IMG/VR virus record: IMGVR_UViG_3300042399_002267
Strand: one strand, 5' to 3'
Source: a virus
Length of the DNA: 64,000 nucleotides
Part shown: positions 1 through 64,000 of the stretch, piece by piece
Position numbering within the stretch: the first letter of the stretch is position 1
How the letters are laid out: every line of letters begins with the position of its first letter
Position numbers and translations under genes: made by a program
Notes under the pieces: model-generated
Database searches by the model: none
What the model was told of the DNA's origin: nothing
The model's input: only the letters and a program-made list of their open reading frames with translations

Positions 1-1
1 A

Positions 2-103
2 AGATATCCGGGTGTCAGAGGTATTGTTGTACCAGAGTTCAATATGCCTGGTGGTAGATCAAGATTCTTCAGATACATATGGAACCTTGGTACTGGTGGC
101 TAG
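2..103 (+). CDS. 3' end of a gene truncated by the window edge (…RYPGVRGIVVPEFNMPGGRSRFFRYIWNLGTGG*)
   Basis: Open frame from base 2 to TAG at 101-103, just before the next ATG at 107. Less AT-rich than flanking DNA. Confidence 0.55.
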   Translation, partial: RYPGVRGIVVPEFNMPGGRSRFFRYIWNLGTGG

Positions 104-106
104 TTT

Positions 107-763
107 ATGAATTTGATAATTTGTGATTCTAAAAATATACATCTAATAAATAAAATAAAAATAGATGGTAAGAAAAACAAACTAATCATTGTGGGTGATA
201 GAAATAAGAACTTTTATCTGATTTGCAAAAATGTCAAGTTTGTATCATGCATAACTGACATACTTAAATTAAAATCAAAATATCATAAATATATTTTTAT
301 AGATAAAATTCAATATATGGACCCAGAGTTGATAAATAAAATAAAATATTTATCGCCTGGGTCTTTTTATGCTTCAAATTTTTTTGGAGATGACGAATTG
401 TATATCATGCAAGTAATGGGTTTTTTACCAGATATTCTTACTGGCAATTGGCACAATGAATATATAAATAGATGTAACTTATCAAAAACAGATTTAAAAT
501 TTGATTTTTTAGAAAAATATATCTTTACTAAAAATAAAGAAATATTTAATTTTAACAAATACCATACTTTGAATCCAAGAAACATTTTGATTACTAATAA
601 AATAAATAAAGTAAAAAAATGCATAAATGGTACAAAAAATATATCAGATTTTATAAATAAATATCACTCTGAAGAAAAAATTTATCTTTTGGGAAATATA
701 TGGTCCTTAAATGATAATGAGGACCAAGAAGAATATGTCAATAGATTATATAAACTTCGATAA
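107..763 (+). CDS. hypothetical protein
   Basis: 218-aa ORF, ATG at 107, overlaps the next gene. No recognisable motif. Confidence 0.7.
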   Translation: MNLIICDSKNIHLINKIKIDGKKNKLIIVGDRNKNFYLICKNVKFVSCITDILKLKSKYHKYIFIDKIQYMDPELINKIKYLSPGSFYASNFFGDDELYIMQVMGFLPDILTGNWHNEYINRCNLSKTDLKFDFLEKYIFTKNKEIFNFNKYHTLNPRNILITNKINKVKKCINGTKNISDFINKYHSEEKIYLLGNIWSLNDNEDQEEYVNRLYKLR

Positions 764-1370
764 TACAAAATTTCTTATTTCTTCACATGTATCATCATTT
801 GATTATGCACAAAAACTACTTAAAGCATCTTTACTTAAAAATAACATTCCTGAAGAGAATATATATACTGTTGTAGCAGATACTGAAAATAATAAAATTG
901 AAAATAATGTAATTTCAACAGATCATAATTCATACGATCATACAGCAATTATTGAAATTGCAAAAAGAAATATATATTCAAAGTATTGGTTCATTATGCA
1001 TGACACATGTGAATGTGGAAATCAATTTTACAATCTCTTAAAAAATAAAATTATTGTGAAAGATTATGTTGCTATGTCTGAAATGGCTTGGCTAAATATG
1101 GGACTATTTTCAAATAATTTCATTCAAGAAAATAAAAATTATATTTTATCTCTAGAAAATTGCAGCAAAAAGAGAGCTATTTTATCAGAACGTGTTTTTA
1201 GTAAACTTTGTGATTATGACTTTTTCGGGTCACAAAGTGATGTTCAAACTATCAGAAACTGTAAAATTTACAATGATTCTAAAAAAAGAATTGCATTGTA
1301 TTTTCCATATCTTGATTTTTATAAATATCAAAGTTATGAAGCACAAAAAATTATGGAGTTTAAGGAATAA
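735..1370 (+). CDS. putative glycosyltransferase-like protein (GT-A-like)
   Basis: YWFIMHDTCECG resembles the DxD-type strand of GT-A enzymes and it lies next to a GT8-like gene. The start at 735 is chosen over 711. Confidence 0.4.
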   Translation: MSIDYINFDNTKFLISSHVSSFDYAQKLLKASLLKNNIPEENIYTVVADTENNKIENNVISTDHNSYDHTAIIEIAKRNIYSKYWFIMHDTCECGNQFYNLLKNKIIVKDYVAMSEMAWLNMGLFSNNFIQENKNYILSLENCSKKRAILSERVFSKLCDYDFFGSQSDVQTIRNCKIYNDSKKRIALYFPYLDFYKYQSYEAQKIMEFKE

Positions 1371-1373
1371 AAT

Positions 1374-3173
1374 ATGTTTTTACAAGACTGCGAGATTGAG
1401 GATTGTTCCATTGAATATGGAGAATTAGGAATTAATGGAAAAACAGGTTATGAGATTATTCCGTCAGTCAACAGCAATCCAGTATTGCATTTTATTAGTG
1501 CTCATCCAAAAAGTTATATAAGATTTAAGATATCACCACTATACAGATTCTTCTCTTGTCAGATAGCGCTCAATGATTCTTCGGACAATGATGCTTTAGC
1601 TAGTTTTGAAATTAAAGTGGACGGAGAAACAAGTTTTTATTCTAGAAATTTACCTAAGAATAAAATACAGACTGTGCAAATTTTTCTCAATGAAAACACT
1701 ATTATTGAATTATTCTGTGAATATTCTGGAACAAGTATTTGTCATGGATTATGGATTCAACCAGAACTTTTTCAAAATCCACCAAAAAACCTAATTGATG
1801 CTTTTCAAACTTCTCTTATATCAACAAGAAAATATTTTGATGAAAAACTAGACTATTGTATAGCATGTTATTTTGATGAAAATAATTTTAAGTACTTTAA
1901 GTATTTTCATGAAAATATTATGAGGCATACAAAACTAAACCTTGAATTTATTGTTTTTTGTGAAGACTATTACCCTGAAATAAAAGAATTTTCAAGATCG
2001 ACAAATACAAGATTTATTAAAATTTCTGATATTTATCATGAAAAAATAATAGAAAAAAACAAAAGAGGTTTCTTAAATAAAGCATCTCTTTTTTCTATAG
2101 CAAAATTTATTAATTCAAATAAATATTTATTAATTGATGTAGACATTGTAACAACTAAAGATATCAAAGAAATATTTGATGTTATTGAAGATGAGGAAAC
2201 TTTGTATGTAACTAGAGATGCTCATACTGAAGGACTTACCTTTGGAGAGATTGTTACTGAACCTTGGAGCGCATATGAAGGCACATCAAAATGCAAAGAT
2301 ATTTTGAAACTTACTCCAGAAGAATGCGCCTCTGAGCTAATTCTTAATTCTGGAGTTATTGCTGGTCACCGCAAAGCTATACTTGGTTTAGAAAGTGAAC
2401 TTTACAAAATGTTACCACTTTCTAGATTTTATTTTGACGAAAACTCAAATTGTGGGCTTAGAGAACAAGCTGTTGTTAATTTAGCAACCATTAGATATGA
2501 GAAATACAAAATACTGCCTAAAAAATACAATCTGCAAGTTCTTTGGGAAGAAATAATACTAACACAAGAAGATGAAAAAATAAGTGCTATATCAGAAGAT
2601 TTCGAGCCTCTTTTCGTTCACTTCAATGGACCAGGTGCTAAAAATGATTTGAGAAAAATTTACAATGACCTTTCAGTTCTAAATGATTTTAAATATTCAA
2701 AAGAAAAAATTGGGAGAGATTTATCTAAAATTTTTGAACACAAAAATAATATAAAAGTTCTTGATGTTCAAACAAATGAAACTATCAGTCAAAGCCTCAA
2801 AAATACTTGCAAAATAAAATGCGAGATTACAAGAATTCTAAATAAAAGAAAAATATTTATTACAGATAATGAAATAACTGAATACTCAATAAAAGATTTA
2901 TATTCGGAAATGAAGAAAATTTCAACTGAAGAAACTTTTGATTTGATTATTGTTAGTAATTTAGAATCCAAACACAACATTCTTACAAAAATGCTGTTAG
3001 CCACGAGAATGCTCAATGATGGATATATTTGTTTCAATGAGTATGACTATGCTGAATCAAAAATAGAGACAATAATGAAAAATAATTCGATATCTAGTGA
3101 ATACAAAATAGAATTTGAAAAACAAGAAAATATAAATCAAAAAATTTATCTTTTGAGAAAAATATGCAATTAG
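1374..3173 (+). CDS. NPCBM/NEW2-like carbohydrate-binding domain fused to a GT8-like glycosyltransferase
   Basis: N-terminal HFISAHPKSYIRFKI…FSCQIALND…ASFEIKVDGE (NPCBM-like). Middle region has LLIDVDIV (DxD), LNSGV, EQAVVN, KKYN and FVHFNG (GT8-like). The C-terminal domain looks degenerate. Confidence 0.6.
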   Translation: MFLQDCEIEDCSIEYGELGINGKTGYEIIPSVNSNPVLHFISAHPKSYIRFKISPLYRFFSCQIALNDSSDNDALASFEIKVDGETSFYSRNLPKNKIQTVQIFLNENTIIELFCEYSGTSICHGLWIQPELFQNPPKNLIDAFQTSLISTRKYFDEKLDYCIACYFDENNFKYFKYFHENIMRHTKLNLEFIVFCEDYYPEIKEFSRSTNTRFIKISDIYHEKIIEKNKRGFLNKASLFSIAKFINSNKYLLIDVDIVTTKDIKEIFDVIEDEETLYVTRDAHTEGLTFGEIVTEPWSAYEGTSKCKDILKLTPEECASELILNSGVIAGHRKAILGLESELYKMLPLSRFYFDENSNCGLREQAVVNLATIRYEKYKILPKKYNLQVLWEEIILTQEDEKISAISEDFEPLFVHFNGPGAKNDLRKIYNDLSVLNDFKYSKEKIGRDLSKIFEHKNNIKVLDVQTNETISQSLKNTCKIKCEITRILNKRKIFITDNEITEYSIKDLYSEMKKISTEETFDLIIVSNLESKHNILTKMLLATRMLNDGYICFNEYDYAESKIETIMKNNSISSEYKIEFEKQENINQKIYLLRKICN

Positions 3174-4642
3174 AAATTCAAAAATATCTTAGATCTGGAA
3201 AAAATATTCAAGATCTTATATGGGAATACGATCTTCAAGCTTTTTATTCTGATCAATATCCAGATTTAGTATGTTTTGATTATTCAATAATATCACCTAA
3301 ATCAGAAAAAATAGTTCAAGAAGCTAGAGGTTTAGTATTAAAAAAACAAAATTGGGATGTTGCCTGTATATCAATGCCAGCATTTGAATATTTTAATGAA
3401 GATTTTGAATATTCAAATGCAAGAGCTTTAGAAAAATATGATGGCTGTTTGGTGATTCTTTTTTATTATGAAAATGAATGGATAACTGCTACTAGATTTT
3501 CAGTTGATGGCGATTGTTATGTAGCATCTGCATACACAATTGAAAAAAAGCTAAAATGGAAAGAGTTATTTTATCAAGCAATATATGATATGGGTTTTGA
3601 AAAAGATTATTTTCTTAACTCGTTAGACACAAATAAATGTTATAGTTTTGAACTATGTTCAAATGTAAATAAAAATATTGTAATTTACGATGATACTTTT
3701 GTAAAATTAATTTCAATAACTAATAAAAATACTTATATTGAAGAAAATATATTTAATAATAAACTATTTCTCAATATTTTTTCAGATTTTTTACCTAACA
3801 GTTTTTATATCAACTCAAAGAATGATGTAAACACTTATTTAGAAAAAAATCATCCTGGTTTTTCTTTAGAGGGTTTAGTGCTCTTGGATGAAAAATTTAG
3901 AAGAATCAAAATTAGAAATAAAAATTATGATGCGATAACTTCTACTGTGGCTCTATCAAACGAAGAAAAAGTTGAAGATTATATCCAAAATTTAATAAAA
4001 GCAGTTTCCCCGCCAATTGAAAGTTTAAAATATTGTTACACGTACCCTCTTGACCCCACTCAAAGAATTCTTTGCAATTCTGATACTATACCACTACCAT
4101 CAGGAGCATATCTTATATCTTTCAATAATGCTGATTGTACCACATGTGATAATACTATGCTTTTCTCATGGTGTCGAGACAATGGTGATGGTACTCAGAA
4201 CTGTGTTGGAGGGTCTATTTCAGCACCCTATGACCCTGGCTATCTTAACGGTACTTACACAATAGATCAATATGCCGGTCCATATTTAGATTTGAATTGT
4301 GATGGTACTTGTCTTTCATATGAACTACCTCCTGGAGAATTATCAATAATGTCTACCAAGACAAAGGGATGTACATCAAGTTGGATTCCAAAAAAACAAT
4401 CAGATGACCAACCAGTAGCTTCGTCAATAATTGAAATAAGCCAATGGTTTAGAAATCAATTTATGAAGTATAAGTCTGGAGATACAGAGAGTAAAGAAAA
4501 AATGTTAAGTGTATGGGAGTTGGCATTCTACCAAATGAATGAAGGTAAAGGAATTACAACTATTCTAATCAACTCTTCATTAGAAGAACAAATGAATGCA
4601 ATACAGAAATACAATGATATGAGCAGAAGAAATCTGCTTTAA
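3164..4642 (+). CDS. RNA ligase (T4 Rnl1-like nucleotidyltransferase) with a Cys-rich insertion
   Basis: Motif I EKYDG, WITATR, YSFEL, motif IV EGLVL, motif V RIKIRN, and the N-terminal EARGLVL typical of Rnl1-like phage ligases. Confidence 0.75.
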   Translation: MQLEIQKYLRSGKNIQDLIWEYDLQAFYSDQYPDLVCFDYSIISPKSEKIVQEARGLVLKKQNWDVACISMPAFEYFNEDFEYSNARALEKYDGCLVILFYYENEWITATRFSVDGDCYVASAYTIEKKLKWKELFYQAIYDMGFEKDYFLNSLDTNKCYSFELCSNVNKNIVIYDDTFVKLISITNKNTYIEENIFNNKLFLNIFSDFLPNSFYINSKNDVNTYLEKNHPGFSLEGLVLLDEKFRRIKIRNKNYDAITSTVALSNEEKVEDYIQNLIKAVSPPIESLKYCYTYPLDPTQRILCNSDTIPLPSGAYLISFNNADCTTCDNTMLFSWCRDNGDGTQNCVGGSISAPYDPGYLNGTYTIDQYAGPYLDLNCDGTCLSYELPPGELSIMSTKTKGCTSSWIPKKQSDDQPVASSIIEISQWFRNQFMKYKSGDTESKEKMLSVWELAFYQMNEGKGITTILINSSLEEQMNAIQKYNDMSRRNLL

Positions 4643-4676
4643 ATTAAATTATTAAATTTAAAGCTTTAATTTAAAG
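4636..4676. repeat. AT-rich nested inverted repeats at the end of the ligase gene
   Basis: GCTTTAAATT (4636-4645) pairs with AATTTAAAGC (4655-4664), and CTTTAAATTAAA pairs with TTTAATTTAAAG (4665-4676). Confidence 0.4.
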
Positions 4677-4699
4677 TTAAATATATATTCCCTAATATC

Positions 4700-4724
4700 G
4701 GGTGTACAAAAACAGAAAACAGAA
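4700..4724 (+). promoter_or_regulatory. candidate phage late promoter (GGGT-N16-CAGAA)
   Basis: Same spacing as five other AGGT-N16-YARWA sites, with one mismatch. Directly upstream of the gene at 4733. Confidence 0.35.
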
Positions 4725-4732
4725 AAGAGGGT

Positions 4733-5122
4733 ATGAAAATGGATAGATTGATCAACACTTTGAAGAAGGCAAGCACTAAAGTGGCACAGATAAGACCTGA
4801 TTTAGCCACTGATATTAACTATGCTGTCAATGACTTATCTGACACCAAAGATCCATCTACAATGATAGAATCTTATGCTAAACCTACAAGCAATATAACT
4901 GTCAAAGATAACAATGGAATTGTGCATAGTTTTTCAGTTGAAATTAAATCTGATAAAAACAGTTCAATCCCTGACACAGAACTAATGTCAAAGATTCTTC
5001 AAGCAATAGAAGGACATAGCGTTTCTGAATTTGACAATACTAATGAGTTTTCCACAGGGTCTCCGCAAAAGTTTGAGGTTGTCTCTTTTAAATATGAAAG
5101 AAAAGAAGAGAGAGGCAAATAG
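4733..5122 (+). CDS. hypothetical protein, possibly head-associated
   Basis: 129 aa, SD-like GAGG. N-terminus LKKASTKVAQ carries the motif seen in head proteins. Confidence 0.7.
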   Translation: MKMDRLINTLKKASTKVAQIRPDLATDINYAVNDLSDTKDPSTMIESYAKPTSNITVKDNNGIVHSFSVEIKSDKNSSIPDTELMSKILQAIEGHSVSEFDNTNEFSTGSPQKFEVVSFKYERKEERGK

Positions 5123-5127
5123 TCCTG

Positions 5128-5142
5128 TACAATAGCCTTATG
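5128..5142 (+). promoter_or_regulatory. candidate leaderless -10 element (TACAAT-N6-ATG)
   Basis: TACAAT at 5128-5133, exactly 6 nt before ATG 5140. No SD and no clear -35. Confidence 0.4.
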
Positions 5143-5688
5143 GATGAAGATGAAATTAAAACCCTAAGGCATAGCTTCACAAGCAAAGAAGATGCTGGAA
5201 AAGTCAAAAAAAATCAGTTTGGTCACACTGTTCTTGGAAAAAGTCAAGATTTAGATATTTCTAAAACTCAAGTTGAAATTAATAATTTGGGTGAAGTTGA
5301 GGCTAACTATACTGAAAGTATTTTGACAAATCCAGCATTTCTAAGCTTGATTAATGCATTAGAAAAAAAAGAAACAAACTTTTCTGATCAGAATAATCAA
5401 GTTTCAGACTTTAAACCCAATAGTGTAAATTTAGCTGACTTACTCAATGAACTTGATGAAATGGATGGCACTTCTAAGAAAAAATTAGAATCATCGTCTG
5501 ATAGTTCTAATCAATCTATTGATCATATGAAATCTTGTTTGAACAAAGATTGTCTTTACTGTCTTCCTAAAGAGGCTAAATTTTGTCTCAAGTGTGGCAC
5601 TGCTCAAATGCCAAAATTTTGTACTGAATGCGGATTTAGTTTTCCCTCTATGGAAAAGTTCTGCCCTGACTGTGGCAAGAAAAGATAG
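5140..5688 (+). CDS. double zinc-ribbon domain protein
   Basis: C-terminal CLNKDC…FCLKCG…FCTECG…FCPDCG. Confidence 0.8.
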   Translation: MDEDEIKTLRHSFTSKEDAGKVKKNQFGHTVLGKSQDLDISKTQVEINNLGEVEANYTESILTNPAFLSLINALEKKETNFSDQNNQVSDFKPNSVNLADLLNELDEMDGTSKKKLESSSDSSNQSIDHMKSCLNKDCLYCLPKEAKFCLKCGTAQMPKFCTECGFSFPSMEKFCPDCGKKR

Positions 5689-5711
5689 GTATTCAGCATA
5701 TAAATCTAGTA
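5687..5711 (+). promoter_or_regulatory. candidate phage late promoter (AGGT-N16-TAGTA) for the neck/tail operon
   Basis: AGGTATTCA gcatataaatc TAGTAA in the gap before 5722. Confidence 0.45.
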
Positions 5712-5721
5712 ATTCTTTATT

Positions 5722-6405
5722 ATGAAACAATCTTGGTTGTCAATTGCTAGAAAATGCACAGCTCTCAGAAAACATGTACTAAGGGTCGATCTTTGTGTAT
5801 TCATTGATGATGAAGAAGCTTTTTCTAATGAAAATTACTTAAACTCTACAATAAAATCAATTTTATTAGCTGGTGTAGCAAAGGGTTTAGATATAATTGG
5901 AATTCTCACTCCTAACAATTCAGCCATAGGATACAGAGCAGCTCAGATAGCCAAACAACAACAGATGGATATCACAGTTATTCCTGGACAAACTTATTTA
6001 TGTGCTGAAAAAGAAGAGTTATACATATACAAGTATACAAAACCATTACCTCTGGGATTAACTATTGATAAAGTTTGCAAAGCTGTTCATGATGTAAATG
6101 GTTTTGTTGTAGCATCAAATATAAGTAAAAGAAAAGCTCAAACATTGGAAAAATTACAAGGAAGTGAATTTGCACCAGATGCAGTTGAGATATTCAATGC
6201 TAAAGTTGGTGGATACAGAGATTTGAATATTGATTTCCCTAAATTTGTTTCTTCAGGAGCGACATCAGCTACTGACTTAGAAAATACAAATGTTTTCACT
6301 CTTCTTGACAGAAAAGATGCAGAAGAAATGAAACTCTTACAGCCTGAAGAAGGCATAGATTTTGTACCTAAATACTTAAATCCACAAGGAGTTCAAAATG
6401 GCTAG
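5722..6405 (+). CDS. degenerate PHP-domain protein (metal ligands lost)
   Basis: PHP-like pattern VDL…GLDIIGI…VIPG…GFVVA…DAVEIFN…SGA, but the HxH, DH, HP and SDAH ligands are replaced. Confidence 0.6.
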   Translation: MKQSWLSIARKCTALRKHVLRVDLCVFIDDEEAFSNENYLNSTIKSILLAGVAKGLDIIGILTPNNSAIGYRAAQIAKQQQMDITVIPGQTYLCAEKEELYIYKYTKPLPLGLTIDKVCKAVHDVNGFVVASNISKRKAQTLEKLQGSEFAPDAVEIFNAKVGGYRDLNIDFPKFVSSGATSATDLENTNVFTLLDRKDAEEMKLLQPEEGIDFVPKYLNPQGVQNG

Positions 6406-6895
6406 ATCATACTGCGGAACAAATGATGTCAAAAGATATTTACCACCCAATGTAGTTACAGAGGGTGAAAATCCAATACCTAATTTCAGAAACCCATCAC
6501 CTGAAACAGCTTCTAATATAGACCTAGATTTTTTCATTCAACAAGCTTCAGCTGACATTGATGCAAATCTTGCTACCCAATATGATGTACCTTTAAAACA
6601 AGTAAATATTGGTGGTGAAGTTAGTTATCCACATCCTATACCTGTTGTTTGTGCGATACTTGCTGCTCAAATGTACTATTCGCAAGCATTACAAGGTGCA
6701 GATAAACAGTTTTCAGAAGCGCAAAAAGAAAGATTTGATTTCGCTCAAAATCAACTAATTAGAATTCAAAATGGCGAGATTAGATTATTTGGTCAAAGAA
6801 ATACTCGCGGTGATAGATTTGTTAGATCAACACTACGTGGAACACCTTTGAACCCAGTTCAAGGTGAAAGAAGATCTAAAGGAAAAAGTCAATAG
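6398..6895 (+). CDS. head-tail adaptor (Mu gp36/DUF1320-like)
   Basis: MxxSYC…DV…IQQASADIDANLATQYDVPL…CAILAA…AQNQLIRIQNGE is the gp36-like signature. Confidence 0.7.
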   Translation: MARSYCGTNDVKRYLPPNVVTEGENPIPNFRNPSPETASNIDLDFFIQQASADIDANLATQYDVPLKQVNIGGEVSYPHPIPVVCAILAAQMYYSQALQGADKQFSEAQKERFDFAQNQLIRIQNGEIRLFGQRNTRGDRFVRSTLRGTPLNPVQGERRSKGKSQ

Positions 6896-6904
6896 GTGAA
6901 TTAA

Positions 6905-7687
6905 GTGCTAGAAAGAGTTTACGATACCTTAATTGCCATTTTATATTACGAATTACCTAAAGATAATTATGGTAAAGTGGTATCTTATGACAGACCTATA
7001 ACTGCATGGTATATTGGTCAAAGAGATATAAAAAATAATAATCTCTCTGTGACCCTTAAGGGAGCAAGCAGTCCATTAAAAGACATTGGCTTGGGACTTC
7101 AAGAATTTTCTCATTCAGTCACATTTGAAATTAATGCTGGTGCAGATAATATATCTATTACTGAAAGATTAGTTCAAGAAACAACTAGATTAATTTTGGC
7201 TTCTTTGAGAAAACATCGACGTATATGGGTAGTGGAATATTGCCCTATTTGTGCAAAGTTTGCCTTATCTCCTGAACATTTTATTCAAGACCATAATGAT
7301 ATTTTAGCAACGTATGTCACTGGTGTTGTAAATGATTACAACAGCTTGTGGGCAGAAACTCACCCAGCAAATATCACACCAGCAGAATTACCAAACTCAG
7401 CCAAAGCTACAGAATCATTTTTGAGAATGTACGAAGATGTAAGAAATAACGTGGTTGTTGCCAACTTGCCTTTGACCGCTAAGAAAAATATACTAAAGAT
7501 GCAGTCTGATCTTGTTGAACCAATAAGAATTATGTATGATTGCGTGGCAAACACTTCAACTCCATCCGATGACGCTACCGGACAAGCTTTATTTAGGAAT
7601 GGCACTATTACTCTTGAGCTTAAGGAATTGATAAAGCAGGACAGTTATGGTCCTGATAATGTTCCTATTACAGCGATTAAAAAATAA
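6905..7687 (+). CDS. putative tail completion/terminator protein
   Basis: GTG start, follows the adaptor, neck-protein-like alpha/beta pattern. Internal CPIC…H…H. Confidence 0.4.
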   Translation: MLERVYDTLIAILYYELPKDNYGKVVSYDRPITAWYIGQRDIKNNNLSVTLKGASSPLKDIGLGLQEFSHSVTFEINAGADNISITERLVQETTRLILASLRKHRRIWVVEYCPICAKFALSPEHFIQDHNDILATYVTGVVNDYNSLWAETHPANITPAELPNSAKATESFLRMYEDVRNNVVVANLPLTAKKNILKMQSDLVEPIRIMYDCVANTSTPSDDATGQALFRNGTITLELKELIKQDSYGPDNVPITAIKK

Positions 7688-10600
7688 TGAGCACTGTTAC
7701 ACGAAAAGGATTAGAATTTATTGTAAATCAAATTGGGAAAGCAAAATATGTTTTCAAAGATTTGATTGGCGACACTACTTACATTCGTGGAAACAGATTA
7801 GAATTTGAAAAAACATTATTGAGATTAAAAGGCTCTTCTGTTTTTAATGATTACGATTTATCAAAAAAAGATCCAGATGGAATTATAAAATCTAATTTTA
7901 CAACCTTTGATGCAACAGATAATGTTGGTTTTGCAATTCAAGGCGGAAAAATTGTAATTGATTCCAAGATTTCATCTTTTTATAACTCTGGCTCCTGGAC
8001 TCCACAAAATTATAGCCCACCATCTACAGAAGGATGGTATATATATGATTACAATGCATGGTCAAATTATATTCCAAAGTATGATTCTTCAGGTATAGCA
8101 AATTCAAATTATGTGATATACCAATTTCCTTCAGTAATAGAACCAAACTCCGGATCAGGTAGAACAACTTTTGAATATCCAATAAGATATAATGGTTCGG
8201 CGTATTCTAGAGTTCAAACTTTCAACAGTGCTAGATGGATTTCTTTTAAAAATACTTCAGGCTCATCTAAAACTGAAATAAGAGCAATTGTCCCTAAATC
8301 TACTTTTGATGGATTATTAAACGTAAATCCTTTTAATAATAAACCACTTGACTTGGGTATATATTCTCACAGTTACTTAGTTTCTAACAACATTGATTAC
8401 ACCCTGACATTAGATGGGACAATGGGTGTTTTAGGCAGTTCAGATGTCTTAGATCCATTAGGATTCAATGTTCAAGAATCATCAAGCACTGGTTCAACTG
8501 TAGCAAAAATAAGAGACCACTGGGTGTTTGATATTAATATTCCAGCATCATCCTCATGGATAAATAATTCATGGATTCACTTGGGTTTCTATTGGGGATC
8601 TTATGATACTTATTTTAAGACAGGTTACCCATCTTATTCTGCTGGATCTGCAACATCTTTTGATAAAAATAATATAAACTCATCATGGTATATTTTTAAT
8701 AGAAAAAATTTCTTTGTAAATAATATTAATAATTTTATATCATTTGAAAAAACTGGCATAAATGATACTAATGTTTATGTTTATTCAAATAACAAAACTA
8801 ATAATACTTTTATAGATCAAAAGTACTCATCTCCGAACAATTCATTTAGATATTTATTGAATGAAGATATTACAGGTTTTGCTTCTACTAATAGTTTCTT
8901 AAGTGACAACCTTATTGATAAAGATGAATTTTTACCAGTAATCATTGCATCAAAAAATAAAGGTTTTCAATTTGATAAACCTAACCTTGACTTGACAGTT
9001 TTTCTTGGTTCTCCAATTCCTTTAACAGAAATTCCTAATATCTGGAGTGATTTTAAATACTTCCCTCAAATTAATTCCGATTATGATATTCTTTTTAAAA
9101 TAATATTAGGTTACCCATCAGTTGAAACTTCTGAAATTAACGTTGATAAACTTGATGGAACTTTTGATTCAAATTTAATTTCAATAATTTATATTGAAGA
9201 AAATGCTAAAAATTCTTTTTCTCCTAATATAAATGATGGATCAGTTATAGAGTTTTTCTTACCTGCTGAAATTTCATTTTCAACTTTCATTAGAAATTTA
9301 GAGTTTGATAAGCTTTTTGATGCATTTAGTTTAAATGTAATTCCAAGAATACTTAGATACGATATTGACAAAATAAAAGATCTTAATTCCTTTACCACTA
9401 ACACTGCTAACGCATTCAAATCAATACACAATCTGTCAAAAAATCCATCTGATACATTGTTGCAAAACAATAATGACAGTGAACCAAAAGCTATACAGTT
9501 CTCTAAACAAGGAAGCAATTTAATCAAGATATTTACAGAAGAAGAAACTTCTAAAAATCTTGCATATATAAACAGCAATGAATCTTACATTGTTGATGAG
9601 TTGCTTTATGACAATGCAGAGTTTGAAATTTATCAACAAAAAGACGATACAGAATTAAATCAAAACTTAACTGGCACTAAGTTAGCCAGAGATTACAGTT
9701 TGAAAATAAAATTTGTAAATAAAGATAATACATATTATGTTAAAAATTTATTTATTAACGCATCAAAATATCTTTTGTCTGATGATGAATACTTAGAAAG
9801 ACAAAATAAAAATCTATCCTTATTAGGATATTACAAAAATTCTACTTTGACAGATATTGACGATTATAGAGTTCATGGATATGCAGCAGTAGTTCCTGAT
9901 TTAGAAAGTCAATCTGGCAGATTAATTTCAATGAAAGCAACCTCGCCTTCTGATTCTACAAAAGTTTCAGAATCTGCTTTTGAATCAGCCTTGTTGTTAA
10001 ACAATCCATCATATAGTCCAAGTCAAATATCAAATATAAAATCAGGATTTGCTCTTACTTCCATATTTTATACTGTAGATGAAACAAAATTTGATAATAA
10101 GTTTGTTGGAATTAAAGATTTAGGCATCACTATAAGTGAATACTCTCTAGATATGAAACCCAACTGGATAAATAATACTCTTGGATTATTAGGTTCTGAA
10201 AATGAATCATTTATTGCAAAACCTTTACATATCAAAGATTTAAGATCTGACTCTTTCTTGATATCTGGATTAGGTTACACAGCTACTGATAATTCGTTAA
10301 ATAATTTAGAAAATATTTTTGATCAAACCTTACCAGTGGGATTGGGTTCATCAATTTCACAGCAAACTCATTTAGGTTCAAAAGTTATAGAAAACAATAA
10401 ATTTGCTATTAGAATAAACCCTTTTGCAAATGTAGAGATAAAATCTCTGAAAATAAAATTAAAAAAGACTTCAGAATATTTAAACCCAGATGCAAAAATA
10501 ACAATTCAAATATGGAGTTCAGAAAACAATTTACCTCTGAGCATCATTTATTCAGGTAGTAGTGTAAAATTAGATTCTATAACTAATATTTTTGATGAAT

Positions 10601-12153
10601 ATGAATTTTTTATAAATTATTCATTCTTTAAAAACAAAGAATACTGGATTATATTATCAATAAATAATCTTCCACCATTGTATGACATAAATACAACTGG
10701 ATTGATAAATATAAACAACAATACTGTCACTGGTATTTACAATCAGAAAAATAATTCATTTACTGAATTTAATAAATACAATGTTGGAGCAAAACTTGGC
10801 ATAGGATCAACGATACCAACAAATATTGCTACATGGTATGAGATATCATCTATTGGGTCTTCTAATTCTATGACTGTAAGTGGTGCTGGAATAACTCTAA
10901 ATAAACAAGATTATTCTATAAAGTATGATTTTTCAATAGGAATTAAAGAATCATCTTCAATCGGAGCAAGTACTAATTTTGCATCATATAGTTCTATTGG
11001 TTGGAGCTCTGATACTGGAACTGCTTATATTAGTTTTATGAAACCTGATGATCAAATATATGCTGCTTTTAACAGAGACTTCTCTGATAGTGATATAAAT
11101 TTACCTGGTCCTAATAGATACAGAGAGTCTCTTCCTAATTATTATGTAGACGGTTATTGGTCTTTTAATGTAAAAAGTTTTGATCAAGAGAAAAGACTAT
11201 GTTTATATCCAAGGTCAGTCTCTATGAAAACACAAACTATCATAGCTTCTGGTGTTTCGGGTAATAATTATATATCAATAGGAAGCACTAATTTTACTCC
11301 TAAAATATTAGGTGGGTTAGCTATATCTCAAAACTCAAATATTGCTTCAGGAACAGCAATATCATATATAATTTATGATTCAACTAATTCAATATATAAA
11401 ATAAATTTAAATAAAAATCTTACAGGATCGTTTATTGATAATTTAATTTATGTAGGTACAGGTCAGACAATCCATTTGAGAAGAAGTCAAGATATTTATG
11501 TTACTGCTAGATATTATGTAAATGGTGGTTTGGCTTCTACTAGTTTAGTATTACCAAAATCTTCGACATGGATTACATATTGGAATAAACAAAATAGATA
11601 TAATTACTCAGTAATTGATAAAAATTCTAAACCAGATTTCCTTACTGCTTCTTACAATTTAAATTTAGAAAACTATCAAATACCAAATCAAATAAAATAT
11701 GTTAATGGATATACTATTGGAAATTTTGTACCCAAATCTTCAATAGGTACAACTTTTGATTTTAAATTTACATCTTCTTATGGTTTGAAAGTATTCTTTA
11801 ATGATTCTTCTCAACCAAGTATAGATCAATGGAAAAATACTTCTGGTGCAGGATACACATGTTCTTACAATATTGATTCAATTTCTAGTCCAATAAAATT
11901 TGAGGTTCATTTTTATAATTTGTCCTCAAGTATTGGACAAACATTAAAGGCTGAATGGAAGGTACAAGGATCATCAACTTGGCAAGATTTAGATGATTCC
12001 TTTTACACAGATTATGTTCCAGAAATCACAAAATTAGATGATAATAACATACAGAAAATAAGTTATGTAGCTGTAGGAAATACTAGTTCTTCAGTTTCTG
12101 CTCCTTATTATGGAGCACCGCAAAATGACATGTTGACTATAAGGAGTAAGTAA
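7687..12153 (+). CDS. large virion structural protein (1488 aa), C-terminal PA14-like domain
   Basis: S/N/T/G/aromatic-rich beta composition. C-terminal FKFTSSYGLKVFFN…IDQW…KFEVHFYN…LKAEWK is PA14-like. Lies in the tail operon. Confidence 0.6.
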   Translation: MSTVTRKGLEFIVNQIGKAKYVFKDLIGDTTYIRGNRLEFEKTLLRLKGSSVFNDYDLSKKDPDGIIKSNFTTFDATDNVGFAIQGGKIVIDSKISSFYNSGSWTPQNYSPPSTEGWYIYDYNAWSNYIPKYDSSGIANSNYVIYQFPSVIEPNSGSGRTTFEYPIRYNGSAYSRVQTFNSARWISFKNTSGSSKTEIRAIVPKSTFDGLLNVNPFNNKPLDLGIYSHSYLVSNNIDYTLTLDGTMGVLGSSDVLDPLGFNVQESSSTGSTVAKIRDHWVFDINIPASSSWINNSWIHLGFYWGSYDTYFKTGYPSYSAGSATSFDKNNINSSWYIFNRKNFFVNNINNFISFEKTGINDTNVYVYSNNKTNNTFIDQKYSSPNNSFRYLLNEDITGFASTNSFLSDNLIDKDEFLPVIIASKNKGFQFDKPNLDLTVFLGSPIPLTEIPNIWSDFKYFPQINSDYDILFKIILGYPSVETSEINVDKLDGTFDSNLISIIYIEENAKNSFSPNINDGSVIEFFLPAEISFSTFIRNLEFDKLFDAFSLNVIPRILRYDIDKIKDLNSFTTNTANAFKSIHNLSKNPSDTLLQNNNDSEPKAIQFSKQGSNLIKIFTEEETSKNLAYINSNESYIVDELLYDNAEFEIYQQKDDTELNQNLTGTKLARDYSLKIKFVNKDNTYYVKNLFINASKYLLSDDEYLERQNKNLSLLGYYKNSTLTDIDDYRVHGYAAVVPDLESQSGRLISMKATSPSDSTKVSESAFESALLLNNPSYSPSQISNIKSGFALTSIFYTVDETKFDNKFVGIKDLGITISEYSLDMKPNWINNTLGLLGSENESFIAKPLHIKDLRSDSFLISGLGYTATDNSLNNLENIFDQTLPVGLGSSISQQTHLGSKVIENNKFAIRINPFANVEIKSLKIKLKKTSEYLNPDAKITIQIWSSENNLPLSIIYSGSSVKLDSITNIFDEYEFFINYSFFKNKEYWIILSINNLPPLYDINTTGLININNNTVTGIYNQKNNSFTEFNKYNVGAKLGIGSTIPTNIATWYEISSIGSSNSMTVSGAGITLNKQDYSIKYDFSIGIKESSSIGASTNFASYSSIGWSSDTGTAYISFMKPDDQIYAAFNRDFSDSDINLPGPNRYRESLPNYYVDGYWSFNVKSFDQEKRLCLYPRSVSMKTQTIIASGVSGNNYISIGSTNFTPKILGGLAISQNSNIASGTAISYIIYDSTNSIYKINLNKNLTGSFIDNLIYVGTGQTIHLRRSQDIYVTARYYVNGGLASTSLVLPKSSTWITYWNKQNRYNYSVIDKNSKPDFLTASYNLNLENYQIPNQIKYVNGYTIGNFVPKSSIGTTFDFKFTSSYGLKVFFNDSSQPSIDQWKNTSGAGYTCSYNIDSISSPIKFEVHFYNLSSSIGQTLKAEWKVQGSSTWQDLDDSFYTDYVPEITKLDDNNIQKISYVAVGNTSSSVSAPYYGAPQNDMLTIRSK

Positions 12154-13082
12154 TGGTTCCAAATTATGCTTCAGCCTTGATATTAAACAACATTGTCAAA
12201 GCATACAATTTATCAAAATCATATTCAGATTCACCAATATCATTAAAAGAGTTTGCAGCCAATTATGATGATGTTGAAAAAGATCTTTATTTACTTTATG
12301 GACTATCTCCTATCAAGTCTAATAATGAAGAATTTGTTCAAGACATTTTAGTACTTGGTAAAGGTTTATCCAAATCAAATCTGCTAAACAATATAGTAGA
12401 ATTGCCATCTGCCCAGAATAATCAATTTGGATTTCAAATATCTGAAATATTGGGAAACAATACAGATATAGCGGATTGTTATATATTTGCTGCAGCATAT
12501 TTGACTGCAACAACTTCTGGTATAGATGTGAAATTTTCTTTAGGAAAATCAGTTGATAATAAAACAGGAGAAGTTTTTATATTAGGCAGAGATGTTGATT
12601 TAGAAACAGCAAAAAACATTCTTCAATATAACAATCAAATTGTTTTTCCACAGCCAAACAATACAGATCAATATACTTTGTTGTTTAAAATGATTTTAGA
12701 TATCTCAATTTATGATGGTACTGAAAAAAATTCAAGAGTATTAATTTCTATTTTAGATGAAAGAAAACCCAGAAGTTTTTATTCAGTGTCAGAAGAAAAT
12801 GCAGCCGCAATAATCACACCTGCGATGTTCAGTTTTGACAAAAAGTATAATTTTATGGTTAGTACCCAATTTAATGCATTGTCCCAAATAGTCAATGATT
12901 GGGTTAATTTAGATTCTTGGGATCCTGATTTTGCAACATATTGGTATAACTCTCAAAAACCTTTACCAACTGATCTTAAAGATTTTATAATAAGTATTGG
13001 AATAGATATAAGTTATCACATTGAATCTACTGGTATAGCAACTAAGCAAGTTTTTGGTACAGCAAGATTGGATAGTATATAA
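12153..13082 (+). CDS. hypothetical protein, probably virion
   Basis: 309 aa, translationally coupled within the tail operon. Confidence 0.6.
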   Translation: MVPNYASALILNNIVKAYNLSKSYSDSPISLKEFAANYDDVEKDLYLLYGLSPIKSNNEEFVQDILVLGKGLSKSNLLNNIVELPSAQNNQFGFQISEILGNNTDIADCYIFAAAYLTATTSGIDVKFSLGKSVDNKTGEVFILGRDVDLETAKNILQYNNQIVFPQPNNTDQYTLLFKMILDISIYDGTEKNSRVLISILDERKPRSFYSVSEENAAAIITPAMFSFDKKYNFMVSTQFNALSQIVNDWVNLDSWDPDFATYWYNSQKPLPTDLKDFIISIGIDISYHIESTGIATKQVFGTARLDSI

Positions 13083-15536
13083 ATGGCAATATCATCAAAA
13101 ATTGAGGAAGTAATTTTAGAAATTACCAAAACTGCTGGGAATATTTCAGATTCCTTAAAAATAGGAATTGGAGAAACAAATATTCCAGGTTCTTCTATTT
13201 TTGAGATCAATAATTTATTGTCTGTAGCTAACACAGGATATCCATTTTTTGGAATTGTTGAAACTGATACATTAGGTTTTCAAGCATCTTACAGTGCATC
13301 CGATGACAGATATAATGTCAAAATATCAAGTGGAAAAGTTTCATATAATGGCAGTTTGATAGATCTTTTAGAACAAAAAGTTTCTATAAAAAAAGATTTT
13401 ATAAAAGATTACAATCTTACAGCTTTTGGGGCTACAGCATATAAATATGGAATTACAATTGGATTTCCACTATCTGAAGCAGAAAAATCTATACAAACTT
13501 ACAATACTTCAGTAAATGCAACATCATTATCTGGCACAAATGTTTTATATGTAACGTCAACATCAAATGCTAAAACTCTAGGATTTCCTTTAGAAGCACA
13601 TGTTGGCTCTATTTATTTAAGATTTATTGGTGTTAATGATTTAGATACTGGTTTGATCATTGATTCTACATTTTACAATGGATCTCAGTATGGGGTGTTG
13701 CCAAGCACTATTATAGAAAACACTCCTGTAAAATTTGTATATCAACCCAAGTTACAATATATATCTGGATTCCCAATTTCTACCAGTTCTAGTGATCCAA
13801 GTCTTTTTCACTATTTTCCACCATTACCTTCATCTTGGTTACCAGTTGCAAAAGTGTTAGTAGAGGATCCAAATTTTCCCATTATTGCAGGCACTGGAAG
13901 AACTGCTTTTATAAGAACTGTTGTAGATATTCCAACCAATACTTCAACTAATAAAATATTAGGTGACTCAGCTGATGTAAGCAATGTAATTCAAAGTTGT
14001 AACTCTGCTATTGACAACTTAAGAAATTACAGAAAAAATGCTGTGATTACAAGTGTTGTCAATGCACTAAATCAATATACATATGCCTTGACATCTGTTA
14101 CCAATTTAAAAATAAGCCAATATTGGTCTTTGCAGCCATTTAGACCAACTCAATACTATTCAAAAGGTTTATCCTTTTCTGGACTTGAAAGATTTGAGTT
14201 TCCATCTAATTTTGCTGAAGCTTATTACAATATAACTGGTCAAGATTTACAACATACATTTGCAGTATTTAGAGGAGATTTGATTGATTATAATCAAGCT
14301 GCCCTTGGCTCAACTACTATCAATTCTTCAGCAATAACTGCAACTGTAATACCTTGCGCAGCAAACTATTCGTCTTTGACATCCGGAACTCAAATATATG
14401 GAGTTTCTGGAGTAAGAAGTATTGCTTTAGATGAGTATCTTGAAACTGTACCATCATATTCAAGTAAAATATCAACTACTATAACTTCAAATAATTATAT
14501 GGTTGAATTGAATTGGTCAGGAAGTGGAGTAACTGATTCACTATTTTATCATATTTATAAAAGACCAAATCTATCAAGTGAACTTACAGAAAATAGAATT
14601 ACAAATATTGATGAAATTAAAAATTATCCATATTTTACTGGTTTAGCAATCACTGATACAACAAGCTATACTGTTCCAAGATTTTCAGCTATTTCAATAA
14701 TTCCTAATGAAGATTGTTTTGTTGGTGGAGTGACATTGAAATTTGGCTTTAGCGCCCCAGGGCAAACTGCGTCAATAGGTTCTACTGGTGTTAATATTGC
14801 ACTGTATGGAAACTCAGCTGGAGCACCTGATTCATCAACTCTTTTAGCATATACTGACACACTAAGATATGAAGATGTATCAGAGGGCTTTGGAGCATAT
14901 ACTGTAAAGTTTGACACAGGTATCAACTTAGATGCATCCACACAATATTGGCTAGTTATAGACAAACCAACCAATCTCACTGTTGGTACTGGTTCAACTG
15001 AAATGATTACAAGAGTCATTAATTCAGGAACCAGCAAATTATTGTCAAGTAGTTCTTTTGGTTCATGGGTTGATTCTGGAAAAACACCATATGTAAAACT
15101 TCGTGGTTACCTTGATAATGGTTCTTCATTGGGAACAAATTACAAAAGAGGAATAAAATTCACTAATAAAATAGCTAATAAACCTAGAAGATTATCAGTG
15201 TATGTTCCTCCTGTAGAAAATATAATAAATAATACAGGTTTGATATTAAATGGAAATACAACTGGTACAGCTTTTTCTACTGATACTTCTATAAAAAATG
15301 AGCTTTTAGTAACTGTATATGCAAGAAATGGTACAGGCGGAACTACAACAGTAATGTCCACTTTAGTACCAAAGGGCACCATTAGAGATACAAGATTTTT
15401 ACTTGGTGCAGACACTGATTTATTTGACAGAGTAGATAATATAATTGTAAGTCCTGGCACTGATTTGACAAGAGTAAACAATGGTCCAATTATTTGGGAC
15501 ATATATGATCTAATCACTGTCGAGACGGAACCATAG
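13083..15536 (+). CDS. virion structural protein (baseplate/fibre-like, 817 aa)
   Basis: T/S/G-rich beta composition with a carbohydrate-binding-like beta-sandwich segment (VGGVTLKF…IALYGNSAGAP…TQYWLVI). Confidence 0.55.
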   Translation: MAISSKIEEVILEITKTAGNISDSLKIGIGETNIPGSSIFEINNLLSVANTGYPFFGIVETDTLGFQASYSASDDRYNVKISSGKVSYNGSLIDLLEQKVSIKKDFIKDYNLTAFGATAYKYGITIGFPLSEAEKSIQTYNTSVNATSLSGTNVLYVTSTSNAKTLGFPLEAHVGSIYLRFIGVNDLDTGLIIDSTFYNGSQYGVLPSTIIENTPVKFVYQPKLQYISGFPISTSSSDPSLFHYFPPLPSSWLPVAKVLVEDPNFPIIAGTGRTAFIRTVVDIPTNTSTNKILGDSADVSNVIQSCNSAIDNLRNYRKNAVITSVVNALNQYTYALTSVTNLKISQYWSLQPFRPTQYYSKGLSFSGLERFEFPSNFAEAYYNITGQDLQHTFAVFRGDLIDYNQAALGSTTINSSAITATVIPCAANYSSLTSGTQIYGVSGVRSIALDEYLETVPSYSSKISTTITSNNYMVELNWSGSGVTDSLFYHIYKRPNLSSELTENRITNIDEIKNYPYFTGLAITDTTSYTVPRFSAISIIPNEDCFVGGVTLKFGFSAPGQTASIGSTGVNIALYGNSAGAPDSSTLLAYTDTLRYEDVSEGFGAYTVKFDTGINLDASTQYWLVIDKPTNLTVGTGSTEMITRVINSGTSKLLSSSSFGSWVDSGKTPYVKLRGYLDNGSSLGTNYKRGIKFTNKIANKPRRLSVYVPPVENIINNTGLILNGNTTGTAFSTDTSIKNELLVTVYARNGTGGTTTVMSTLVPKGTIRDTRFLLGADTDLFDRVDNIIVSPGTDLTRVNNGPIIWDIYDLITVETEP

Positions 15537-15552
15537 GTCTCAGGAGACTTAA

Positions 15553-18411
15553 ATGGCAACGCTTACAACATATTTTACTACGCAAGCCCAAACAAATAAT
15601 CCAAGTTCAAGAACTGGTTGGGATTGGTCTTTAACTGGAAATACTGCAGCTTTAGATGGAAGTGTAGTTTTTCAATCTTATCCAGTTGAAAATTTTATTC
15701 TATCATCTCAAACTGACTTTCTTGATTTAACTGATATTGCAACTAAGCTTCCTGATGGAGCACAAATTCAAGGTGTAAGTGTTAGAATTTTTAAATCTTC
15801 TGGGTCAGATTTTCCAGACTTTTTATTTACCACTGATCTTAAAGTTCAATTTATTTATAATGGTGCGCTTCGCGGTCAAGATAAAGCAGATACTTCAACT
15901 CTTTGGACAGATCCAGGTTCTTATGATACATATGGTGGAAGTACAGATCTTTGGAATTATGAATTTACAACTGGTGGAGACTCCCTTACATCAAGTTATT
16001 ATGTAAATCAACCTTTTTTTGGATTAAGAATTGCAGCTACTTTTGCAGGTGCTAATACTCAAAAAAATGTACTTACATTATCCATTGATCATGTAGAAAT
16101 AACTTTTTACTATACAGAAGCACCTATTGAACCAACTGGAGTAGAGTCAGGGCAAATACAGTCAAATGTAAACAGACTTGCACCTGGTGAAATAAATTTT
16201 AGACTAAATGCATTGGTTAGTTCAAATAACTTATCTAATGTTAACAGATTAGTTGCAACTAACAGATTTGGCTTAAGTACTTCAGTCAATCTTAGATCAC
16301 CAACTCTTCCAATAACTCACTATTTATCTCCTATTGCAAAGATATATGCAACAGGATTAACTTCACCTTTAGTTGGCAGTCACAGAATTTATGCTGAATA
16401 TGATATTCAACACTTAGGTATCTCTAGTTTAGAAACCATATCTAACGGTCATATTTTAATACCAGGAAATGTAAATATTGGACATTCTTCTATTACAAGT
16501 GAAGAAAGTTTAACGGGACATAGATTGTTTGCTCAAGCAAATATTTATCATCAAGGGTTTGGAGTAGATGAGTCTGTAAACAATCCAACATTAATTCCAG
16601 TAGCATATATTTATCCTGGGTCTACAGATTCAACTAATATTATAGATGGTAACAATCAACTATTTTCTATCGCAAAAATTTATCATATTTCACCTTTTGA
16701 TAAACCTGAAATTGGATGGTCTGATGGAGCTCATGGAGTTTATTTAGATCCATTGGCATATATTTATGTCAATAATCATGCTAAAGGTCAACCAGGATAT
16801 TCTCCATTTACCTCACCAGTCTTCAATAATGATCTTGCTATAGAATTTCCTCTTAATATATATCCTGAAGGTTTGATGACCAATGAAGTGAGTTCGATAC
16901 ATTTCCTTGGAAAAACATACGGAGAAATATATCCACCGGGAATCATTACTGATGAAATCGATTCTATACATCAAATAACAAAAGAAAAAAATATATACCC
17001 ACCACCTATATCTGATAATAATAAAGATGATGGATTAGGTTTACATGAATTGTTATGGAAAAGAAATACTATTAATTTCTTCAATTCAATATATAGTCCA
17101 GCATACGAAGTTGGTTATTTTGATTGTATGGCACTCACAAGAGATGTCAACAATGACCCACAATATGACTTAAGTTATAATAGCATCAACACAAACTATC
17201 TTTTCTCTGTTGATAACATAAATATGCAATATGCTCAACAGGCAGATGCATCAAGTAGATATGCTGGTGAAGGTGCTGTATCTAATACATTTAAAATCAA
17301 TAAAAAAGATTATTCATTGTCGTTTACATTGCCAATAAAAATAGAATCATGGGGATATGTAGACAATGTGTTTGCAGCTCTTTATGATTATTGTCTACAA
17401 GGATATAAAGGCACTCCTACAAGTTATGTAGGGAGATTGACATCGTCTGATGCATCTATTGGAGCTACAAATGCGATTAAAATTGACAATATATCTGATT
17501 TTATAACATTAGATCCTGGCACAATAATTTACACAAGAAGTGATGACAACTCAAATATTATCGAGGGTCTTGAATTAGATTATGTAAGTAAATCAGAAAA
17601 GGTAGTTTACTTTACAGGCACTGGTTCAACACAATCTTATCAAACTGATATTTCATATTTATGGTCCAAACCAGAAACAGACGACAGAGAACCATCATTC
17701 TCATTATTTTCTCTCAGAGAAGGTTTGATAAGTGGTTGTATGGTTGACAAAATATCAATGACCATTACTCCTGGAAACTCTGTTGTTGCTAATGTCGATA
17801 TGAAATTTACAAATATAGATAGAGAATATCAGAAAAACATTTTGGCTAATTTCAATAGTTTGGTAGCAAATATAAACAAAAGAAAACCTAATTATTTACT
17901 TTCTGGTGCACAATTTAGACTTTACAATACAACTTCAGACGCTGGGTATTTTAACTTAGGATTACCTATTGACAGAAAAGTATTCCGTGGATTCCAAGAA
18001 ACTGATATTAAGAATTTTGAGATTAATGAAATAACAATTGACATATCAAATAATCTTGAACCTATCTATACATTGAATTCTAAAAGTAGTATTGAAAAAG
18101 AAAATAGTGACAATAATTTGAAACCTTATGGATATTATTCCAATGGAAGAACTATAAATGGCACTATTACATATTCTAGTCCTATTAAACCTTGGTTATT
18201 TGCTGAAAAATTATCCGGTCCATCAAGTATAAATAATGGTGGGATTATATTTGATTTCGGTCCATTCAAAATGAATTTGCCACAAATTGTATGGTCACCT
18301 CAAAGTTCTGAATCTTCCATGGAAAAAGTACATCAAAAGAAAGTCAACTGGGCAGCAGTAACTAACAGTTTTGTATTTGATCCATATTTGGAACCAACTG
18401 GAATATTTTAA
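15553..18411 (+). CDS. tail tube-like protein with a long N-terminal adhesin/repeat extension (952 aa)
   Basis: SD AGGAG. C-terminal third has tube-protein-like segments (GCMVDKISMTITPGNSVVANVDMKF, GRTINGTITY). The middle has roughly 24-aa I-x-x-x-G/S-I-x-S-x-E repeats. Confidence 0.5.
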   Translation: MATLTTYFTTQAQTNNPSSRTGWDWSLTGNTAALDGSVVFQSYPVENFILSSQTDFLDLTDIATKLPDGAQIQGVSVRIFKSSGSDFPDFLFTTDLKVQFIYNGALRGQDKADTSTLWTDPGSYDTYGGSTDLWNYEFTTGGDSLTSSYYVNQPFFGLRIAATFAGANTQKNVLTLSIDHVEITFYYTEAPIEPTGVESGQIQSNVNRLAPGEINFRLNALVSSNNLSNVNRLVATNRFGLSTSVNLRSPTLPITHYLSPIAKIYATGLTSPLVGSHRIYAEYDIQHLGISSLETISNGHILIPGNVNIGHSSITSEESLTGHRLFAQANIYHQGFGVDESVNNPTLIPVAYIYPGSTDSTNIIDGNNQLFSIAKIYHISPFDKPEIGWSDGAHGVYLDPLAYIYVNNHAKGQPGYSPFTSPVFNNDLAIEFPLNIYPEGLMTNEVSSIHFLGKTYGEIYPPGIITDEIDSIHQITKEKNIYPPPISDNNKDDGLGLHELLWKRNTINFFNSIYSPAYEVGYFDCMALTRDVNNDPQYDLSYNSINTNYLFSVDNINMQYAQQADASSRYAGEGAVSNTFKINKKDYSLSFTLPIKIESWGYVDNVFAALYDYCLQGYKGTPTSYVGRLTSSDASIGATNAIKIDNISDFITLDPGTIIYTRSDDNSNIIEGLELDYVSKSEKVVYFTGTGSTQSYQTDISYLWSKPETDDREPSFSLFSLREGLISGCMVDKISMTITPGNSVVANVDMKFTNIDREYQKNILANFNSLVANINKRKPNYLLSGAQFRLYNTTSDAGYFNLGLPIDRKVFRGFQETDIKNFEINEITIDISNNLEPIYTLNSKSSIEKENSDNNLKPYGYYSNGRTINGTITYSSPIKPWLFAEKLSGPSSINNGGIIFDFGPFKMNLPQIVWSPQSSESSMEKVHQKKVNWAAVTNSFVFDPYLEPTGIF

Positions 18412-18809
18412 TGGATATATTTGTATCAAAAGAAACTCAAAAAATTAATATTTATTGCAAAACGATTTTAGATAATAATGGAAAATTCGTCAAACTAAAA
18501 GTAAATGATGATTGGGACACTGTTATAGAATGTGATGTTTTGGGAAGAGACTTTGAAAAAATGTCAAAAGTCATTGAAGATTCTAGCATCATTAATTCTG
18601 TAACTGGTAAACCTATGCTGAGAACATCAATACTTTGCAGATCAATTTTGTTATTTTTTTATAAAAGAATATTAGTCAAAAAAAGAGATGGTAGTTCGGA
18701 ATCAGAAATTAGTTTGAGTTCAGAAAATATCAATAGAATGGATTATGACATAGTTAAGGAACTAGCCAATAAATGGTTAGCATTAACTAGTGGTAAATTA
18801 AATGGCTGA
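18411..18809 (+). CDS. putative tail assembly chaperone
   Basis: 132 aa directly after a tube-like gene, with an acidic/helical C-terminus (NINRMDYDIVKELANKW). Confidence 0.4.
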   Translation: MDIFVSKETQKINIYCKTILDNNGKFVKLKVNDDWDTVIECDVLGRDFEKMSKVIEDSSIINSVTGKPMLRTSILCRSILLFFYKRILVKKRDGSSESEISLSSENINRMDYDIVKELANKWLALTSGKLNG

Positions 18810-20175
18810 CTACACAATAAATAATGTGATTTTAGGAACACCTTCTAAAAGTCACAACATCATGGTTATGTCTTTATTTGAAAAAAATAAGGATATTTTT
18901 AAGATGTTAAAATTATCTATGGGTAGCACAGTAAATAACAAAGCAAAAAGATTTATCAGCGCTTACATTTGGGATTTATGGACATTAGGTCAAATTACTT
19001 CTGACGAATTTGATAATCCAAGAAGACCTGGTCATTACATGATTAGATCTAAAGACCCAAGATGGAAAAAAATATATACCAATAATTTTAATGACAATTC
19101 TGGATCAGGTATTTACAATAAACTCAATAACTTTACACCTTTAGCGGTGCAGAATCATCCAACGTATACAGGGCAAAAGTACAGTTGTGAATTCTCTTTT
19201 TCTCCATTGATCAATATTGGATTTAATCCTGAAACAGTTTCAACAATTGCATCAACAGATCCTGAGTTTCCAACATTAATTAGTGACCAATATGAAGCAG
19301 AACAAACAATATATTTAGCATCAAGAATACCAATGTTTCCTTTGATGATATGCTCAACAGTTCCAGCGCATTACACTTATGGACCTGTTTTTCCAACAAA
19401 CATTACATTGACATGTTCTGGATCAGGAAACTTGCCTATAGTAAGTGTAACGTGCAATTTTGAAGGTGGTAAAACAATAACATCTCCACCTTTTGAATCA
19501 GAAGATTACAAAAAGCCAACACCAGAGCCTGTCACTATCAACACAATGAACGATTTAAATAATGTTCCAATTGTTGAAAGAGCAACATTATATAATTTTG
19601 GAGTTGATTATCACAGATACAGATCAGCAAATATGGTTGACTGTATGATAGATTTCAAGGAATATGCAACCTTGGGAGATATGAGAATTGCTATCAATAA
19701 TAGTATCAACTATCCTCCAGCATTTAAAATTATAGGATTTGATTTAGTAATTAATCAAACTATAGATTTACAGTTTACATATCCTGGAGCATTGACTAAC
19801 AACTTTGTTATGGAATATTTTGGTGACAAGATCGGTCCCAAATTTGCTGCATTAAGTGACAGAACTGTATCTGGAACAATCACTTTCTTTTCATTTGATA
19901 AAGATGTTGTATTACCAAACACTAGTGGTTTAACAATGTATTTTGGTGGTCCATTTTTCTACTCCATGAGATATGTTGATTGGAACAATCCAACTGTGTC
20001 TATTGAACCTAATTCAGGATATACTCATAAGTATACTTTCAAAGCAAGACTAACTGATGATGTAAGCTTCCCGCAATCAGATAATTTAGATCAAATTGTA
20101 TCTGAATTCACTGGAGCCCCAACATTCACTATTCAATCATTCTTTGATTTGCTAAAACAATGGTTTAGATTCTAG
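18802..20175 (+). CDS. second tail tube-like protein
   Basis: Shares the RT(V/I)xGTIT motif and terminal organisation with the 15553 protein. Confidence 0.4.
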   Translation: MADYTINNVILGTPSKSHNIMVMSLFEKNKDIFKMLKLSMGSTVNNKAKRFISAYIWDLWTLGQITSDEFDNPRRPGHYMIRSKDPRWKKIYTNNFNDNSGSGIYNKLNNFTPLAVQNHPTYTGQKYSCEFSFSPLINIGFNPETVSTIASTDPEFPTLISDQYEAEQTIYLASRIPMFPLMICSTVPAHYTYGPVFPTNITLTCSGSGNLPIVSVTCNFEGGKTITSPPFESEDYKKPTPEPVTINTMNDLNNVPIVERATLYNFGVDYHRYRSANMVDCMIDFKEYATLGDMRIAINNSINYPPAFKIIGFDLVINQTIDLQFTYPGALTNNFVMEYFGDKIGPKFAALSDRTVSGTITFFSFDKDVVLPNTSGLTMYFGGPFFYSMRYVDWNNPTVSIEPNSGYTHKYTFKARLTDDVSFPQSDNLDQIVSEFTGAPTFTIQSFFDLLKQWFRF

Positions 20176-20176
20176 T

Positions 20177-20764
20177 ATGGAAAAAATTGAAGCACTAAAG
20201 TTCTTACTTGATTGGATAGATAATCAAACAACAAATGATTATGTCTTAAATTCATTTAAACCTAACTTGTCTAATAAATTTATTTTAGAAAATAAATATG
20301 AAGTTTATTTAAAGAGTATTTCATGGAAAGCTTTATTATCTATTGATGCTAAGTCATTTAATAAAAATGCTCAAGGTATTTATTTTAGTACAGAAATACA
20401 AAAAAGAGAAATATTAAAGTATGGTCTTGAAAAAATTAAAAATATTTCAAGTAATAAAGAATACTCTGATGACCTACTGAGTATTTTGTCTTATGATGCA
20501 GTTGAAAAAATTTGGATTGAATATCAAAATATTCTTCACTTGACAGCTGAAGAGGCAAATATTATTTATAATTCAGCTAAGAAATATTTTAATAGCGAGA
20601 ATAATGATCTTTATCCTGTACTACCAGAAGTGATAGAAATGGACTATATTCTAAAAGGTATAGTTTCTTTGAGTAGAACAGAGTTTAATAATTTGTCATC
20701 TAAAGAGTTTGAAATTATGCAATTAGTTTTATCTACAAAAAATGAAGTTTTAAAACAATTTTAA
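20177..20764 (+). CDS. putative tail chaperone / hypothetical protein
   Basis: 195 aa helical protein, last gene of the + operon, converging on the sugar island. Confidence 0.5.
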   Translation: MEKIEALKFLLDWIDNQTTNDYVLNSFKPNLSNKFILENKYEVYLKSISWKALLSIDAKSFNKNAQGIYFSTEIQKREILKYGLEKIKNISSNKEYSDDLLSILSYDAVEKIWIEYQNILHLTAEEANIIYNSAKKYFNSENNDLYPVLPEVIEMDYILKGIVSLSRTEFNNLSSKEFEIMQLVLSTKNEVLKQF

Positions 20765-21202
20765 TTCTTCTTTATATTTTGAAACATAATCAGAACATAT
20801 AGCATAGCATTTGGATAAATCTCCCAAATATTTAACTTCTGGCATAACTGCTATAGACCCAGGTATAAGTTGTTTCCCAGGAAATACCCATATATTTAAT
20901 CTTGAAGTCAATGTGCAATAATCAGTTTCATGCCAAAAATATTCAGAAGATAAATTTGATTTTGACATAAATTCCAAAGCCTCAATGTTTTTACAATGAA
21001 CAAAAAATTTATCATTGTCTAGAAATGATTTACCTATCTTGTAATCAGGTTTATCATGACCTAAATATAATCCATCAATAGTTTTCCACAAATCAATTTC
21101 AGCATGAAATCCTAAATCTAGAGCACTTTTGATATATTCAGGGTGATTTTCCTTAGACAGGTTTATTCCTTCAGTATTTCCTCTATGCGCGATAAATATC
21201 AT
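20750..21202 (-). CDS. glycerophosphodiester phosphodiesterase-like (PI-PLC-like) small protein
   Basis: MIFIAHRGN…ENHP…EIDLW…LYLGHD. Minus strand (CAT at 21200-21202). Confidence 0.75.
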   Translation of the reverse strand: MIFIAHRGNTEGINLSKENHPEYIKSALDLGFHAEIDLWKTIDGLYLGHDKPDYKIGKSFLDNDKFFVHCKNIEALEFMSKSNLSSEYFWHETDYCTLTSRLNIWVFPGKQLIPGSIAVMPEVKYLGDLSKCYAICSDYVSKYKEELKLF

Positions 21203-22557
21203 ACATTTTTTTCTAAGAAATAATTTAGATCTTCAGGAGTACCAAGTCCCCACATTTTCGGTATATCAAATGTTTTAATTTTCAAACCAGCTTTTATTGC
21301 TTCATTGAAAACTGGACAAACATAGAATTCTTTATTAACTCTGATATTATTTTCAATCATTTGTTCTGCAAAACGGACATAATCAGAACCATGTTTCCAG
21401 TAATATATACCTACAGTTGCAATATTTGAAATCGGGTTCTTTTCTGCAACTTCTGTTACAAATCCATTTTCGTCTGTTTTAGCATATGACCACTTTGGGT
21501 GAGTAGAATGAAAAGAAACAATACCAGCATCTAAATTTTGCTCATTCATTTTGTAAAAGAAATCTAAACTATTCCATTCAACAAATTGATCTGAATTAGC
21601 TATGACTAATGGTTCATTATTATTAATAAATTCTTTAGCTAGTAAAGTAGTACATGCTGCTCCTTCAGTAACACCTTCAACTTCAACAATTTTGCATCCT
21701 GGAGTAATAAGATTTAACATTGAATCAAGATTGTATTTTTCTCTATGTTCTTTTTGAACAACAAAAATGAAGTTTGCTTCTACAGCCAAATTATCTACAA
21801 CTACTTGTATCATTGGCTTACCATGAACTTCTATTAAAGGTTTAGGAAAAGAATATCCAGCCTGAGAAAATCTACTCCCATGACCTGCCATAGGTATTAA
21901 TACATTCATTTTTTTGTCTACCCATTTTTCTATAGTTTGTTTTTTATGATTGAAAGCTTCTATAATTTTATCAAAATCAAAATCTTTAGGATTTTTTACT
22001 CTAAGAACATTAGCTCCTGATTTGTACGCTGCTTTAAGCCCAGTAGGTGAATCTTCAATAATCAATGTATTTTCTGGTAGTGCACCAAAATATGACATTG
22101 CATTCCAATAAATTTCAGGATGCGGTTTTGCAAATTTTACATCATCATTAGATAGTTTCATATCAAAATACTCTGATATACCTAGCTTTTCTAAAACTAA
22201 ATCTACTGTATTTTTAATAGAGTTTGAACAACATGCAATTTTGAAATCGTTATTTTTAAGATTATTGAAAATTTCAATAAGTTTTTTGTTAGGTTTTAGG
22301 TTTGACAAAGATTCTATTGTGAAAAATTGTTTATCTTTGAATATTTGTGCTTGAATATCATTGTCAAATGGCATGCCTCTAAGATAAAGTAATTTCAACT
22401 TATCATAGGTTTTCATTCCATCAAAAGTTCTTAGATGGTCTTCCCAAGAAATGACATATTTAGGATTTATTTTTTTTAATGCTTCATTTAGAGCATTGTA
22501 ATGAATTTCTTTAGCTTCTACAAGAACTCCATCCAAATCAAAAATAACTAATTTCAT
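21199..22557 (-). CDS. HAD phosphatase fused to a sugar-phosphate nucleotidyltransferase
   Basis: N-terminal DLDGVLV, KPHPEIY and IIEDSPTG (HAD). C-terminal LIPMAGHGSRF…PKPLI (NTP_transferase). Confidence 0.85.
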   Translation of the reverse strand: MKLVIFDLDGVLVEAKEIHYNALNEALKKINPKYVISWEDHLRTFDGMKTYDKLKLLYLRGMPFDNDIQAQIFKDKQFFTIESLSNLKPNKKLIEIFNNLKNNDFKIACCSNSIKNTVDLVLEKLGISEYFDMKLSNDDVKFAKPHPEIYWNAMSYFGALPENTLIIEDSPTGLKAAYKSGANVLRVKNPKDFDFDKIIEAFNHKKQTIEKWVDKKMNVLIPMAGHGSRFSQAGYSFPKPLIEVHGKPMIQVVVDNLAVEANFIFVVQKEHREKYNLDSMLNLITPGCKIVEVEGVTEGAACTTLLAKEFINNNEPLVIANSDQFVEWNSLDFFYKMNEQNLDAGIVSFHSTHPKWSYAKTDENGFVTEVAEKNPISNIATVGIYYWKHGSDYVRFAEQMIENNIRVNKEFYVCPVFNEAIKAGLKIKTFDIPKMWGLGTPEDLNYFLEKNV

Positions 22558-22573
22558 ATTTATCTCTTATAAA

Positions 22574-23389
22574 TTATACAATCATATTGTCATATACTTT
22601 TTGTATTGAATCATGAAGATTAGAAACCTTTATGTTTAAACTTTTTATAGTTCTAAAACTACCACAGTAACTTAAGCCCATATTTTTATCATAAAGTAAA
22701 ATTTTGGATTTTTTATCAGATAAATTATTGATAAAATTTGCTACATCAGTTAACGTATGTTTTTTTTCATAACAACAGTCTATAACTTTAGGCAAATTTG
22801 ATTTAGATAAATAAAATTCAATAACTTTAGCAAGATCATCAATATGAAAAAAATCCATGTATTTATTTTGATGTATCTCTATATCGTCGCCAGACAAGTA
22901 TTTAAGAATATTTCCACGAATCATTCTGGTGGTTAACTCATTTTCATTGAAAACATTATAAATTCTCAAGTTGTAAAATTTACTATGATAGAAGAAAGAT
23001 TTCGCAATCATACTTTTACTTAATCCATAAGGATCAGTGGGAAATCTTTGAAATAAATCATCACCATTTATATTTTGTGTTCTATCAAGTTCAGCTCCTG
23101 AACCAAAATGAATAATCTTTTTAAATTTATTTTCATTTTTAAGGAGATTATTTACCATTAAACAATTTTCATATACCCAGTTGCTATCATCTTGTTGTAA
23201 TCTATTACCGCCTGAAGTTGCACAGTTGATAACTAAATCAAAATTTTTGTCATTGAAGAAATTTTCTAAATTTGCTAAATTCATAAGGTCCAAATTATCT
23301 CTTGTACCCAAAAATAAATTGTAGTCACCTAGACATTTTGCTAAATTTCTGCCAACAAAACCATTACTTCCAGTTATCAATATATTCAT
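22574..23389 (-). CDS. NAD-dependent epimerase/dehydratase (extended SDR)
   Basis: ILITGSNGFVG, YGLSK (YxxxK), NLRIYNVF. Confidence 0.85.
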   Translation of the reverse strand: MNILITGSNGFVGRNLAKCLGDYNLFLGTRDNLDLMNLANLENFFNDKNFDLVINCATSGGNRLQQDDSNWVYENCLMVNNLLKNENKFKKIIHFGSGAELDRTQNINGDDLFQRFPTDPYGLSKSMIAKSFFYHSKFYNLRIYNVFNENELTTRMIRGNILKYLSGDDIEIHQNKYMDFFHIDDLAKVIEFYLSKSNLPKVIDCCYEKKHTLTDVANFINNLSDKKSKILLYDKNMGLSYCGSFRTIKSLNIKVSNLHDSIQKVYDNMIV

Positions 23390-23394
23390 TTTAA

Positions 23395-24219
23395 TTAGTT
23401 AAGCTTTTCTTTCCAAAAACTTACAAAATCATGCACTGTTTTCAAAGAATCATTTTGAATTGACTCCAAGTGCGGTTTGACCAAAGGCAATGTTTCTATA
23501 GCTCTTTCTGTGTCTTCACCACCATATGAAACACCATATTTGTTGATAGAGTATGCATTTAGCCAGTCTTCTTTTGACAAATTGTAATCTGGTACTACAA
23601 TAGAAAAACATCCACATAATGCTGCTCTTACTGAACAAAAACTAGATGCATCATAACTTAAAAATATATTTGATTGATTCATTGCCCATTTAAGAATATT
23701 TTCATCATTGTATTCTTTTTCAATATCATCGTAAACAAAAATATTTTTTAATTTAGAATGCCAATTTGATGAAACTTTATGAGCACCTTTTCTAACCAAA
23801 ACTGTATTGTAATTTCTAATGTCTTTATTTTCATTAGTCCAGAAATCTAATGCAAAATCATTAATCCTCAATATTCCATCGCATTTATTGAACTCTGAGC
23901 CATAGTATGGATAATATTTGAAGATATAATCATTCTTATTGGGATAAGAAATTGTTTGATGAAAAAGCAACCATCTAACTACATGTTTAGCATTCAAAGG
24001 ATTATCAGTGATACATTCTGGATATATTACAACAGTATTTTCAGAATCGAAACCTTCTTCTTCATTGTAATGCGGAGTGATATAGTTGGGGTTTGTTTTA
24101 TTTTCAGATACAATGCAGGCATCTTCCCCTATACGATTTAAGTAGTCACAGAGCTTATGCATAACACGTACTCCGCCCACATGTTTTTGCCATTTCCATG
24201 TCCAAATAATAAATTTCAT
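23395..24219 (-). CDS. glycosyltransferase-like protein, paralog B
   Basis: GGVRVMHKLC…VIYPE…NPLNAKHVVRWLL…AALCGC, a GT-B-like phage/LPS family. Paralog of 25323-26141. Confidence 0.55.
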   Translation of the reverse strand: MKFIIWTWKWQKHVGGVRVMHKLCDYLNRIGEDACIVSENKTNPNYITPHYNEEEGFDSENTVVIYPECITDNPLNAKHVVRWLLFHQTISYPNKNDYIFKYYPYYGSEFNKCDGILRINDFALDFWTNENKDIRNYNTVLVRKGAHKVSSNWHSKLKNIFVYDDIEKEYNDENILKWAMNQSNIFLSYDASSFCSVRAALCGCFSIVVPDYNLSKEDWLNAYSINKYGVSYGGEDTERAIETLPLVKPHLESIQNDSLKTVHDFVSFWKEKLN

Positions 24220-24226
24220 TTTATTC

Positions 24227-24703
24227 CTACTTTTTTAAGTTTATATACGCTGGAACATTTCTGTCTAAAATGTTTTCTATAGCAATTTCAAGATGCTTGT
24301 TGTCAGATGGCTTAAAGCATTTAATGTTTTTAAAATTTTCCATAAATAAAAAATCATCATTTGCCCAATGAGAAAATCCTAAATATCCATAATCTTGATC
24401 TCTTCCGCCACCAATTATGACTACAGGAGTTTTTTCATGATCTATGTAATTTCTTATTACTTCAAAAGGTCTAAAAATAGCAAAAGGTGTTATAGAATAG
24501 ACAAATGGTTTTTTATTTTCAAGAGCCATACCACATGCAGCTCCCATCATCAATATTTCTGATGATCCAAAATTATAAAATTGATCTGGGAAGTGTAGTC
24601 TTATATCGTCAAAAATTCCATAACCAAGATCTCCAGTGCAAAGAACTATATTTGGATCTTCTTTCATTTTATTAAATAATAAATTCGCAAAATATTTTCT
24701 CAT
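24227..24703 (-). CDS. transketolase-like ThDP enzyme, pyrimidine-binding subunit (short)
   Basis: TGDLGYG, NFGSSEILMMGAACGMA, GFSHWA. Lacks the C-terminal domain. Confidence 0.8.
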   Translation of the reverse strand: MRKYFANLLFNKMKEDPNIVLCTGDLGYGIFDDIRLHFPDQFYNFGSSEILMMGAACGMALENKKPFVYSITPFAIFRPFEVIRNYIDHEKTPVVIIGGGRDQDYGYLGFSHWANDDFLFMENFKNIKCFKPSDNKHLEIAIENILDRNVPAYINLKK

Positions 24704-25344
24704 TTTTCTACACTATTGTAATCTTTTTCTGTCATTATATGATAATGAGCATTCAATCCCTTTAGAAATGGGTATTGTTCTACAGATGTATATTCAATGT
24801 TTATATTTGGCAAGAAACACTTCAATCTGCTAACTAAATAATCTACATCTACTTCATCATATGCAGCATAACCATTAACATTTACGTACACATGAATATT
24901 AGAAATTTTTAATTCATAAATTGTTTTAAGTGATTCCCAAATACTACCTTCTGCACATTCTCCATCGCTAATTAGAACATATACATCTCTATTTTTATTA
25001 GCTAATGCTCTACCAACTGCAACTGTTATACCAAGCCCAAGACTACCAGTAGAACAATAAATTTCATTTTGTTCATCTAGATGTGGATGCCCACCATTTT
25101 CTTCAAACAAAAATTCAGCATCAATATTTTTGTATTTTTCTATACAGACATAAAGTGCCAAAGAAGCATGTCCTGATGAAAGAATAAAAATATCATCAGG
25201 TTTCATAATAGAATAAATTTTGTCAATGATTTCTAAACTTGAAAGATAACTTCCAAGATGACTCAATCTATTCTTGTATGCTATTTCTAAAATTCTAAGT
25301 TTTAACTTTTCTGAATCTTGAATCAAATTATTTTTTCTTCCCAA
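24700..25344 (-). CDS. transketolase-like ThDP enzyme, N-terminal (PP) subunit
   Basis: SHLGSYLS, FILSSGH, STGSLGLG and the ThDP motif SDGE…NVN. Confidence 0.85.
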   Translation of the reverse strand: MGRKNNLIQDSEKLKLRILEIAYKNRLSHLGSYLSSLEIIDKIYSIMKPDDIFILSSGHASLALYVCIEKYKNIDAEFLFEENGGHPHLDEQNEIYCSTGSLGLGITVAVGRALANKNRDVYVLISDGECAEGSIWESLKTIYELKISNIHVYVNVNGYAAYDEVDVDYLVSRLKCFLPNINIEYTSVEQYPFLKGLNAHYHIMTEKDYNSVEK

Positions 25345-26141
25345 AATTTAACAAATTTATGCACTGTATCTAAAGCATTTTCTTCTAATTGTTTCAAATG
25401 TGGTTTGACCAAATGTCGTGTATCAATTGCATGTTGAATATCTTCATACCCATACGCCACACCGTACTTGAGAAATTTACGATCATTTATCCATTTTTCT
25501 TTAGAAACACCCCCGTCTGGAATAACTACAGATACACATCCACATAATGCAGCTTGAGCTGCTATAAAAGAACATGAATCAAAACAAATAAAATTTTCAG
25601 ATTTATTCATCAAATTTTTAATTATTGTTTCATTTTGCTCTTCTTCTATCTCATCATATACTAATATATTTCTTAATCCATCATGATATGAAGGGTGATA
25701 TTTTCTGTGTCCTTTTCTCACCGCTACCATATTATAAGATCTATCTTGATTTTCATTTGTCCAAAAGTCAAGATTAAAATCATGAATTGTCAAAATACCA
25801 TCACATTTATCGCCTTTTGTTAAATAAGATTCAAAATATTTAAATATGTAATCATCTTCGCCATAATTTGCAGTGATGTCTTGATTAAAAAGAATCCATC
25901 TAACTACATGTTTAGCATCCAATAGATTTTTATCTATACATTCAGGATATATTACTACAGTGTTGTCCTTATCAAAACTTAATTCCGGGTCATGATACGG
26001 AGTATTTAAATTTGGATTTGTTTTCTTCGTTGTAATATAAGCTTCTTGACCAATTTCATTTAAGTAATGACAAAGATTATGCAAAACTCTTACACCACCA
26101 ACATGCTTACTCCAACCCCATGTCCAAATAATAAATTTCAT
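25323..26141 (-). CDS. glycosyltransferase-like protein, paralog A
   Basis: Aligns end to end with 23395-24219 (MKFIIWTW…GGVRV…VIYPECI…HVVRW…AALCGC). Confidence 0.55.
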   Translation of the reverse strand: MKFIIWTWGWSKHVGGVRVLHNLCHYLNEIGQEAYITTKKTNPNLNTPYHDPELSFDKDNTVVIYPECIDKNLLDAKHVVRWILFNQDITANYGEDDYIFKYFESYLTKGDKCDGILTIHDFNLDFWTNENQDRSYNMVAVRKGHRKYHPSYHDGLRNILVYDEIEEEQNETIIKNLMNKSENFICFDSCSFIAAQAALCGCVSVVIPDGGVSKEKWINDRKFLKYGVAYGYEDIQHAIDTRHLVKPHLKQLEENALDTVHKFVKFWEEKII

Positions 26142-26678
26142 TTATTTTTCCTTAGCAAAGTCTGCAAATTCAACCAGAATAGTATTTACACCATCTTCTC
26201 TTAATAAAGCTTTTTCGTATGCTGGTAAAATTTGCTCAGGCTTATATAACTCAATAACTTCAATATTTTTAGTCATTGATCTGAATGCATCAGAAAAATT
26301 ACCTTTGTGTTGAGATTGTGGATCAACAGGTCTTTCACTTCCCACAGCAACTCTTATTATGACTTTTGGAGATAATTTTCCATCTGACATTTCAATAAAT
26401 TTATCCAAATGATTTACTATTTGATCTACTCCCATTAGAAGAAAATTCCATCTTGGAAAAATAGAAACTGGTATCATTCCAGCTATAGCCATTCCATTAG
26501 CTAAACCAGATTGGAAATATTCAGCAACAGGCAACTCTATTCTTTTTTCTTCAGGAATGTGCTTTAAGGAATCATACAACCCTGTTCCTTCATACAATAC
26601 TGCTTGCCCTAAAAAAACAGTTTTTGGATTGTCTGATAATAAGCTCATTGCTTTCTGCAATTCTTCAAAATATGACAT
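26142..26678 (-). CDS. 2-oxoacid dehydrogenase E1-beta-like ThDP subunit (short)
   Basis: FLGQAV, ELPVAE…GLANGMA, PKVIIR, PQSQH. Lacks the C-terminal domain. Confidence 0.8.
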   Translation of the reverse strand: MSYFEELQKAMSLLSDNPKTVFLGQAVLYEGTGLYDSLKHIPEEKRIELPVAEYFQSGLANGMAIAGMIPVSIFPRWNFLLMGVDQIVNHLDKFIEMSDGKLSPKVIIRVAVGSERPVDPQSQHKGNFSDAFRSMTKNIEVIELYKPEQILPAYEKALLREDGVNTILVEFADFAKEK

Positions 26679-27304
26679 TAAAATTGCACTCTCATACCTG
26701 CTCCAGCATGTGGGTATTTTGTATTATTGTATTGATAATAAATAAGATTTTTTTGTCTTAAAATTCCACCATTGTATTCACTTTGAAGATAATAGGGAGT
26801 TGATCTTCCCCAAATCTTATCAGTTGGAGAACAGACTGATTTTTTGTTATCTTCTACTATAAAAGTTATTGGTAAGTTATGATTCAAACTGTATTTGTAT
26901 GCTTCGTGAAAAGCTCCAGTTTCTGCTGTCATATCTCCCACCCAACACCAGACATGTTGTGCATTTCCAAGAAGTTTGTTTGCAAATGCTATTCCTGTTG
27001 CAATTGAAGGTATACCACCTACTATTGAACTGCAAATAAATTTATATTCTGGAAGAGTCAAAACCATAGATTTACCATTAATAATATTATCTTTTAAAAT
27101 ATCTGATGGTATACCCTTAAGTAATGCTTGATAATGATTTCTCCAAGTGCAACATACCCAATCATTTTCTTTATCTATTTTTTTAAATATTTCAATCATT
27201 AAATCTTCATTTCCGTAATACAAATGAATTGGTGACTTAATTTTTTTATTATTAAAAAGATCAGCTATTTCAGACTCAAATTCAATTAATTCGTCTTTTA
27301 CCAT
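26678..27304 (-). CDS. 2-oxoacid dehydrogenase E1-alpha-like ThDP subunit (short)
   Basis: PIHLYYGNE, TWRNH, SSIVGG and the ThDP motif GDM…EDN. Confidence 0.8.
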   Translation of the reverse strand: MVKDELIEFESEIADLFNNKKIKSPIHLYYGNEDLMIEIFKKIDKENDWVCCTWRNHYQALLKGIPSDILKDNIINGKSMVLTLPEYKFICSSIVGGIPSIATGIAFANKLLGNAQHVWCWVGDMTAETGAFHEAYKYSLNHNLPITFIVEDNKKSVCSPTDKIWGRSTPYYLQSEYNGGILRQKNLIYYQYNNTKYPHAGAGMRVQF

Positions 27305-28254
27305 ATAAATTTACCTTTGTAATATTTAGCTATTTCTGCTATTTCATTTTCAAAAATAGCTTCTTCTTTCCAACCTAAAGACCTCAATTTCGAATCGTCT
27401 AATGAATATCTAAAATCTTGACCTGGTCTTTGGTAACTAAAGTCATAAAAATGATCTTTGTTTTGTGTATTGGGAAAATAAATATCTACAATTTTGTTAC
27501 ACACTTCAATATTTGTAAGCTCAAATTGACTTGAGACATTGAATATTTCATTTTTTGAGTCTGATTTAATAATTTTAATTACAGCATTCGCTGTGTCTTT
27601 TGCATGTAACCATGTTCTATGAGATAATCCCTTATTGTGCAAAGGCAATTTTTTTCCAAGCTGTAAAAATTTACAACATTTTGGAATTAGTTTCTCAACA
27701 TATTGACCCAAACCATAGTTGTTTGTTGGTCTAAGAATGACATAAGGAATATTGTATGTTCTAGCCCATGCAAGAATTAACATATCAGCACTAGCTTTTG
27801 TAGCTGAATATGGATTAGAAGGCATTAATAAATGATCTTCTGAATGTGATCCACTTTCAATATCACCATAAACTTCATCTGTGCTGAAATGAAAGAATGT
27901 AGGTAGTTTATTAGTATCAATATTTGATCTTCTGATTAGATTTAAGATATTAGATACTCCTAGAATGTTTGTTGATAAAAACTCATCATTTCTTGCAATT
28001 GAATTTCCAACATGTGTTTCAGCAGCAGTGTTAATAAAATAATCACAATCAAACATCCTATCAAGATCACAAATATCTGTTTTTTCAAATCTAAAATTTT
28101 CATATAAATTGAATTTTTCTAAATTTGAAATATTTGCTGCATATGTGCATTTATCTAATCCAAATACATACCATCCATTGTCTAAACAGGCTTGAGTTAC
28201 ATATGCACCAATAAAACCTAAACATCCTGTGACATAAACAACTTTTTTACTCAT
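27298..28254 (-). CDS. rfbB: dTDP-glucose 4,6-dehydratase-like
   Basis: VTGCLGFIG, DKCTYAAN, AAETHV, STDEVYG, PYSATKAS, NNYG, RPGQDFRYSLD. Confidence 0.8.
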   Translation of the reverse strand: MSKKVVYVTGCLGFIGAYVTQACLDNGWYVFGLDKCTYAANISNLEKFNLYENFRFEKTDICDLDRMFDCDYFINTAAETHVGNSIARNDEFLSTNILGVSNILNLIRRSNIDTNKLPTFFHFSTDEVYGDIESGSHSEDHLLMPSNPYSATKASADMLILAWARTYNIPYVILRPTNNYGLGQYVEKLIPKCCKFLQLGKKLPLHNKGLSHRTWLHAKDTANAVIKIIKSDSKNEIFNVSSQFELTNIEVCNKIVDIYFPNTQNKDHFYDFSYQRPGQDFRYSLDDSKLRSLGWKEEAIFENEIAEIAKYYKGKFIW

Positions 28255-29566
28255 GGTAATTCCTCATAAAACTATCAACCATTTCTTTGATATAAGATAT
28301 CTGTTCTTCAGTAATTACTGGAGAAGTACCTAAAAAGAATGTGTTGGTGGTAATAAAATTAGCCATTGGGAAATCTTTTAATTGAAGATCCCCAATTAAA
28401 TGAGAATACGCAGGCTGCACCAAGATATTCCCAGCAAAATATGGTCTTGTTTGTATTTTTTTTGACTCTAAGTATTGACACATATCACTTCGCTTAAATG
28501 GAGAGTTTTCTCTAATAGTCAATGGAAATGCAAACCAATTTACATCTGCTTTTAATTGTGGTCTAGGTAAATGAAAATATTCTTCGTATGGACTAAATAT
28601 ATCAAATAAAAGTTGATAGTTTCTTTTTCGTAATCTTGAAATTTCATCAAATTTATCAAGTTGAGCCAAGAGCATAGATGCCTGTACTTCAATAGGCTTA
28701 AGATTATAGCCTACTTCTTCATATACATATTTGTGGTCAAAAACTTCACCAGGTATACTCGGTAGCCATTCTGAAAATCTAGTACCACATGCTCCGCATT
28801 CAGTAATGTTTTGTTTACCAATACAAAAACATCCTCGACCCCAATCTCTAATTGAACGAATCACTTTTTCCACTTGCTCGTTGTTACAAGTTATTAATCC
28901 GCCTTCTCCACAAGTAATATGATGAGCAGGATAAAAAGAGCAAGAAGACATAAGACCGAAACTACCCAAAGGGTTACCGTCGAATGTGGACCCCAATGCA
29001 TCACAGCAATCCTCTAATAAAATTAAATCATGTTCTCTGACTAGACTCATCAATTTATCTATGTCTGGCGGATTACCAAGCACATGTGCAAAAGTGATTA
29101 TTTGTATGTCAGGATCTTTTTCTAAAGCTTCTTGCACAGATTTTAAATCTAAATTTAGACCGTCAATCTCGATGTCAACAAAAACAGGAGTAAATCCACA
29201 TTGAAAAATTGGATTTATAGTGGTTGGAAATCCAGCAATTGGAGTTAATACTTTTGTACCAGCTGGAAAATTTGTAAGTCTTTTTGACTTGAGTGCAGAC
29301 ATCATAAGAAGATTGCTGCTACTACCAGAATTAGTTAAGAGAGCATATTTTTTTTGAAACATGCTGGCTAGTTTTTTCTCAGCTTTGTGTGCTTCTGCTC
29401 CTAAAACTAGCCAGCCATCAAGCAAAGTAGATATAGATCTTAAAATTTCATCTTGATTGAAAAAAGGACCAGCATAATGGACATGATCCTTACCTGGTCG
29501 CCATTTTTTAGCTGGCTCTGAAATTATATAATCTTCTATTACTTTTAATAAATCTTGCTTTTCCAT
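28247..29566 (-). CDS. rfbH: CDP-4-keto-6-deoxyglucose 3-dehydrase (RfbH/DdhC, E1)
   Basis: NSGSSSNLL, EDCCDALG, SFYPAHHIT (His in place of the aminotransferase Lys), WGRGCFC…C iron-sulfur Cys, HKYVY…GYNLK. Start placed at ATG 29566. Confidence 0.85.
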   Translation of the reverse strand: MEKQDLLKVIEDYIISEPAKKWRPGKDHVHYAGPFFNQDEILRSISTLLDGWLVLGAEAHKAEKKLASMFQKKYALLTNSGSSSNLLMMSALKSKRLTNFPAGTKVLTPIAGFPTTINPIFQCGFTPVFVDIEIDGLNLDLKSVQEALEKDPDIQIITFAHVLGNPPDIDKLMSLVREHDLILLEDCCDALGSTFDGNPLGSFGLMSSCSFYPAHHITCGEGGLITCNNEQVEKVIRSIRDWGRGCFCIGKQNITECGACGTRFSEWLPSIPGEVFDHKYVYEEVGYNLKPIEVQASMLLAQLDKFDEISRLRKRNYQLLFDIFSPYEEYFHLPRPQLKADVNWFAFPLTIRENSPFKRSDMCQYLESKKIQTRPYFAGNILVQPAYSHLIGDLQLKDFPMANFITTNTFFLGTSPVITEEQISYIKEMVDSFMRNYHE

Positions 29567-29573
29567 TAAATGC

Positions 29574-29603
29574 ATTATACATTCAATGCATTTTATCTGT
29601 CAA
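29574..29603 (-). promoter_or_regulatory. sigma70-type promoter TTGACA-N18-TATAAT, probably leaderless, overlapped by an inverted repeat
   Basis: Both hexamers are perfect. The -10 ends 7 nt before ATG 29566. Confidence 0.7.
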
Positions 29604-30324
29604 TAAGATCAGAAAGATCCTCAGACAATAATAGATTTTTCTTATAAATTTCCATCTGTTCATCATATTTGATGAAGTGCTGTTTTCCAAAACCATGAGC
29701 AATATCTGATCTAGAAACTTTTGAGGCTATTTGTAGCTTGCGCTTAATTAGTTCATGTGTCATTGGGGAAAATCCATACCATAAGATATCAAATTCTTCA
29801 TTATCGTGATTATGAAGATGCCTTCCTTGAGCAAAAGGTGCAAAATAATTACTAAATCCTCTACACCATCGATAACATTTATCCCAAACACCTTCCTCAT
29901 ATCTAATTCCAAATCGTTTAATGTCAGTAAGTTGATCATCGTGCGAAAGTTTTTGGTCTAAATCTTGAACATCATCTACCATAATATTGGATCTCAAACT
30001 TAACATAGTTTTTGGACCATAGTTGTCAAGTTTGGTAAAATCACCAACTATAAACTCTGTTGTGTTTAAAGTTATGCGCCAACCTTCTTCAATCAACATG
30101 TATGAAATTTTATTATTCTCTTGTTCCAGCATTATAGAATCAAATTCTCTTAATCCAGTTTTGACAATTGTCCAATTTGGAGCATAATGTCTAATTATAT
30201 CTATAGAATTGTCTGTTGAATTATGATCTATTAAAATTCCATGATCAAAATATTTTTGATGATGCTTAATCCACCAAGGCAATAAATATTCTTCATTGTA
30301 AAAATGGGTCATTACTGTTTTCAT
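29593..30324 (-). CDS. glycosyltransferase family 2-like protein
   Basis: THFYNEEYLLPWWIKHH…IDHNSTDNS, a GT2_4-like N-terminus. Confidence 0.75.
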   Translation of the reverse strand: MKTVMTHFYNEEYLLPWWIKHHQKYFDHGILIDHNSTDNSIDIIRHYAPNWTIVKTGLREFDSIMLEQENNKISYMLIEEGWRITLNTTEFIVGDFTKLDNYGPKTMLSLRSNIMVDDVQDLDQKLSHDDQLTDIKRFGIRYEEGVWDKCYRWCRGFSNYFAPFAQGRHLHNHDNEEFDILWYGFSPMTHELIKRKLQIASKVSRSDIAHGFGKQHFIKYDEQMEIYKKNLLLSEDLSDLIDR

Positions 30325-31535
30325 TTTTCTACCTTATATTCTGGAAAATATTTAACAAATACATCATTACTAATGTCTCTAGATTTGCAAATTCTTTCCC
30401 TTATTTCATCATAAAAATTCCAAGCCAGTGGGACAAAACATATCTTTTCAATATTATTTTGAAGAAGTGCAATAGAGCAGATTTCAATGTCTTGTCCAGG
30501 AGTAAGATATCCCCATTTCATTTCATTATCATCAATAATATAATCTAACTTATATTCTATATAATTAAGTAAAGTATTACCCTTAGCAGCTGCCCCATAA
30601 CCAACTAATAAATATCCAGCATCACGAAACTCTTGTAAGCCTTGCAATAATTTGGATTTTGTTTCCGAAGCTTTGTTTGCAAATGAAAAATATTTTTCAA
30701 CTGTGTAAGTATTGTTATATGACTCAATACCCATCAATTCATCAAGTTCTTTTTCATCACAAGATTCATTTTGTAAAGAAAATAAGAAAGATTTGCTGTG
30801 TATGTCAGTTTTGACAATACTAGATACATACATCTCATGGTTTCTGGCTAATTTCTTTATTGAACTACCAGTAAAATAAGATGAGTGCTCATGATAAATA
30901 ACATCAAATTCATTATTCAAAAACATATCGCATTGAGACGTTTGAATAAATATTTTACCGCCTGGTGCTAAAACATTTTTACATGCCCTGATAAATTCAT
31001 TAGGATCTGGAACATGAGGTAAAACATGGAAAGCTAATATTAAATCAAATAGTTTTTCTTTTTGTTTTAACGTATTAGAAAATCTCATACCCCAAAAATC
31101 AACAAACACATTTAGATTTCTTTTTGCTGCTAGTTCATGAATATTTTTGGCAGGATCTACACCTACACACTCAAATCCATCTTTTTGAAAAATTTCAAGA
31201 AAAAGACCAGAATTACAGGCAATTTCTAAAACTCTGCCTGTCTTGAAACCAGATTCATTTACAATATAGTCTTTTGCCCATATGAAATAATCTGTTAATG
31301 TTTTCGTAGTATCGGAAATATACAAATAATGCTCAAACATTTCTGATGGCTCTACAGAAACAGATAACTGTGAATGCCAACAATTTAGGCATACTCTCAT
31401 TCTCAACGGAAATTTCTTTAGCTGTTCCCCGTGATGGTAAGAATTAGCAAGCGGTTGATCATTGAGGTCAAGATATTCAATTTCTACTGGCTCTTGACAA
31501 ACTAAACAATATTTATTCTCTGTATATCCTGACAT
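30321..31535 (-). CDS. NDP-hexose C-methyltransferase
   Basis: Zn finger CLVC…CLNC, VLEIACNSG, YHEHSSYF and C-terminal GYGAAAKGNTLLNY. Start at ATG 31535 is coupled to the upstream stop. Confidence 0.85.
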   Translation of the reverse strand: MSGYTENKYCLVCQEPVEIEYLDLNDQPLANSYHHGEQLKKFPLRMRVCLNCWHSQLSVSVEPSEMFEHYLYISDTTKTLTDYFIWAKDYIVNESGFKTGRVLEIACNSGLFLEIFQKDGFECVGVDPAKNIHELAAKRNLNVFVDFWGMRFSNTLKQKEKLFDLILAFHVLPHVPDPNEFIRACKNVLAPGGKIFIQTSQCDMFLNNEFDVIYHEHSSYFTGSSIKKLARNHEMYVSSIVKTDIHSKSFLFSLQNESCDEKELDELMGIESYNNTYTVEKYFSFANKASETKSKLLQGLQEFRDAGYLLVGYGAAAKGNTLLNYIEYKLDYIIDDNEMKWGYLTPGQDIEICSIALLQNNIEKICFVPLAWNFYDEIRERICKSRDISNDVFVKYFPEYKVEK

Positions 31536-32425
31536 TAAAAATTTTCTCTCTTTGCCCATTTATTATTTGTAGGGTTTACTAATAATGATTTCACAATATT
31601 TTCAATACCATCTTCAAACTTAAAATTAAATGTTTCAATAAATTTGTTAGATGATATTTTAAAATCATATGTAAAAGTTTTGCCTTTATCAACAAATTCG
31701 GAATCAGTGAGCTCCGCAACTTTTTTACCAATATTTGTAACATTTTCATTAAATGACGCTAAGTTGTATATGCCTCTTTTATCTTCGTCAGAACATACAA
31801 TAGCTTCAACCCCACGACATAAATCATTTATAGACAATATAGGTCTGTATACTTGACCATTAAAAACATTTACTTGATTTGTTTTCATTGCAGAAAATGT
31901 CATAGAATTAATCATCAAATCAAGTCTTGTATTTGGAGACCATCCATTCACACTACCAAACCTTAATCCATAAAATTCAATATCACTCAATGCTGCAAAA
32001 TGATCAATAGTAGTTTTAGTAAGTGTTAAACCATCAATTGGATTTAAAGCACTATTTTCAGTTTTCTCATCTTCACCTGATGCAACGTACACACAAGAGC
32101 TGGATGCATAAATAAACTTTTGTTTATTTAATTTCTTCATCAGATTCACAAATTTAATTACATTATTGTTAAATGTGTCATGCAAATCAGAGCATAGTTG
32201 TACTGATGAATTAGCAGCAGTAAGAACTACAACATCAAATGAATCAAGATATTTTTTTGAAAGCAAATCATAGTCTGTTTTGAAATTAGAAAGATTCTCA
32301 GTTTCATTGAAGTTTCCAAAATATTCAAGATCAACAGTATGAACATCAAAATTCAATTTCTTGAAATATAATCTTAGTGCTGAACCAATATAACCACATC
32401 CACCAATAAGTAGAATTTTTTTCAT
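31535..32425 (-). CDS. NAD-dependent epimerase/dehydratase
   Basis: LLIGGCGYIG, YASSSCVY, GLRFGSVNG, RLDLMIN. Confidence 0.85.
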   Translation of the reverse strand: MKKILLIGGCGYIGSALRLYFKKLNFDVHTVDLEYFGNFNETENLSNFKTDYDLLSKKYLDSFDVVVLTAANSSVQLCSDLHDTFNNNVIKFVNLMKKLNKQKFIYASSSCVYVASGEDEKTENSALNPIDGLTLTKTTIDHFAALSDIEFYGLRFGSVNGWSPNTRLDLMINSMTFSAMKTNQVNVFNGQVYRPILSINDLCRGVEAIVCSDEDKRGIYNLASFNENVTNIGKKVAELTDSEFVDKGKTFTYDFKISSNKFIETFNFKFEDGIENIVKSLLVNPTNNKWAKRENF

Positions 32426-32434
32426 AATATTATA

Positions 32435-33316
32435 TTATATCATAAAACTAAAAGAATTTTTAGTTTTCTTTTTAAGACAAAAATTCAGAGAATATGGTCT
32501 TAACGAATTTGTCCGATTGATCAAGTCATTATCAAAAAGATAACTTTGATTATTTCCCAGAAATGGATAACTTTGTATTTCAAAATATTCAGAAAATAAT
32601 TCTTTCCATTGGTCTTTGCTATTTGTTGAATTATGATAGCCTTCCCATATTCTATCTATGTTGATATCTCCTAAATCTCTTGGATTACCCCAGATACTCT
32701 TAGAAATTCCACGATCAATATTTAAAGTAGATTTAGGACCATAGACTTGATTAGATGATATATCATAATAATATTGATTTTTACCATCAGGTGAATCAGG
32801 AAAACTTTCATCCGGTGGACCATTTTGTTTGTGTAAGTGAAAATGATTTTGACCAAATGGAACATTACCTATTAAAATTGATTCTAAGTGCATAATATTT
32901 ACTAGTTTTTCAAATAAATTGCACAATGAATCTTTACTAAGATGTTCAAAAAATTCTGATGCATGAATTACATCAAATTTAATTGGCAAACCATCTTTTA
33001 ATATTTCAAATGGATATCTCAAATCAACATTAAATAAACACTCTTGGTAATGGTCTCTCCAGCAATGTAAATTATTCTTGTATGCAAAATCACTACCTTC
33101 TAATCCAACTGCTGTATGCCCAAGATTATAAAAATCTGTGATAAATTGTCCACCAGCACACCCTAAATCCAATATGTTAATTTTATCTTTATTTATAAAT
33201 TTTTCTATTTGATGAATTAATAAAGGATTAGTATTATTGTCAAAAAATATACCATCAGGAAAAATATGATCCGGTATATCTAGCGCTACTGGATTATCTG
33301 TTTTAATTTCAATCAT
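32435..33316 (-). CDS. class I SAM-dependent methyltransferase
   Basis: ILDLGCAGG, VGLEGS, FDVIHASEFFEH. Confidence 0.8.
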   Translation of the reverse strand: MIEIKTDNPVALDIPDHIFPDGIFFDNNTNPLLIHQIEKFINKDKINILDLGCAGGQFITDFYNLGHTAVGLEGSDFAYKNNLHCWRDHYQECLFNVDLRYPFEILKDGLPIKFDVIHASEFFEHLSKDSLCNLFEKLVNIMHLESILIGNVPFGQNHFHLHKQNGPPDESFPDSPDGKNQYYYDISSNQVYGPKSTLNIDRGISKSIWGNPRDLGDINIDRIWEGYHNSTNSKDQWKELFSEYFEIQSYPFLGNNQSYLFDNDLINRTNSLRPYSLNFCLKKKTKNSFSFMI

Positions 33317-33344
33317 TGATATTCCTCATAACCAATTGTACAAT
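33316..33344 (+). promoter_or_regulatory. sigma70-type leaderless promoter TTGATA-N17-TACAAT-N6-ATG
   Basis: -35 at 33316-33321, -10 at 33339-33344, ATG at 33351, no SD. Confidence 0.65.
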
Positions 33345-33350
33345 ATATCT

Positions 33351-34328
33351 ATGATTACAAGCAAAACTCCATATAGAATAAGTTTTTTTGGTGGCGGAAG
33401 TGACTTGGAATCTTATTATGAAAAAAATACTGGATATGTAATTTCTACATCAATAGACAAGTATATATATCTTAGTATTAATAAAAAATACGAAAAATCA
33501 ATACGTGTAAATTATTCAAAAACTGAAAATGTTAATAATGTAAGTGAAATTAAACACGATATTGTTAGAGAAGTATTGAAATATTTTGAGTTAACAAGTT
33601 ATTTGGATATTACTTGTGTGGGAGAACTTCCATCCAACGGTACTGGACTTGGTTCGTCAAGTGCATTTACTGTTGGTTTGATCAGTGCATTAAATAAATA
33701 TTTAAGATTGAAACTATCTACTCATGAAATTGCTAATTTAGCATGCCATGTTGAAATAGAAATATTGGGAAAATGCATAGGTAAGCAAGATCAATATGCT
33801 TCAGCATTTGGTGGGTTTAATGAAATAATATTTGAAAAAGATGGAAATGTTCTTGTCAATCCATTGAATGTTTCAAAAGACTTAATTGCCCATTTACAAA
33901 ACAATCTTTTGCTTCTTGACACAAAAAATCCAAGAAATGCAGAAGATATTTTAGTTAAACAATCTGATAACATTAAAAAAAGTTCAAATGTATCTGACAA
34001 TCTTTCGAAAATGATTGATTTAGCAAAAAATTTCAAAGATATGTTGCAGAAAAATGATATAGACAATGTTGGTTATTTATTGCATGAATCATGGATCTTG
34101 AAAAAGAATCTTAGTGATTCTATAAGTAGTAATCATATTGATCAGATGTATGACTTTTGTATGAGCCTTGGAGCAGAAGGTGGAAAATTATTAGGAGCTG
34201 GTGGCGGTGGATTTCTATTAATTTATGCTAAGCCTGATATAAAAAAGAAAATTAAAAATTTCTTTTCAGATTACAATCCATCAGATATCAAAATAAATAC
34301 AAATGGCACTATTGCTAAATATATATAG
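33351..34328 (+). CDS. hddA: GHMP-family sugar kinase (HddA/WcbL-like heptose-7-phosphate kinase)
   Basis: TPYRISFFGGGSD, GTGLGSSSA, GKQDQY, GGKLLGAGGGGF. Confidence 0.85.
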   Translation: MITSKTPYRISFFGGGSDLESYYEKNTGYVISTSIDKYIYLSINKKYEKSIRVNYSKTENVNNVSEIKHDIVREVLKYFELTSYLDITCVGELPSNGTGLGSSSAFTVGLISALNKYLRLKLSTHEIANLACHVEIEILGKCIGKQDQYASAFGGFNEIIFEKDGNVLVNPLNVSKDLIAHLQNNLLLLDTKNPRNAEDILVKQSDNIKKSSNVSDNLSKMIDLAKNFKDMLQKNDIDNVGYLLHESWILKKNLSDSISSNHIDQMYDFCMSLGAEGGKLLGAGGGGFLLIYAKPDIKKKIKNFFSDYNPSDIKINTNGTIAKYI

Positions 34329-34333
34329 TTAAA

Positions 34334-34365
34334 AAAATAAGGGGAGAAAAATCTCCCCTTATTTT
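34334..34365. terminator. bidirectional rho-independent terminator between hddA and MCP
   Basis: AAAATAAGGGGAGA-aaaa-TCTCCCCTTATTTT between convergent genes. Confidence 0.85.
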
Positions 34366-34380
34366 ATATAGTGTCAGTAA

Positions 34381-35235
34381 TTAGCTGACGGTGATTCTGG
34401 AAACTGCGTAATCGTTGATTAATGCAAATCCGAGTTCTTCGTAAACAACCCATCCAAGTCTGAGTCTCTTTGGATCGTCAGCTGGGAGGACAGTGATGTC
34501 TTGGCGAACTGGGAGAGCACCAACGAATTGTGCAGGTGCGAGAACGTATACAGAGTTCTTAGGAACCATTGTGGAAACGTGGATGTCTGCGGAATAAATA
34601 TGTCCGTAGAGACCAGTCATAAGAACGTCTCTTTGAGTTGCCTCATCGAAGAATTCCTTACCCCAGTTTCTGATATCCTTGTATCTTTGTGGGTGAAGAA
34701 CAACCTTAGCACCAATGAGTTCGTGCTCTTCGATGAGAGTCAACGCAAGGTTGATGTTCTCTGGTTGAAGAGTACCGGAAACAGTGATAGCTTGGTCAGT
34801 TGGAACACCAGCATTGACAACCTTGAAGACTTCTGTATCTTCTTGTCTTTGGAGGGAATCCTTTGCGCGAACCTGTGCTCTATCGACAATGTAAAATCTT
34901 CTTTGGCGAATTTCGTTAAGTCTGATTTGTGGATGTGCAGCAAGTTCAATTGTTGGGACAAGGAGCTCTTCAGCTTCAACTTCAGCAGAAGGAACAGCGC
35001 CTCTCTTAGGAATAACATAGGACTTTACAGCTACATCTCTCTCATATCTTGCAAGAGCGCCTTGTGGGAGCTCATCAACCATGAGAAGTTTTCTACCGAT
35101 AGCTTGGTACATAAGGGAAGTCTTGATTGGCTCAACCATAGCTTGAGCTAATGCTGTGCGTCCCTCAGGAGTTTCGAGAGCCATCGCAATGATAGCTTCT
35201 CTCTGCTCGTTTGTATTTCTTTTGATCATTGACAT
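34381..35235 (-). CDS. major capsid protein (HK97 fold, 284 aa)
   Basis: Last gene of the protease-scaffold-decoration block, with strong SD AGGAG and high-expression codon bias. HK97-like E-loop/P-domain pattern (…RAKDSLQRQED…VVLHP…GLYGHIYSADIHVS…EELGFALIN). Confidence 0.85.
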   Translation of the reverse strand: MSMIKRNTNEQREAIIAMALETPEGRTALAQAMVEPIKTSLMYQAIGRKLLMVDELPQGALARYERDVAVKSYVIPKRGAVPSAEVEAEELLVPTIELAAHPQIRLNEIRQRRFYIVDRAQVRAKDSLQRQEDTEVFKVVNAGVPTDQAITVSGTLQPENINLALTLIEEHELIGAKVVLHPQRYKDIRNWGKEFFDEATQRDVLMTGLYGHIYSADIHVSTMVPKNSVYVLAPAQFVGALPVRQDITVLPADDPKRLRLGWVVYEELGFALINDYAVSRITVS

Positions 35236-35264
35236 TTTATTTTTCTCCTAATATCTTCCTAAAA

Positions 35265-35942
35265 TTAGAGTGCACTTAACTGGGTGAAGTAAAGAAGACC
35301 AGTTGCGGAATCGTAACTGTCAACTCTACCTACAACGAAGCCGTGTGAGGAACCAGTACCGGAAAGAAGACCAGTCATACCAATCTTGGTAACTTTTCCA
35401 GATGAACCTACAGCAGCAGCAACAGTTAAGAGATCACCGATTGCAGGTGTCCATGCTGAACCAGCTGTATCATCAGCAGTAGCAGAAGTTGTTGCAAAAC
35501 CAATAAATCTGTCAGTAATGAACTGACCACCTGGGGTGTTGAATGCAGCAACGCCTCTTCTAGGACCTTCAAAACCAGTTGAACCAGCTGTTGGGTTAGT
35601 AACAGTATTGACGTTCTCAGCTAAGAAGTCAGCAATTGCTCTCTTTGCAACGACATAGAATGCGTTGTTGTTAGCAACAAAGTTGCCAGATGAGTCGGTG
35701 TAAGATGCACCAACTGGATCAGCCAAGATCATGGTGTTACCAGATCTAGCTGTATCGTCAGCTGAGAAACCAACGAATCTACCTAATTGAAGGGAGTTGT
35801 TGTTGAAGTCAGATCTGTTTCTATAAGCTGGAACTACCTTGCCGTTAGCTTCAATCATTAAAGCGTCACCAGCAAAGATAACAGCACCAGCGAGTGTGTC
35901 ATAGTTTGCAACAATTGCAGAATTTAATGCACGAATAGCCAT
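35265..35942 (-). CDS. capsid decoration/cement protein
   Basis: A/G/T-rich 225 aa directly upstream of MCP, SD AGGAG, same codon bias. Confidence 0.65.
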   Translation of the reverse strand: MAIRALNSAIVANYDTLAGAVIFAGDALMIEANGKVVPAYRNRSDFNNNSLQLGRFVGFSADDTARSGNTMILADPVGASYTDSSGNFVANNNAFYVVAKRAIADFLAENVNTVTNPTAGSTGFEGPRRGVAAFNTPGGQFITDRFIGFATTSATADDTAGSAWTPAIGDLLTVAAAVGSSGKVTKIGMTGLLSGTGSSHGFVVGRVDSYDSATGLLYFTQLSAL

Positions 35943-35972
35943 TTTTTATTCTCCTAAATTTGTGTTTGAGGA

Positions 35973-37652
35973 CTAATCCTCGATTTGTGGCATTGACCAA
36001 GTGCCTCTAAGGGCAGATTGGATGTCGAGAGCTGCATTATTGACATTGCTGCCACTAAATGCAGGGGTTGTAGAAATACCAAGTGTAGATGCTGTTCTGG
36101 TATTACTCATTCTCTCAGCAGCTGCAGCAGCAACTCTTTCAGAAGATGCTTGTGCAGATTTGAGTAGAAGTTTGGTTTGTCTGATCATAGCGTCAGCCTT
36201 AAGGTTGTCGTTTAACATTTGATCAGCATATGCATCAACTTCAGATGTTTCAATGATTCCAGCTAATGCTAGTTTACTTGAACATGAATAAGCTGCTTTA
36301 ATTCTGGCTTTTTCAAGATCAGAAGAAGATGTCATCAACTTGACCTGATCACCAGGAGTTTGCTTGACTGTGACAGTTGCAGCATCCTTATCAGAATAGG
36401 TGCCCTTATTCATCATTTCAGAATAGTTGTCTTTTTCCATCTTTGCGCAGTTTGAACATTCAGTTTTTTCATCATGCATTTCAGCATCTGTCATTGATGT
36501 TTCATATCCACATGTTGTACACTTGACTGCATGTCTTTGTGCTTGAGCAACAGTGGTCTTATGTGGCATTGATGGCATTTGAGTAGGAACCTCAAAATAC
36601 TTTGCATCAAGTCCTTCTGATGGATTCTCTAATGAATCCCAATCCACTGTATACTCTAAAGAGCCATCGCCTGAACCTTCGAACTTGCTAGGCTTAGTGA
36701 TATCTGGGAATTGTAAAGAATCAGGGATGTTTGTAGGAACTTTTTGGTCAGCAAATGAAGGGTTCTGTTCCTTGAGAGAATTCCCATCACTTCCTTCTAA
36801 TGTCATAGAAGGATATTCTACTTCACCTGGCATGTTTACCATGTCTTCGTTGTACTTGAATCCTGCTGACGCTGGATATTGCTCTTCCTCTGAAGCAATC
36901 TTCTTAAGAATAGCCTCTCTCTCAGCACGTCTAGCAGCTAATGCTTGTTTAGTCATTTTGTTCACTCCATTACTTGTGTGCATTTTAGGCTCGGAATCTA
37001 ATTCCATTTCATCTTCATCAATGTCCATGTCGTCTTCTGAATCCATATCTGAATCCATATCGTCTGAATCAGTATCCATGTCAGAATCATCTTCCATGTC
37101 CTCATCATCAAGATCAACGTCCATGTCCATATCATCTTCTCCGCCTAGAAGATTGTCGAGCGCTTTCTGCACTGCTTTCTGTGCAACGTCAACCATATCA
37201 GCGGGAACTTCTATTTCAAACGTAGCCATCTCTTCAACATCGTCTACTTCGTCTTCGTCATCATTTAAATCGTCTTCTAAATCATCTTCATCATCTTCGA
37301 TGTCTTCGTCCATGTCTTCCATGTCTTCGTCATCTTCAAATTGATGCATTTCAATTTCTTCATCTTCTGTTTCATCGTTTGCGAAGTCTGCAGTCTCTTC
37401 TGCCCCACCGTCAAGATTGATCATTTTATTGACATGCATTTCGTCCATGCCTGCTTCTCTGGCAACTGACGGTAAATATTTAGCTCTTATTGCATTAGCG
37501 ACAATGGCAGCTTCATCTTTGTTTAAAGATGCAGTTTTTACCATGTCATTGACACATGAGTTAAAATCTTCCTTGTCAGTAACTTGAAGTTCAGCAAGAC
37601 GAAGCGCAGCTAATCTTTGTTGGTGATCGGCATTCGTCATATTTTCTTTCAT
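35973..37652 (-). CDS. capsid scaffolding-like protein with a highly acidic region
   Basis: D/E/M-rich tract, a CxxC…CxxC pair and a helical C-terminus. Located between protease and capsid genes. Confidence 0.6.
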   Translation of the reverse strand: MKENMTNADHQQRLAALRLAELQVTDKEDFNSCVNDMVKTASLNKDEAAIVANAIRAKYLPSVAREAGMDEMHVNKMINLDGGAEETADFANDETEDEEIEMHQFEDDEDMEDMDEDIEDDEDDLEDDLNDDEDEVDDVEEMATFEIEVPADMVDVAQKAVQKALDNLLGGEDDMDMDVDLDDEDMEDDSDMDTDSDDMDSDMDSEDDMDIDEDEMELDSEPKMHTSNGVNKMTKQALAARRAEREAILKKIASEEEQYPASAGFKYNEDMVNMPGEVEYPSMTLEGSDGNSLKEQNPSFADQKVPTNIPDSLQFPDITKPSKFEGSGDGSLEYTVDWDSLENPSEGLDAKYFEVPTQMPSMPHKTTVAQAQRHAVKCTTCGYETSMTDAEMHDEKTECSNCAKMEKDNYSEMMNKGTYSDKDAATVTVKQTPGDQVKLMTSSSDLEKARIKAAYSCSSKLALAGIIETSEVDAYADQMLNDNLKADAMIRQTKLLLKSAQASSERVAAAAAERMSNTRTASTLGISTTPAFSGSNVNNAALDIQSALRGTWSMPQIED

Positions 37653-37713
37653 TTTCTGCTGCTTCCCTTAATTAAAATACAAAATCTTGTATTACAAGAA
37701 ACTGTTATTTTTC

Positions 37714-37738
37714 TTCTATTTTTAAATAGTTTTTACCT
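37714..37738 (-). promoter_or_regulatory. candidate late promoter AGGT-N16-TAGAA for scaffold/decoration/MCP
   Basis: CAGGTAAAAActatttaaaaaTAGAA, nearly identical to the site at 42004-42028. Confidence 0.6.
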
Positions 37739-37781
37739 GCAAAATAGAGGAAGAATGGCTTCTTCCTCTATTTGTACATAT

Positions 37782-40700
37782 TTAGTCAATCCAAGTGATA
37801 TTTACATCAAGTTTTGATGGATTCTTCTTGTTTTGGCTTACAACTGTTTTTGAGTAGTTTCCACAATCATAACAGAATGTATTATTTTTAACCTTATGTG
37901 CTTCTCTATTTCCACACTTAGGGCAAATCATACCAATTGGTAATCTTTTTTCGGTTGTTTTATCAAAATCTGGCATTGCTGTTCTAAGATAAACATCGGA
38001 ATCAACTGTAGCAGCCAATCTGTACATAGCTTTGTATGATGCCATTGGCGCCATAGCACCAGGAGCTCCCATAGGTGGAGCAGGAGGAACTTCAGTTGGT
38101 GCAGTTGCAGCACCTAATCCCATGTCTTCTCCCATGCCTAAATCAGGTAACTCTTCTGCGCCTTTTCCATTGCTTCCCATTGAGACAAGTTCAATCGATT
38201 GAAGAACCTTGTATGTGGTACCACATGCTTGGCAATCTGCATTTGATTCAGAAATGTTTACATCATCAGAGCCACAAACTGGACAAACTGAACCCCAAGG
38301 CTTGATTGCACCAGGCTCAGAGATTTGATCATTAGGATCAGATGCATTCATCTCATCCCCACCAGTCATAGCACTGATACCTAAATCTCCACCTGGAACA
38401 GCAGATGCATCTGGTGCAGGTTGACCAAGATTAGGATCTACAGGACCTGCAGGAGGAGCTGCCGGTGTCATGCCCGGAACTTGTGCATATTTGAGAAGAA
38501 TTTGATTTCTCTTAGCTTCTCTTGATGCTTTGGCAGATGCTGTCATAACAACAACTGGTTCTTCAGTAATCTCGCCAACTGACTCATGTCCAGCATCATG
38601 TTCGGACATCATGGAATCAGAACCATTTGAAACATCAAATGATTTTGTTGATCTTGTTGAAACAGTAGCAGTTACGTCACCATTAGCAGTGACAATCAAA
38701 TCTGTGAATGAGAAAGTATTTGGATCTACTGTAAAACCATGCTCTTGAAGTACAGATATAGCCTTTTGCTTGAATGTTTCTTCAAATGCATCATCAGAAG
38801 GATTAACGCCCTCTAAATCATCTTTTGTGCATACAAATCTCAAGCATTCAGATTTATCTTGAGTTACTTGAATACCAGCAGTTCTTTCTGAGGATCTTTT
38901 GATTTGAATTGCCTTAGTTAGTAATTTCTCAGCCAAATCATAATCTTCAACAAGTCTCTTAGCAGCTACAACAATTGATTTTGTAGGAATGTCAAAGTTA
39001 GTTGAATAATCAGCGAGCCAACCAATAACATTGTTGTCAATATTGTCAGCAGATGCAGTTCTTACTCCCCAGAAATCTCTTCTTTCTCTGGATCTAAGTC
39101 TAGCATCGGTGGAAGATGCTGTTTTAGCTCTGGTGATAGCAGCAATCATTTGTTTTTCTGGCATTGATTGCATACTGTCGATAACTTCACTAGGTGTAGT
39201 TCCAGTTTCTTCACTTGCCATAGCGCCTGCAGAAATGACAGACTTTATTGCTTCTTTGGATGGTAACTTTTCATCTTTATCAACAGCTGATTGAAGAGCA
39301 GATTTTAATTCTTCTGTTTTAGAAGAAGGAGCTTCAACATCTAAGCCTTCAGAAGGTACGCTAACGTCCATCATTAATGAACCAATAATGTTCATAATGC
39401 CTTCTTTGGTAATTGCGCTATCTTCTGCTACTACTGCGATTGCATCCGCCAAGTCTTTAGCAGTGATAGTTGATGTTACTGCATCACCAAGTTGCTTGAG
39501 AATAGCAGCAACTGAATTATCAGGTTCTACATCTTTGCTGAAGAAGTCAGCATTATCAGCTTCATCTGCTCTCATTTCACTTCCTGCAGCAGAGGTGCCA
39601 ATCATTTCAGGCAACATTGGTTCTTCTGCAAGCATTTGTGCAACTTTGATGATTTTGTCAGGAGTTTCCATTGCAGAAACAACAGATCTACCAAGTGCAT
39701 TAATTGTTGCAGACATAATTTCATGAGCAGATGCAGAACCTTCAGTTCTACTTTCAGAAAGTCTCTTTTCAATTACTTCTGTAGGAACGCCTTTAGCAAC
39801 TTCAGCAACTAATTCTGTAAGAGTTTTCATAACTTCAGAATCTTTTACTCTATGTGCATAAAGTCCAGCTTCACCTAGTAAAATTTCTTTTACATCTTCA
39901 GCGCCTTTACCAGTTTGTTTGGATTCAAGTAATTCTTCTCTTACTTTATTCATAACACCAGTATTTTTGCTTTTGACACCATCTTGAAGATTGTCGTAAG
40001 TTTCACCAGTTCTTACTTCTTCAAGTTGCTCTTGTCTTGATTCAAGTCTTTCTTTGACATCAAGCAATGCAGTTCTTACAAAACCAGAATATTGATTTAA
40101 TAATTCTGCAGCAACTTTAGTACCTTGACCATTCTCCATCATGTTAAGTTGAGATTCAGTCAAAATAGGCTCCCAGCTATTTCTCTTGCCGTTGGTAAAT
40201 CCTGTGATGGAACCATCTGTAGAGAGAACAACTTTATTTCCTGCAGCATCTTCGACTTTAAAATCGATAGTTACAGCAGCAGCAAGCTTTTTTCTTTGTT
40301 CTGATGCGATTTTTGCAAAATGATCCATTTCGTTTCTGCCCTCCGCCCCATTATTTTTTGGCGTGTTATTTTTGATATTTTTGTTTCGTTCATTAGCTAC
40401 TCTAATGACTGATTCAATACTGCTTTGAACATCTCTTGAATATCCAATAGAATTCTTAAGTTCTAAAAGACTTTGTGAAAATGACAAAACTTTATTTGTT
40501 TTCTCAGGTGTTTTATACCCATTACTTGCAAACACTTCTCTAGAACCATCATTTGATGCCCATACAAAATGAAGATCAGATGATGCTAGTGCTACACCGC
40601 CACCTACAGGAGATGTTTCTTGCGGTAAAGATAAATCCATTACTCTTCCAACATTTCCCATTGGAGAATAATTAGCAAGACCTACAGGCGCTGCAGCTTG

Positions 40701-41966
40701 TGGAGCTTGTTGAACTGCTTGTTGAGTTTGACCTTGATTTAATGGTTGTGGTCTTTGACCAGAACCAACATCAACACCATCATCAATCATGTCTTGCATA
40801 GTTGCCTGTAAATCAGACATAGCTTTAGTTACTTTTTGAACATGCGTGAGGTCAATATTGTCTTTTCTTGCAAACATGTTCATCACAGCAACTTCTAAGA
40901 AGTTTAATGCAAGGTTGATCATATCCAAGATGTTTAAACCACTTCTTGGATCAATACCCAAAGCATTCAAAATTGCAGCCACTGTAGAGTTTTGACTTGC
41001 TCCTGGACCTGCTAAAAGTTGACCACCAACCAAGTTGCCTGGCGATTGTGCCAATTTCAATGCAGTGTTTGTCGCAGACATTGCCGATCTTAAGAAATTG
41101 TCGTATTCAGATCTTAATTCTGGATTTACTGGAGCACCTTGATGAGCTAAAACAATACTTGATTTGATTTGTTCAGCTTTCTTTTCAAGATTTTCTGCTT
41201 GATTTAAAACATCATCAACATCATAAATTTCTTGAATTTCACAAGCTTCAAAAGCACCATCGCCTACACAAGAAAGCTCTATAAACTTTAAATTGTAGTT
41301 TTCTTCGTAAACTTTTTTGCCTGTAGTTGGATGGGTTTTACCCTTGTGTTTTTTTAAGCATTCACAATAATCTTTGACATCGTATGCTTTGTTGCCACAT
41401 TTTGAGCATGTTCCGTAATCAACAGAACATCCCATAGACACATCGTGAATGATTCCAGTTCTGATATTTCTAGCAATATCAGGATATGCTTCTTCATCTA
41501 CGAAGAAGGTACAATATACACAATTTTCTTTATCATCCCACTCTGCATAAACTACCATCCCTTTGGCTTGTTCAATGTCATCGTTTTTGTGATTTGTATA
41601 AATTGGAACCCCTTCAAATGTCTTATATGCAGGTAACTTTTTTCCTTGAATATCTCTTTCTTTTAAAAGTTCTTCTTTAGAAAAATAATCTCCATTTGCA
41701 TTGCAAATGTCTGCATCTATAGCTCTAGCTCTGACCCAAAGAAGTTTAGCGCCCTGACGAGCTTTCATTTCTTTGACAATATCAAAGTCTTTATATTTTT
41801 CTAAAACATCTTTGGGATCTGCATATAAAGATTGCAAACCAATTTTTGCAGCCTCTCTCATTTGTGATGAGGCTGTCCTAAGCATATGCTCTCTGGCTAT
41901 ATTTCTATCTTGTTCATTTAAGAAACTATCAATTGTGATAGCTCCGCCTTTTGCAATCCTATACAT
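37782..41966 (-). CDS. prohead maturation protease (HK97/assemblin-like) with a long multi-domain extension (1394 aa)
   Basis: N-terminal NANGDYF…PIYTNH…KGMV…DVSMG…FIELSCV. Lies between portal and scaffold, with Zn ribbons in the protease domain and at the C-terminus. Confidence 0.75.
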   Translation of the reverse strand: MYRIAKGGAITIDSFLNEQDRNIAREHMLRTASSQMREAAKIGLQSLYADPKDVLEKYKDFDIVKEMKARQGAKLLWVRARAIDADICNANGDYFSKEELLKERDIQGKKLPAYKTFEGVPIYTNHKNDDIEQAKGMVVYAEWDDKENCVYCTFFVDEEAYPDIARNIRTGIIHDVSMGCSVDYGTCSKCGNKAYDVKDYCECLKKHKGKTHPTTGKKVYEENYNLKFIELSCVGDGAFEACEIQEIYDVDDVLNQAENLEKKAEQIKSSIVLAHQGAPVNPELRSEYDNFLRSAMSATNTALKLAQSPGNLVGGQLLAGPGASQNSTVAAILNALGIDPRSGLNILDMINLALNFLEVAVMNMFARKDNIDLTHVQKVTKAMSDLQATMQDMIDDGVDVGSGQRPQPLNQGQTQQAVQQAPQAAAPVGLANYSPMGNVGRVMDLSLPQETSPVGGGVALASSDLHFVWASNDGSREVFASNGYKTPEKTNKVLSFSQSLLELKNSIGYSRDVQSSIESVIRVANERNKNIKNNTPKNNGAEGRNEMDHFAKIASEQRKKLAAAVTIDFKVEDAAGNKVVLSTDGSITGFTNGKRNSWEPILTESQLNMMENGQGTKVAAELLNQYSGFVRTALLDVKERLESRQEQLEEVRTGETYDNLQDGVKSKNTGVMNKVREELLESKQTGKGAEDVKEILLGEAGLYAHRVKDSEVMKTLTELVAEVAKGVPTEVIEKRLSESRTEGSASAHEIMSATINALGRSVVSAMETPDKIIKVAQMLAEEPMLPEMIGTSAAGSEMRADEADNADFFSKDVEPDNSVAAILKQLGDAVTSTITAKDLADAIAVVAEDSAITKEGIMNIIGSLMMDVSVPSEGLDVEAPSSKTEELKSALQSAVDKDEKLPSKEAIKSVISAGAMASEETGTTPSEVIDSMQSMPEKQMIAAITRAKTASSTDARLRSRERRDFWGVRTASADNIDNNVIGWLADYSTNFDIPTKSIVVAAKRLVEDYDLAEKLLTKAIQIKRSSERTAGIQVTQDKSECLRFVCTKDDLEGVNPSDDAFEETFKQKAISVLQEHGFTVDPNTFSFTDLIVTANGDVTATVSTRSTKSFDVSNGSDSMMSEHDAGHESVGEITEEPVVVMTASAKASREAKRNQILLKYAQVPGMTPAAPPAGPVDPNLGQPAPDASAVPGGDLGISAMTGGDEMNASDPNDQISEPGAIKPWGSVCPVCGSDDVNISESNADCQACGTTYKVLQSIELVSMGSNGKGAEELPDLGMGEDMGLGAATAPTEVPPAPPMGAPGAMAPMASYKAMYRLAATVDSDVYLRTAMPDFDKTTEKRLPIGMICPKCGNREAHKVKNNTFCYDCGNYSKTVVSQNKKNPSKLDVNITWID

Positions 41967-42003
41967 AAAATTTCCTCTTTTATGCTCAAACTAATTCCTT
42001 TAG

Positions 42004-42028
42004 TTCTACCTAAATAATGTTTTTACCT
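42004..42028 (-). promoter_or_regulatory. candidate late promoter AGGT-N16-TAGAA for the protease gene
   Basis: CAGGTAAAAAcattatttaggTAGAA, immediately downstream of the portal terminator. Confidence 0.6.
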
Positions 42029-42036
42029 GTAAAAAT

Positions 42037-42062
42037 TAAACCCGTCGAAATCGACGGGTTTA
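42037..42062 (-). terminator. rho-independent terminator after the portal gene
   Basis: TAAACCCGTCGA-aa-TCGACGGGTTTA followed by a T-run on the minus strand. Confidence 0.8.
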
Positions 42063-42090
42063 GGAAAATAACTCCAAACAATAAAATTAT

Positions 42091-44391
42091 TTATAAAACA
42101 ATTTGCCCATTAGGTTGAAAATTTGATCTTTTCTTTATAGCATTTACAATAACATTTATACAATCTTGTGGATGATCATTTAATTCTTTATCTGTAAATC
42201 TGACAATAATCCAACCATGAGATGCCAAGTCGGTGTCTCTTCTTTTATCTCTTGCTATTTTTTCTGGGTTATTGTGCCAAATTTCACCATCTGCTTCAAC
42301 ACCTATTCTCAAAGCTGGGATTGCAGCATCAAGTTGAAAATCTTGTGTGTTTCCAGCTGAATATTGTGCATACAATGGATATGGCATATTGATTGACATC
42401 AACATTCCATAAAGTTTTTTCTCTAATGATGTAAACAACTGTGGATTGTTTGTCTGCATTTTCTTTTTAGCAGCAGTTCTAATGTTTTCATCTTCATCAA
42501 CAGAAAATCTATTAAGTTCAATTTTAGCTTCATGATTTAACGGGCTAGAAGTGTCTCCGCCAAAGAAAGGCGTATACATATTTCCATACAACCCATCATA
42601 TTCATCAGGTAGTCTTCCCAAGTAGCCTCTGCCATTTACAGGAACTAAAGACTTGATAAACCCTTCATGCGCAGCAGATTTATATCTTTTGCTAGCTAAA
42701 CGTTTAGTTGTTCCATCAAAATGAATTTGCATTTTTTCATCAACAATTTCATTAATCATCGAAGATGCTAATCTATAGTTTTCATCTCTTGAATTAGCAA
42801 GTGGTGGCGCTAATCCTGGTGCGCCCATTCCTGACATATCAGGAGCTTGCTGTGCTCCAAAACCTTGACCTGAAACTGGACCTGATTGAATGTTCATGCT
42901 GAATTCAGGAACACCATAATTTGGATCCTTCATGAATGTTGCACCTTGTTCAAATCTCAATCTTTCAATTTCTTGATCGACATCTAAACCGAATGCTTCA
43001 ATTAATGAAACATTTGAAACTACTCCATTTTGGTTGGCTGTTACAAGTGTTTGAAGTTTATTAGTTTCATCTCTTAATTCCAAAGAATTGAATTTGATTT
43101 TAGGATAAATGATTTCGTCTTGTCCTCTTTCGCCTTCAACTACAAATCCATTCCACTGAGAAACTGGCTTAAATATTTTTTGTTCTATCCAGTTAGCAAC
43201 TTCATGTCTCCAAGTTTCAATTCTTTGCTCCATTGCAAGAAGACCAACTTGACCAGCTGAGTATGCAGGACCTTCTCCAGTTAATAACACTTTACTAAGC
43301 ATCATTCCATCTAGAAGTTCATTTTCGATTAATTCAAATTGATTGGAGATATCATAAATTTTTCCACTAGCTCCATACCATTCTAAATCAAAGTTATGGT
43401 GAGTAACAAGTGTAAGGTTAGGGTCATTTGCCAAAGATGACAATTCATCTTGAACGCTATCAATATCTTCTTGAGATGCAGGACGAGTATCAGAGCCTAT
43501 TTTGACAACCTTAACAGGAATGATTAATCTTTCAGCAATTATATATTGAGCCTGTCTAAGTTTATCTTTGTAAGTTAATGTTTGAAACAATGGTCTTACA
43601 ATAGATGTGCCATAATCTTCCCAAGGATTAGAGCCATATTTAAAATGATGAATTGATATTGGGTTTAATTTGATTGGTTCACCCTTTTGTATCAATCTCT
43701 TTACACCATCAGGGATATTTTCATATACTTCTTTTGGGCTACGTTCTGTGACAATTCTTACTTCTTCTGCAGATGGTCTGTAAGAATATGATCCATGTTG
43801 ATCAATCATCCCTGGAGATTTTAAAACACTGTCAGGATTTAGGATAGAACATGATTTCCAAGTGGCTCCGTCATGTTGACATTCTTCGCCTTTTTCATTG
43901 TCCCAGTTTGATCCAAAACAATGAGGGCAATCAATTGACATTAATACGAATGCATCACCCAATAAATAATAGACTTTGGAAATCTCCGGGAGCCATTTTT
44001 GGAAATTTAAAACTTCAATTAATTTTTCAAAATAGTCTTTTACATAAGTGGAAGAACACTCAAGTTTCCATCCTGAAAATGGATAAGTAGCATAAAAATT
44101 TATTCCAGCAGCAACTTTAGGTTCATTATTTTTCCACCAGTTTGCCCAAAGATATACTTCACGTCGAGCATTTGGAATCTGAAAAGATGAAGGAGTTAAG
44201 AACGGTGAATAAAAGTTAGGAGAAGTGGTTACTGAATTTACAGATGCTTGCCTTACATTAGGACCTGGACCTTGAGAAACTCTGCTAGTGGCATGATTTC
44301 TTTTTTCAGTAACATCACTTATTGTTGTTTCACCAATTACTGATTTTGCTGATGATTTGATAGCAGCTGCCAATGAAAGTCTATTTGCCAT
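42091..44391 (-). CDS. portal protein with C-terminal DUF559 (Vsr-like PD-(D/E)XK) nuclease domain
   Basis: Portal core (…YYLLGDAF…IHHFK…YGTSIV…). C-terminal LEKKLY…QY…FQLDAAIPALRIGVEADGEIWH…RDKRRD…GWIIVRF is DUF559-like. Confidence 0.8.
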   Translation of the reverse strand: MANRLSLAAAIKSSAKSVIGETTISDVTEKRNHATSRVSQGPGPNVRQASVNSVTTSPNFYSPFLTPSSFQIPNARREVYLWANWWKNNEPKVAAGINFYATYPFSGWKLECSSTYVKDYFEKLIEVLNFQKWLPEISKVYYLLGDAFVLMSIDCPHCFGSNWDNEKGEECQHDGATWKSCSILNPDSVLKSPGMIDQHGSYSYRPSAEEVRIVTERSPKEVYENIPDGVKRLIQKGEPIKLNPISIHHFKYGSNPWEDYGTSIVRPLFQTLTYKDKLRQAQYIIAERLIIPVKVVKIGSDTRPASQEDIDSVQDELSSLANDPNLTLVTHHNFDLEWYGASGKIYDISNQFELIENELLDGMMLSKVLLTGEGPAYSAGQVGLLAMEQRIETWRHEVANWIEQKIFKPVSQWNGFVVEGERGQDEIIYPKIKFNSLELRDETNKLQTLVTANQNGVVSNVSLIEAFGLDVDQEIERLRFEQGATFMKDPNYGVPEFSMNIQSGPVSGQGFGAQQAPDMSGMGAPGLAPPLANSRDENYRLASSMINEIVDEKMQIHFDGTTKRLASKRYKSAAHEGFIKSLVPVNGRGYLGRLPDEYDGLYGNMYTPFFGGDTSSPLNHEAKIELNRFSVDEDENIRTAAKKKMQTNNPQLFTSLEKKLYGMLMSINMPYPLYAQYSAGNTQDFQLDAAIPALRIGVEADGEIWHNNPEKIARDKRRDTDLASHGWIIVRFTDKELNDHPQDCINVIVNAIKKRSNFQPNGQIVL

Positions 44392-44399
44392 AACAAGTA

Positions 44400-44801
44400 T
44401 TATACCAGAGTTTTATTAGACGGTAAATTGTCATAAAAAACTGAAGGATCGCCTTTACCAGAATTGTACTGTATGGTTCCTTCACCATTTTTCATACTCA
44501 TCCCGCCTTTGCCCTTTTCAACTTGCAACATGTTTATTGAGTCTTCTTCGTAATGTCTTCCATTTTCAAGTTGACTTTGCAAAGTTTGAAATCTAGGGTC
44601 ATTAGCCTCTATATCAGATTGTGGAACATCTTGAACAATTTTTTCGAATAATTGAGATTGATTTGTTTTGGAATCAATATAAAAGTCATCTAAAGATCTT
44701 CCTTGGTCTAAAAGAAACTTAATCATTTCTCCTGACATTTCAGGTTTTTGAGGATTTATTACTCCCCCGCCAATTCCATCTTTAGCAATTCTGTACCACA
44801 T
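44400..44801 (-). CDS. hypothetical head-associated protein
   Basis: 133 aa. N-terminus MWYRIAK matches the protease N-terminus MYRIAK. Confidence 0.7.
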   Translation of the reverse strand: MWYRIAKDGIGGGVINPQKPEMSGEMIKFLLDQGRSLDDFYIDSKTNQSQLFEKIVQDVPQSDIEANDPRFQTLQSQLENGRHYEEDSINMLQVEKGKGGMSMKNGEGTIQYNSGKGDPSVFYDNLPSNKTLV

Positions 44802-44802
44802 A

Positions 44803-46425
44803 TTAATACTCTAAATTACTTTTTCGTTTATCTTCTAATAAGGTATCTATGCCAGCATCTTTTAACTTATTGACAAAATCTTCTAATTCTTCTTCAGAAT
44901 AAAGATCATAATAATCTTCTTCTTCTAAAAGTGCTTCAATTGAAGCATCAATATCTTTGTCATTCTTGATAGTTCTTCTATCTTCTAATTGTTCGTTTTT
45001 TGGCTTGATATCTTTAGGATTATTGCGTGATTCTTCTAATTTTTCATCTAGTTTGACATCTTTTTTAGCTGTTTTATTTAAAAGATGTGAGATTGAATCT
45101 TCAGAACCATCTCCTGCCTCATCATTGATTTCTTTCTTGATGTCAATAGCATTTGAAGAAAAATCATTTAATTGTTTAGCAAAAGACTCATCCATTTCAT
45201 CTTTGTGAGAATATAATGAATCTTTCCCAAGCTGTTCTTGTCTTGTCTTCATTAATTCATCACCAGATGTGTGTAATTTTTCAATCAATTCATTTAAAAA
45301 ATCTTTTTTAGGCTCATTGGTTCTTGGCAATTGATTTTCAATTGTTTTATCAGTAATTGATTGAGCTTTCTTCACTGTCTTTTCAACATTTCTGTGACCT
45401 GAAGATTCTAATCTCTTTTCAATAGATTCTTCTGGAAGTGAATCTCTTTTATAACCTTTTTGATTTTTTTCAAATCTTGTTTCAAAAGGTATTTCACCTT
45501 CTGTTAATTTCTTAGATCTTTCGCCTTCGTTGAGTTCAAGAGCATTCGCTTCATTGTCAGGATGCTTGTGAACATTCAATCTTGCCATGACTTGTTCTTG
45601 TGGCTGGAATGATACTTTCAACCATGCTTCATATGCACAAGATACAGTGCCATCTTTTGCTAATCTTGAGTCAATACAATGATCTCTACATTTGCTGACT
45701 TCCATTGGAACAGCGCTTTTGTATCCTTGAAATATGCCTTTAGGGCATAATAAATAAGGTTCATTGAATTGAGTTTGTAAAGTTGTATATGCAACTCTTA
45801 CATTTGAAGAAGGTGTAATTGATTCAAATTGATTTCTGATAATTGCAATAGCTTTTGAATAATTGAATGAATCACCTTTTAAGACATGATTTCTTGCTGT
45901 TTTGATCATTGAGGAATTATTAGATTCTACAACCTTAAGTAATTCATCAAGAGTTTCTAATGCATCTAATTGCCAAGACCCTCTAGATTTATCTTCTAGT
46001 TTGTATGCAACTTTTTCAAATTTGATAGCTTCAGAATCATGTCCTGCTGCATTTTGCAATGAATTGTATGCATGTCTAAGTAATGCACATACTTGTGAAT
46101 TTCTAATGTTCATAAGCTTGTTCAAATCCGAGGAGACTTTAATGATCGCTTCATTTGGTCTCAATTTTCTCATTTTATTAATTTTGCCTGGACCATCCAT
46201 TTCAAAAAATGCTTTGACCAAAGCGTCATCAATATCAAAATCTTTTTCCATTAATTTTCCAAATATTGATTCGGATGGAATAAAACTTCTTTTTGATATA
46301 TGTTCTTGAAGCGAAGCTACTTCATCTTGTAGCAATTTGATCAAACCTTCTGCTCCAATTTTGCCCATTATTTTTTCAGCAACATCTGGGTTATGAGAAT
46401 GCAATTTGATCTTATAGCTATCCAT
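44803..46425 (-). CDS. hypothetical head-associated protein with ExxL..R repeats
   Basis: 540 aa with a Cys cluster and repeated E-x-x-L motifs shared with the protease. Confidence 0.75.
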   Translation of the reverse strand: MDSYKIKLHSHNPDVAEKIMGKIGAEGLIKLLQDEVASLQEHISKRSFIPSESIFGKLMEKDFDIDDALVKAFFEMDGPGKINKMRKLRPNEAIIKVSSDLNKLMNIRNSQVCALLRHAYNSLQNAAGHDSEAIKFEKVAYKLEDKSRGSWQLDALETLDELLKVVESNNSSMIKTARNHVLKGDSFNYSKAIAIIRNQFESITPSSNVRVAYTTLQTQFNEPYLLCPKGIFQGYKSAVPMEVSKCRDHCIDSRLAKDGTVSCAYEAWLKVSFQPQEQVMARLNVHKHPDNEANALELNEGERSKKLTEGEIPFETRFEKNQKGYKRDSLPEESIEKRLESSGHRNVEKTVKKAQSITDKTIENQLPRTNEPKKDFLNELIEKLHTSGDELMKTRQEQLGKDSLYSHKDEMDESFAKQLNDFSSNAIDIKKEINDEAGDGSEDSISHLLNKTAKKDVKLDEKLEESRNNPKDIKPKNEQLEDRRTIKNDKDIDASIEALLEEEDYYDLYSEEELEDFVNKLKDAGIDTLLEDKRKSNLEY

Positions 46426-46426
46426 T

Positions 46427-47380
46427 TTAATTTCCTAAGCCTAAATTTTCTAATTCTTCTTTATCGAAGCCTCTATCAGTTAAAGCTTTTTTGATAGCAG
46501 ATAGTTTTTGAGCAACACCCTTTTTGCTAACAGGATCTTTAAAGTCACCTTGTTTAGTATTTTTATCAACAACAAGTAAATCTGAGAGATACATTGTTCT
46601 CATTATCAATTCTGCTGTAGAAGACTTTGAATAATCTGGTTCAGCATCATAATCTAAACCTGCTGTGCGAATAATATTTTCGGTCTCAGCATGCTTTTCA
46701 AGCTCGTTCTCAATCTTATCTTTGATATTTTTTTGTTCTTTGATAGATTTTTCTTTTTTAGTATCACGATTTTTTTTCTTATTATAATCACGAACAATAT
46801 CAACAGCTCTTTCAACTGTTTCATTGTTCCAATACTTAAGTTTTGCTAAAAAGCGAACAATATCATTTTTCTCAACACCATGATCTAAAAGTTTACCAAC
46901 TTTACCCATCAAAACTCTGAATGGGTTACCTCTGGTTTTCTTTTTGGGTTTTATTGCTTGTTGAGCTGTTCTATTGTTGTACACGGCATTGCCTTTCACA
47001 AGTTTATTAACTTCTTCTTTGTATTTTTTTGCTAATTCAATTGGTGTAGGATCTCTCTGATTTAAATTGTCAGGATTTCTTGTTAATTTTCTTTTATCAC
47101 CATTTAAATTTGAAGAATTTAAAATTTTTATAAGTTTTTCTCTTACCTCTGGTCTAGTGGATTCTGAAATTGCATTTTCAATTTCTGCACTTAAACCAAT
47201 TGACATTGATTCATTAATTATTTTATCCATTAATGAATTAAATTTCTTCAATGTCAAACCCTGTTCTTGTTGTCCCTGTTGTTGTCCATTAAGGGGCATA
47301 TTTGTAGCACCCACAGCATCAGAGGTACTTGGAGTAGAGCCTGGTGGTGGTCCAGATGGTACTTGTGAAATCTTATTCAT
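46427..47380 (-). CDS. hypothetical head-associated protein
   Basis: 317 aa, K-rich, in the head operon. Confidence 0.75.
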   Translation of the reverse strand: MNKISQVPSGPPPGSTPSTSDAVGATNMPLNGQQQGQQEQGLTLKKFNSLMDKIINESMSIGLSAEIENAISESTRPEVREKLIKILNSSNLNGDKRKLTRNPDNLNQRDPTPIELAKKYKEEVNKLVKGNAVYNNRTAQQAIKPKKKTRGNPFRVLMGKVGKLLDHGVEKNDIVRFLAKLKYWNNETVERAVDIVRDYNKKKNRDTKKEKSIKEQKNIKDKIENELEKHAETENIIRTAGLDYDAEPDYSKSSTAELIMRTMYLSDLLVVDKNTKQGDFKDPVSKKGVAQKLSAIKKALTDRGFDKEELENLGLGN

Positions 47381-48195
47381 TAGTCTAAATCGTCAAAATT
47401 CAAATCAATATTGTTATAAATATCTCTTAAAGTTTTAGCTGGCTGCTGTGATTTTTGTTCGAAAGATCTACCAGTTGCAGATTTGATTTCATTTTTTTCT
47501 TCTCTGAGCTTTTGCTGTGAAGCAATTCTCATAGATTCTCTTTGATCAAGTTTATCGGAATCAATCATCCCAAATTGTGATGAATATTCTGTATCTGAAG
47601 AAGTTCTGAGGATGGAATGTGCTCTAGCATTAACAGTGTTTGATTTTCTGATAGTATTGATTGCTCTATCTTCCCAATCTTTGTGTCTGGATGCTTTAGC
47701 TTCTCTTGAAGCTTGAGTTTGTGCAACTACTTGTTCACTGGTGTTTTCTTGACTATTTAAGAATTCTTGGGATAATGCAATCATATCTGGATTGAAAATA
47801 GATGCAGAGCCTCTAAGCATAGCATCCATGTATTCTTCTGAAGAGAATGCTTGCAAACCACTTGTTGTAGTTCTTGCATTTAATCCCTCATCAACTCCAT
47901 AATCAGATCTTCTGATTGAACCAAAATCATTGTTCAATAAAGATTCTTCCATTGAAGAAGGTCTTAGATCTTCATACTTTGCTGCGCCAGAAATCTTTTC
48001 CCAGGACTTTTCAAGATTTGAAGCTTCTTTGCCCATACCCACTTGCTGTTTCGACATTTTAAATCTATTTTCGGTAGAATTTCTTTTTAAATCAGCATAT
48101 GGATCTTCTTCAACGTCAACTTGTGCACCGACAAATTTGTTTTGAATGAAAGATGGTATATTGTCTATTTCTGATACTTTTCTAAATTTGCTCAT
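47380..48195 (-). CDS. hypothetical head-associated protein
   Basis: 271 aa, coupled to the next gene. Confidence 0.75.
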   Translation of the reverse strand: MSKFRKVSEIDNIPSFIQNKFVGAQVDVEEDPYADLKRNSTENRFKMSKQQVGMGKEASNLEKSWEKISGAAKYEDLRPSSMEESLLNNDFGSIRRSDYGVDEGLNARTTTSGLQAFSSEEYMDAMLRGSASIFNPDMIALSQEFLNSQENTSEQVVAQTQASREAKASRHKDWEDRAINTIRKSNTVNARAHSILRTSSDTEYSSQFGMIDSDKLDQRESMRIASQQKLREEKNEIKSATGRSFEQKSQQPAKTLRDIYNNIDLNFDDLD

Positions 48196-48225
48196 GTTTA
48201 TTTTCCTGGAATAATCTACAAGACA

Positions 48226-48252
48226 ATCCCAGGAGGATAGAACTCCTGGGAT
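48226..48252 (-). terminator. hairpin/terminator after the 48274-49191 gene
   Basis: ATCCCAGGAG-gatagaa-CTCCTGGGAT. Confidence 0.65.
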
Positions 48253-48273
48253 GTTATTTCTTGAGGATTTTTT

Positions 48274-49191
48274 TTATGATTTCTTATCGTACTTCTTGGT
48301 AAACAAGGCTTCAATCCAATCTTGATCGCCGTAACCAAGGTCATTCTTCCAATAATCAATCAATCTGCTGTAATCTGCATCTGAAAGAGTTGCTTCCTTG
48401 ACCATAGATGCAACAGCTGTTTTCTTAACTGATGTTGCAAGGTTGGATGCCATTACATTTTTGATGTCTACAGTATTGTCTGCAACAGGAGCATTATTAC
48501 CAAGCATTGCATCCACATATTCTTGTGGAAAACCTTGAGCTAATGCTTTTGAAGCAAAGGCTTTTTTAGCATTAACTGGAAGATTAGTGATTGGTCTAAA
48601 TCCAGATTCGGTATTTGTCTTTGCAGTCTTCACTTTTTGTGCAGCCTTTTCATCGTTTGCTACTTTAGTGACTAAAGATTCACGATATGCTTTTCTTTGA
48701 GCTAATTTTTGATTCTTTTCAGCTTCAGCTTTGACAATGGTCTCAACTTTGCTTGCTAATCTAACTCTTCTCTCATGTCTTGCAGCAAGGATTGCATTTT
48801 TAAGATCTTCATCGCCTGCAGCAATTGCAGCTTCTACTGCATCAGCTGAAAGCTGTGATGGATGGTTAAAAACAATACTTGAACTTAATTTGAGTTTCTT
48901 TTTCTCAGCTTCTGGTAAAGCATCTATGATATCCTGTACAGATGCATCTTTAGCATCTTTGACATCTTTTTTAGCATCTTTTTTATCATCATCATCTTGA
49001 TCTTCAGATGCATTTTTATTCTTTTGATCAAGATATTCTTGCAATCCAGGATTAAGTTTGCCTGATGTTTTACCAGCTTCTTTAACTTCAGCTAGTTTAT
49101 TGTTGAAATTGTCCCAATTGATGCCTTGAAAAACCATCTCTGAATCAAGTGGATCTTCATTGACATGTGTAGGGAAGATTCTATCTGCCAT
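48274..49191 (-). CDS. abundant head-associated (internal/core-like) protein
   Basis: 305 aa, A/K/D-rich. Has its own candidate promoter, SD GAGGAG and terminator, plus high-expression codon usage. Confidence 0.75.
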   Translation of the reverse strand: MADRIFPTHVNEDPLDSEMVFQGINWDNFNNKLAEVKEAGKTSGKLNPGLQEYLDQKNKNASEDQDDDDKKDAKKDVKDAKDASVQDIIDALPEAEKKKLKLSSSIVFNHPSQLSADAVEAAIAAGDEDLKNAILAARHERRVRLASKVETIVKAEAEKNQKLAQRKAYRESLVTKVANDEKAAQKVKTAKTNTESGFRPITNLPVNAKKAFASKALAQGFPQEYVDAMLGNNAPVADNTVDIKNVMASNLATSVKKTAVASMVKEATLSDADYSRLIDYWKNDLGYGDQDWIEALFTKKYDKKS

Positions 49192-49228
49192 AATTTTAAT
49201 AACTCCTCAAGAAATTATATTGTAAACC

Positions 49229-49253
49229 TTCTGAAATTTAATCTATCAAACCT
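49229..49253 (-). promoter_or_regulatory. candidate late promoter AGGT-N16-CAGAA, overlapped by direct repeat AAACCTTCWGAA
   Basis: Motif spacing matches the other sites. Repeats at 49224-49235 and 49248-49259. Confidence 0.5.
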
Positions 49254-49270
49254 TCAGAAGTTTTATTTCT

Positions 49271-49609
49271 CTATGTTTTTTTATCCAATATGAGTTTTTT
49301 GCCCTTCAAAATTAATTTGTCTCCAATATTAATTTTGAGTTTTTTGAATATGCCTTTATATGCTTCTACAACATATTTGACATCATCTGCGTCTGGAGCA
49401 ACAAGTTTTGTGCTCTGTTTTTCTAAATCTTTAAAATCTAAAATTTCAAAATCATTATTTAGAAATGCCAAACTAAGAGAAAAATCTACATTATTATTCC
49501 AAAAAGAATGTTGACCTTTAGAAGGAAATGTAAAAAATACTACTTCCAATTCTTCTAAAGGTTCTGCAAACATCAATCCCTTAGTTCTTTTTTGATCGTT
49601 GTCAGCCAT
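49271..49609 (-). CDS. DUF192-family protein
   Basis: KGLMF…SFWNNNVDFSLSLAFL…KYVVE. Confidence 0.75.
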   Translation of the reverse strand: MADNDQKRTKGLMFAEPLEELEVVFFTFPSKGQHSFWNNNVDFSLSLAFLNNDFEILDFKDLEKQSTKLVAPDADDVKYVVEAYKGIFKKLKINIGDKLILKGKKLILDKKT

Positions 49610-49651
49610 AAACCTGATTTCGAATTCATCACGGAATTCACTACTAGAGAG

Positions 49652-50140
49652 TCAAGTAGCGATTTTTTTAAATTTTGTATTTGATTGAACTACCGCTTTA
49701 GCTTCGTTTAAATCAAATTTATCTTTGGTTCTATTTTTTCTGAATTCATTTGTTGTTTCAGAACTAAGATAATGATCTCTAAGAGCCAATTTAGCTTTTT
49801 CAGTAAGCGAAACTGATCTTCCGTAACCAGTAAGTAATCCTGAAGTTTTAAGTGCTAAAAGATCATTATCTGTAATATCAGAAGGAACATGGCAAACTTT
49901 AGCTTCTCTATTATGAGTAAGTTGATTTGCAGCAGTGACAACTTCATCAACATTTTTGTCAATAGTCATAAGCATTTCCATATAACGATCACCAACTTTA
50001 GCAGCTTGCTTTTGTGGTGGTGGAGTTGAACCCATGAGTTGAATTTGGATATCTGATAAACCCAAATTGCTCATTGACTGAGTGTCAAATAATTCTGCGT
50101 GTAATTCTAAAGAATGAACTGGCTTAATTGGTAAAGGCAT
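49652..50140 (-). CDS. hypothetical protein
   Basis: 162 aa, SD AGGAG, ends FKKIAT. Confidence 0.75.
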   Translation of the reverse strand: MPLPIKPVHSLELHAELFDTQSMSNLGLSDIQIQLMGSTPPPQKQAAKVGDRYMEMLMTIDKNVDEVVTAANQLTHNREAKVCHVPSDITDNDLLALKTSGLLTGYGRSVSLTEKAKLALRDHYLSSETTNEFRKNRTKDKFDLNEAKAVVQSNTKFKKIAT

Positions 50141-50149
50141 AATGTTCTC

Positions 50150-50593
50150 CTATCTAAGTGGAATTCTATTTTTCCAACCATTTCCATCATCTACATTTTT
50201 CTGATATGTTGCTTCAAATGTAAAGGAATCTACGTCTCCAGCCATTGAAGGACTAGATGCTAAATTGCCTGGATCTATATACGCTGGACCTGGAACATTA
50301 TCTGGACCATGTAAAAGCCCTTCGATATTTTGTCCATCAGCTTCTCCACCCAAATCAAAATATTCTTTAGGAATTTTATTTGGTTTTTTGGTCTGTCTCC
50401 ACTCATCACCCTCTTTAAATTCATCTTCCAACTCGTCATATTCGACAAGATAAATATTTGGGTTTTTAGTGACAGATTGTTCTACATAATATTGGGCTAC
50501 TTTTTCAAAAATTAAATCAGAAGACTTGAAATTACCCTTACTATCTAGGATGTAGGCAATCCTTAATGTTTTATGGAGAATATTGAGATCCAT
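50150..50593 (-). CDS. hypothetical head-associated protein
   Basis: Start placed at ATG 50593. Contains LRIAYILDSKGNFKSSDLIFEKVAQ. Confidence 0.7.
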   Translation of the reverse strand: MDLNILHKTLRIAYILDSKGNFKSSDLIFEKVAQYYVEQSVTKNPNIYLVEYDELEDEFKEGDEWRQTKKPNKIPKEYFDLGGEADGQNIEGLLHGPDNVPGPAYIDPGNLASSPSMAGDVDSFTFEATYQKNVDDGNGWKNRIPLR

Positions 50594-50615
50594 AATCTTT
50601 GTGTTACTTAATTTT

Positions 50616-51737
50616 TCACAAATTTCCTGCAAATTCTTTTTTTACAACTTGTAATGCATTTTCAATAGTAGTGTCCATATCAAAATATTTATAATTGCCT
50701 AATCTTCCACCAATTAATAAATTTGGACAATTGACAGATGCAAAATTTCTATACTTTTCGTATTTTTCATTATTGATTTCATCATTTATTGGATAGTATG
50801 GATCTTCATTAGGAATGTTTTTATCAAATGTTTTTGAATACTCATAAGTAATTACTTTTTCATCTGATTTACTATTGTAAAAATAATTATGTTGAATGAT
50901 TCTCGTAAAATGAAAATCCTCAGATGGATATGTCATCAATGCCGTGCCTTGAATGTCAATCTTTGTATTGTAACTACTATGTTTGAGTGTTCGGTATTCT
51001 AAATCTCCAAACATGTAATTAAAATATTGATCAATAGGTCCTGTGTAAATTACTTTTTCAGCCAAAGAGTTTAAAAAATCTCTATTTACAATGTAATCAC
51101 ATTCTAACCAAACAACAATGCCTGATAATAGTTTTTCAAAAATTGAAGTGTAACCATGAATCGGAATACCTTCGTAAACATGATCATCAGAATAATATCG
51201 ATCATTTAAAGAAAATCTTAATGGTATTCGTTTAGCAATTGATGCTGGTAATAATTTTGGCTCTCTGCCCCATTGTTTTTTGGTGTATCCGTAGAAAAAC
51301 ATTTCGTACAAAGTTCTACCCATGGTGCTAAGACAATATTCTTCGAAATTTTGTGGATTTTCAAATAAAATTTTATCTGAATTAATTCTTTCTTTTGCTT
51401 GAAGTGGAGTGACAACATCATTCCAAACATGATGAATAGTAGATAAATTTATTGGCAAAGAATAGATTTTATTATTTACAAAAGCTTTATTTCTTAGAGT
51501 GAAATTATTAAATTCTGCAAATTTATTTATATAATCCCAAACATATTTTTTTGAAGTATGAAAAATATGTGGACCATATTTGTGTATATGATAATCTTCA
51601 AATGGTTCAGAATAACAATTTCCACCAATATGATTTCTTTTATCAACTACTAATACTTTTTTACCTAATTTATTAGCTTCATAAGCAAAAATGGAGCCGA
51701 ATAATCCGGCTCCAACAATAAGATAATCATATTTCAT
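50616..51737 (-). CDS. glf: UDP-galactopyranose mutase
   Basis: YDYLIVGAGLFG, HIGGNCY, HKYGPHIFHT, PYYP, GRLGNYKYFDMD. Confidence 0.93.
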   Translation of the reverse strand: MKYDYLIVGAGLFGSIFAYEANKLGKKVLVVDKRNHIGGNCYSEPFEDYHIHKYGPHIFHTSKKYVWDYINKFAEFNNFTLRNKAFVNNKIYSLPINLSTIHHVWNDVVTPLQAKERINSDKILFENPQNFEEYCLSTMGRTLYEMFFYGYTKKQWGREPKLLPASIAKRIPLRFSLNDRYYSDDHVYEGIPIHGYTSIFEKLLSGIVVWLECDYIVNRDFLNSLAEKVIYTGPIDQYFNYMFGDLEYRTLKHSSYNTKIDIQGTALMTYPSEDFHFTRIIQHNYFYNSKSDEKVITYEYSKTFDKNIPNEDPYYPINDEINNEKYEKYRNFASVNCPNLLIGGRLGNYKYFDMDTTIENALQVVKKEFAGNL

Positions 51738-51753
51738 ATGATTATTTTACATA

Positions 51754-52809
51754 TTAACTTGGGTTTGGTGAAAAGTGCCCATATAGTCCAATCCCATCAT
51801 AAATTTCTTCAACACCCTTATCTTCTCCACCCATGTCATTATAATCATAATAATTTCCAGGAAAAGACTTGCCATGCTGATTGAAAATACTTATTTCTTT
51901 AGGATTCATTTGAATTTTTTTACCCATCTCTTGCATTGGAACAACATTAGCTTTTGTATCTGGATATGGATTTCTTAGCATGGTCTCTTCATTGTATCCC
52001 GATGTGTCTTGATAAGATCTGTTAGCTTGATTACCTTCATTTAAGTATTCTTCAAGACCTTCGAAACCTGCTAAACCATCTAAAACTTTATATTGTCCAT
52101 CTGGAAAAGAATGAAATTGATATTCATCAAATTGATTATTTGGCTCACCTTCTGGCTTTACAGTAAACCTATTACGTCTCTTTACAGGATAGTCATAATC
52201 TTGAGGATCATGAACAAAACCATATTCTTTTGCAGTTCTGTTTGGATTGTTAGAAGAGATTACATCATGTCGTCTTTGAGGTTTTATTTGATCAGGAACT
52301 TTATCTTCGTATTCGTGAGCTCTTTTTTTGCTGTCATCAAAATGCCTTCTCTCAGCTAAACTTTCTTCCATTGTTCTTAAGTGTTCAGGTTTAGCATGAA
52401 AGTTTTCTTTGATATATGCTGGGCTATTTTTGATTAAACTTGATGCATGGTCTTCCAAAGATTTTTTGTAATTGTGAAGTTGCATTCTTAATTTTAATTT
52501 TAGTCTTTCAGTGGAAGACAATTCGTAATTAAGATCACCATCGGTATATGTGTGTTGAACAGAAAGTTGTTTCTCAATATTTTCATCATTTACATTATAT
52601 TGATCTAAATAAATATGGGTTTTTGAAAGAATTTTTTCAAAACTGTCGTCTTCATCAACATAAATATTAAGCTCAGAACCACCACGATTGGTGCCACCCC
52701 TTCCAAAAGGGCTACGACCAGGAGAGAAAGGTGATCCATTACCACCACCACCTACGCCACCAAATTGTGCGGTTTTGATATTATTTGAAGACATAATGTT
52801 TTTTTCCAT
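51754..52809 (-). CDS. hypothetical head-associated protein
   Basis: 351 aa. N-terminal KTAQ is followed by a Gly-rich linker. Confidence 0.75.
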   Translation of the reverse strand: MEKNIMSSNNIKTAQFGGVGGGGNGSPFSPGRSPFGRGGTNRGGSELNIYVDEDDSFEKILSKTHIYLDQYNVNDENIEKQLSVQHTYTDGDLNYELSSTERLKLKLRMQLHNYKKSLEDHASSLIKNSPAYIKENFHAKPEHLRTMEESLAERRHFDDSKKRAHEYEDKVPDQIKPQRRHDVISSNNPNRTAKEYGFVHDPQDYDYPVKRRNRFTVKPEGEPNNQFDEYQFHSFPDGQYKVLDGLAGFEGLEEYLNEGNQANRSYQDTSGYNEETMLRNPYPDTKANVVPMQEMGKKIQMNPKEISIFNQHGKSFPGNYYDYNDMGGEDKGVEEIYDGIGLYGHFSPNPS

Positions 52810-52815
52810 AAAAAT

Positions 52816-54939
52816 TTATCTAAACCTTCCACCTAAATTCATCAATCTTGCATTAGGAAGTCTTATAATTATTTTTGATGTTAAACATTCATAAGATACA
52901 GCAGCTACAGCATCGCAAATGTCATCTTTGTATCCTGACAAAGACTCGATGTAATATCTTTTGCCTTTCCATTTCTTTTGTAAAAATTGAAATTGGATTT
53001 TAGCTTCTTGCACTTCATTAAGTGGTTGTCTTTCACCACGCATATCAAGATAACTACCACCTGAAATATCATACATGTCAATTCTTTCTTCTCTAATTAA
53101 TTGACTTAATTCAGTGTAAATATCTTCTTTGTATTGTTTATTAAAATGTTTTTCAACAATATTTATTCCAGCAGTTTTCAATCTTATAATTGAAGATTGT
53201 GAATTCCATTGATCAACACTAACTTGTTTAAATCTAAATCTTTTATGAAGATCAATGACATAATCTTCAACTTCTCTAGTGTCAATTGGTTGATTTTTGG
53301 ACATTGGATTCCAAAAGTGAATGTGATCAATAACTACTCGCTTAAGTGGTCTATTATCAGGACCTACAGTTCCATACATAGGCTCTGTATGAGCAACACA
53401 CAATGCATAATAATCTGATGTTCTAGCAGGATCTAAATGACAATAATATTCAAACATATTGTCAGCATATTCTTTTCTTTTGACCATACTCATGCTACTG
53501 AACATAGAATTAATCAAATCAGCCATAAACATAGGATCTTGAGAAGATGCACCAAATTCAGCCCCATATTGCATTTGAAATTCTGATGGATTTTTCTTTT
53601 TTTCGTTATCTAAAAATTCTTTCCCAATATTCGGATTTGCTAACCATGTTGGCAATCTCATTATCAAAGTCGTAGGATCTTCAACTCTGTTTTCATGCAA
53701 GTCGTGCAATAACCCAATAGGTCCTTTGGGGTTTGAAAGCATCATCATCTTTCCGTCTTTTCCAAAGGTTGCAAGAGATGGCTTCAAATCATCATATAAT
53801 GCGTAATCTAATCCTGAATCGGGATTATCACCTGCCATAGCAGCAATTTCGTCCATGATTATGCACCAGCAAGTTAGACCAACAAGACCTGATGCACTTG
53901 AAGAACCACATTTTAAAGTTAAAGAACCAGAAAATGGATTTAACCCTTGAGCAGTACGGCGTTCATTTTCCTTAATATCATGGTCTGTAAGGAATCTCAT
54001 TTCAAGTTCAGTGTCTTTGCCAATAAATGGATTGAAATATGGCGAGGCTAGTACTGTTTGTTTGATTTTTGAGAAGATAGCATTCTTTGCTTGTTCTTCA
54101 TTTTTAGCAACATTCAATAAAACAATTTGATCAAATTCCATTAAACCATATCTGGCTTGTGGATGACCCATAGAAATCAATCTGTACAGTTCATAAAGTG
54201 CAATAGCTGAGACTAAGAATGATTTTCCACTACGTCTTCCAAGTACCAGTACAAGTTCTTGAAATTTGTATCTATTTGTACATTTCTCGTATATTTGATG
54301 TCTTAGTTTGGAATCTATTTCATCAGAAAACAAAAGATCTTTTTCTGATTGAAAACCATCAATAACAGGTCTATCTGATAATTTATCTACAAGTCTGATT
54401 GCATCAAAGTTTGTAGCTTCTTCTTTTGCATCTTCATATCTTTTTATTCTGACATCATCATCTAAATTAACGCATTCAAGACATGGAGAGTTATCAACTG
54501 TAAAAAGTGGTTTTACTATTTTACCAAGTTTCTTTTTTCTTAAAGTATCTTCCTCATTGTCCTTGATATGTTTCCAAACGCACCCTTCGCATCCATTTCT
54601 TTCTTCTAAAGGAACATCTTGAATTTCTAAATTTTCATTTCCTTCTTGCCCCATATAAAAACACTTGAGAATCAATCTTTGCCAAGGATGTGGCTTCAGA
54701 TTACAAAAATAAGGGTGTTCTATAAATGTTATGATGTCTACGATTTGATCAGGGTTAAATCTTGTCTTCTCTGGTTTTTTTGGAGGGGATATATCAGTTC
54801 TGGCACTTGGCAAAATGATATCGTCAAACTCAGATGCATAGCCAGTGTCTTTGAAGAATTGAGAAACTTCATTAGCTTGCTGCATAAGTTGACTTTTGAG
54901 GTCATGTTGCGCTAATTTCTGCGGATTTGGTTTTCTCAT
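52816..54939 (-). CDS. terL: terminase large subunit
   Basis: Walker A VLGRRSGKS, Walker B IIMDEIA, coupling motif LSNP, nuclease HLDPA…SVDQW…DDICD. Confidence 0.92.
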   Translation of the reverse strand: MRKPNPQKLAQHDLKSQLMQQANEVSQFFKDTGYASEFDDIILPSARTDISPPKKPEKTRFNPDQIVDIITFIEHPYFCNLKPHPWQRLILKCFYMGQEGNENLEIQDVPLEERNGCEGCVWKHIKDNEEDTLRKKKLGKIVKPLFTVDNSPCLECVNLDDDVRIKRYEDAKEEATNFDAIRLVDKLSDRPVIDGFQSEKDLLFSDEIDSKLRHQIYEKCTNRYKFQELVLVLGRRSGKSFLVSAIALYELYRLISMGHPQARYGLMEFDQIVLLNVAKNEEQAKNAIFSKIKQTVLASPYFNPFIGKDTELEMRFLTDHDIKENERRTAQGLNPFSGSLTLKCGSSSASGLVGLTCWCIIMDEIAAMAGDNPDSGLDYALYDDLKPSLATFGKDGKMMMLSNPKGPIGLLHDLHENRVEDPTTLIMRLPTWLANPNIGKEFLDNEKKKNPSEFQMQYGAEFGASSQDPMFMADLINSMFSSMSMVKRKEYADNMFEYYCHLDPARTSDYYALCVAHTEPMYGTVGPDNRPLKRVVIDHIHFWNPMSKNQPIDTREVEDYVIDLHKRFRFKQVSVDQWNSQSSIIRLKTAGINIVEKHFNKQYKEDIYTELSQLIREERIDMYDISGGSYLDMRGERQPLNEVQEAKIQFQFLQKKWKGKRYYIESLSGYKDDICDAVAAVSYECLTSKIIIRLPNARLMNLGGRFR

Positions 54940-55628
54940 TAGTTGTCAGATTGAATTTTGCTCTTCAGGGTTTGTATTTCTTCCCTAATAATTCTTTTAT
55001 CAGTTTCAGAATCCATTTTTTCATGGAGTTTGACAAGTACATCAAAAATATTTATAGCATAGATACCTTGATTATCTCTTGCTTCTTTTAGATATAAAAT
55101 TTTTGTAATTAGTTTTTCAACCATTGCTGCTCTTTTGAGCTTCATATCATTATTTTTGGAACAATCCATTCCACGAACATCGTCAAGCTCCACAAGTAAA
55201 GCTGTAAGTGCTAATTGATGTTCTCTAAAAATCCAAGGAGCAATTAATTCTTCTCTTTGCTCATAATTCTTCAGACCTGAAGTTGCAATTTTCTTAAAAT
55301 CACAATGCTGGTCCATGTGTGTGTTAACTTGAACCCAGTTAAGTTTTGCATCAAAATACTTGTGGAAAAAATTGATTACTGATTGTGGCTTTTTACCACT
55401 TTCAAGATATACATGTTCAGCTAAGTCTCTAAAAGCTGAAGTACAAAGTGAACATCTTGGTTCAATAAACTGAGGATATTGAATATCACTCATATTGTCA
55501 GGAGGAAGAGGAGATAAGGGTCTATCTCCTTCTTTCAAATCCTTGAACATTCTAGAAGGTTTATCTATTGTTTTATCTACAGCAGGAATGATAGCATCAA
55601 CAATCTCTTCTTTATTATTATCTTGCAT
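54939..55628 (-). CDS. putative terminase small subunit (Zn-finger/HTH)
   Basis: Coupled to terL. CSLC…H…HMDQHC followed by a helical/coiled C-terminus. Confidence 0.5.
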   Translation of the reverse strand: MQDNNKEEIVDAIIPAVDKTIDKPSRMFKDLKEGDRPLSPLPPDNMSDIQYPQFIEPRCSLCTSAFRDLAEHVYLESGKKPQSVINFFHKYFDAKLNWVQVNTHMDQHCDFKKIATSGLKNYEQREELIAPWIFREHQLALTALLVELDDVRGMDCSKNNDMKLKRAAMVEKLITKILYLKEARDNQGIYAINIFDVLVKLHEKMDSETDKRIIREEIQTLKSKIQSDN

Positions 55629-55649
55629 AATGGCTTTATACAAAGCAGA

Positions 55650-55674
55650 ACAAGCCACTACTAGAGCGGCTTGT
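55650..55674 (-). terminator. hairpin between the first head-operon gene and terS/terL
   Basis: ACAAGCCGCT-ctagt-AGTGGCTTGT (one G-U pair) followed by a partly T-rich tail. Confidence 0.45.
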
Positions 55675-55693
55675 GCATTTTTTAGGATGAATA

Positions 55694-56407
55694 CTAATCA
55701 GATAGCGCTCTTTTAAGTCTCAAATATGGAGAGACTTGATCAGCAGCAGAAACTATATACTCATCTGCGATGCCGAAATCTGCATAATTTCCTTTTGTAA
55801 ATTTTTCACTTGTTGATGTTCCATTTGATAAATCTACTTCTGCTGAACCTTTTCTCATGCTTACAACATATTTATTTGAAGATGCAGTTTTAATTTCTGC
55901 ACTTTCTTTTTGAGCAATTAACACTGAATTTAACAATGCTTCTTCTACCCAAGGTTTTAATGCTACATGCAAATGTCCCTTGCCTTGATCAGAAGATTTA
56001 GCAATTTCAGCAACTCTTTGCCAAAATCCTAAACCACGCTCATCAGCTTTTACGATTGAATATGTACCTGAACAAAGTCTTTTTACAAATTCTCTTGCAC
56101 TGTATTTTTCAAGTGATTTTTCAATTACCGGAATACAATCTGCATATTTTGTTGGAACTATAGCGACACTAATAACTTCTTTTTGAGCAGATGTAGGCTC
56201 ATTAAATAAATTAGAAGCAACTCTGTCTGCTAATTCTAAATCGAAATTGTCTGCAGCTAATAACTCTACAACTTCTGATTTGGAAAATCCTTGGCTAGCA
56301 TATTTTTCAGCTTGGGAACTGGCTACAACAAATGCGCCATCACTAAGTGTACGCAACTCATTGCGCCAATTATAAATCATGTCATCGGATATGTTTTTTT
56401 CAACCAC
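55694..56407 (-). CDS. hypothetical protein, first gene of the head operon
   Basis: GTG at 56407 with SD GGGGAG. The longer 56572 start in the track runs through the intergenic region. Confidence 0.7.
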   Translation of the reverse strand: MVEKNISDDMIYNWRNELRTLSDGAFVVASSQAEKYASQGFSKSEVVELLAADNFDLELADRVASNLFNEPTSAQKEVISVAIVPTKYADCIPVIEKSLEKYSAREFVKRLCSGTYSIVKADERGLGFWQRVAEIAKSSDQGKGHLHVALKPWVEEALLNSVLIAQKESAEIKTASSNKYVVSMRKGSAEVDLSNGTSTSEKFTKGNYADFGIADEYIVSAADQVSPYLRLKRALSD

Positions 56408-56436
56408 AGTGACTTCTCCCCTTTTAAATAAAAATA

Positions 56437-56469
56437 ACCCTAGACAAGAATGTTGTATGTCAAGGGTTT
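56437..56469. repeat. inverted repeat in the divergent intergenic region
   Basis: AACCCTAGACA…TGTCAAGGGTT, 10 of 11 bases match. Confidence 0.55.
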
Positions 56470-56517
56470 TTGTGGAACATATCAATATAATACAAAGAAT
56501 TATAAAATATATTCCAT

Positions 56518-56543
56518 AGGTAATTATAGTTAGATTGTAAAAT
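56518..56543 (+). promoter_or_regulatory. candidate late promoter AGGT-N16-TAAAA
   Basis: AGGTAATTA tagttagattg TAAAAT, 12 nt before ATG 56556. Confidence 0.45.
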
Positions 56544-56555
56544 AATATCAGTATT

Positions 56556-59369
56556 ATGTGGAATTTTAGCATTCATAAAAAAACTGTAAAGGCAATGGAA
56601 GCCTTTGATGTCTTAAGTAGTGAGGGTATCGATTGGACTGGTTCATTCCAGGATACATTTAAAAAATACAATTTTAACTCTCATGATAAAATGCCTACCG
56701 TTTATGACCTAATAAATTTTATTAAGTATGCTAAAAATACAAGAATCTTGGATATTTATTCAAGAGATAAAAATAAAGGTTCTGATCTTAGATGGTTTTG
56801 CAAACAATTAATTACGTTTGTAGTTGATCAGCTTAGGCACACTGGATCTCCAAACGCAGACACACTTATCATTACTAATTTCTTAGCTCAATGTGCAAAA
56901 AATTATGAAACTGATAATCCTTATAATAAAATCGAAATTGGCACACCAGTTTCAAGTGAAAAAGCAATGACAATGTCAATGAAAAATTTAATTTCAATGA
57001 GATACGAAACATTGAATTTATTAACTGCAAATAATATTAACATTGAAAATAGTTGCATGATGTACATCATGAGAGGTGACGATGTCAAAAATCATGGTGT
57101 TAATGCAGATGATTATGCTAGAAATCAGATAATAGAACGTGCAATTGATAAATATCCTAAACTTGGATATTTTAAATCTTTAGACAGTGTTTTATTTTAT
57201 TTGAAAAGTGACATAGCCACAAAAGATAATTTGTTAGAAATTTCTGATTATCTTAAATCATTTTCTCTTTCTGGTTTGAAATTTACAGATTTATTTTCTT
57301 TTGTAGATGGATTGACAGGATCTAGTTTAGATGGAAAATCTATTAAAGATATTATTTATAATGTCCAGACTGATGATCAATTAGAAATATATCTTTATCT
57401 AAGAAACAAAGTGGTTAAAAATAATAATGATTATGAAATAACCAAATCTCTTTTAGAGATTGTTTATAAATTTTTATCTTCATTTTACTTAACTAAATCT
57501 AATATCGAAAAATTATTAAAAGATGATATGTTTGTTGAATATTGTCAAAATCAAGGCGAAAATATAAAAGATCTATGGTTGTATAAGGGTTTTTCAACAG
57601 TTGAAGTAATGCAAAACTACTTAACAAAAAATCCTGAAAAAATTAAGAATTTCTCAGAAGATGCATTGGCAAGATTAAACGCTACATCACTCCAAAATAT
57701 TAATCAATCAGCAATTGAAGCTCAACAATCAATTTTAAAAGATGGACTGTCTTTATTACAAAATGCTATAGACACAAATGTAATTAAGAAACTAGATCCT
57801 TTTGTAAGAGATTTTAATCGTGATTACTCATCAGAATATAAAAAGCCTGAAAAACCTTCAAATGCATCTCCAGAAGAAATGAAAGAATATGAATTGCAGG
57901 TTTCTGCAGCAAAAATCTTTACAGAATGGCAAATTAGTTATTTAGACAGAATGGAGCAAGAAAGATTATTTACATCTATTTCTAAAGAAGATTTGGAAAA
58001 ATATGCATCTAATATGATAATTCTAGAATTTGATGCAAATCAATTAAAAGTTTTTTTAGAATCAAAAAATATTACCAAATTTCAAATTCAAGGTGTAGAT
58101 TTTGTAAGTGGATTATGGAGAGGTTTATTTGTACCAAGGTTTCCTACACCTTCAGGACAACCTGTTCCAGCAATTGTAATTAGAACTGATGCATATGACT
58201 CTTTAGAACATCATAAACAGCTATCAGAAAATTTAGGATTTGAAGCTTTTAGGTTTACAGAATCTACTAGAAGACATGAAATTGCACATGCATTACAATA
58301 TCTTGCTGTTGGTGATGTTATGCTAATGGAACCGCAAGAATTAAATCCAGAGCTTACTGAAGGTGAAGCTTATATTATGGATCCGGCAGAATTGTATGCA
58401 AGAGTACATGGAGATATTCCTTATTTATATAATTTATTTGATTCTAGAATTAGAAATCTAACTGTTTCTAAAAAAATATATGAAGCTGCTAAAGAACAAT
58501 GGATTCACGACATTGTTAATGAAAAAATACACTTAATGTCTGGTGGTACTAATCTAAGAAGATTAATGATGCAAGATGAAACACCAGAATTTAGAAAAGA
58601 AAATTTTGGTAAATTAAAAAAATCTGATGGAACAGAAATTGAACTACCAGACCCTCTTGAGGCTATATCAAAAATTCTTGCAAGGCAAAGAATAAAACTT
58701 GAAATGATTTTTCATGATTTATTTACAGTTGCTGATAAAAGAGAAAAAAGAAAAGGTTTGATTAGCAAAAAGAATAGACTTAAAAAACAATTAGAAAGTC
58801 TTCCTGAATACGAATATTTAAAAAGAATTAATCTCGAGAAGGAACTTTATGAAGCAGAAACTGATTTGATAAAAGTTGGTCAAGAACTTATTGTTGATGT
58901 TGAAAATGTATCTACTTCTGTTTTAAAAGGTTATTTGAAAGATTATTTTACAAAAATAAGCAATGCTGTAGCTGAAGGTTTATTAGGACCCGATGTCCTG
59001 AATGTAGATGATCCTGATAGACCTAAATCTTCAGAAAAACCATCCGTCGAACCTGAATTGCCTACAGCTTCCGATATTTCTGATATTACTGAATTTATGA
59101 TTGGACAATCTAAACCAATTCCTGGTGGAAGAAAAATTGATGAAATTATTCCATCATTCATGGGCAAGGCTTTACCAGCTGATTCTTGGACTTGGGAAAA
59201 GGGGACGGATCCAAATAGTCCAGAAAACAGAAAAAGACCTAAGGGAAATTTTCCAGGAATAGAGCCTGTAAAGCCAATGCCTCAATCTAAAATAACTATT
59301 GATGCAGATGATCCATTCAAGACAGATAAAACTGCGTCAGTCTATAATCATAACAGATCAAAAAGATAA
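56556..59369 (+). CDS. large protein with a zincin metallopeptidase motif (937 aa)
   Basis: RRHEIAHALQY (HExxH) followed by YIMDPAELYAR (third-ligand Glu). Pro-rich C-terminal tail. Confidence 0.7.
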   Translation: MWNFSIHKKTVKAMEAFDVLSSEGIDWTGSFQDTFKKYNFNSHDKMPTVYDLINFIKYAKNTRILDIYSRDKNKGSDLRWFCKQLITFVVDQLRHTGSPNADTLIITNFLAQCAKNYETDNPYNKIEIGTPVSSEKAMTMSMKNLISMRYETLNLLTANNINIENSCMMYIMRGDDVKNHGVNADDYARNQIIERAIDKYPKLGYFKSLDSVLFYLKSDIATKDNLLEISDYLKSFSLSGLKFTDLFSFVDGLTGSSLDGKSIKDIIYNVQTDDQLEIYLYLRNKVVKNNNDYEITKSLLEIVYKFLSSFYLTKSNIEKLLKDDMFVEYCQNQGENIKDLWLYKGFSTVEVMQNYLTKNPEKIKNFSEDALARLNATSLQNINQSAIEAQQSILKDGLSLLQNAIDTNVIKKLDPFVRDFNRDYSSEYKKPEKPSNASPEEMKEYELQVSAAKIFTEWQISYLDRMEQERLFTSISKEDLEKYASNMIILEFDANQLKVFLESKNITKFQIQGVDFVSGLWRGLFVPRFPTPSGQPVPAIVIRTDAYDSLEHHKQLSENLGFEAFRFTESTRRHEIAHALQYLAVGDVMLMEPQELNPELTEGEAYIMDPAELYARVHGDIPYLYNLFDSRIRNLTVSKKIYEAAKEQWIHDIVNEKIHLMSGGTNLRRLMMQDETPEFRKENFGKLKKSDGTEIELPDPLEAISKILARQRIKLEMIFHDLFTVADKREKRKGLISKKNRLKKQLESLPEYEYLKRINLEKELYEAETDLIKVGQELIVDVENVSTSVLKGYLKDYFTKISNAVAEGLLGPDVLNVDDPDRPKSSEKPSVEPELPTASDISDITEFMIGQSKPIPGGRKIDEIIPSFMGKALPADSWTWEKGTDPNSPENRKRPKGNFPGIEPVKPMPQSKITIDADDPFKTDKTASVYNHNRSKR

Positions 59370-59939
59370 AAAATCTTCTCCCAAGATAACTTTGATATTT
59401 CCCAAGGCTCTCTGCAATCTTTTAGAGAAAGAACTTTGGGAAATATTTAGCTTTAACGATGCTTCTTCTTGATCTAAACCTTCAAAAAAATAAAGCTCAA
59501 TTGCTTCTTTTTGTTTTTCATTTAACTTATTGATTGCAGAATGTAGTGAAATAACAGTTTCAATCCTGTTGAATGGATCAGTGGAATGTTCTTCAACAAC
59601 TACATCGCTTTCATAGTCAGCATGATCTAAATATTTATCGACACAAGATCTATATAAGTTGATATCTATTCTTGTTGATAAAAAATATGAGAAATAAGTA
59701 AGATTTGGATTGTACTGATCAACTATTTTTTTAAGAACTAATAAAGATTCTTGAAGCATATCTTCTCGATATGGTGACAATTTCAATTCTTTTTGAATAC
59801 ATCTTTGTATTGCACAAATAAATAATGGCTTGTAGAAATCATATAATTCTCCTAAAGCAGAGCCATCATTGTCTTTTACTTTTGAAATAAGTTCATTTAT
59901 ATATTCGTAGCGATCTTCATACACAAAAATTTTATACAC
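59358..59939 (-). CDS. sigma-70 family RNA polymerase sigma factor
   Basis: Region 2 (LYDFYKPL…EDMLQE…YNP…FSYF) and region 4 (INKLNEKQKEAIELYFFEGLDQEEASLKLNISQSSFSKRL). Confidence 0.85.
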   Translation of the reverse strand: MYKIFVYEDRYEYINELISKVKDNDGSALGELYDFYKPLFICAIQRCIQKELKLSPYREDMLQESLLVLKKIVDQYNPNLTYFSYFLSTRIDINLYRSCVDKYLDHADYESDVVVEEHSTDPFNRIETVISLHSAINKLNEKQKEAIELYFFEGLDQEEASLKLNISQSSFSKRLQRALGNIKVILGEDFLSF

Positions 59940-60936
59940 TAAGGATTTTATTAATCATCAAGAATAATGAATGATTTTTAGAGCCACTATTTCTCAAATC
60001 CTTAATTGTATATACTACTTGCTCAATCATGTATGCTATTTTAGCAACAGAAGGTGTTGTTTTACCCATCTGAATCTTTATTCGGATTGGATTCTGAGTT
60101 TTGATTATAAACTCACTAGGGACCCAATTTTCGCCCAAATATTTGCCTAATAAATCTTTACATTCTAAAATCTCTGCAACTTTATTAGCATCATAAATAT
60201 TTTTTTCTTTACAGTCTGAAACTACTAATAAAAAATATAGCTGTGAAAGCAAAATTAATAGCAAACCTTGTTCGCCAATTGCGCTGCATAGATTGTTGCA
60301 TGTATCGTACACATCTTCATTTTTATTAATCAAGTGATCAATAAATTCAAAAATATCAGTGTTGTTGTCAAAAAGAGAATTTTCAATGTCTTCAAGTTTT
60401 ACTTCATTCTTAACAGATGCATGCTTTCTAAGTTCTTGAAATAATAAATCAAGATCGTAAACAATTTTCTCTTTCTTATTGCCAGCAGTTTTAGATTTTA
60501 TTCTGTATGTTGGACAATTATTTATTATCCATTCATAACATGGCTGATCTATTTTTATATCTAAACTTTTTACTTCTTTGTAGCAACATCTTTTGAGAGA
60601 TTGAACATCGCCAAACATCGGAAAAGAATAATCAAATATTTTTCCAGATTTTTTTATTTTTGAAATAAAACTATTTCTACCATCAAAACTTTCATCATCG
60701 AAAAACAAATGGTATTGGTTGTTGTTCAGTTGTCCTATGATTTTTATTTGATCATTGCTTGGATTATCTACTAAAAATAGTTTGTCTGAATCGAAAAACT
60801 TAGAGTAATTCTTTATTTGAGATTCTAAATTGAAGACACTTACAATTGTATATCCAGGATGACTGCTAGACAACTGTTGTAATGCCATTGGCTTTGAACC
60901 AATAAAAATAGAACTCTCAGATAATACTACGCTCAT
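59932..60936 (-). CDS. holA: DNA polymerase III delta subunit-like (clamp loader)
   Basis: Size and position beside the beta clamp, LFQELRK…IENSL…DIFEFIDHLI pattern of the delta C-terminal domains. Divergent. Confidence 0.55.
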   Translation of the reverse strand: MSVVLSESSIFIGSKPMALQQLSSSHPGYTIVSVFNLESQIKNYSKFFDSDKLFLVDNPSNDQIKIIGQLNNNQYHLFFDDESFDGRNSFISKIKKSGKIFDYSFPMFGDVQSLKRCCYKEVKSLDIKIDQPCYEWIINNCPTYRIKSKTAGNKKEKIVYDLDLLFQELRKHASVKNEVKLEDIENSLFDNNTDIFEFIDHLINKNEDVYDTCNNLCSAIGEQGLLLILLSQLYFLLVVSDCKEKNIYDANKVAEILECKDLLGKYLGENWVPSEFIIKTQNPIRIKIQMGKTTPSVAKIAYMIEQVVYTIKDLRNSGSKNHSLFLMINKILSV

Positions 60937-60938
60937 AT

Positions 60939-62051
60939 CTACTCCATTGGGAACATTATATGATTGAAATTATCTGATTGCAAAATACATATTGTATATG
61001 AATTGAAATCATAAAATTTAGCACTTATATTTTCTTGATTTATGACTTCCAATATTTTCATAAAATGATTTGTAAGATAAGAAACATTCAAATCTTCTAA
61101 TTCTTCATCAAAAGTAATCTTGTCTGCTGCACCACCAGAAATATCACCTGAACTTGTTAAGATAATTTCTTTATTTTTAGTTGATAAATTAAACAAGTGA
61201 GAACCTGAAATATTGTTTATGAACTTCAAAGATTTTAGAAATTCACTTTTAGATACATCTATTGTTGTGATATATTTTGAATCAAAAAATCTCTTGAATC
61301 CATTATGAACACTTTGGTATGAGTTTACTTCAAGATTGGTGCAAAAATAATTACCATTATTACGGATAATTAGTTTGTTTTTATGTATTGAAAATTTTGA
61401 ATTACTGTCAACAAAGTTTAATGACAACTCAGCTTGATTTTTACTTAGTAAGAAGGACTGTTCATTTTCATATTTTTTGCCATAAACAGAAATTCTGTGC
61501 TTATCTGAAGATTGAGCGTTGAACTTATTTTCAGAAATAAAGAACATTATAGATGAATATGGGTGCTCTTCAAAATCTGGAGCACATGAAAATGATGTAA
61601 ACTTGATAGCATTATGAAAACTAGTTGAGTCATATTTTACGAAATCAATATTATCATTTATAAAAAATTCATTAGATATTTTATTTTCAAGGCTGTCTGC
61701 TTTTGATGTTTTTAACGATACTCTGGTTTTTTTGTTTCCAAAAACCAATTGATTGTCTGACTCAACGAATGCGAATTGAATTTCATCAGTTGGAAAGTTC
61801 GTAAATGCATTTGTAAAAATATTACAATCTATAGCAAAATCAATAAAATCATCATCAAAATCACATAGGTAAGTATATGCTGCAGAAACACCAGTACTTA
61901 GGTATATGAACAACTTATTGTCATGTGCATGAAAAATAAGACTATCGCCATTGATACTCTTATTTTCACGAGTTGATAATTTCAGTTTATCAATTTTATT
62001 GAATAACTGAAACTTCTCTAAGTGCTCAGACTTTTTAAGTTTAAATTTCAA
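60939..62051 (-). CDS. dnaN: DNA polymerase III beta sliding clamp
   Basis: 370 aa with a three-domain periodicity, SSDKHRIS (cf. ATDxHRL), YLTNHFMKIL and a C-terminal HIMFPM (cf. vvMPm). Confidence 0.75.
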   Translation of the reverse strand: MKFKLKKSEHLEKFQLFNKIDKLKLSTRENKSINGDSLIFHAHDNKLFIYLSTGVSAAYTYLCDFDDDFIDFAIDCNIFTNAFTNFPTDEIQFAFVESDNQLVFGNKKTRVSLKTSKADSLENKISNEFFINDNIDFVKYDSTSFHNAIKFTSFSCAPDFEEHPYSSIMFFISENKFNAQSSDKHRISVYGKKYENEQSFLLSKNQAELSLNFVDSNSKFSIHKNKLIIRNNGNYFCTNLEVNSYQSVHNGFKRFFDSKYITTIDVSKSEFLKSLKFINNISGSHLFNLSTKNKEIILTSSGDISGGAADKITFDEELEDLNVSYLTNHFMKILEVINQENISAKFYDFNSYTICILQSDNFNHIMFPME

Positions 62052-63043
62052 TGTAACTGCCCCTGGAATTCAATTTCAATACCTGGATTATATTTCGTAA
62101 TCTGATTCATAAGACAAAGCATAAATGAACCTTCATCATCAACAAAATGTAATTTACCATCTTGATACCAGTCCCAGCCATTTTCAATCTGAGCTAAAAC
62201 ATCCATTTTGTTTACAATTAATTTAGTGATTCCATTCATTTGGCAAGCAGTATTTACTTCATCAACATTTAGCCAATCTATTTGTCTTGGTCTACCAGTA
62301 GTGGCTCCATATTCTTGACCAACCTCACGCAGTTTTTCAAATCGCTCGTCGTGTTTTTGGTATCCTTTAGCTCCAACATAGGTAGAATAACATTTGATAA
62401 CCCCGACAACATTCCGAACTTGCTTAAAATTGAAACCATTATTTAATACTGCTCCTACTCCTGTATTTGACGATGTGACATAAGGATAATCGCCAAAGTC
62501 AACATCAAGCCAATAACCTTGAGCTCCTTCAGCTAAAAATTTCTTTGGGGAAGAATAAATCAAACTGTGCATATCAACAAGATATGGTTCTAATTCAGGA
62601 ACATCTTTGGCACGAATTCCAGTACGGGCATACTTGTCTCTGTAACAAGGTCCGTTTCCAGTGCGAGTTGTTCCAATTTTTGTGTCTTTGGAATCTTCGT
62701 CAATGTGTTCTTGGGTAATTATATGTGCGTTTTCTGCTATTTTAAGGATTGATGTGTCAAACCCAAATCCTTTAAGATACCCAAGTTCGTCAAATAATTT
62801 TTGCGTATTGATAACACAACCATTACCGATGACACTAGGAATACCATGCAGAATACCACAAGGAACAAGATGCGTAACAATTTTCTCTCCATTGAGGTAA
62901 ATTGTATGACCCGCATTTCCGCCTCCATTGAAACGGATAACGTAGTCATATTCACCAGATAAAGCCATTTGATTGGCTATTTTTCCTTTGCCTTCATCCC
63001 CATACTGCATACCGATAACTACATCAACAATTGAAGTTTCCAT
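62048..63043 (-). CDS. purA: adenylosuccinate synthetase (short form)
   Basis: QYGDEGKGK, GGGNAGHT, IGTT…GPCY, EGAQG, YPYVTSS, GATTGRPR, NKMD. Confidence 0.93.
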   Translation of the reverse strand: METSIVDVVIGMQYGDEGKGKIANQMALSGEYDYVIRFNGGGNAGHTIYLNGEKIVTHLVPCGILHGIPSVIGNGCVINTQKLFDELGYLKGFGFDTSILKIAENAHIITQEHIDEDSKDTKIGTTRTGNGPCYRDKYARTGIRAKDVPELEPYLVDMHSLIYSSPKKFLAEGAQGYWLDVDFGDYPYVTSSNTGVGAVLNNGFNFKQVRNVVGVIKCYSTYVGAKGYQKHDERFEKLREVGQEYGATTGRPRQIDWLNVDEVNTACQMNGITKLIVNKMDVLAQIENGWDWYQDGKLHFVDDEGSFMLCLMNQITKYNPGIEIEFQGQLH

Positions 63044-63049
63044 ACGCAC

Positions 63050-63078
63050 ATTCTACTTCATAGCAGAGATGTTAGCAA
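63050..63078 (-). promoter_or_regulatory. sigma70-type leaderless promoter TTGCTA-N17-TAGAAT-N6-ATG for purA
   Basis: -10 at 63055-63050, ATG at 63043, no SD. Confidence 0.6.
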
Positions 63079-63087
63079 GAGTTGTAT

Positions 63088-63759
63088 TTATTTTTTGTTC
63101 AGTGAATCGTTCTCATCCTTTTTGTATTGAGTGTACACTTCATTAGCTTTTTTACGAATTCTAGTAAGAGCATTATCAACACATTTGGGAGGAACATTTA
63201 ATGAATTTGAAATTTCTTTGTAAGATGAATTCATTCCATATTCATTGAAAATTTCAGCTTCTAAAGGAGTTAGTTTATCAATTAGTTTCTTGGAAGTTAA
63301 ATCATATTCTTCTCTTCCAATAATATCAAGAACTAAATCGCACTCAGGAGATTCATCATATGGATTTTTCTTTTCAGGAATAAAATCAGCCAAAGTTTGG
63401 AGATTTCCATCGTCACCTAAAATAATAGGTGCATCTAAAGAAATAGAATCATTCAACACTGAATTTTTCATTCTTTTAGCACTTGCGATTGCTGTTGCTA
63501 AATGACGTTTACAGACTAGATTGACACAAAAGTTTTTAAAAGTTGTATCTTTGGTTGGATCATAGGAATTAACAGCTTTGTAAACTCCCAACCGCAATTC
63601 TTGCATTACGTCTTCTCTATCAGCACCTACTATAAAGTAATGGTTGCAGATTTTTTTAAGATCAGGCTCAACCATTTTCAAGAGGTAATTAAAAGATTTA
63701 CTTTCTCCTCTTTTAGCTTTTCTAACGATGTCTACTATTCTTGGGTCTTCGGTTGCCAT
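63088..63759 (-). CDS. sigH: SigH (Spo0H)-like sigma factor
   Basis: YFIVGADREDVMQE…GVYKAVNSYD…TFKNF…KRHLATAIASAKRMKNSVLNDSISLDAPI…SYKEIS…KCVDNALTRIRKK is the SigH-family signature. Confidence 0.85.
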   Translation of the reverse strand: MATEDPRIVDIVRKAKRGESKSFNYLLKMVEPDLKKICNHYFIVGADREDVMQELRLGVYKAVNSYDPTKDTTFKNFCVNLVCKRHLATAIASAKRMKNSVLNDSISLDAPIILGDDGNLQTLADFIPEKKNPYDESPECDLVLDIIGREEYDLTSKKLIDKLTPLEAEIFNEYGMNSSYKEISNSLNVPPKCVDNALTRIRKKANEVYTQYKKDENDSLNKK

Positions 63760-63796
63760 TTTTTTCCCGAAGGCACTTTACTTTTTACAATACTAT

Positions 63797-64000
63797 TTAC
63801 GCAGAATTTTTTTTCGCGTACCAGTCGATTACTTTGAGAATTCCGGTAATTGCTACGATATCCTCAGAAACAGTTTGCCTTATATTACAAGATATGTTAT
63901 ACAACTGTTCCGTTAACTCAACTAAATAAGTACTAGGAACAGATTTGCTTATATTTTCAATCTCAACATCCTTGTCTACCTTCTTCATTCTTACCAATCT
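63797..64000 (-). CDS. 3' end of a gene cut by the window edge, possibly clamp-loader DnaX-like
   Basis: Helical C-terminus LVELTEQLYNISCNIRQTVSEDIVAITGILKVI resembles the DnaX collar, and it lies near holA/dnaN. Weak. Confidence 0.35.
   Translation of the reverse strand, partial: RLVRMKKVDKDVEIENISKSVPSTYLVELTEQLYNISCNIRQTVSEDIVAITGILKVIDWYAKKNSA

Follow-up and report, generated by a model that had tools for sequence, protein, structure and literature searches.

YerE is an established catalyst of ThDP-dependent branching on 4-keto-3,6-dideoxy sugars, with YerE/YerF as the precedent (PMC9306805), and AviB1/B2 and Pau11/12 provide further precedents for sugar-branching chemistry (PMC4753412). 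Sugar branching is documented for E1-like (alphaKADH2) enzyme pairs and has been proposed for split transketolases, two enzyme classes whose other known occurrences are in secondary metabolism (PMC12247030). In phages, the polymorphic sugar clusters of jumbo phages and cyanophages have been read as host-surface remodelling (PMC7824862 section 3.4.10; PMC12801897). Here we analysed a 64,000-nt stretch of an uncultured giant freshwater phage genome, referred to as the window, which carries an island that, judged from its gene content, probably encodes functional and wholly cytoplasmic machinery for making nucleotide-activated branched deoxy-sugars and for transferring them.

Layout of the island and its surroundings

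Sixteen sugar genes were found in the window between 20750 and 34328, 15 on the minus strand and one, a GHMP kinase gene, convergent with them (Table 1). The 16-gene rare-sugar island claimed by the sequence-only reading was thereby recovered, with its ORFs and every enzyme family named. The minus-strand genes form an operon running from 33316 to 20750 with intergenic gaps of no more than 17 nt, the frames of all 16 genes are open and tightly coupled, and the G+C of the island matches that of the genome. Chance cannot account for such an uninterrupted run of sugar genes. In gene order, the island is built as three cassettes, each consisting of a branching enzyme followed by a glycosyltransferase. 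No TM helices were predicted in the island proteins, and no late-promoter motif was found upstream of the island.

Table 1. Features of the sugar island and of the neighbouring virion genes in the window
Feature	Position	Strand	Evidence or role
GT8 glycosyltransferase with NPCBM-like carbohydrate-binding domain	1374..3173	+	neck gene block; possibly related; PF01501 6.3e-07, PF08305 5.9e-05
Tail-tube / baseplate-tube-like genes (952, 132, 457 aa)	15553..20175	+	adjoin island
GDPD-like protein, 150 aa	20750..21202	-	PDB 1v8e, E 0.032, weak, N-terminal half
HAD-nucleotidyltransferase fusion	21199..22557	-	HAD_2 4e-29, NTP_transferase 5.2e-13
Short SDR, 271 aa, candidate ketoreductase (YerF / 4-ketoreductase role)	22574..23389	-	PF01370 1.6e-22
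Paralogous GT-B glycosyltransferase, 274 aa	23395..24219	-	transferase of cassette 3
Minimal split transketolase-like ThDP enzyme	24227..25344	-	branching enzyme, cassette 3
TK-Pyr subunit, 158 aa	24227-24703	-	Transket_pyr 1.3e-14
TK-N-like PP subunit, 214 aa	24700-25344	-	Transketolase_N 4e-08
Compact GT-B glycosyltransferase, 272 aa	25323..26141	-	transferase of cassette 2
E1/alphaKADH2-type minimal two-subunit ThDP enzyme	26142..27304	-	branching enzyme, cassette 2
E1beta-like Pyr subunit, 178 aa	26142-26678	-	Transket_pyr 2e-06
E1alpha-like PP subunit, 208 aa	26678-27304	-	E1_dh 1.7e-16
RmlB-like NDP-hexose 4,6-dehydratase	27298..28254	-	GDP_Man_Dehyd 1.2e-53
E1-type PMP/[2Fe-2S] NDP-4-keto-6-deoxyhexose 3-dehydrase (RfbH/DdhC)	28247..29575	-	
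GT-A-like glycosyltransferase (GT2_4)	29593..30324	-	transferase of cassette 1
NDP-hexose C-methyltransferase, TylC3/TcaB9 type	30321..31559	-	branching enzyme, cassette 1
Extended SDR (epimerase/dehydratase fold)	31535..32425	-	PF01370 5.8e-19
SAM-dependent methyltransferase (O- or N-methylation)	32435..33316	-	Methyltransf_23 6.6e-07; operon gene 1
GHMP sugar kinase, HddA-like	33351..34328	+	GHMP_kinases_N and _C
Terminator-like hairpin	34341..34358	.	reads on either strand; separates the convergent MCP and kinase genes
Major capsid protein (MCP)	34381..35235	-	phrog_2522 1.3e-68
Capsid decoration (cement) protein	35265..35942	-	candidate acceptor; AF2 pLDDT 76.5
UDP-galactopyranose mutase (glf)	50616..51737	-	PF03275 6.6e-59; possibly related

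The claim that the island is wedged between capsid and tail modules holds well on the capsid side, where the MCP was identified by PHROG matching, whereas on the tail side it leans on weaker ESM Atlas look-alikes. The tube-like proteins, without PHROG or Pfam match, resemble the Phage_tube_2, Baseplate_Tube_p140 and Phi812 tail-tube clusters, the 457-aa protein reaching a feature score of 0.94 and the 952-aa protein a target-normalised structural TM of 0.73. For the decoration protein, VIA Z reached 11.9 with the HFTV1 decoration protein, 10.8 with XM1, 9.9 with Pam3 and 4.8 with lambda gpD; its top 25 structure matches consist entirely of phage virion proteins, almost every one of them a capsid decoration protein, and its alignment contains variable Ser/Thr/Gly/Ala loops. 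The glf gene was indeed located in the head operon; it occurs in 3/5 relatives, and in G001, the one relative for which its position was derived, it is ~16 kb away from the MCP gene, a spacing also seen in the window.

Related giant phages carry mosaic sugar islands of 0.9 to >10 kb at the same capsid/tail-tube junction. RfbH is present in the islands of 17 of 26 relatives, which also encode YerE-type enzymes, DegT, RmlC, a B12-radical SAM enzyme, NeuB and an erwiniose-like set of aldolase and acetaldehyde dehydrogenase. Identity among relatives is 76-82% for RfbH, 73-76% for the HAD-nucleotidyltransferase and 62-70% for the portal. Across 68 viral loci there is a recurring module of GT-B, dehydratase, RfbH, 271-aa SDR and ThDP pair, the SDR and the GT-B family being found together in 36 of these. 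The homologous module of T4-like phages is separated from gp23 by 14-104 kb, so a place next to capsid genes is not a general rule.

Proposed pathway to branched deoxy-sugars

By homology, the HddA-like kinase and the HAD-nucleotidyltransferase would turn a sugar phosphate into an activated NDP-sugar. The best PDB matches of the kinase are the heptose kinases 4n3o, 3k85 and 4usk (about 1e-41), and it scored 188 bits against NF049969 HddA, under the 600 cut-off; reading of the sequence places its start more likely at ATG 33351 than at TTG 33336, where the ORF opens and where the start had been set. The protein read as a nucleotidyltransferase is one (PDB match 4evw), but it also carries a fused HAD domain of the beta-phosphoglucomutase class (6h8y). 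All 8000 scored candidates matched this fusion protein at E<=1e-10, and the best 120 listed of the 8000 are 73-100% identical and lie on contigs of up to 370 kb. GmhA is not supplied by the phage.

The RmlB-like dehydratase, which carries GxxGxxG, TDEVYG and YSATK motifs and scored 276.5 bits against TIGR01181 (cut-off 365), is predicted to form an NDP-4-keto-6-deoxyhexose. The 3-OH would then be removed by the E1-type dehydrase, which exceeds the cut-off of the NCBI equivalog NF011936 (436.3 over 423 bits), matches PDB 3bcx at 1.2e-91 and retains the equivalents of the catalytic His220 and of the Fe-S ligands Cys193/251/253/261. A ferredoxin/flavodoxin-type reductase of the host is invoked for this step because no E3 is encoded by the phage: the search for a DdhD/E3 reductase that the sequence-only reading had proposed gave no hit in the window, nor in four relatives of 84-100% completeness.

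The 4-keto intermediate may then be diversified by the three cassettes, with one glycosyltransferase per branching enzyme. In cassette 1, the C-methyltransferase, composed of Methyltransf_13 (Zn), Methyltransf_23 and C-terminal Methyltransf_14 domains, would add a methyl branch, and the product would be transferred by GT2_4. In cassette 2, the E1alpha/beta-like pair would use pyruvate to add a C2 acetyl or hydroxyethyl branch, giving a proposed yersiniose-like sugar for its GT-B enzyme. This pair carries a GDM...EDN motif and the Pyr-domain Glu, matches PDH E1 alpha/beta NCBIfams far under cut-off and over the N-terminal halves only, and has copies at 75-79% identity in four other viral contigs. 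In cassette 3, the split-transketolase pair, with SDGE...NVNG, SSGH and STGSLGLG motifs, would draw on a ketose donor for a hydroxyacetyl branch, with the paralogous GT-B as transferase; 3851 of its short homologues reach E<=1e-5, and the best 120 listed are 72-95% identical. Both pairs keep the ThDP-binding motifs and the Pyr-domain Glu, whereas the C-terminal domains seen in cellular counterparts are missing from both. From their sequences, the 4,6-dehydratase, the 3-dehydrase and the C-methyltransferase look catalytically intact and, with the ThDP-cofactor motifs, support the branched deoxy-sugar chemistry that had been suggested. The recurring viral module, and the RfbH and YerE-type enzymes in the islands of relatives, count for this chemistry as well.

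The remaining keto group would be reduced by the 271-aa SDR, which has an RmlD-like N-terminus and a YGLSK motif, and O-methylation would fall to the SAM-dependent methyltransferase. The two proteins named as epimerases/reductases are both SDRs, but the extended one has lost the catalytic Tyr of YxxxK to Leu (LTLTK against YGIDK in its best PDB match, 6vo6). The 150-aa GDPD-like protein has no Pfam match, is encoded by a gene that shares 15 nt with the 3′ end of the convergent gene on the tail side, and has a 58%-identical homologue in the island of a relative (L088). Caveats to the pathway are the SDR without Tyr, the missing phage E3 and GmhA, and the dehydratase and kinase scores under equivalog cut-offs.

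Among the three proteins described as GT-like, GT2_4 is confirmed by Pfam (PF13704, 30.5 bits vs 27.5 cut-off; no PDB sequence match), and the other two, without Pfam match, are GT-B by predicted fold only. The AF2 model of the 272-aa protein (pLDDT 93.2) retrieved GT4-type GT-B structures in Foldseek (prob 1.0, TM 0.5-0.6), with T4 alpha-glucosyltransferase at rank 28, far below the GT4 enzymes. The 274-aa paralogue is 57% identical to it and retains all invariant columns of the family alignment. The family comprises 3136 representatives, with fusions to GT2, TPR, methyltransferase and GT9 domains.

Acceptor of the sugars

Virion glycosylation is the best single reading of the acceptor, with a probability that falls somewhat short of even, and the explanation as a whole, pathway and virion acceptor taken jointly, is held equally tentatively. 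The transferases would most likely decorate co-produced virion surface proteins; the candidates are those encoded beside the island, namely decoration protein, MCP and tube proteins. Counted for this are the place of the island, with the decoration-protein and MCP genes immediately preceding it and the tail-tube-like genes following, the islands at the same junction in relatives, glf and the GT8-NPCBM gene within the virion module, and the soluble island proteins, with no lipid-carrier/export genes found when this fragment and four relatives 84-100% complete were searched for Bac_transf and Wzx. Peripheral O-antigen glycosyltransferases also lack TM helices, and solubility is thus non-discriminating. 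Counted against it are the absence of Ser/Thr C-terminal tags on the MCP and tube-like proteins, the hairpin between the MCP gene and the island, the lack of a late-promoter motif ahead of the island, the distant module of T4-like phages, the Wzx/Wzy O-antigen-type locus that is the one bacterial neighbourhood of the GT-B family read, and the published preference for host-surface modification (PMC7824862, PMC12801897). The earlier interpretation is supported for the sugar chemistry, and virion decoration is a candidate reading on which the sequence evidence is mixed.

Unlikely, though a serious contender, is remodelling of the host envelope, in which peripheral phage glycosyltransferases would add the sugars to host undecaprenyl-linked O-antigen, capsule or S-layer glycan units, exported by the host's own machinery; if true, the altered surface would block superinfection during a long infection or change grazer recognition. 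Besides the published reading of polymorphic phage clusters, it is favoured by an Erythrobacter MAG in which the GT-B homologue directly follows Wzx and is accompanied by Wzy_C, two GT2, DegT and an acetyltransferase, by the T4-like module away from capsid genes, and by the mosaic content of relatives' islands, as expected from diversifying selection on a surface antigen. However, the search of this fragment and the four relatives 84-100% complete turned up no phage-encoded initiating transferase or flippase, as many as three foreign branched sugars would have to be tolerated by the host's flippase, polymerase and ligase, and the island is fixed between capsid and tail-tube genes, with glycosyltransferases and glf within the virion module. 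To our knowledge, no phage cluster of this type has an experimentally demonstrated function, which we also count against envelope remodelling.

Another cytoplasmic acceptor, such as a host protein (flagellin, pilin, S-layer protein or defence sensor), a non-structural phage protein or a small molecule, is improbable. The solubility of every island enzyme, the protein-binding TPR repeats fused to some GT-B family members and the secondary-metabolite background of alphaKADH2 and split-TK enzymes (PMC12247030) would suit it, but no aglycone, polyketide or NRPS genes were found nearby, no host target can be named as a candidate, and the virion-module position is left without explanation.

That the island is horizontally acquired cargo with partly lost function is very improbable: the SDR without Tyr, the apparently truncated GDPD-like protein and the shortened ThDP pairs point to decay, whereas every reading frame is uninterrupted and closely coupled to its neighbours, the key catalytic motifs are preserved, relatives differ less in RfbH and the HAD-nucleotidyltransferase than in the portal, the short ThDP forms make up large conserved families (3851 matches), and the G+C matches that of the genome. 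5-Hydroxymethyl pyrimidines need a thymidylate-synthase-family enzyme. DNA modification had been raised earlier as an alternative. Sugars on hydroxymethylated phage DNA bases for restriction evasion as in T-even phages are scarcely credible, since no such enzyme was found in this fragment or in 4-5 relatives 84-100% complete, island carriers included, the T4 alpha-glucosyltransferase match reflects generic GT-B similarity, and the island lies among virion rather than replication genes, even though phage DNA glycosylation with diverse glycans is documented in a passage of PMC12619734 citing Pyle et al. 2024.

The Ser/Thr C-terminal tags that are missing from the MCP and tube-like proteins here are of the kind that is glycosylated in mycobacteriophages. 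The proposed virion arrangement would resemble a bacterial flagellin-glycosylation island, which lies beside its structural gene.

Setting of the sugar island and its variation among relatives

The window corresponds to bases 17974-81973, in reverse orientation, of a viral contig that measures 119,812 bp, has a G+C content of 32%, lacks terminal repeats and is put at 33% completeness by CheckV. It encodes an HK97-type major capsid protein (MCP; phrog_2522, 1.3e-68), a portal, a terminase-like protein and a Mu gp36-like adaptor, and relatives of the MCP were found on contigs of 300-488 kb. The presence of these virion genes and the size of the contigs carrying MCP relatives indicate that the window is a piece of an uncultured giant tailed phage. 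The sequence-only reading had placed the 16-gene sugar island between the capsid and tail modules, and both flanks agree with this. The MCP marks the capsid side, and on the other side two proteins of 952 and 457 aa have look-alikes in the ESM Atlas among families of tail tubes and baseplate tubes, which is moderate evidence for a tail-tube-like identity. By tblastn against public phage records, one tail-side query weakly matched a ‘tail tubular protein’ and another matched nothing, and PHROGs and Pfam searches of the large plus-strand proteins were both empty. The gene glf was likewise located in the head operon, as that reading had stated.

Upstream on the strand of the island lie, in order, a scaffold-like 559-aa gene, a 225-aa gene and the MCP gene. 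The model of the 225-aa protein reached VIA Z scores of 11.9 with HFTV1, 10.8 with XM1, 9.9 with Pam3 and 4.8 with lambda gpD, and its top 25 matches were phage virion proteins throughout, almost all of them capsid decoration or cement proteins. Variable Ser/Thr/Gly/Ala loops were present in this decoration protein and in neither the MCP nor the tube-like proteins. Its variation among relatives is greatest in loops rich in Ser/Thr/Ala/Pro, and one relative locus (L081) carries the gene twice. In the neck region, the block holding the GT8-NPCBM gene, which had no match by sequence search of the PDB, also contains two small genes of no known family, one with a weak beta-helix match, and a 492-aa protein with a KxDG ligase-like motif.

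Positions of the island genes discussed and of other features of the window
Feature	Position	Strand	Remarks
Neck region	107-4642	+	AT-rich block, 26% G+C
GT8 with NPCBM-like domain	1374-3173	+	neck block of virion module
Minus-strand island genes (15)	33316 to 20750	-	
HAD-nucleotidyltransferase fusion	21199-22557	-	
271-aa SDR	22574-23389	-	
274-aa GT-B	23395-24219	-	cassette 3
TK-N-only protein	24700-25344	-	
272-aa GT-B	25323-26141	-	cassette 2
RmlB-like dehydratase	27298-28254	-	
RfbH/E1	28247-29575	-	
296-aa SDR	31535-32425	-	
Terminator-like hairpin with T-runs	34341-34358	both	between MCP and convergent kinase
MCP	34381-35235	-	
Capsid decoration protein, 225 aa	35265-35942	-	model pLDDT 76.5; VIA Z up to 11.9; gpD/beta-tulip type
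glf	50616-51737	-	inside head operon
370-aa protein	60939-62051	-	DNA polymerase III beta (sliding clamp) C-terminal domain

We compared 26 relative loci with an MCP protein identity of 95-98%, in which the stretch from the MCP to the tail genes ran from 0.9 kb (L087, L091) through 8 kb (L069, L086) to more than 10 kb, the last in most of them. Since the MCP genes of these relatives are only 75-88% identical in DNA and the portals 62-70%, the island site has been kept across considerable divergence while its content is mosaic. The high protein identity of the MCP (L069-L091) despite these DNA and portal values also points to unusually strong purifying selection on this protein.

The relatives' islands contain 230 ORFs in 82 clusters, among which RfbH (17 loci, 76-82% identical) and the HAD-nucleotidyltransferase (73-76%) exceed the portal in conservation. 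A Pfam census of the clusters found SDRs, 4,6-dehydratases, DegT aminotransferases, Transket_pyr and E1_dh proteins, three YerE/ALS-type ThDP enzymes (TPP_enzyme_N, M and C domains), HpcH/HpaI aldolases, an acetaldehyde dehydrogenase, an HMGL-like aldolase, FkbM methyltransferases and NeuB; an RmlC-like epimerase, a PfkB kinase, a B12-radical SAM enzyme and a LAGLIDADG endonuclease were further found. An aldolase, acetaldehyde dehydrogenase and YerE-like enzyme have been described as a set beside ErwE/ErwF for erwiniose (PMC9306805). Based on this erwiniose-like set and the census, the island theme of the clade appears to be C-branched 3,6-dideoxy sugars with varied branches. By megablast, the island had no match in 50,697 phage records.

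The HAD-nucleotidyltransferase fusion has at least 8000 homologues at E<=1e-10, the best 120 listed (P0080-P0199) being 73-100% identical and on contigs of up to 370 kb; it appears to be a signature gene of the giant-phage group. In some relatives, LAGLIDADG homing-endonuclease-like genes, which could drive island turnover, were found directly 3′ of the MCP gene (L073:10904-12112, and a second cluster in the relatives' islands). Many relatives also carry a second, opposite-strand module absent from the window, with Mpo1-like, PfkB kinase, RmlC-like epimerase, DegT and B12-binding radical SAM genes (L071:13792-14121, L096:13340-14119, L078:13323-13829, L074:8536-10065). The glf gene is present in three of five near-complete relatives (L149, L150, L151); in G001, as in the window, about 16 kb separate it from the MCP gene. 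Another near-complete carrier, G003, has neither the sugar island nor SDR genes, so a simpler Galf-based modification may exist apart from the island.

Island enzymes and a proposed branching pathway

The 15 minus-strand genes overlap or are spaced by at most 17 nt, and the GHMP kinase lies on the plus strand. The enzyme families named by the sequence-only reading were each borne out by Pfam and NCBIfam, and several details were revised. The kinase probably starts at an ATG at 33351, not at the TTG at 33336; the nucleotidyltransferase is fused to an additional HAD domain of the beta-phosphoglucomutase class; the last gene is a 150-aa GDPD-like fragment; and the 296-aa SDR has Leu at the catalytic Tyr position (LTLTK against YGIDK of YxxxK in PDB 6vo6, its best structural relative) and may be inactive or act by a different mechanism.

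The firmest identification in the island is that of the predicted RfbH/E1 homologue, with a whole-protein score of 436.3 bits that passes the cut-off of 423 of NCBIfam equivalog NF011936, and a match of 1.2e-91 to the Yersinia E1 structure. Its AHHIT aligns with AHHIT of 3bcx, in which His replaces the PLP-binding Lys (His220 of the Yersinia enzyme); the chain of 3bb8, the H220K variant, carries K at this position. The CC of EDCCDALG and the C-x-C...C equivalents of the [2Fe-2S] ligands all align, with a four-residue insertion before the last Cys; in the Yersinia E1 the four ligands are Cys193, Cys251, Cys253 and Cys261. The E3 (DdhD/AscD) reductase partner, for which the sequence-only reading had proposed a search of the rest of the genome, did not turn up: neither the 120-kb fragment nor any of five relatives (84-100% complete) has a match to PF00175. 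E1 would therefore need a host reductase, and SpnQ likewise depends on one.

The dehydratase retains the catalytic motifs and scored 276.5 bits against the RmlB equivalog TIGR01181, under its cut-off of 365.1, compared with 55.8 bits for the CDP-type and 52.4 for the GDP-type model; we thus class it by sequence as RmlB-like, not as an RmlB equivalog. The C-methyltransferase matched PF08421 (49.8 bits), PF13489 (88.1) and PF08484 (89.9), all over cut-off, and its predicted layout is of the TylC3/TcaB9 type, with a Zn-binding N-domain, a SAM domain and a C-terminal domain. A sequence search of the PDB with GT2_4 was empty, and a YerE-type (ALS-like) enzyme with TPP_enzyme_N, M and C in one chain is absent from the window's island.

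An HddA-like kinase and the 6vo6-like SDR had prompted us to consider a GDP-D-glycero-D-manno-heptose pathway (GmhA, HddA, GmhB, HddC), with which the island shares a similar kinase, phosphatase and nucleotidyltransferase logic. The kinase scored 188 bits against the HddA model (cut-off 600). This pathway was set aside because GmhA (SIS_2) was not found in the fragment or four relatives, the HAD domain is of the beta-PGM and not the GmhB class, and the dehydratase is RmlB-like.

Both ThDP enzyme pairs consist of PP and Pyr domains alone (208 + 178 aa in the E1-like and 214 + 158 aa in the TK-like pair) and retain the ThDP/Mg motif and the activating Glu. The E1-like pair, with separate alpha (PP) and beta (Pyr) subunits, E1_dh and Transket_pyr matches and GDM...EDN and PVAE motifs, falls short of the full E1 architecture, with matches to the PDH E1 models confined to positions 16-179 of 315 for alpha and 7-155 of 327 for beta. 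In the TK-like pair, Transketolase_C had no match and scores lay far under the equivalog cut-offs. The TK-N-only protein has short homologues of 200-214 aa in freshwater and marine metagenomes, including Tara (3851 matches at E<=1e-5; the best 120 listed, P0200-P0319, are 72-95% identical), annotated by their sources only as ‘transketolase’. Whichever the acceptor, the compact pairs are candidate enzymes for tertiary-alcohol branched sugars, the formation of which currently attracts interest in biocatalysis (PMC12247030).

The 272-aa and 274-aa proteins are 57% identical to each other. The model of the former (pLDDT 93.2) shows a compact two-Rossmann GT-B fold and matched GT4-type enzymes (8xsh, 7qsg, BshA, PimA) at Foldseek probability 1.0 and TM 0.5-0.6, from which the protein is predicted to be a compact GT-B glycosyltransferase. 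Pfam and NCBIfam searches up to E 5 gave no match for either protein, and none of 79 homologues had a precomputed Pfam domain. The family profile comprises 3136 cluster representatives, and certain members carry a fused GT2, GT9, methyltransferase or TPR domain, which backs the transferase assignment. A family of more than 3000 clusters that lacks a Pfam or NCBIfam model is thus offered by the island regardless of the acceptor.

No close relative of the window's GT-B was present in 185,579 species genomes. The family was found in 68 viral loci, some labelled as giant-virus MAGs, together with the 271-aa SDR in 36, the dehydratase in 35 and RfbH in 30, and at times also with one of the ThDP pairs, the E1-like one at 75-79% identity or the TK-like one at 41-55%. 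The GVMAG-labelled contigs (L035, L038, L042, L044, L046, L047, L051, L054, L059, L062, L063) at times also carry the TK-like pair and an RfbH-like gene; the module may cross between phages and eukaryotic giant viruses, or these bins may be mislabelled.

From gene order, the island suggests three cassettes, each with a branching enzyme followed by its own transferase. In the pathway proposed from these gene assignments, the kinase and HAD-nucleotidyltransferase would activate a sugar, and the dehydratase and then E1 would yield an NDP-3,6-dideoxy-4-ketohexose. The branch would be added by the C-methyltransferase and the sugar transferred by GT2_4 in cassette 1, by the E1-like pair and GT-B in cassette 2, and by the TK-like pair and the paralogous GT-B in cassette 3. 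Precedents in the literature support both ThDP roles, as E1-like (alphaKADH2) pairs add C2 units from pyruvate to sugars (PMC4753412, PMC12247030) and hydroxyacetyl-unit addition has been proposed for split transketolases (PMC12247030). The reductase normally acts after branching, as does YerF (PMC9306805), and the 271-aa SDR is the candidate for such a YerF-like role.

Candidate acceptors of the sugars

The sequence-only reading had proposed that the virion is glycosylated, and we retain this tentatively, as quite possible though short of probable. No phage export machinery was found, since the initiating transferase (PF02397) and Wzx (PF13440) had no match in the window's own fragment (G000) or in four near-complete relatives (G001-G004), and the island keeps a fixed place next to the genes for the decoration and capsid proteins; both observations fit virion proteins being glycosylated directly in the cytoplasm. 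No island protein has a hydrophobic segment of the TM-helix type. Against virion proteins as acceptors, Ser/Thr-rich C-terminal extensions were absent, the last residues of the MCP being ...SRITVS and those of the tube-like proteins hydrophobic or aromatic, and bacterial and T4-like contexts are contrary. The late-promoter motif AGG-N17-TAGAA occurred at chance frequency, with none upstream of the island.

Those contrary contexts speak for remodelling of the host envelope, in which the sugars would be placed onto host lipid-linked glycans. In the one bacterial neighbourhood examined, of an Erythrobacter MAG, a Wzx flippase gene precedes the GT-B, and the cluster further includes Wzy_C, two GT2 genes, DegT and an acetyltransferase. 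Among 18 carrier records searched, five long ones were tested for gp23 and all proved to be of gp23 type (four of 160-236 kb and one 85-kb fragment), with the GT-B module 14-104 kb away from the capsid gene. A general linkage of this module to capsid genes across viruses, which we had considered, thus fails in T4-like phages. Solubility is compatible with the envelope as well, as peripheral O-antigen transferases are also soluble, and this is the published, experimentally untested reading of such clusters in the available text of PMC7824862 and PMC12801897. The lack of a phage initiating transferase and Wzx weighs against host glycans, while remaining compatible with the use of host machinery. 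On balance we regard the envelope as a somewhat less likely target than virion proteins.

Acceptors of other kinds appear improbable, and decayed cargo very improbable. DNA modification, the other alternative raised by the sequence-only reading, is the least credible, because no thymidylate-synthase-family enzyme (PF00303, pyrimidine hydroxymethylase) was matched in G000 or the five relatives of 84-100% completeness.

If virions are glycosylated, phages would carry variable, self-made glycan coats, with a bearing on particle stability and immune recognition as well as on adsorption and grazing. Clusters for sugar synthesis are often present in large phages, and the available text of the published accounts gives no experimentally shown function for them (PMC7824862, PMC12801897). 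The island is a well-defined test case because of its fixed position beside the most exposed capsid genes and its clear cassette design, and because its relatives form natural variants, from no island to more than 10 kb, with DNA modification largely excluded.

Comparison with known systems

In yersiniose A synthesis of Yersinia pseudotuberculosis O:VI (DdhA-D, YerE, YerF), a 4,6-dehydratase and an E1-type PMP/Fe-S 3-dehydrase are followed by a ThDP enzyme that adds a C2 unit at the 4-keto group, and then by NAD(P)H reduction (PMC9306805). The island is predicted to use the same steps, the E1 is an equivalog-level match, and YerE-type enzymes occur in relatives' islands. However, the window's own ThDP enzymes are two-subunit E1-like and transketolase-like and not of the YerE type (an ALS-like flavoprotein), its dehydratase is RmlB-like and not of the CDP type, E3/DdhD is missing, and the setting is viral and without O-antigen export genes.

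AviB1/AviB2, Pau11/Pau12 and KbDH-alpha/beta of actinomycete antibiotic pathways are alphaKADH2 enzymes for C2 branching of keto sugars from pyruvate (PMC4753412, PMC12247030) and, like the phage pair, have their E1alpha-like and E1beta-like subunits on separate genes that lie next to deoxysugar genes. The phage subunits differ in being reduced to the PP and Pyr parts of the E1 models, and in being viral, accompanied by a dedicated GT-B and of putative branching activity. The split-gene transketolases of miharamycin and amipurimycin, for which C2 ketol transfer to a keto sugar is proposed and unproven in vitro (PMC12247030), are likewise two-gene TK-like enzymes within a sugar pathway, whereas the phage pair lacks the TK C-terminal domain and belongs to a large short-form family of aquatic metagenomes.

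Among phages, mycobacteriophage GTs are proposed to modify capsid and tail-tube subunits (Freeman et al. 2023, via PMC12619734), and the available text of PMC12619734 describes host sugar nucleotides, few GTs and C-terminal acceptor extensions. The window's island similarly lies between capsid and tail-tube gene sets, but it has a predicted 16-gene sugar pathway and no such extensions. Jumbo phages and large cyanophages (P-SSM2, S-SCSM1, S-SCSM2R) carry polymorphic ‘LPS’ or cell-wall modification clusters of SDR epimerases/dehydratases, kinases, nucleotidyltransferases and several GT families that vary among related phages, as far as the available text of PMC7824862 and PMC12801897 goes. Centring on 3-deoxygenation and three kinds of C-branching, as in the window's island, is not described there for these clusters. 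Homologues of the window's GT-B module occur in gp23-type phages of 160-236 kb. The window's clade differs from these clusters in the fixed site between the MCP and tail-tube genes.

In arrangement, the island parallels bacterial flagellin glycosylation islands, as an analogy: a variable island beside a structural gene. Flagellin islands combine rare-sugar synthesis with cytoplasmic GTs that act on the structural protein itself, and they have neither lipid-carrier nor export genes. We suggest, as a possibility still open to considerable doubt, that a giant freshwater phage clade bears, in a fixed position behind the decoration-protein and capsid genes, a mosaic ‘capsid glycosylation island’, a viral counterpart of the flagellin islands, and coats its virion with lineage-specific 4-C-branched 3,6-dideoxy sugars via two-domain E1/transketolase-family ThDP enzymes and a GT-B outside Pfam and NCBIfam. 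If so, viruses would for the first time be seen to use these branching chemistries, and virion surfaces would have a new axis of diversity. Clusters of sugar genes in phages and the glycosylation of virions are already known kinds; new relative to them are the conserved hotspot between capsid and tail-tube genes, the three-cassette design, the viral minimal alphaKADH2-like and transketolase-like enzymes of predicted branching function, and the large GT-B family lacking a Pfam or NCBIfam model.

Follow-up and report, generated by a model that had tools for sequence, protein, structure and literature searches.

The question raised by this locus is why a single short peptide pattern, [KR]-[TIVL]-A, recurs in so many proteins of one phage head module. 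The window, i.e. the whole stretch of viral DNA that was analysed (IMG/VR record IMGVR_UViG_3300042399_002267, 64,000 nucleotides), contains this module on its minus strand, on which all of the head-module features described below are located. The original prediction took the pattern for a maturation and targeting code that marks the internal cargo of the capsid. All of the instances on which it relied are present, including MYRIAK, MWYRIAK, DKTAS near the end of an HExxH protein and KVAQ in the protein at 4733-5122. Its caution that the tripeptide also occurs by chance, twice in PurA, was confirmed as well. The proposed comparison of head-operon proteins with the others gave a clear result: the 17 proteins of the head set (7618 aa) contain 55 copies of the motif, compared with 15.9 +/- 3.8 after shuffling that preserves composition (z ~10; none of 500 runs reached 55). 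The 39 remaining window proteins, with 20 copies vs 17.3 expected, are not enriched, tail and metabolic proteins being at expectation. About 16 of the 55 head-set sites (~30%) are expected by chance.

The enrichment is specific for the order and the class of residues. Five alternative orders of the same residue classes occur 12-23 times in the head set vs ~16 expected and are not enriched, and neither is [KR]-(not TIVL)-A, indicating specificity for the P2 class. When all tripeptides of the head set were scanned blind, RTA came first (11 vs 1.0, p 1e-8), KTA second (10 vs 2.1) and TAS fourth. The residue following the motif Ala is usually Ser, Gln, Ala or Lys; Ser at P1' is enriched (14 vs 4.2 in the head set), while Lys/Arg at P3 is set by the definition of the motif. 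The extended form [KR][TIVL]AS occurs 14 times vs 1.2 in the head set and once vs 1.4 in the other proteins. The 55 sites comprise 41 distinct 9-mers, and the signal is therefore at the level of peptide, not of DNA. These properties bear on the explanation that the motif is a functionless by-product of composition, secondary structure or repeats in helical, charged scaffold-like proteins. Head proteins are charged, Ala-rich and helical, and the polyproteins of relatives also contain an excess of other short repeats (ITE, EKQL, MGH, YMG); nevertheless, this explanation is very improbable and already disfavoured by the enrichment of one residue order out of six, the P2 class, the diversity of the 9-mers, the presence of the motif at the N-termini of unrelated proteins and the recurrence of the excess in Bacillus phage G and a Bxz1-type phage, in which the protease is only 35-39% identical to that of the window.

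The excess is distributed over several proteins and persists when the protease and scaffold proteins are removed from the head set (34 vs 10.9, p 2e-8). Individually significant are the scaffold-like protein, the protease fusion, the portal and two candidate substrates, a 540-aa protein (44803-46425; 5 sites vs 1.15, p 0.007), which may alternatively be an internal protein, and a 305-aa protein (48274-49191; 6 vs 1.46, p 0.004). The 766-aa portal (42091-44391; 5 sites vs 1.2) carries a C-terminal DUF559/MTES_1575 nuclease, and its sites RLA/S at residues 540 and 564 and RTA/A at residue 638 (the slash marks the putative scissile bond) are located between the portal core and the nuclease. A weaker excess was found for the protein at 50150-50632, one of two small proteins of 162 and 160 aa (49652-50632) with two sites each, the other of which (49652-50140) ends in FKKIAT, and for a 351-aa protein (51754-52809; 2 sites vs 0.21), which carries NIKTAQFGGVGGGG, where IKTA/Q at residues 11-14 is followed by a Gly-rich stretch. 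Two proteins of 317 and 271 aa (46427-48195) have two and one sites, respectively, and are not significant individually; a 292-aa ORF (55694-56572), the true start of which is probably further downstream, has three sites vs 0.89 (p 0.06).

The claim that most head-operon proteins are marked is supported for several of them but not for the large terminase (TerL, 52816-54939; 3 sites vs 1.1, not significant), the major capsid protein (MCP; 1 vs 1.07) or the HExxH protein (1 vs 1.6). No excess was found in the UDP-galactopyranose mutase and the DUF192 protein either. Cutting is unlikely at those sites that fall within folded enzymes, e.g. in TerL. The MCP (284 aa, without a delta domain; matches to PHROG 2522 and to gp27 in PDB 6wkk, E 2e-91) and the 225-aa protein encoded just upstream of it (34381-35942) have no motif excess, and the MCP site is uninformative because it falls in a GR[TV]ALAQ block that is conserved as a whole. 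The gene of the 225-aa protein occupies the same position as the decoration gene gp26 of phage G. The extension of the code to genes outside the head operon found no independent support, the KVAQ-containing protein at 4733-5122 being the sole candidate.

One head-module gene encodes a predicted protease-scaffold polyprotein of 1394 aa (37782-41966; 14 motif sites vs 3.8 expected, p 5e-5), versions of which in relatives have 1376-2306 aa. A match to a PHROG head maturation protease covers its residues 82-241, and an AF2 model (pLDDT 80) together with the alignment of orthologues places the protease domain at residues ~67-250 (41217-41768). In VIA-align this model matched T4 gp21 (5jbl; Z 10.0, rmsd 2.6, 129 residues aligned), the VZV protease (1vzv; Z 9.0) and the HSV-2 and HCMV proteases (Z 7.4-7.6), all above unrelated rows on the same segment and separate from helical hairpin matches to residues 250-310. 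On this model the window protease has the gp21/assemblin fold (MEROPS clan SH type), as had been proposed from the sequence; distant sequence matches to proteases of Erwinia and Dickeya jumbo phages were also found. His126 (TNH) and Ser177 (VSMG), in that order, are conserved in at least 90% of 44 orthologues and might form the catalytic pair; in several relatives, inteins are inserted directly after Ser177-Met-Gly. The gene order in the window is portal, protease polyprotein, scaffold, 225-aa protein and MCP, thus placing the protease gene inside the head module, and the portal-to-MCP order is identical in relatives, phage G and Bxz1-type phages.

Three motif sites flank the protease domain. 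The polyprotein begins with the tag MYRIAK (41949-41966). Its first ~60 residues cannot be aligned among the 44 orthologues except for two conserved features, and the K-x-A at residues 3-5 is one of them. The site RTA/S at residues 30-32 (41871-41879), ahead of the domain, corresponds to a consensus KTA column that spans sequences of 14-82% identity. Just past the domain, where the C-terminal helices end and the pLDDT of the model drops, KLA/Q at residues 304-306 (41049-41057) is a possible analogue of the herpesvirus release site; 11 of 11 orthologues have [KR][LVI]A at this position. Over the polyprotein as a whole, column conservation of [KR]xA (0.54) is only moderately higher than that of control patterns (0.07-0.44). 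Downstream, an acidic scaffold-like protein of 559 aa (35973-37652) contains seven sites vs 1.0 expected, including VKTAS, KKIAS and TRTAS, and the RTA/S site about 40 residues from its C-terminus (36090-36098) may be an analogue of the herpesvirus maturation site. A motif within -100 to -25 of the C-terminus was found in 40 of 48 non-redundant scaffold tails vs 8.9 expected, while the strict motif is absent from the tail of some relatives. The site positions (two before the protease domain, one just after it and one near the scaffold C-terminus) are kept where the flanking sequence cannot be aligned. These are the positions at which processing of a protease-scaffold polyprotein would be expected.

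The same positions help to decide whether the motif might be bound but not cut, for example as a linear docking peptide that holds cargo and scaffold against the inside of the capsid or against the protease, with cleavage occurring elsewhere or not at all. Enrichment and conservation reveal selection on a peptide and not proteolysis itself, several sites are within predicted helices (e.g. ERVAAAAAE in the scaffold), and a role in targeting alone would fit the N-terminal tags. However, the sites coincide with known cutting positions in protease-scaffold polyproteins, the small P1 residue followed by Ser or Gln at P1' resembles the assemblin site, and the polyprotein occurs in both fused and split gene arrangements, several distant relatives lacking a separate ORF in the interval from the protease ORF to the small gene that precedes the MCP gene. 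A purely docking role is therefore unlikely.

The motif is enriched in the head modules of a wide clade. In about 60 related metagenomic loci, the ORFs of scaffold, protease and portal have a 2-5.5-fold excess, while the ORFs downstream of the MCP gene have none. The genome of phage G, divided into 25 bins, is enriched only in the 1-20 kb bin containing the head genes (34 vs 11.8, p 1e-7), and in a Bxz1-type mycobacteriophage the 1370-aa polyprotein encoded by gene 97 contains 11 sites vs 3.5. Both repeat the pattern of the window. The homologues in these phages are 49% (MCP, gp27 in phage G), 37-39% (protease; gp19 of phage G, 39%) and 28% (portal, gp14 of phage G) identical to the window proteins; most of the other genes show no detectable relationship. 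The phage G protease is a separate protein of 300 aa, unlike the polyprotein domain of the window, and some relatives use Gly or Ser at P1. No published cleavage motif was found for phage G or Bxz1-type phages; the literature search, which covered part of the work on phage G, found no paper describing a basic-x-Ala code, and the phage G papers examined do not give mature N-termini.

Taken together, it is moderately probable that the phage's prohead serine protease recognises and cuts at [KR]-[TIVL]-A and that this motif also ends a loading tag of the T4 type. We infer that cutting occurs at these sites and that the scissile bond follows Ala. In the procapsid, the protease would remove its N-terminal propeptide by cuts at residues 5 and 32, free itself from the downstream scaffold modules at KLA/Q (residue 306) and cut the scaffold at several sites, of which the one ~40 residues from the C-terminus would detach a presumed capsid-binding tail. 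It may also separate the portal core from the C-terminal nuclease and process several internal proteins of the head. A short tag of the form M(W)Y[KR]xA would bring proteins into the prohead and then be removed. The predicted maturation code thus agrees with the enrichment, the conservation in the clade, the processing positions and the N-terminal tags of relatives, but differs from the herpesvirus precedent in having a basic, not aliphatic, P3.

Tagged proteins are numerous in relatives but not in the window, where only two proteins carry an N-terminal tag: the protease polyprotein and a 133-aa protein starting with MWYRIAK (44400-44801; tag at 44781-44801), whose orthologues upstream of the portal in relatives begin with MWY[KR]. 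In close relatives, 8-13 genes per genome start with MWY[KR] vs 0-3 for the control, the starts reading MWY[KR]xAQ. The 91 tagged ORFs form 58 BLAST clusters, of unrelated products scattered over the genomes of relatives; their upstream DNA is not shared and the codons vary synonymously. The products include ART-PolyVal, PcfJ, NUDIX+HAD_SAK_2, InPase and CCA/poly(A)-type enzymes, which are domain types of phage polyvalent proteins. Tag forms in the clade are MWY[KR]xA/Q, MKII[KR]TA, MNWYKKAQ and MKRLIKK[SAG], the last being phage G's own, on ~15-19 ORFs. Tags end in [KR]-x-A, the motif that is enriched in head proteins and possibly cut by the protease. The most likely role of M(W)Y[KR]xA is similar to that of the T4 capsid-targeting sequence (CTS), namely to load proteins into the prohead.

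The motif, and the tags above all, could also be read by another machine, such as a ClpXP-type unfoldase/protease of phage or host or a host peptidase, for timed degradation or N-terminal trimming. The Met-basic-hydrophobic starts MKII[KR].. and MKRLIKK bear a loose resemblance to N-terminal ClpX recognition signals. Phage G has genes for both ClpP and ClpX, and its particles were found to contain the two proteins (PMC12484599). Against this, the internal sites are enriched solely in head-module proteins, the protease polyprotein is itself tagged and has conserved sites flanking its catalytic domain, and no Clp genes were seen in a 120-kb contig, making such a reader decidedly unlikely. Returning to the prohead protease as the reader, we propose tentatively that phage G-like megaphages and Bxz1-like actinophages share an undescribed basic-x-Ala specificity of a gp21/assemblin-fold protease, and that a portable N-terminal tag of 6-8 residues ending in the motif might be necessary and sufficient for the capsid loading of arbitrary proteins. 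If this is true, the tag would define directly from sequence the injected effectors of uncultured megaphages (ADP-ribosyltransferases, RNA-repair and nucleotide-modifying enzymes). More generally, if the motif encodes both cleavage and loading, the internal and the injected proteins of many mostly uncultured megaphages could be read from their genomes, and the mature boundaries of scaffold, portal and cargo proteins would likewise become predictable. The cultured relatives, phage G and Bxz1-type mycobacteriophages, make the idea testable, and foreign proteins might be packaged into very large capsids with the help of a short loading tag.

Several known systems are comparable. Many head proteins of T4 and SPN3US are processed by the respective protease at a short motif; in T4, the CTS ends in it (PMC10052503, PMC9026906). 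T4 gp21 has a fold in common with the modelled window protease and reuses one short motif in many head proteins, and the CTS of IPI-III and Alt is a tag of 6-10 N-terminal residues ending in that motif on unrelated proteins, like the tags of the relatives. However, T4 cuts after Glu in (L/I)-x-E, whereas the window motif is basic-x-Ala; gp21 is a free protein of ~200 aa, whereas here a polyprotein of 1394-2306 aa has the protease as its N-terminal domain; and targeting and cleavage, both known in T4, are here predicted from sequence. The giant phages phiKZ (gp175) and SPN3US (gp245), with an A/S/G-x-E motif, process many head and ejection proteins by one protease and have several candidate sites per propeptide (PMC10052503), as would be the case here for internal head proteins, but the cut after Glu was mapped experimentally in these phages, whereas P1 in the window is predicted to be Ala.

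The herpesvirus assemblins (UL26/UL80) match the modelled fold, have Ala at P1 and prefer Ser at P1', and are fused to the scaffold, with one site just past the protease and another dozens of residues from the scaffold C-terminus, as in the window. Their consensus (V/L/I)-x-A/S has an aliphatic P3, whereas P3 in the window is Lys or Arg, so that the likeness is one of mechanism and not of family membership; there is no detectable sequence similarity, the window belongs to a bacteriophage lineage, and its putative sites and substrates, among which are the portal and internal proteins, are far more numerous. The combination of a T4 gp21 fold, an Ala-type site and a protease-scaffold fusion would nevertheless narrow the gap between phage and herpesvirus capsid maturation.

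The window is low in GC (about 30%) and derives from a 119.8 kb contig, a fragment of the genome of an uncultured giant phage; the stretch 34000-40000, where the major capsid protein (MCP), scaffold and protease genes are located, reaches a GC content of about 0.39-0.41, compared with 0.26-0.34 for most of the window. The head module is encoded on the minus strand. It includes the MCP (34381-35235; PHROG 2522; PDB 6wkk, E 2e-91), which shares 49% BLAST identity with phage G gp27, a protein of 225 aa (35265-35942) encoded at the place taken in phage G by the decoration gene gp26, a very acidic scaffold-like protein of 559 aa (35973-37652), a 1394-aa protein (37782-41966) with a head-maturation protease match at residues ~50-245, and a 766-aa portal (42091-44391) with a C-terminal DUF559/MTES_1575 nuclease. 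About ten further proteins, mostly without assigned function, are encoded together with a UDP-galactopyranose mutase, a DUF192 protein and the large terminase (52816-54939). Pfam searches of the HExxH protein and of most head-module proteins lacking an assigned function gave no match. The longest form of ORF 55694-56572 opens with a strongly hydrophobic stretch of ~35 residues, and it overlaps the start of the divergent HExxH gene at 56556; its true start is probably located further downstream, as the original prediction assumed.

The tripeptide [KR]-[TIVL]-A had been proposed as a putative cleavage site of the prohead protease, and all the quoted instances are present in the window. In the 17 proteins of the head set, encoded in 35973-59369, it occurs 55 times against 15.9 ± 3.8 in shuffles preserving each protein's own composition, and none of 500 shuffles reached 55, while the 39 remaining window proteins, tail proteins included, contain 20 sites against 17.3 expected, in agreement with the predicted enrichment in head over other proteins. 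Chance alone accounts for roughly 16 of the 55 sites, and the excess persists without the protease and scaffold (34 vs 10.9, p 2e-8). The five alternative orders of the same residue classes were each found 12-23 times in the head set, with about 16 expected, and [KR]-x-A with a middle residue (P2) outside TIVL is not enriched; these residue-order controls and the P2 specificity rule out an artefact of composition or helix formation. When every tripeptide of the head set was ranked blindly, RTA came first (11 vs 1.0 expected, p 1e-8), KTA second (10 vs 2.1) and TAS fourth. The residue following Ala (P1') is enriched in Ser (14 vs 4.2 expected) and Gln (8 vs 2.2), and [KR][TIVL]AS occurs 14 times in the head set against 1.2 expected, compared with 1 against 1.4 in the rest of the window. 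The 55 sites are encoded by 41 different 9-mers; therefore, the signal lies at the level of peptide and not of DNA.

The proposal that most head-operon proteins share the motif holds for the set as a whole but not for every member: the HExxH protein, the large terminase, the MCP, the mutase and the DUF192 protein show no excess. Since the DUF192 protein and the mutase (49271-49609 and 50616-51737), both inside the head module, lack the motif altogether, the motif set excludes some genes of the operon. The MCP site GRTA|LAQ was discarded as evidence because the surrounding block is conserved as a whole. Processing of gp27 is reportedly mentioned for phage G by Gonzalez et al. in 2020; the 6wkk structure is uninformative on this point, as the listed gp27 chain is near full length (280/282 residues).

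A search of IMG/VR with the MCP retrieved 80 related loci with MCP identity of 57-98%, many of them on contigs of 300-490 kb (300-358 kb for those with 95-98% identity). In about 60 of the 80, the ORFs upstream of the MCP gene, encoding the portal, protease polyprotein and scaffold, display a 2-5.5-fold excess of the motif, and those downstream are at expectation. Blind tripeptide scans of divergent loci often placed K[TVL]A in the top five. The cultured Bacillus phage G was scanned over its full 497.5 kb as 25 bins of 20 kb, and the motif was enriched only in the first, from terminase to gp21 (34 vs 11.8, p 1e-7). Identity between gp19, the phage G protease, and the window protease is 39% over matched residues 88-246, and BLAST matches of window proteins to phage G were limited to the MCP, protease, portal and one sugar-island enzyme. 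Bxz1-type mycobacteriophages encode a 1370-aa homologue of the polyprotein whose protease domain is 35% identical, and here too a small protein and then the MCP come next; this homologue contains 11 motif sites against 3.5 expected. Other short repeats (ITE, EKQL, MGH, YMG and VPR) are also strongly over-represented in polyproteins of relatives (L047-L080).

The protease sequence profile had no relevant match among PDB sequences. An AlphaFold2 model of polyprotein residues 1-330 (pLDDT 80) gave clear structural scores only with VIA-align, which matched it best to T4 gp21 (5jbl; Z 10.0, rmsd 2.6 Å, 129 residues), followed by the herpesvirus proteases of VZV (Z 9.0), HSV-2 and HCMV (7.4-7.6); Foldseek retrieved the same T4 gp21 and herpesvirus families at weak E-values of 0.02-0.04. 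When residues 1-330 of 44 polyproteins (14-82% identity) are aligned, His126 and Ser177 prove nearly invariant. In several relatives (L030, L032, L038, L050, L056, L076 and L079; e.g. L050:2505-4904) the protease ORF carries a LAGLIDADG intein, identified by Pfam Intein_splicing and LAGLIDADG_3, right after Ser177-Met-Gly. An intein is present too in a leader-tagged CCA-type enzyme (L152).

N-terminal to the protease domain, the only features conserved among the 44 polyproteins are K-x-A (residues 3-5) and KTA (30-32). Directly C-terminal to the domain, KLA|Q at residues 304-306 is matched by [KR][LVI]A in 11/11 aligned orthologues, and several other polyprotein sites keep basic-x-Ala with Lys and Arg interchanged and a variable middle residue. 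The C-terminal tail of the scaffold is a separate protein in some relatives and the end of a 1761-2390-aa polyprotein in others, and the window scaffold had no BLAST match in the long polyproteins encoded by distant relatives. The motif is located 100 to 25 residues from the C-terminus in 40 of 48 non-redundant scaffold tails (8.9 expected), which are unalignable across the clade. Such positional conservation, together with the order specificity and the restriction to the head module, argues against the motif being used for docking only or arising as a structural by-product, and against its recognition by ClpXP, which phage G encodes. In the portal, three motif sites separate the core from the Vsr-like nuclease domain (residues ~640-766; window 42091-42900), which, if released by cleavage, could act inside the head or be injected.

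At its N-terminus the polyprotein nearly always reads M-x(1-3)-[KR]-x-A, one subclade having MIKRG-ISGG instead. Within the window, such an N-terminal tag ending in the motif is found only on the polyprotein (MYRIAK) and a 133-aa protein (MWYRIAK). Starts of the form M-x(1-6)-[KR][TIVL]A were found in 65 of 1042 distinct ORFs of related loci and the reversed pattern in 4, and 41 further ORFs start with M(x)W[YF][KR]; 91 tagged ORFs form 58 BLAST clusters, mostly singletons. The nucleotide pattern ATG-TGG-TAY-[AC][AG] has 8-13 matches in each of five close relatives (300-479 kb) against 0-3 for the control, mostly genuine ORF starts reading MWY[KR]xAQ. Exact back-translation of MNWYKKAQ gave only 12 stretches in 2.9 million viral contigs, at least 6 of them in contigs with this MCP. 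The DNA upstream of tagged genes is unrelated and the tag codons vary synonymously, which, with the diversity of 9-mers, rules out a common nucleotide word or a promoter/start cassette. Recognisable domains of tagged proteins are CCA/poly(A)-polymerase-type with HD, PcfJ-like, ART-PolyVal, NUDIX with HAD_SAK_2, and InPase; domains of these kinds characterise the 'polyvalent' proteins of phages, which are presumed to accompany the DNA. Tandem arrays of small tagged ORFs (MNWYKKA.., MKII[KR]TA..) occur at L065:11985-15148, L074:1006-2179 and L072:11573-17353, and their similarity is undetectable outside the tag, suggesting cassettes of varied small cargo proteins. In phage G, a version of the tag particular to this phage, MKRLIKK[S/A/G], starts about 15-19 ORFs across the genome against 1.5 expected (e.g. 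16055, 28218, 73330, 147651, 245985, 254625 and 446697). Several of these continue ...HGT(S)..., which suggests ADP-ribosyltransferase-like enzymes.

These sequence patterns are most simply explained if the gp21/assemblin-fold protease of this phage cuts at basic-x-Ala, in which case such sites would serve for the processing of the polyprotein, the scaffold, the extension of the portal and several internal proteins. We infer that the scissile bond would follow Ala, because of the analogy to assemblin and the preference for Ser or Gln at P1'. A literature search found Glu-type motifs for T4, phiKZ and SPN3US; for phage G-like or Bxz1-like phages, no motif or tag of the Ala type appeared in the literature searched, and a prior description is possible. 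The herpesvirus protease-scaffold polyprotein has release and maturation sites, and the motif layout here mirrors them. On this account the N-terminal tag would correspond to the capsid-targeting sequence of T4, which ends in the motif of T4's own protease (PMC9026906, PMC10052503), just as the tag ends in the putative motif of the protease of this phage.

Follow-up and report, generated by a model that had tools for sequence, protein, structure and literature searches.

What does a nuclease do on the portal of a phage head? The portal is the dodecameric ring by which DNA enters and exits the head, with its crown facing the capsid lumen; in the usual view, this ring is passive or acts as a sensor. 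To our knowledge, the terminase is regarded as the packaging machine's only nuclease. The question is raised by a gene in a stretch of 64,000 nucleotides, hereafter the window, of the IMG/VR virus record IMGVR_UViG_3300042399_002267. From its letters alone, a portal protein fused to a DUF559/Vsr-like nuclease had been proposed, with candidate cleavage sites just ahead of the nuclease domain (hereafter the original prediction). Features are listed in Table 1.

Table 1. Portal-nuclease gene, its parts and neighboring head genes (positions refer to the window).
Feature	Position	Strand	Basis
Whole portal-nuclease gene	42091..44391	-	ORF list; Pfam Portal_Mu, MTES_1575 and DUF559
N-terminal region, residues 1-69, largely disordered	44185..44391	-	AF2 pLDDT <50 at residues 20-69
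Portal core, residues 70-488, closing with crown helix 471-488	42928..44184	-	Confident AF2, Foldseek, PHROG
G/P/A/M-rich disordered tether, residues 489-534, 46 aa	42790..42927	-	pLDDT <50 over residues 487-532
Helical adaptor ("mid-domain"), residues 535-651	42439..42789	-	AF2 helices
Candidate protease site 1, R-L-A-S, residues 540-543, in N-Y-R-L-A-S	42763..42774	-	
Candidate protease site 2, R-L-A-S, residues 564-567	42691..42702	-	
Candidate protease site 3, R-T-A-A, residues 638-641, 11 residues ahead of nuclease domain	42469..42480	-	
DUF559/Vsr-fold PD-(D/E)xK nuclease domain, residues 652-757	42121..42438	-	Pfam, structure alignment, profile vs PDB
D688, first catalytic Asp ("D" of PD motif)	42328..42330	-	Invariant in 35 and in 27 sequences
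Catalytic motif E699-A-D701-G-E-I-W-H706	42274..42297	-	Alignment of relatives
Prohead protease (1394 aa) fused to long scaffold-like region	37782..41966	-	phrog_18299, residues 82-241, E 9e-20
Major capsid protein	34381-35235	same strand as TerL and protease fusion	
TerL	52816-54939	same strand as protease fusion and major capsid protein	PHROG large-terminase profile over residues 215-679

One gene for portal and nuclease

The ORF list and its translation show a single unbroken reading frame of 766 amino acids plus stop, and we confirmed that it encodes a portal and a DUF559/Vsr-fold nuclease in one protein of four parts. The interval originally delimited, 42091-42900, does span the linker and the C-terminal module, but the gene itself extends to 44391. 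All strings quoted at the outset were found, i.e., the G/P-rich linker (residues 489-534), YRLAS (539-543), KRLAS (563-567), NIRTAAKK (636-643), D688 and the E699-H706 motif.

The portal assignment is supported by profile, sequence and structure comparison. Pfam places Portal_Mu (PF06074) at residues 226-465 (35.8 bits, gathering cut-off 23.9), the core matches the PHROG portal family phrog_16240 (E 4e-30), and it is 28% identical to the portal of phage G. In the full-length AF2 model the core (70-488) is confident, residues 487-532 are disordered, and 533-758 form a folded module, in which the adaptor contributes helices at 533-565, 573-581, 620-630 and 635-646. Compared by Foldseek with the solved portals of P7-1, lambda, G20c, HFTV1 and T4, the modeled core reaches a probability of 1.0 and E values down to 6e-10. 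The gene occupies the position of a portal in a head module with TerL, protease and major capsid protein. Directly downstream lies the gene for the 1394-aa protease, whose PHROG family is that of a head maturation protease; for its protease domain, neither a PDB relative by sequence nor an NCBIfam match was found.

The identical 766-aa protein occurs on 20 contigs of up to 182 kb from different samples, and the same architecture, with the same length and domains, recurs in at least 115 clusters at 48-97% identity. Relatives with this architecture number in the hundreds. Among the 150 best representatives at 50% identity, 121 carry the nuclease at or near the C-terminus. An assembly, frameshift or gene-calling error by which two distinct genes, for a portal and for an endonuclease, were read as one, as the separate portal and nuclease ORFs of one relative (L012) might suggest, is refuted by this recurrence and by L012 itself, where a frameshift within the G-rich linker makes the split and the linker goes on in the other reading frame; we give it practically no weight. 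Truly split portal and nuclease genes were likewise rejected: L012 is the sole case, and proteins consisting of the C-terminal module only sit at contig edges.

As far as sequence comparison tells, the portal-nuclease design is kept throughout a large, deep clade of uncultured jumbo phages. The fusion is widespread in uncultured relatives; none was found among the cultured phages of a 50,697-record collection. A single-protein search of genome contigs for related loci found no relative. The present phage is itself a jumbo phage with a genome of roughly 360 kb. In the literature on fusions of portals with nucleases, DUF559 or very short patch repair proteins we found no description of this design, nor does a portal-nuclease fusion appear in the Jug-phage and jumbo-phage papers.

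Fold and active site of the nuclease domain

Two Pfam families overlap in the C-terminal domain, MTES_1575 (PF18741; residues 682-752, 39.6 bits, gathering cut-off 38.2) and DUF559 (PF04480; residues 687-752, 25.8 bits, cut-off 20.6). The model of the C-terminal module (pLDDT 86, pTM 0.84) was aligned by VIA-align with Neisseria gonorrhoeae NGO0050 (3hrl) at Z 10.1 and an rmsd of 1.9 Å over 93 of 94 residues, with the homing endonuclease I-Bth0305I (3r3p) at Z 9.8, and with E. coli Vsr (1cw0) at Z 8.4. A profile search against the PDB matches 3hrl over the full length of the portal's nuclease domain (E 4.6e-12); the ESM Atlas gave low scores only (0.83), to small viral DUF559 clusters. The two points on which the original prediction had staked itself are thereby settled in its favor: the domain has a nuclease fold of the Vsr/DUF559 type, and, as described above, the fusion is present in relatives.

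The domain had been described as intact-looking, and this holds at the level of single residues. E657, Q676, D688, E699, H706, D715, G726, W727 and F732 are invariant among relatives, D701 is 96% conserved, and R718 and D719 at least 90%. The catalytic set aligns with the E-A-D-G-G-Q-H motif of 3hrl. D688 we take, from its position in the fold, to be the counterpart of Vsr Asp51. The nuclease domain appears complete and, to judge from its residues, active.

Its nearest likeness is NGO0050, which has the same fold and shares the residue set E...Q...D...E-x-D-G-x-x-H...D-x-x-R-D...G-W...R-F. DUF559/MTES_1575 proteins are small and stand-alone, or fused to helicases or restriction-type modules, whereas here the domain sits on a portal. 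We know of no DUF559 member with a known substrate and of none described on a virion portal. Vsr (1cw0/1vsr) has the same catalytic fold, with the first Asp and the motif His at equivalent positions; in place of E-x-D-G-x-x-H it has H-G-C-F-W-H. However, Vsr works in mismatch repair with Dcm, and the portal nuclease is not an orthologue. JGI labels many such portals "very-short-patch-repair endonuclease", a name that the scores mark as over-specific, since the model of Vsr proper (TIGR00632) reaches 19.7 bits, below its cut-off of 97.85.

Proposed tether, or possible release, inside the head

Our preferred reading, to which we assign a probability of about 0.45, is that of an active endonuclease tethered within the capsid, just where the portal channel opens to the interior. 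In each subunit, the crown helix would lead into the 46-aa disordered tether, from there into the helical adaptor, and finally into the DUF559/Vsr-type endonuclease. The location inside the head we infer from homology to solved portals. Since the crown faces the lumen and portals are dodecamers, the copies probably number twelve, built into every head where the DNA channel opens inwards. Their substrate would be the phage's own DNA, where it leaves or re-enters the channel, and they might nick it, trim and hold the first-packaged end, or relieve torsion. A precedent is found in T4, where the data have one end of the genome held at the portal's top (PMC10893049). If the tethered reading is correct, a hitherto unknown DNA-processing step takes place inside the head of these phages, a deep clade in which an apparently active endonuclease would sit on the portal at the DNA side of the capsid.

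The argument for tethering comes from what the clade conserves. Mean pairwise identity is 47.8% in the core and 42.5% in the nuclease, as opposed to 21% in the adaptor, which varies more than any other part (31-153 aa in relatives). An equivalent of the linker, 46-89 aa long with a median of 67, is present in 27 of 27 non-redundant relatives. Because core, long flexible tether and nuclease are all conserved clade-wide, we prefer a tethered enzyme. Several points weigh against it. A nuclease beside dense genomic DNA requires specificity or restraint, a selfish endonuclease with ongoing homing would be expected to conserve its active site as well, and the candidate protease sites between tether and nuclease fit release equally well. 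The failure to find the fusion in cultured phages also counts here.

A narrower form of the tethered reading makes the portal-borne DUF559 domain a second nuclease in the machinery for packaging and ejection, acting from inside the head as a nickase, or by end-processing, on the leading end or on the torsional stress of the genome as it comes out of the channel. We consider this form unlikely; if it were true, the step would have no counterpart in model phages. Termination of packaging by a nuclease in the capsid interior, also among the early suggestions, is topologically awkward. A role in front of the motor, clearing branched DNA in the manner of T4 endonuclease VII, was rejected, as was a nuclease in place of the terminase; the module lies on the lumen side of the crown, and the TerL of this phage matches the large-terminase profile. 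A module threaded through the channel to the outside was dismissed by reasoning: although the tether has sufficient length, the way for the DNA would be obstructed by twelve chains plus a fold of 25 kDa.

Other phages offer partial likenesses. The barrel of the P22 portal is a C-terminal extension that points into the capsid lumen. T4 gp20-GFP fusions assemble into heads (PMC10893049). Both are lumen-facing C-terminal appendages, structural or artificial, and neither is an enzyme. T4 endonuclease VII (gp49) is a DNA endonuclease physically tied to the portal and packaging machine, being bound to portal gp20 according to Golz & Kemper 1999 as cited in PMC10893049. Its attachment is non-covalent, however, its fold is another, and it acts on branched DNA before head entry, while the present domain hangs from the crown on the interior side.

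The alternative that competes most directly is cargo. Here, the prohead protease would cut at RLA/S and RTA/A (slashes mark the cut) and set free twelve nucleases of 14-26 kDa in the head, which would leave together with the DNA and work in the next host cell, e.g., nicking or degrading the DNA of the host or of competitors. Analogues would be the MuF-nuclease toxins and, in T4, Alt and the internal proteins. If clipped, the portal would be a novel means of delivering an injected effector. We regard this reading as possible, though doubtful.

Its case is built on the motif [KR]-phi-A-[SQAG], which was defined on this genome and searched as [KR][TLIVFY]A[SQAG]. The head module holds 33 occurrences where 4.5 are expected (z 14, about 7-fold), compared with 23 against 14 in the rest of the record. 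The 1394-aa protease fusion, presumed to be the enzyme for the candidate sites, itself holds 11 such sites. Both the choice of motif on this genome and its presumed link to the protease count against the cargo reading. Enrichment extends to loci that were not used for defining the motif, namely L005 (19 vs 4.5) and L006 (10 vs 2.5) and the distant L014 (24 vs 5.4) and L015 (14 vs 5.0); overall, head proteins are enriched in four of five relatives' loci and in three of four distant ones. Within portals, site density is highest in the disordered N-terminus (6.6 per 1000 aa), where relatives often have an R/K-T-A-S/Q site at about residues 47-57, and in linker plus adaptor (6.3), against 1.6 each in core and nuclease.

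The sites themselves are unevenly kept. Site 1 persists as N-Y-[RK]-phi-A-[SA] down to about 48% identity, and further out only N-Y-[KR] remains; site 2 is kept as [RK]-phi-A-[SG] in closer relatives, and site 3 is found in some relatives only (P0082, P0106, P0119). The candidate sites fall within helices predicted by AF2, which speaks against cleavage. The original claim of cleavage sites stands in part: the motif is strongly enriched in head proteins, and 15 of 15 relatives with a portal identity of about 41% or more have one or more sites ahead of the nuclease, but of the 11 fused portals farthest from this one, 10 have none there, the exception (P0133) having a single KIAG. As distant head proteins keep the motif while it is missing ahead of their nucleases, tethering is favored over release. 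Since the distant fused portals lack the sites, the conserved design would be a tethered nuclease, and release, as far as the alignments reach, a subclade trait at best. The tether, moreover, is never shorter than 46 aa, a length of no use to cargo.

A comparison with the MuF polymorphic toxins points the same way. In these systems a portal-associated head protein (SPP1 gp7-like) brings a C-terminal nuclease into the capsid (Jamet et al. 2017, PMC5576092). A C-terminal nuclease would be carried into the capsid here as well, but the portal itself serves as carrier and is not ejected, and its C-terminal domain is constant where that of the toxins is polymorphic. No MuF domain (PF04233/PF06152-like) occurs among the Pfam matches at E values up to 0.1, and neither a variable toxin nor an adjacent immunity gene was found: all relatives have the same DUF559 domain, and the next gene is the protease. 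We retain the tethered nuclease as the general design. Clipping confined to the subclade of this phage is a plausible addition, in which the prohead protease would cut the adaptor at [KR]-phi-A/[SA] and the freed nuclease would become an internal head protein able to exit with the DNA.

Homing and DNA binding as alternatives

A further alternative is a homing endonuclease, selfish or domesticated; the original prediction had named the domesticated form. In this scenario, a free-standing homing endonuclease gene of the Vsr/I-Bth0305I type became joined, in frame, to the portal gene at its 3' end; the enzyme would still be cytoplasmic and cut rival portal alleles or genomes in co-infection, with the tether insulating portal function. 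The catalytic domain of I-Bth0305I is indeed the only match of a single-sequence PDB search (E 0.006; 1.7e-7 with a profile), its structural Z score is nearly that of NGO0050, and the "HEase" model of PADLOC also recognizes the domain (E 8.5e-6). I-Bth0305I is encoded by Bacillus phage 0305phi8-36 and, with 266 aa overall, is near the size of adaptor plus nuclease. However, it is intron-encoded and mobile, with an E-x-N-G motif and no His, whereas the portal nuclease has the E-x-D-G-x-x-H of the DUF559 type, is fixed and vertically transmitted, and is fused to a structural protein.

The distribution of the module bears this out. Pairwise distances of core and nuclease are correlated with a Mantel r of 0.87, reached by none of 999 permutations, which shows, on the sequences compared, that the nuclease has been inherited vertically together with the portal core. 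The domain is present in one copy in the 119.8-kb record (genome search: 43.9 bits for PF18741, 29.9 bits for PF04480), and it is fixed in the clade rather than sporadic. Portals are late, low-copy proteins, which also counts against homing. Judged by these patterns, the present distribution is unlike that of a mobile element; we hold continued homing to be improbable, while an origin from a homing endonuclease is possible.

Equally improbable, in our view, is that the nuclease fold serves as a mere DNA-binding or structural unit at the crown, i.e., as an anchor of the genome end, a headful sensor or a plug. Portal crowns touch packaged DNA, and the T4 genome end held at the portal would suit such a role (PMC10893049). 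The RAP domains of FASTKD4 and mitoribosomal proteins, to which the fold matches at Z 5-7, are binding modules. Against this, all residues of the DUF559 catalytic set are fully or almost fully conserved at a mean identity of 42%. Derivatives that only bind usually lose catalytic residues.

Mobile elements do visit these portal genes, which are hot spots with inteins at five sites across the clade, a point in favor of homing. In eight representatives, a canonical intein (Cys1 ... [ST]HN followed by Cys+1) splits the catalytic motif after E699, ahead of residue 700, to give V-E-(intein)-C-D-G-x-x-W-H; Pfam detects no Hint/intein domain in the 766-aa protein itself. Invasion by inteins is typical of conserved host genes, so that here it counts against the module being a mobile element in its own right. 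Fusion and intein sites may serve as handy clade markers, and the record names of relatives (e.g., TB03JUN2009E), taken by themselves, hint at lake metagenomes.

The portal-nuclease fusion and its distribution

The portal-nuclease protein carries three domain matches above the Pfam gathering score, Portal_Mu (residues 226-465), MTES_1575 (682-752), and DUF559 (687-752), and all strings quoted in the original prediction were found in place in its translation. In the full-length AF2 model, a largely disordered N-terminus (pLDDT <50 for residues 20-69) is followed by a confident portal core (70-488), the last part of which is a long helix (471-488), then by a low-confidence stretch (pLDDT <50, 487-532) and a folded C-terminal module (533-758). 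The core matches the solved portals of Pakpunavirus P7-1, lambda, G20c, HFTV1, and T4 with a Foldseek probability of 1.0. Modelled alone, the C-terminal module (pLDDT 86, pTM 0.84) consists of helices and a subsequent alpha/beta domain, which superimposes on NGO0050, a DUF559 protein (Z 10.1, rmsd 1.9 Å, 93/94 residues), on the catalytic domain of I-Bth0305I, a homing endonuclease (Z 9.8), and on Vsr (Z 8.4). The family profile retrieves NGO0050 with E 4.6e-12 over the entire domain, the E-x-D-G-x-x-H motifs being aligned. Pfam scores and superposition bear out the predicted DUF559/Vsr-like nuclease fold. Orthology to Vsr was ruled out, the TIGR00632 score of 19.7 bits falling short of the cut-off, 97.85.

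The identical protein is encoded on 20 contigs, the longest of 182 kb. A word-indexed search listed at least 120 clusters, nearly all of 760-817 aa, with 48-97% identity and like Pfam domains, and an exhaustive HMMER search among 1.84 billion 50%-identity representatives yielded 324 matches at E <= 1e-30. Among the best 150 of these, 121 carry the nuclease domain at or near the C-terminus; the remainder are partly fragments and otherwise the most distant portals (<=34% identity, 500-726 aa). Similar to these is the portal of Bacillus phage G (648 aa), the nearest cultured relative (28% identity). The fusion suggested for survey is accordingly widespread among these representatives, while none was found among isolates in a collection of 50,697 phage records. 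An artefact missing from relatives, as the original prediction had considered, is excluded by the 20 contigs and hundreds of fused relatives; the fusion is real and old.

A single apparent split form, a 522-aa portal ORF and a 260-aa DUF559 ORF on a contig of the metagenome-assembled genome GCA_040384225.1 (NCBI; locus L012:5400-5760), was rejected as a pair of genuine genes and attributed to a frameshift within the G-rich linker, because that linker carries on in the alternative frame. The shift reflects either faulty assembly or a genuine mutation of a low-complexity run; the DUF559 ORF reads E-A-D-S-T-T-F-H at its motif. Short proteins that comprise just the C-terminal module begin at contig edges. 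In the automatic JGI annotation, full-length portals (P0004, P0027, P0034, and many more) are called 'very-short-patch-repair endonuclease', a name taken from the C-terminal domain, which hides the portal.

In the literature searched, no description of a portal-DUF559/Vsr fusion was found. Comparable known kinds are enzymes carried by virions and portals whose appendages reach into the lumen.

Conservation of the nuclease and intein insertion

Conservation was studied in two alignments, one of 35 sequences and one of 27 members non-redundant at 85% identity, both extending down to approximately 22% nuclease identity. No substitution occurs in either at E657, Q676, D688, P692, E699, H706, D715, G726, W727, and F732, nor, in the 27-member set, at A690, and D701, R718, D719, and R731 reach 90% conservation or more. 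Together, these residues make up the complete DUF559 signature. On average, two sequences are 47.8% identical in the portal core, 42.5% in the nuclease, 37% in the linker, and 21% in the adaptor, the helical part between tether and nuclease. Since core and nuclease identities are similar and correlate (Mantel r 0.87, reached by 0/999 permutations), the nuclease is inherited with the portal and constrained almost as strongly. The segment from crown helix to adaptor comprises 46-89 aa (median 67), mostly G, P, A, and M, in 27/27 non-redundant relatives, whereas their adaptors vary from 31 to 153 aa. Hence, what stays constant is the core together with a long flexible tether and the nuclease.

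Within this clade, portal genes are hot spots for inteins. Many relatives (P0122-P0247) reach 1100-3003 aa by up to about five inteins (Intein_splicing and LAGLIDADG_3), which recur at five sites corresponding to query positions ~69-107, 155-164, 329-348, 366-384, and 699; the window's own portal contains none. Eight representatives have a canonical intein (158-389 aa) inserted precisely at the junction of E699 and residue 700. This intein begins with Cys1 (C-L-H-P-[DE]-T) and ends with [ST]-H-N (F-N in one case) before Cys+1, and its splicing is predicted to regenerate V-E-C-D-G-x-x-W-H. As inteins usually sit where important genes are most conserved in motif, the insertion at 699 independently marks the catalytic motif as a highly conserved site.

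Head module and candidate protease sites

The parent IMG/VR record comprises 119.8 kb with a GC content of about 30%. CheckV rates it 33% complete, which suggests a whole genome of approximately 360 kb.

Features of the head module and its surroundings
Feature	Position	Strand	Remarks
GHMP-family kinase	33336-34328	+	adjoins capsid gene
Major capsid protein	34381-35235	-	phrog_2522, E 1e-68
559-aa protein	35973-37652		5 motif sites
1394-aa protease-like protein	37782-41966	-	N-terminal part matches head maturation protease phrog_18299, E 9e-20; 11 motif sites
Hairpin and T-run	~42030-42065	-	in 124-nt gap past portal stop codon
Portal-nuclease gene	42091-44391	-	766 aa, single open frame
Disordered portal N-terminus	44185-44391	-	residues 1-69
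UDP-galactopyranose mutase	50616-51737	-	within head module; PF03275, E 7e-59
Large terminase	52816-54939	-	

In the 1394-aa protein, a prohead-protease-like N-terminus (residues ~50-245) precedes a very extended region, low-complexity or helical, and, at the C-terminus, two CxxC...CxxC zinc-ribbon-like units (Pfam hints are weak). In the relatives examined, a counterpart of 1375-1598 aa comes next after the portal or no more than two genes later. A sequence search of the PDB detected no solved relative of the protease domain. The GC-rich hairpin AAACCCGTCGA-TTT-CGACGGGTTT with its T-run looks like an intrinsic terminator, and an AGG...TAGAA element stands directly ahead of the protease gene.

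The motif [KR]-[TLIVFY]-A-[SQAG] was counted against per-protein shuffles and is enriched approximately 7-fold in head-module proteins. Because it was defined on this genome, the loci of relatives are the fairer test; they pass it, L016 weakly.

Motif counts against shuffled proteins
Locus	Portal identity	Observed	Expected	Comparison
Head module, this record (35973-56572, -)		33	4.5	z 14; highest of 500 shuffles 12
Remainder of this record		23	14	z 2.5
L005	~50%	19	4.5	shuffle maximum 11
L006	~38%	10	2.5	shuffle maximum 8
L014	~38%	24	5.4	reached by 0/500
L015		14	5.0	reached by 0/500
L016		6	1.7	reached by 3/500

Across 27 portals, motif density per 1000 aa is 6.6 in the N-terminus and 6.3 in linker plus adaptor, against 1.6 in both core and nuclease. 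In 12/27 relatives the disordered N-terminus contains [KR]-[TLFY]-A-[SQA], mostly around residues 46-57, which hints at its trimming. The cleavage sites originally proposed ahead of the nuclease are present as strings of a motif enriched in head proteins. At least one such site occurs in 15/15 relatives of at least ~41% identity, the best conserved being the first (RLAS, residues 540-543; N-Y-[RK]-phi-A-[SA]), but they are absent from 10 of 11 more distant fused portals, with a single KIAG in P0133. Three site-free portals, P0132 (L006), P0135 (L014), and P0153 (L015), lack them despite clear enrichment in neighbouring scaffold/protease proteins. Its enrichment, also in the head modules of distant relatives, makes the motif a candidate prohead-protease code, a link to the protease that we infer; its consensus, with a presumed cut between A and S, resembles herpesvirus assemblin sites.

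Placement and possible role of the nuclease

To our knowledge, every solved portal directs its C-terminal crown towards the capsid lumen. T4 tolerates C-terminal portal fusions and apparently holds one genome end at the portal top (PMC10893049). Given both, twelve nuclease modules should, by homology, lie within the head at the channel's inner opening. We favour, with a probability of roughly 0.45, a putative enzyme that stays tethered and would work on DNA of the phage itself at this opening, because tether and covalent link are universal in the clade while the cleavage motif is not. End trimming or anchoring, or nicking for torsion release, are guesses at its role.

A serious rival in this subclade, albeit a less probable one, is a nuclease clipped between A and S of RLAS and then ejected, for which the closest precedents are MuF-nuclease toxins, known to bind portals (PMC5576092). 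A homing endonuclease that is still selfish would fit the likeness to both I-Bth0305I and the PADLOC 'HEase' model; it misfits the fixed, co-diverging, single-copy distribution and is improbable. Just as little probability is given to a nuclease fold serving for binding only, since the catalytic set is invariant.
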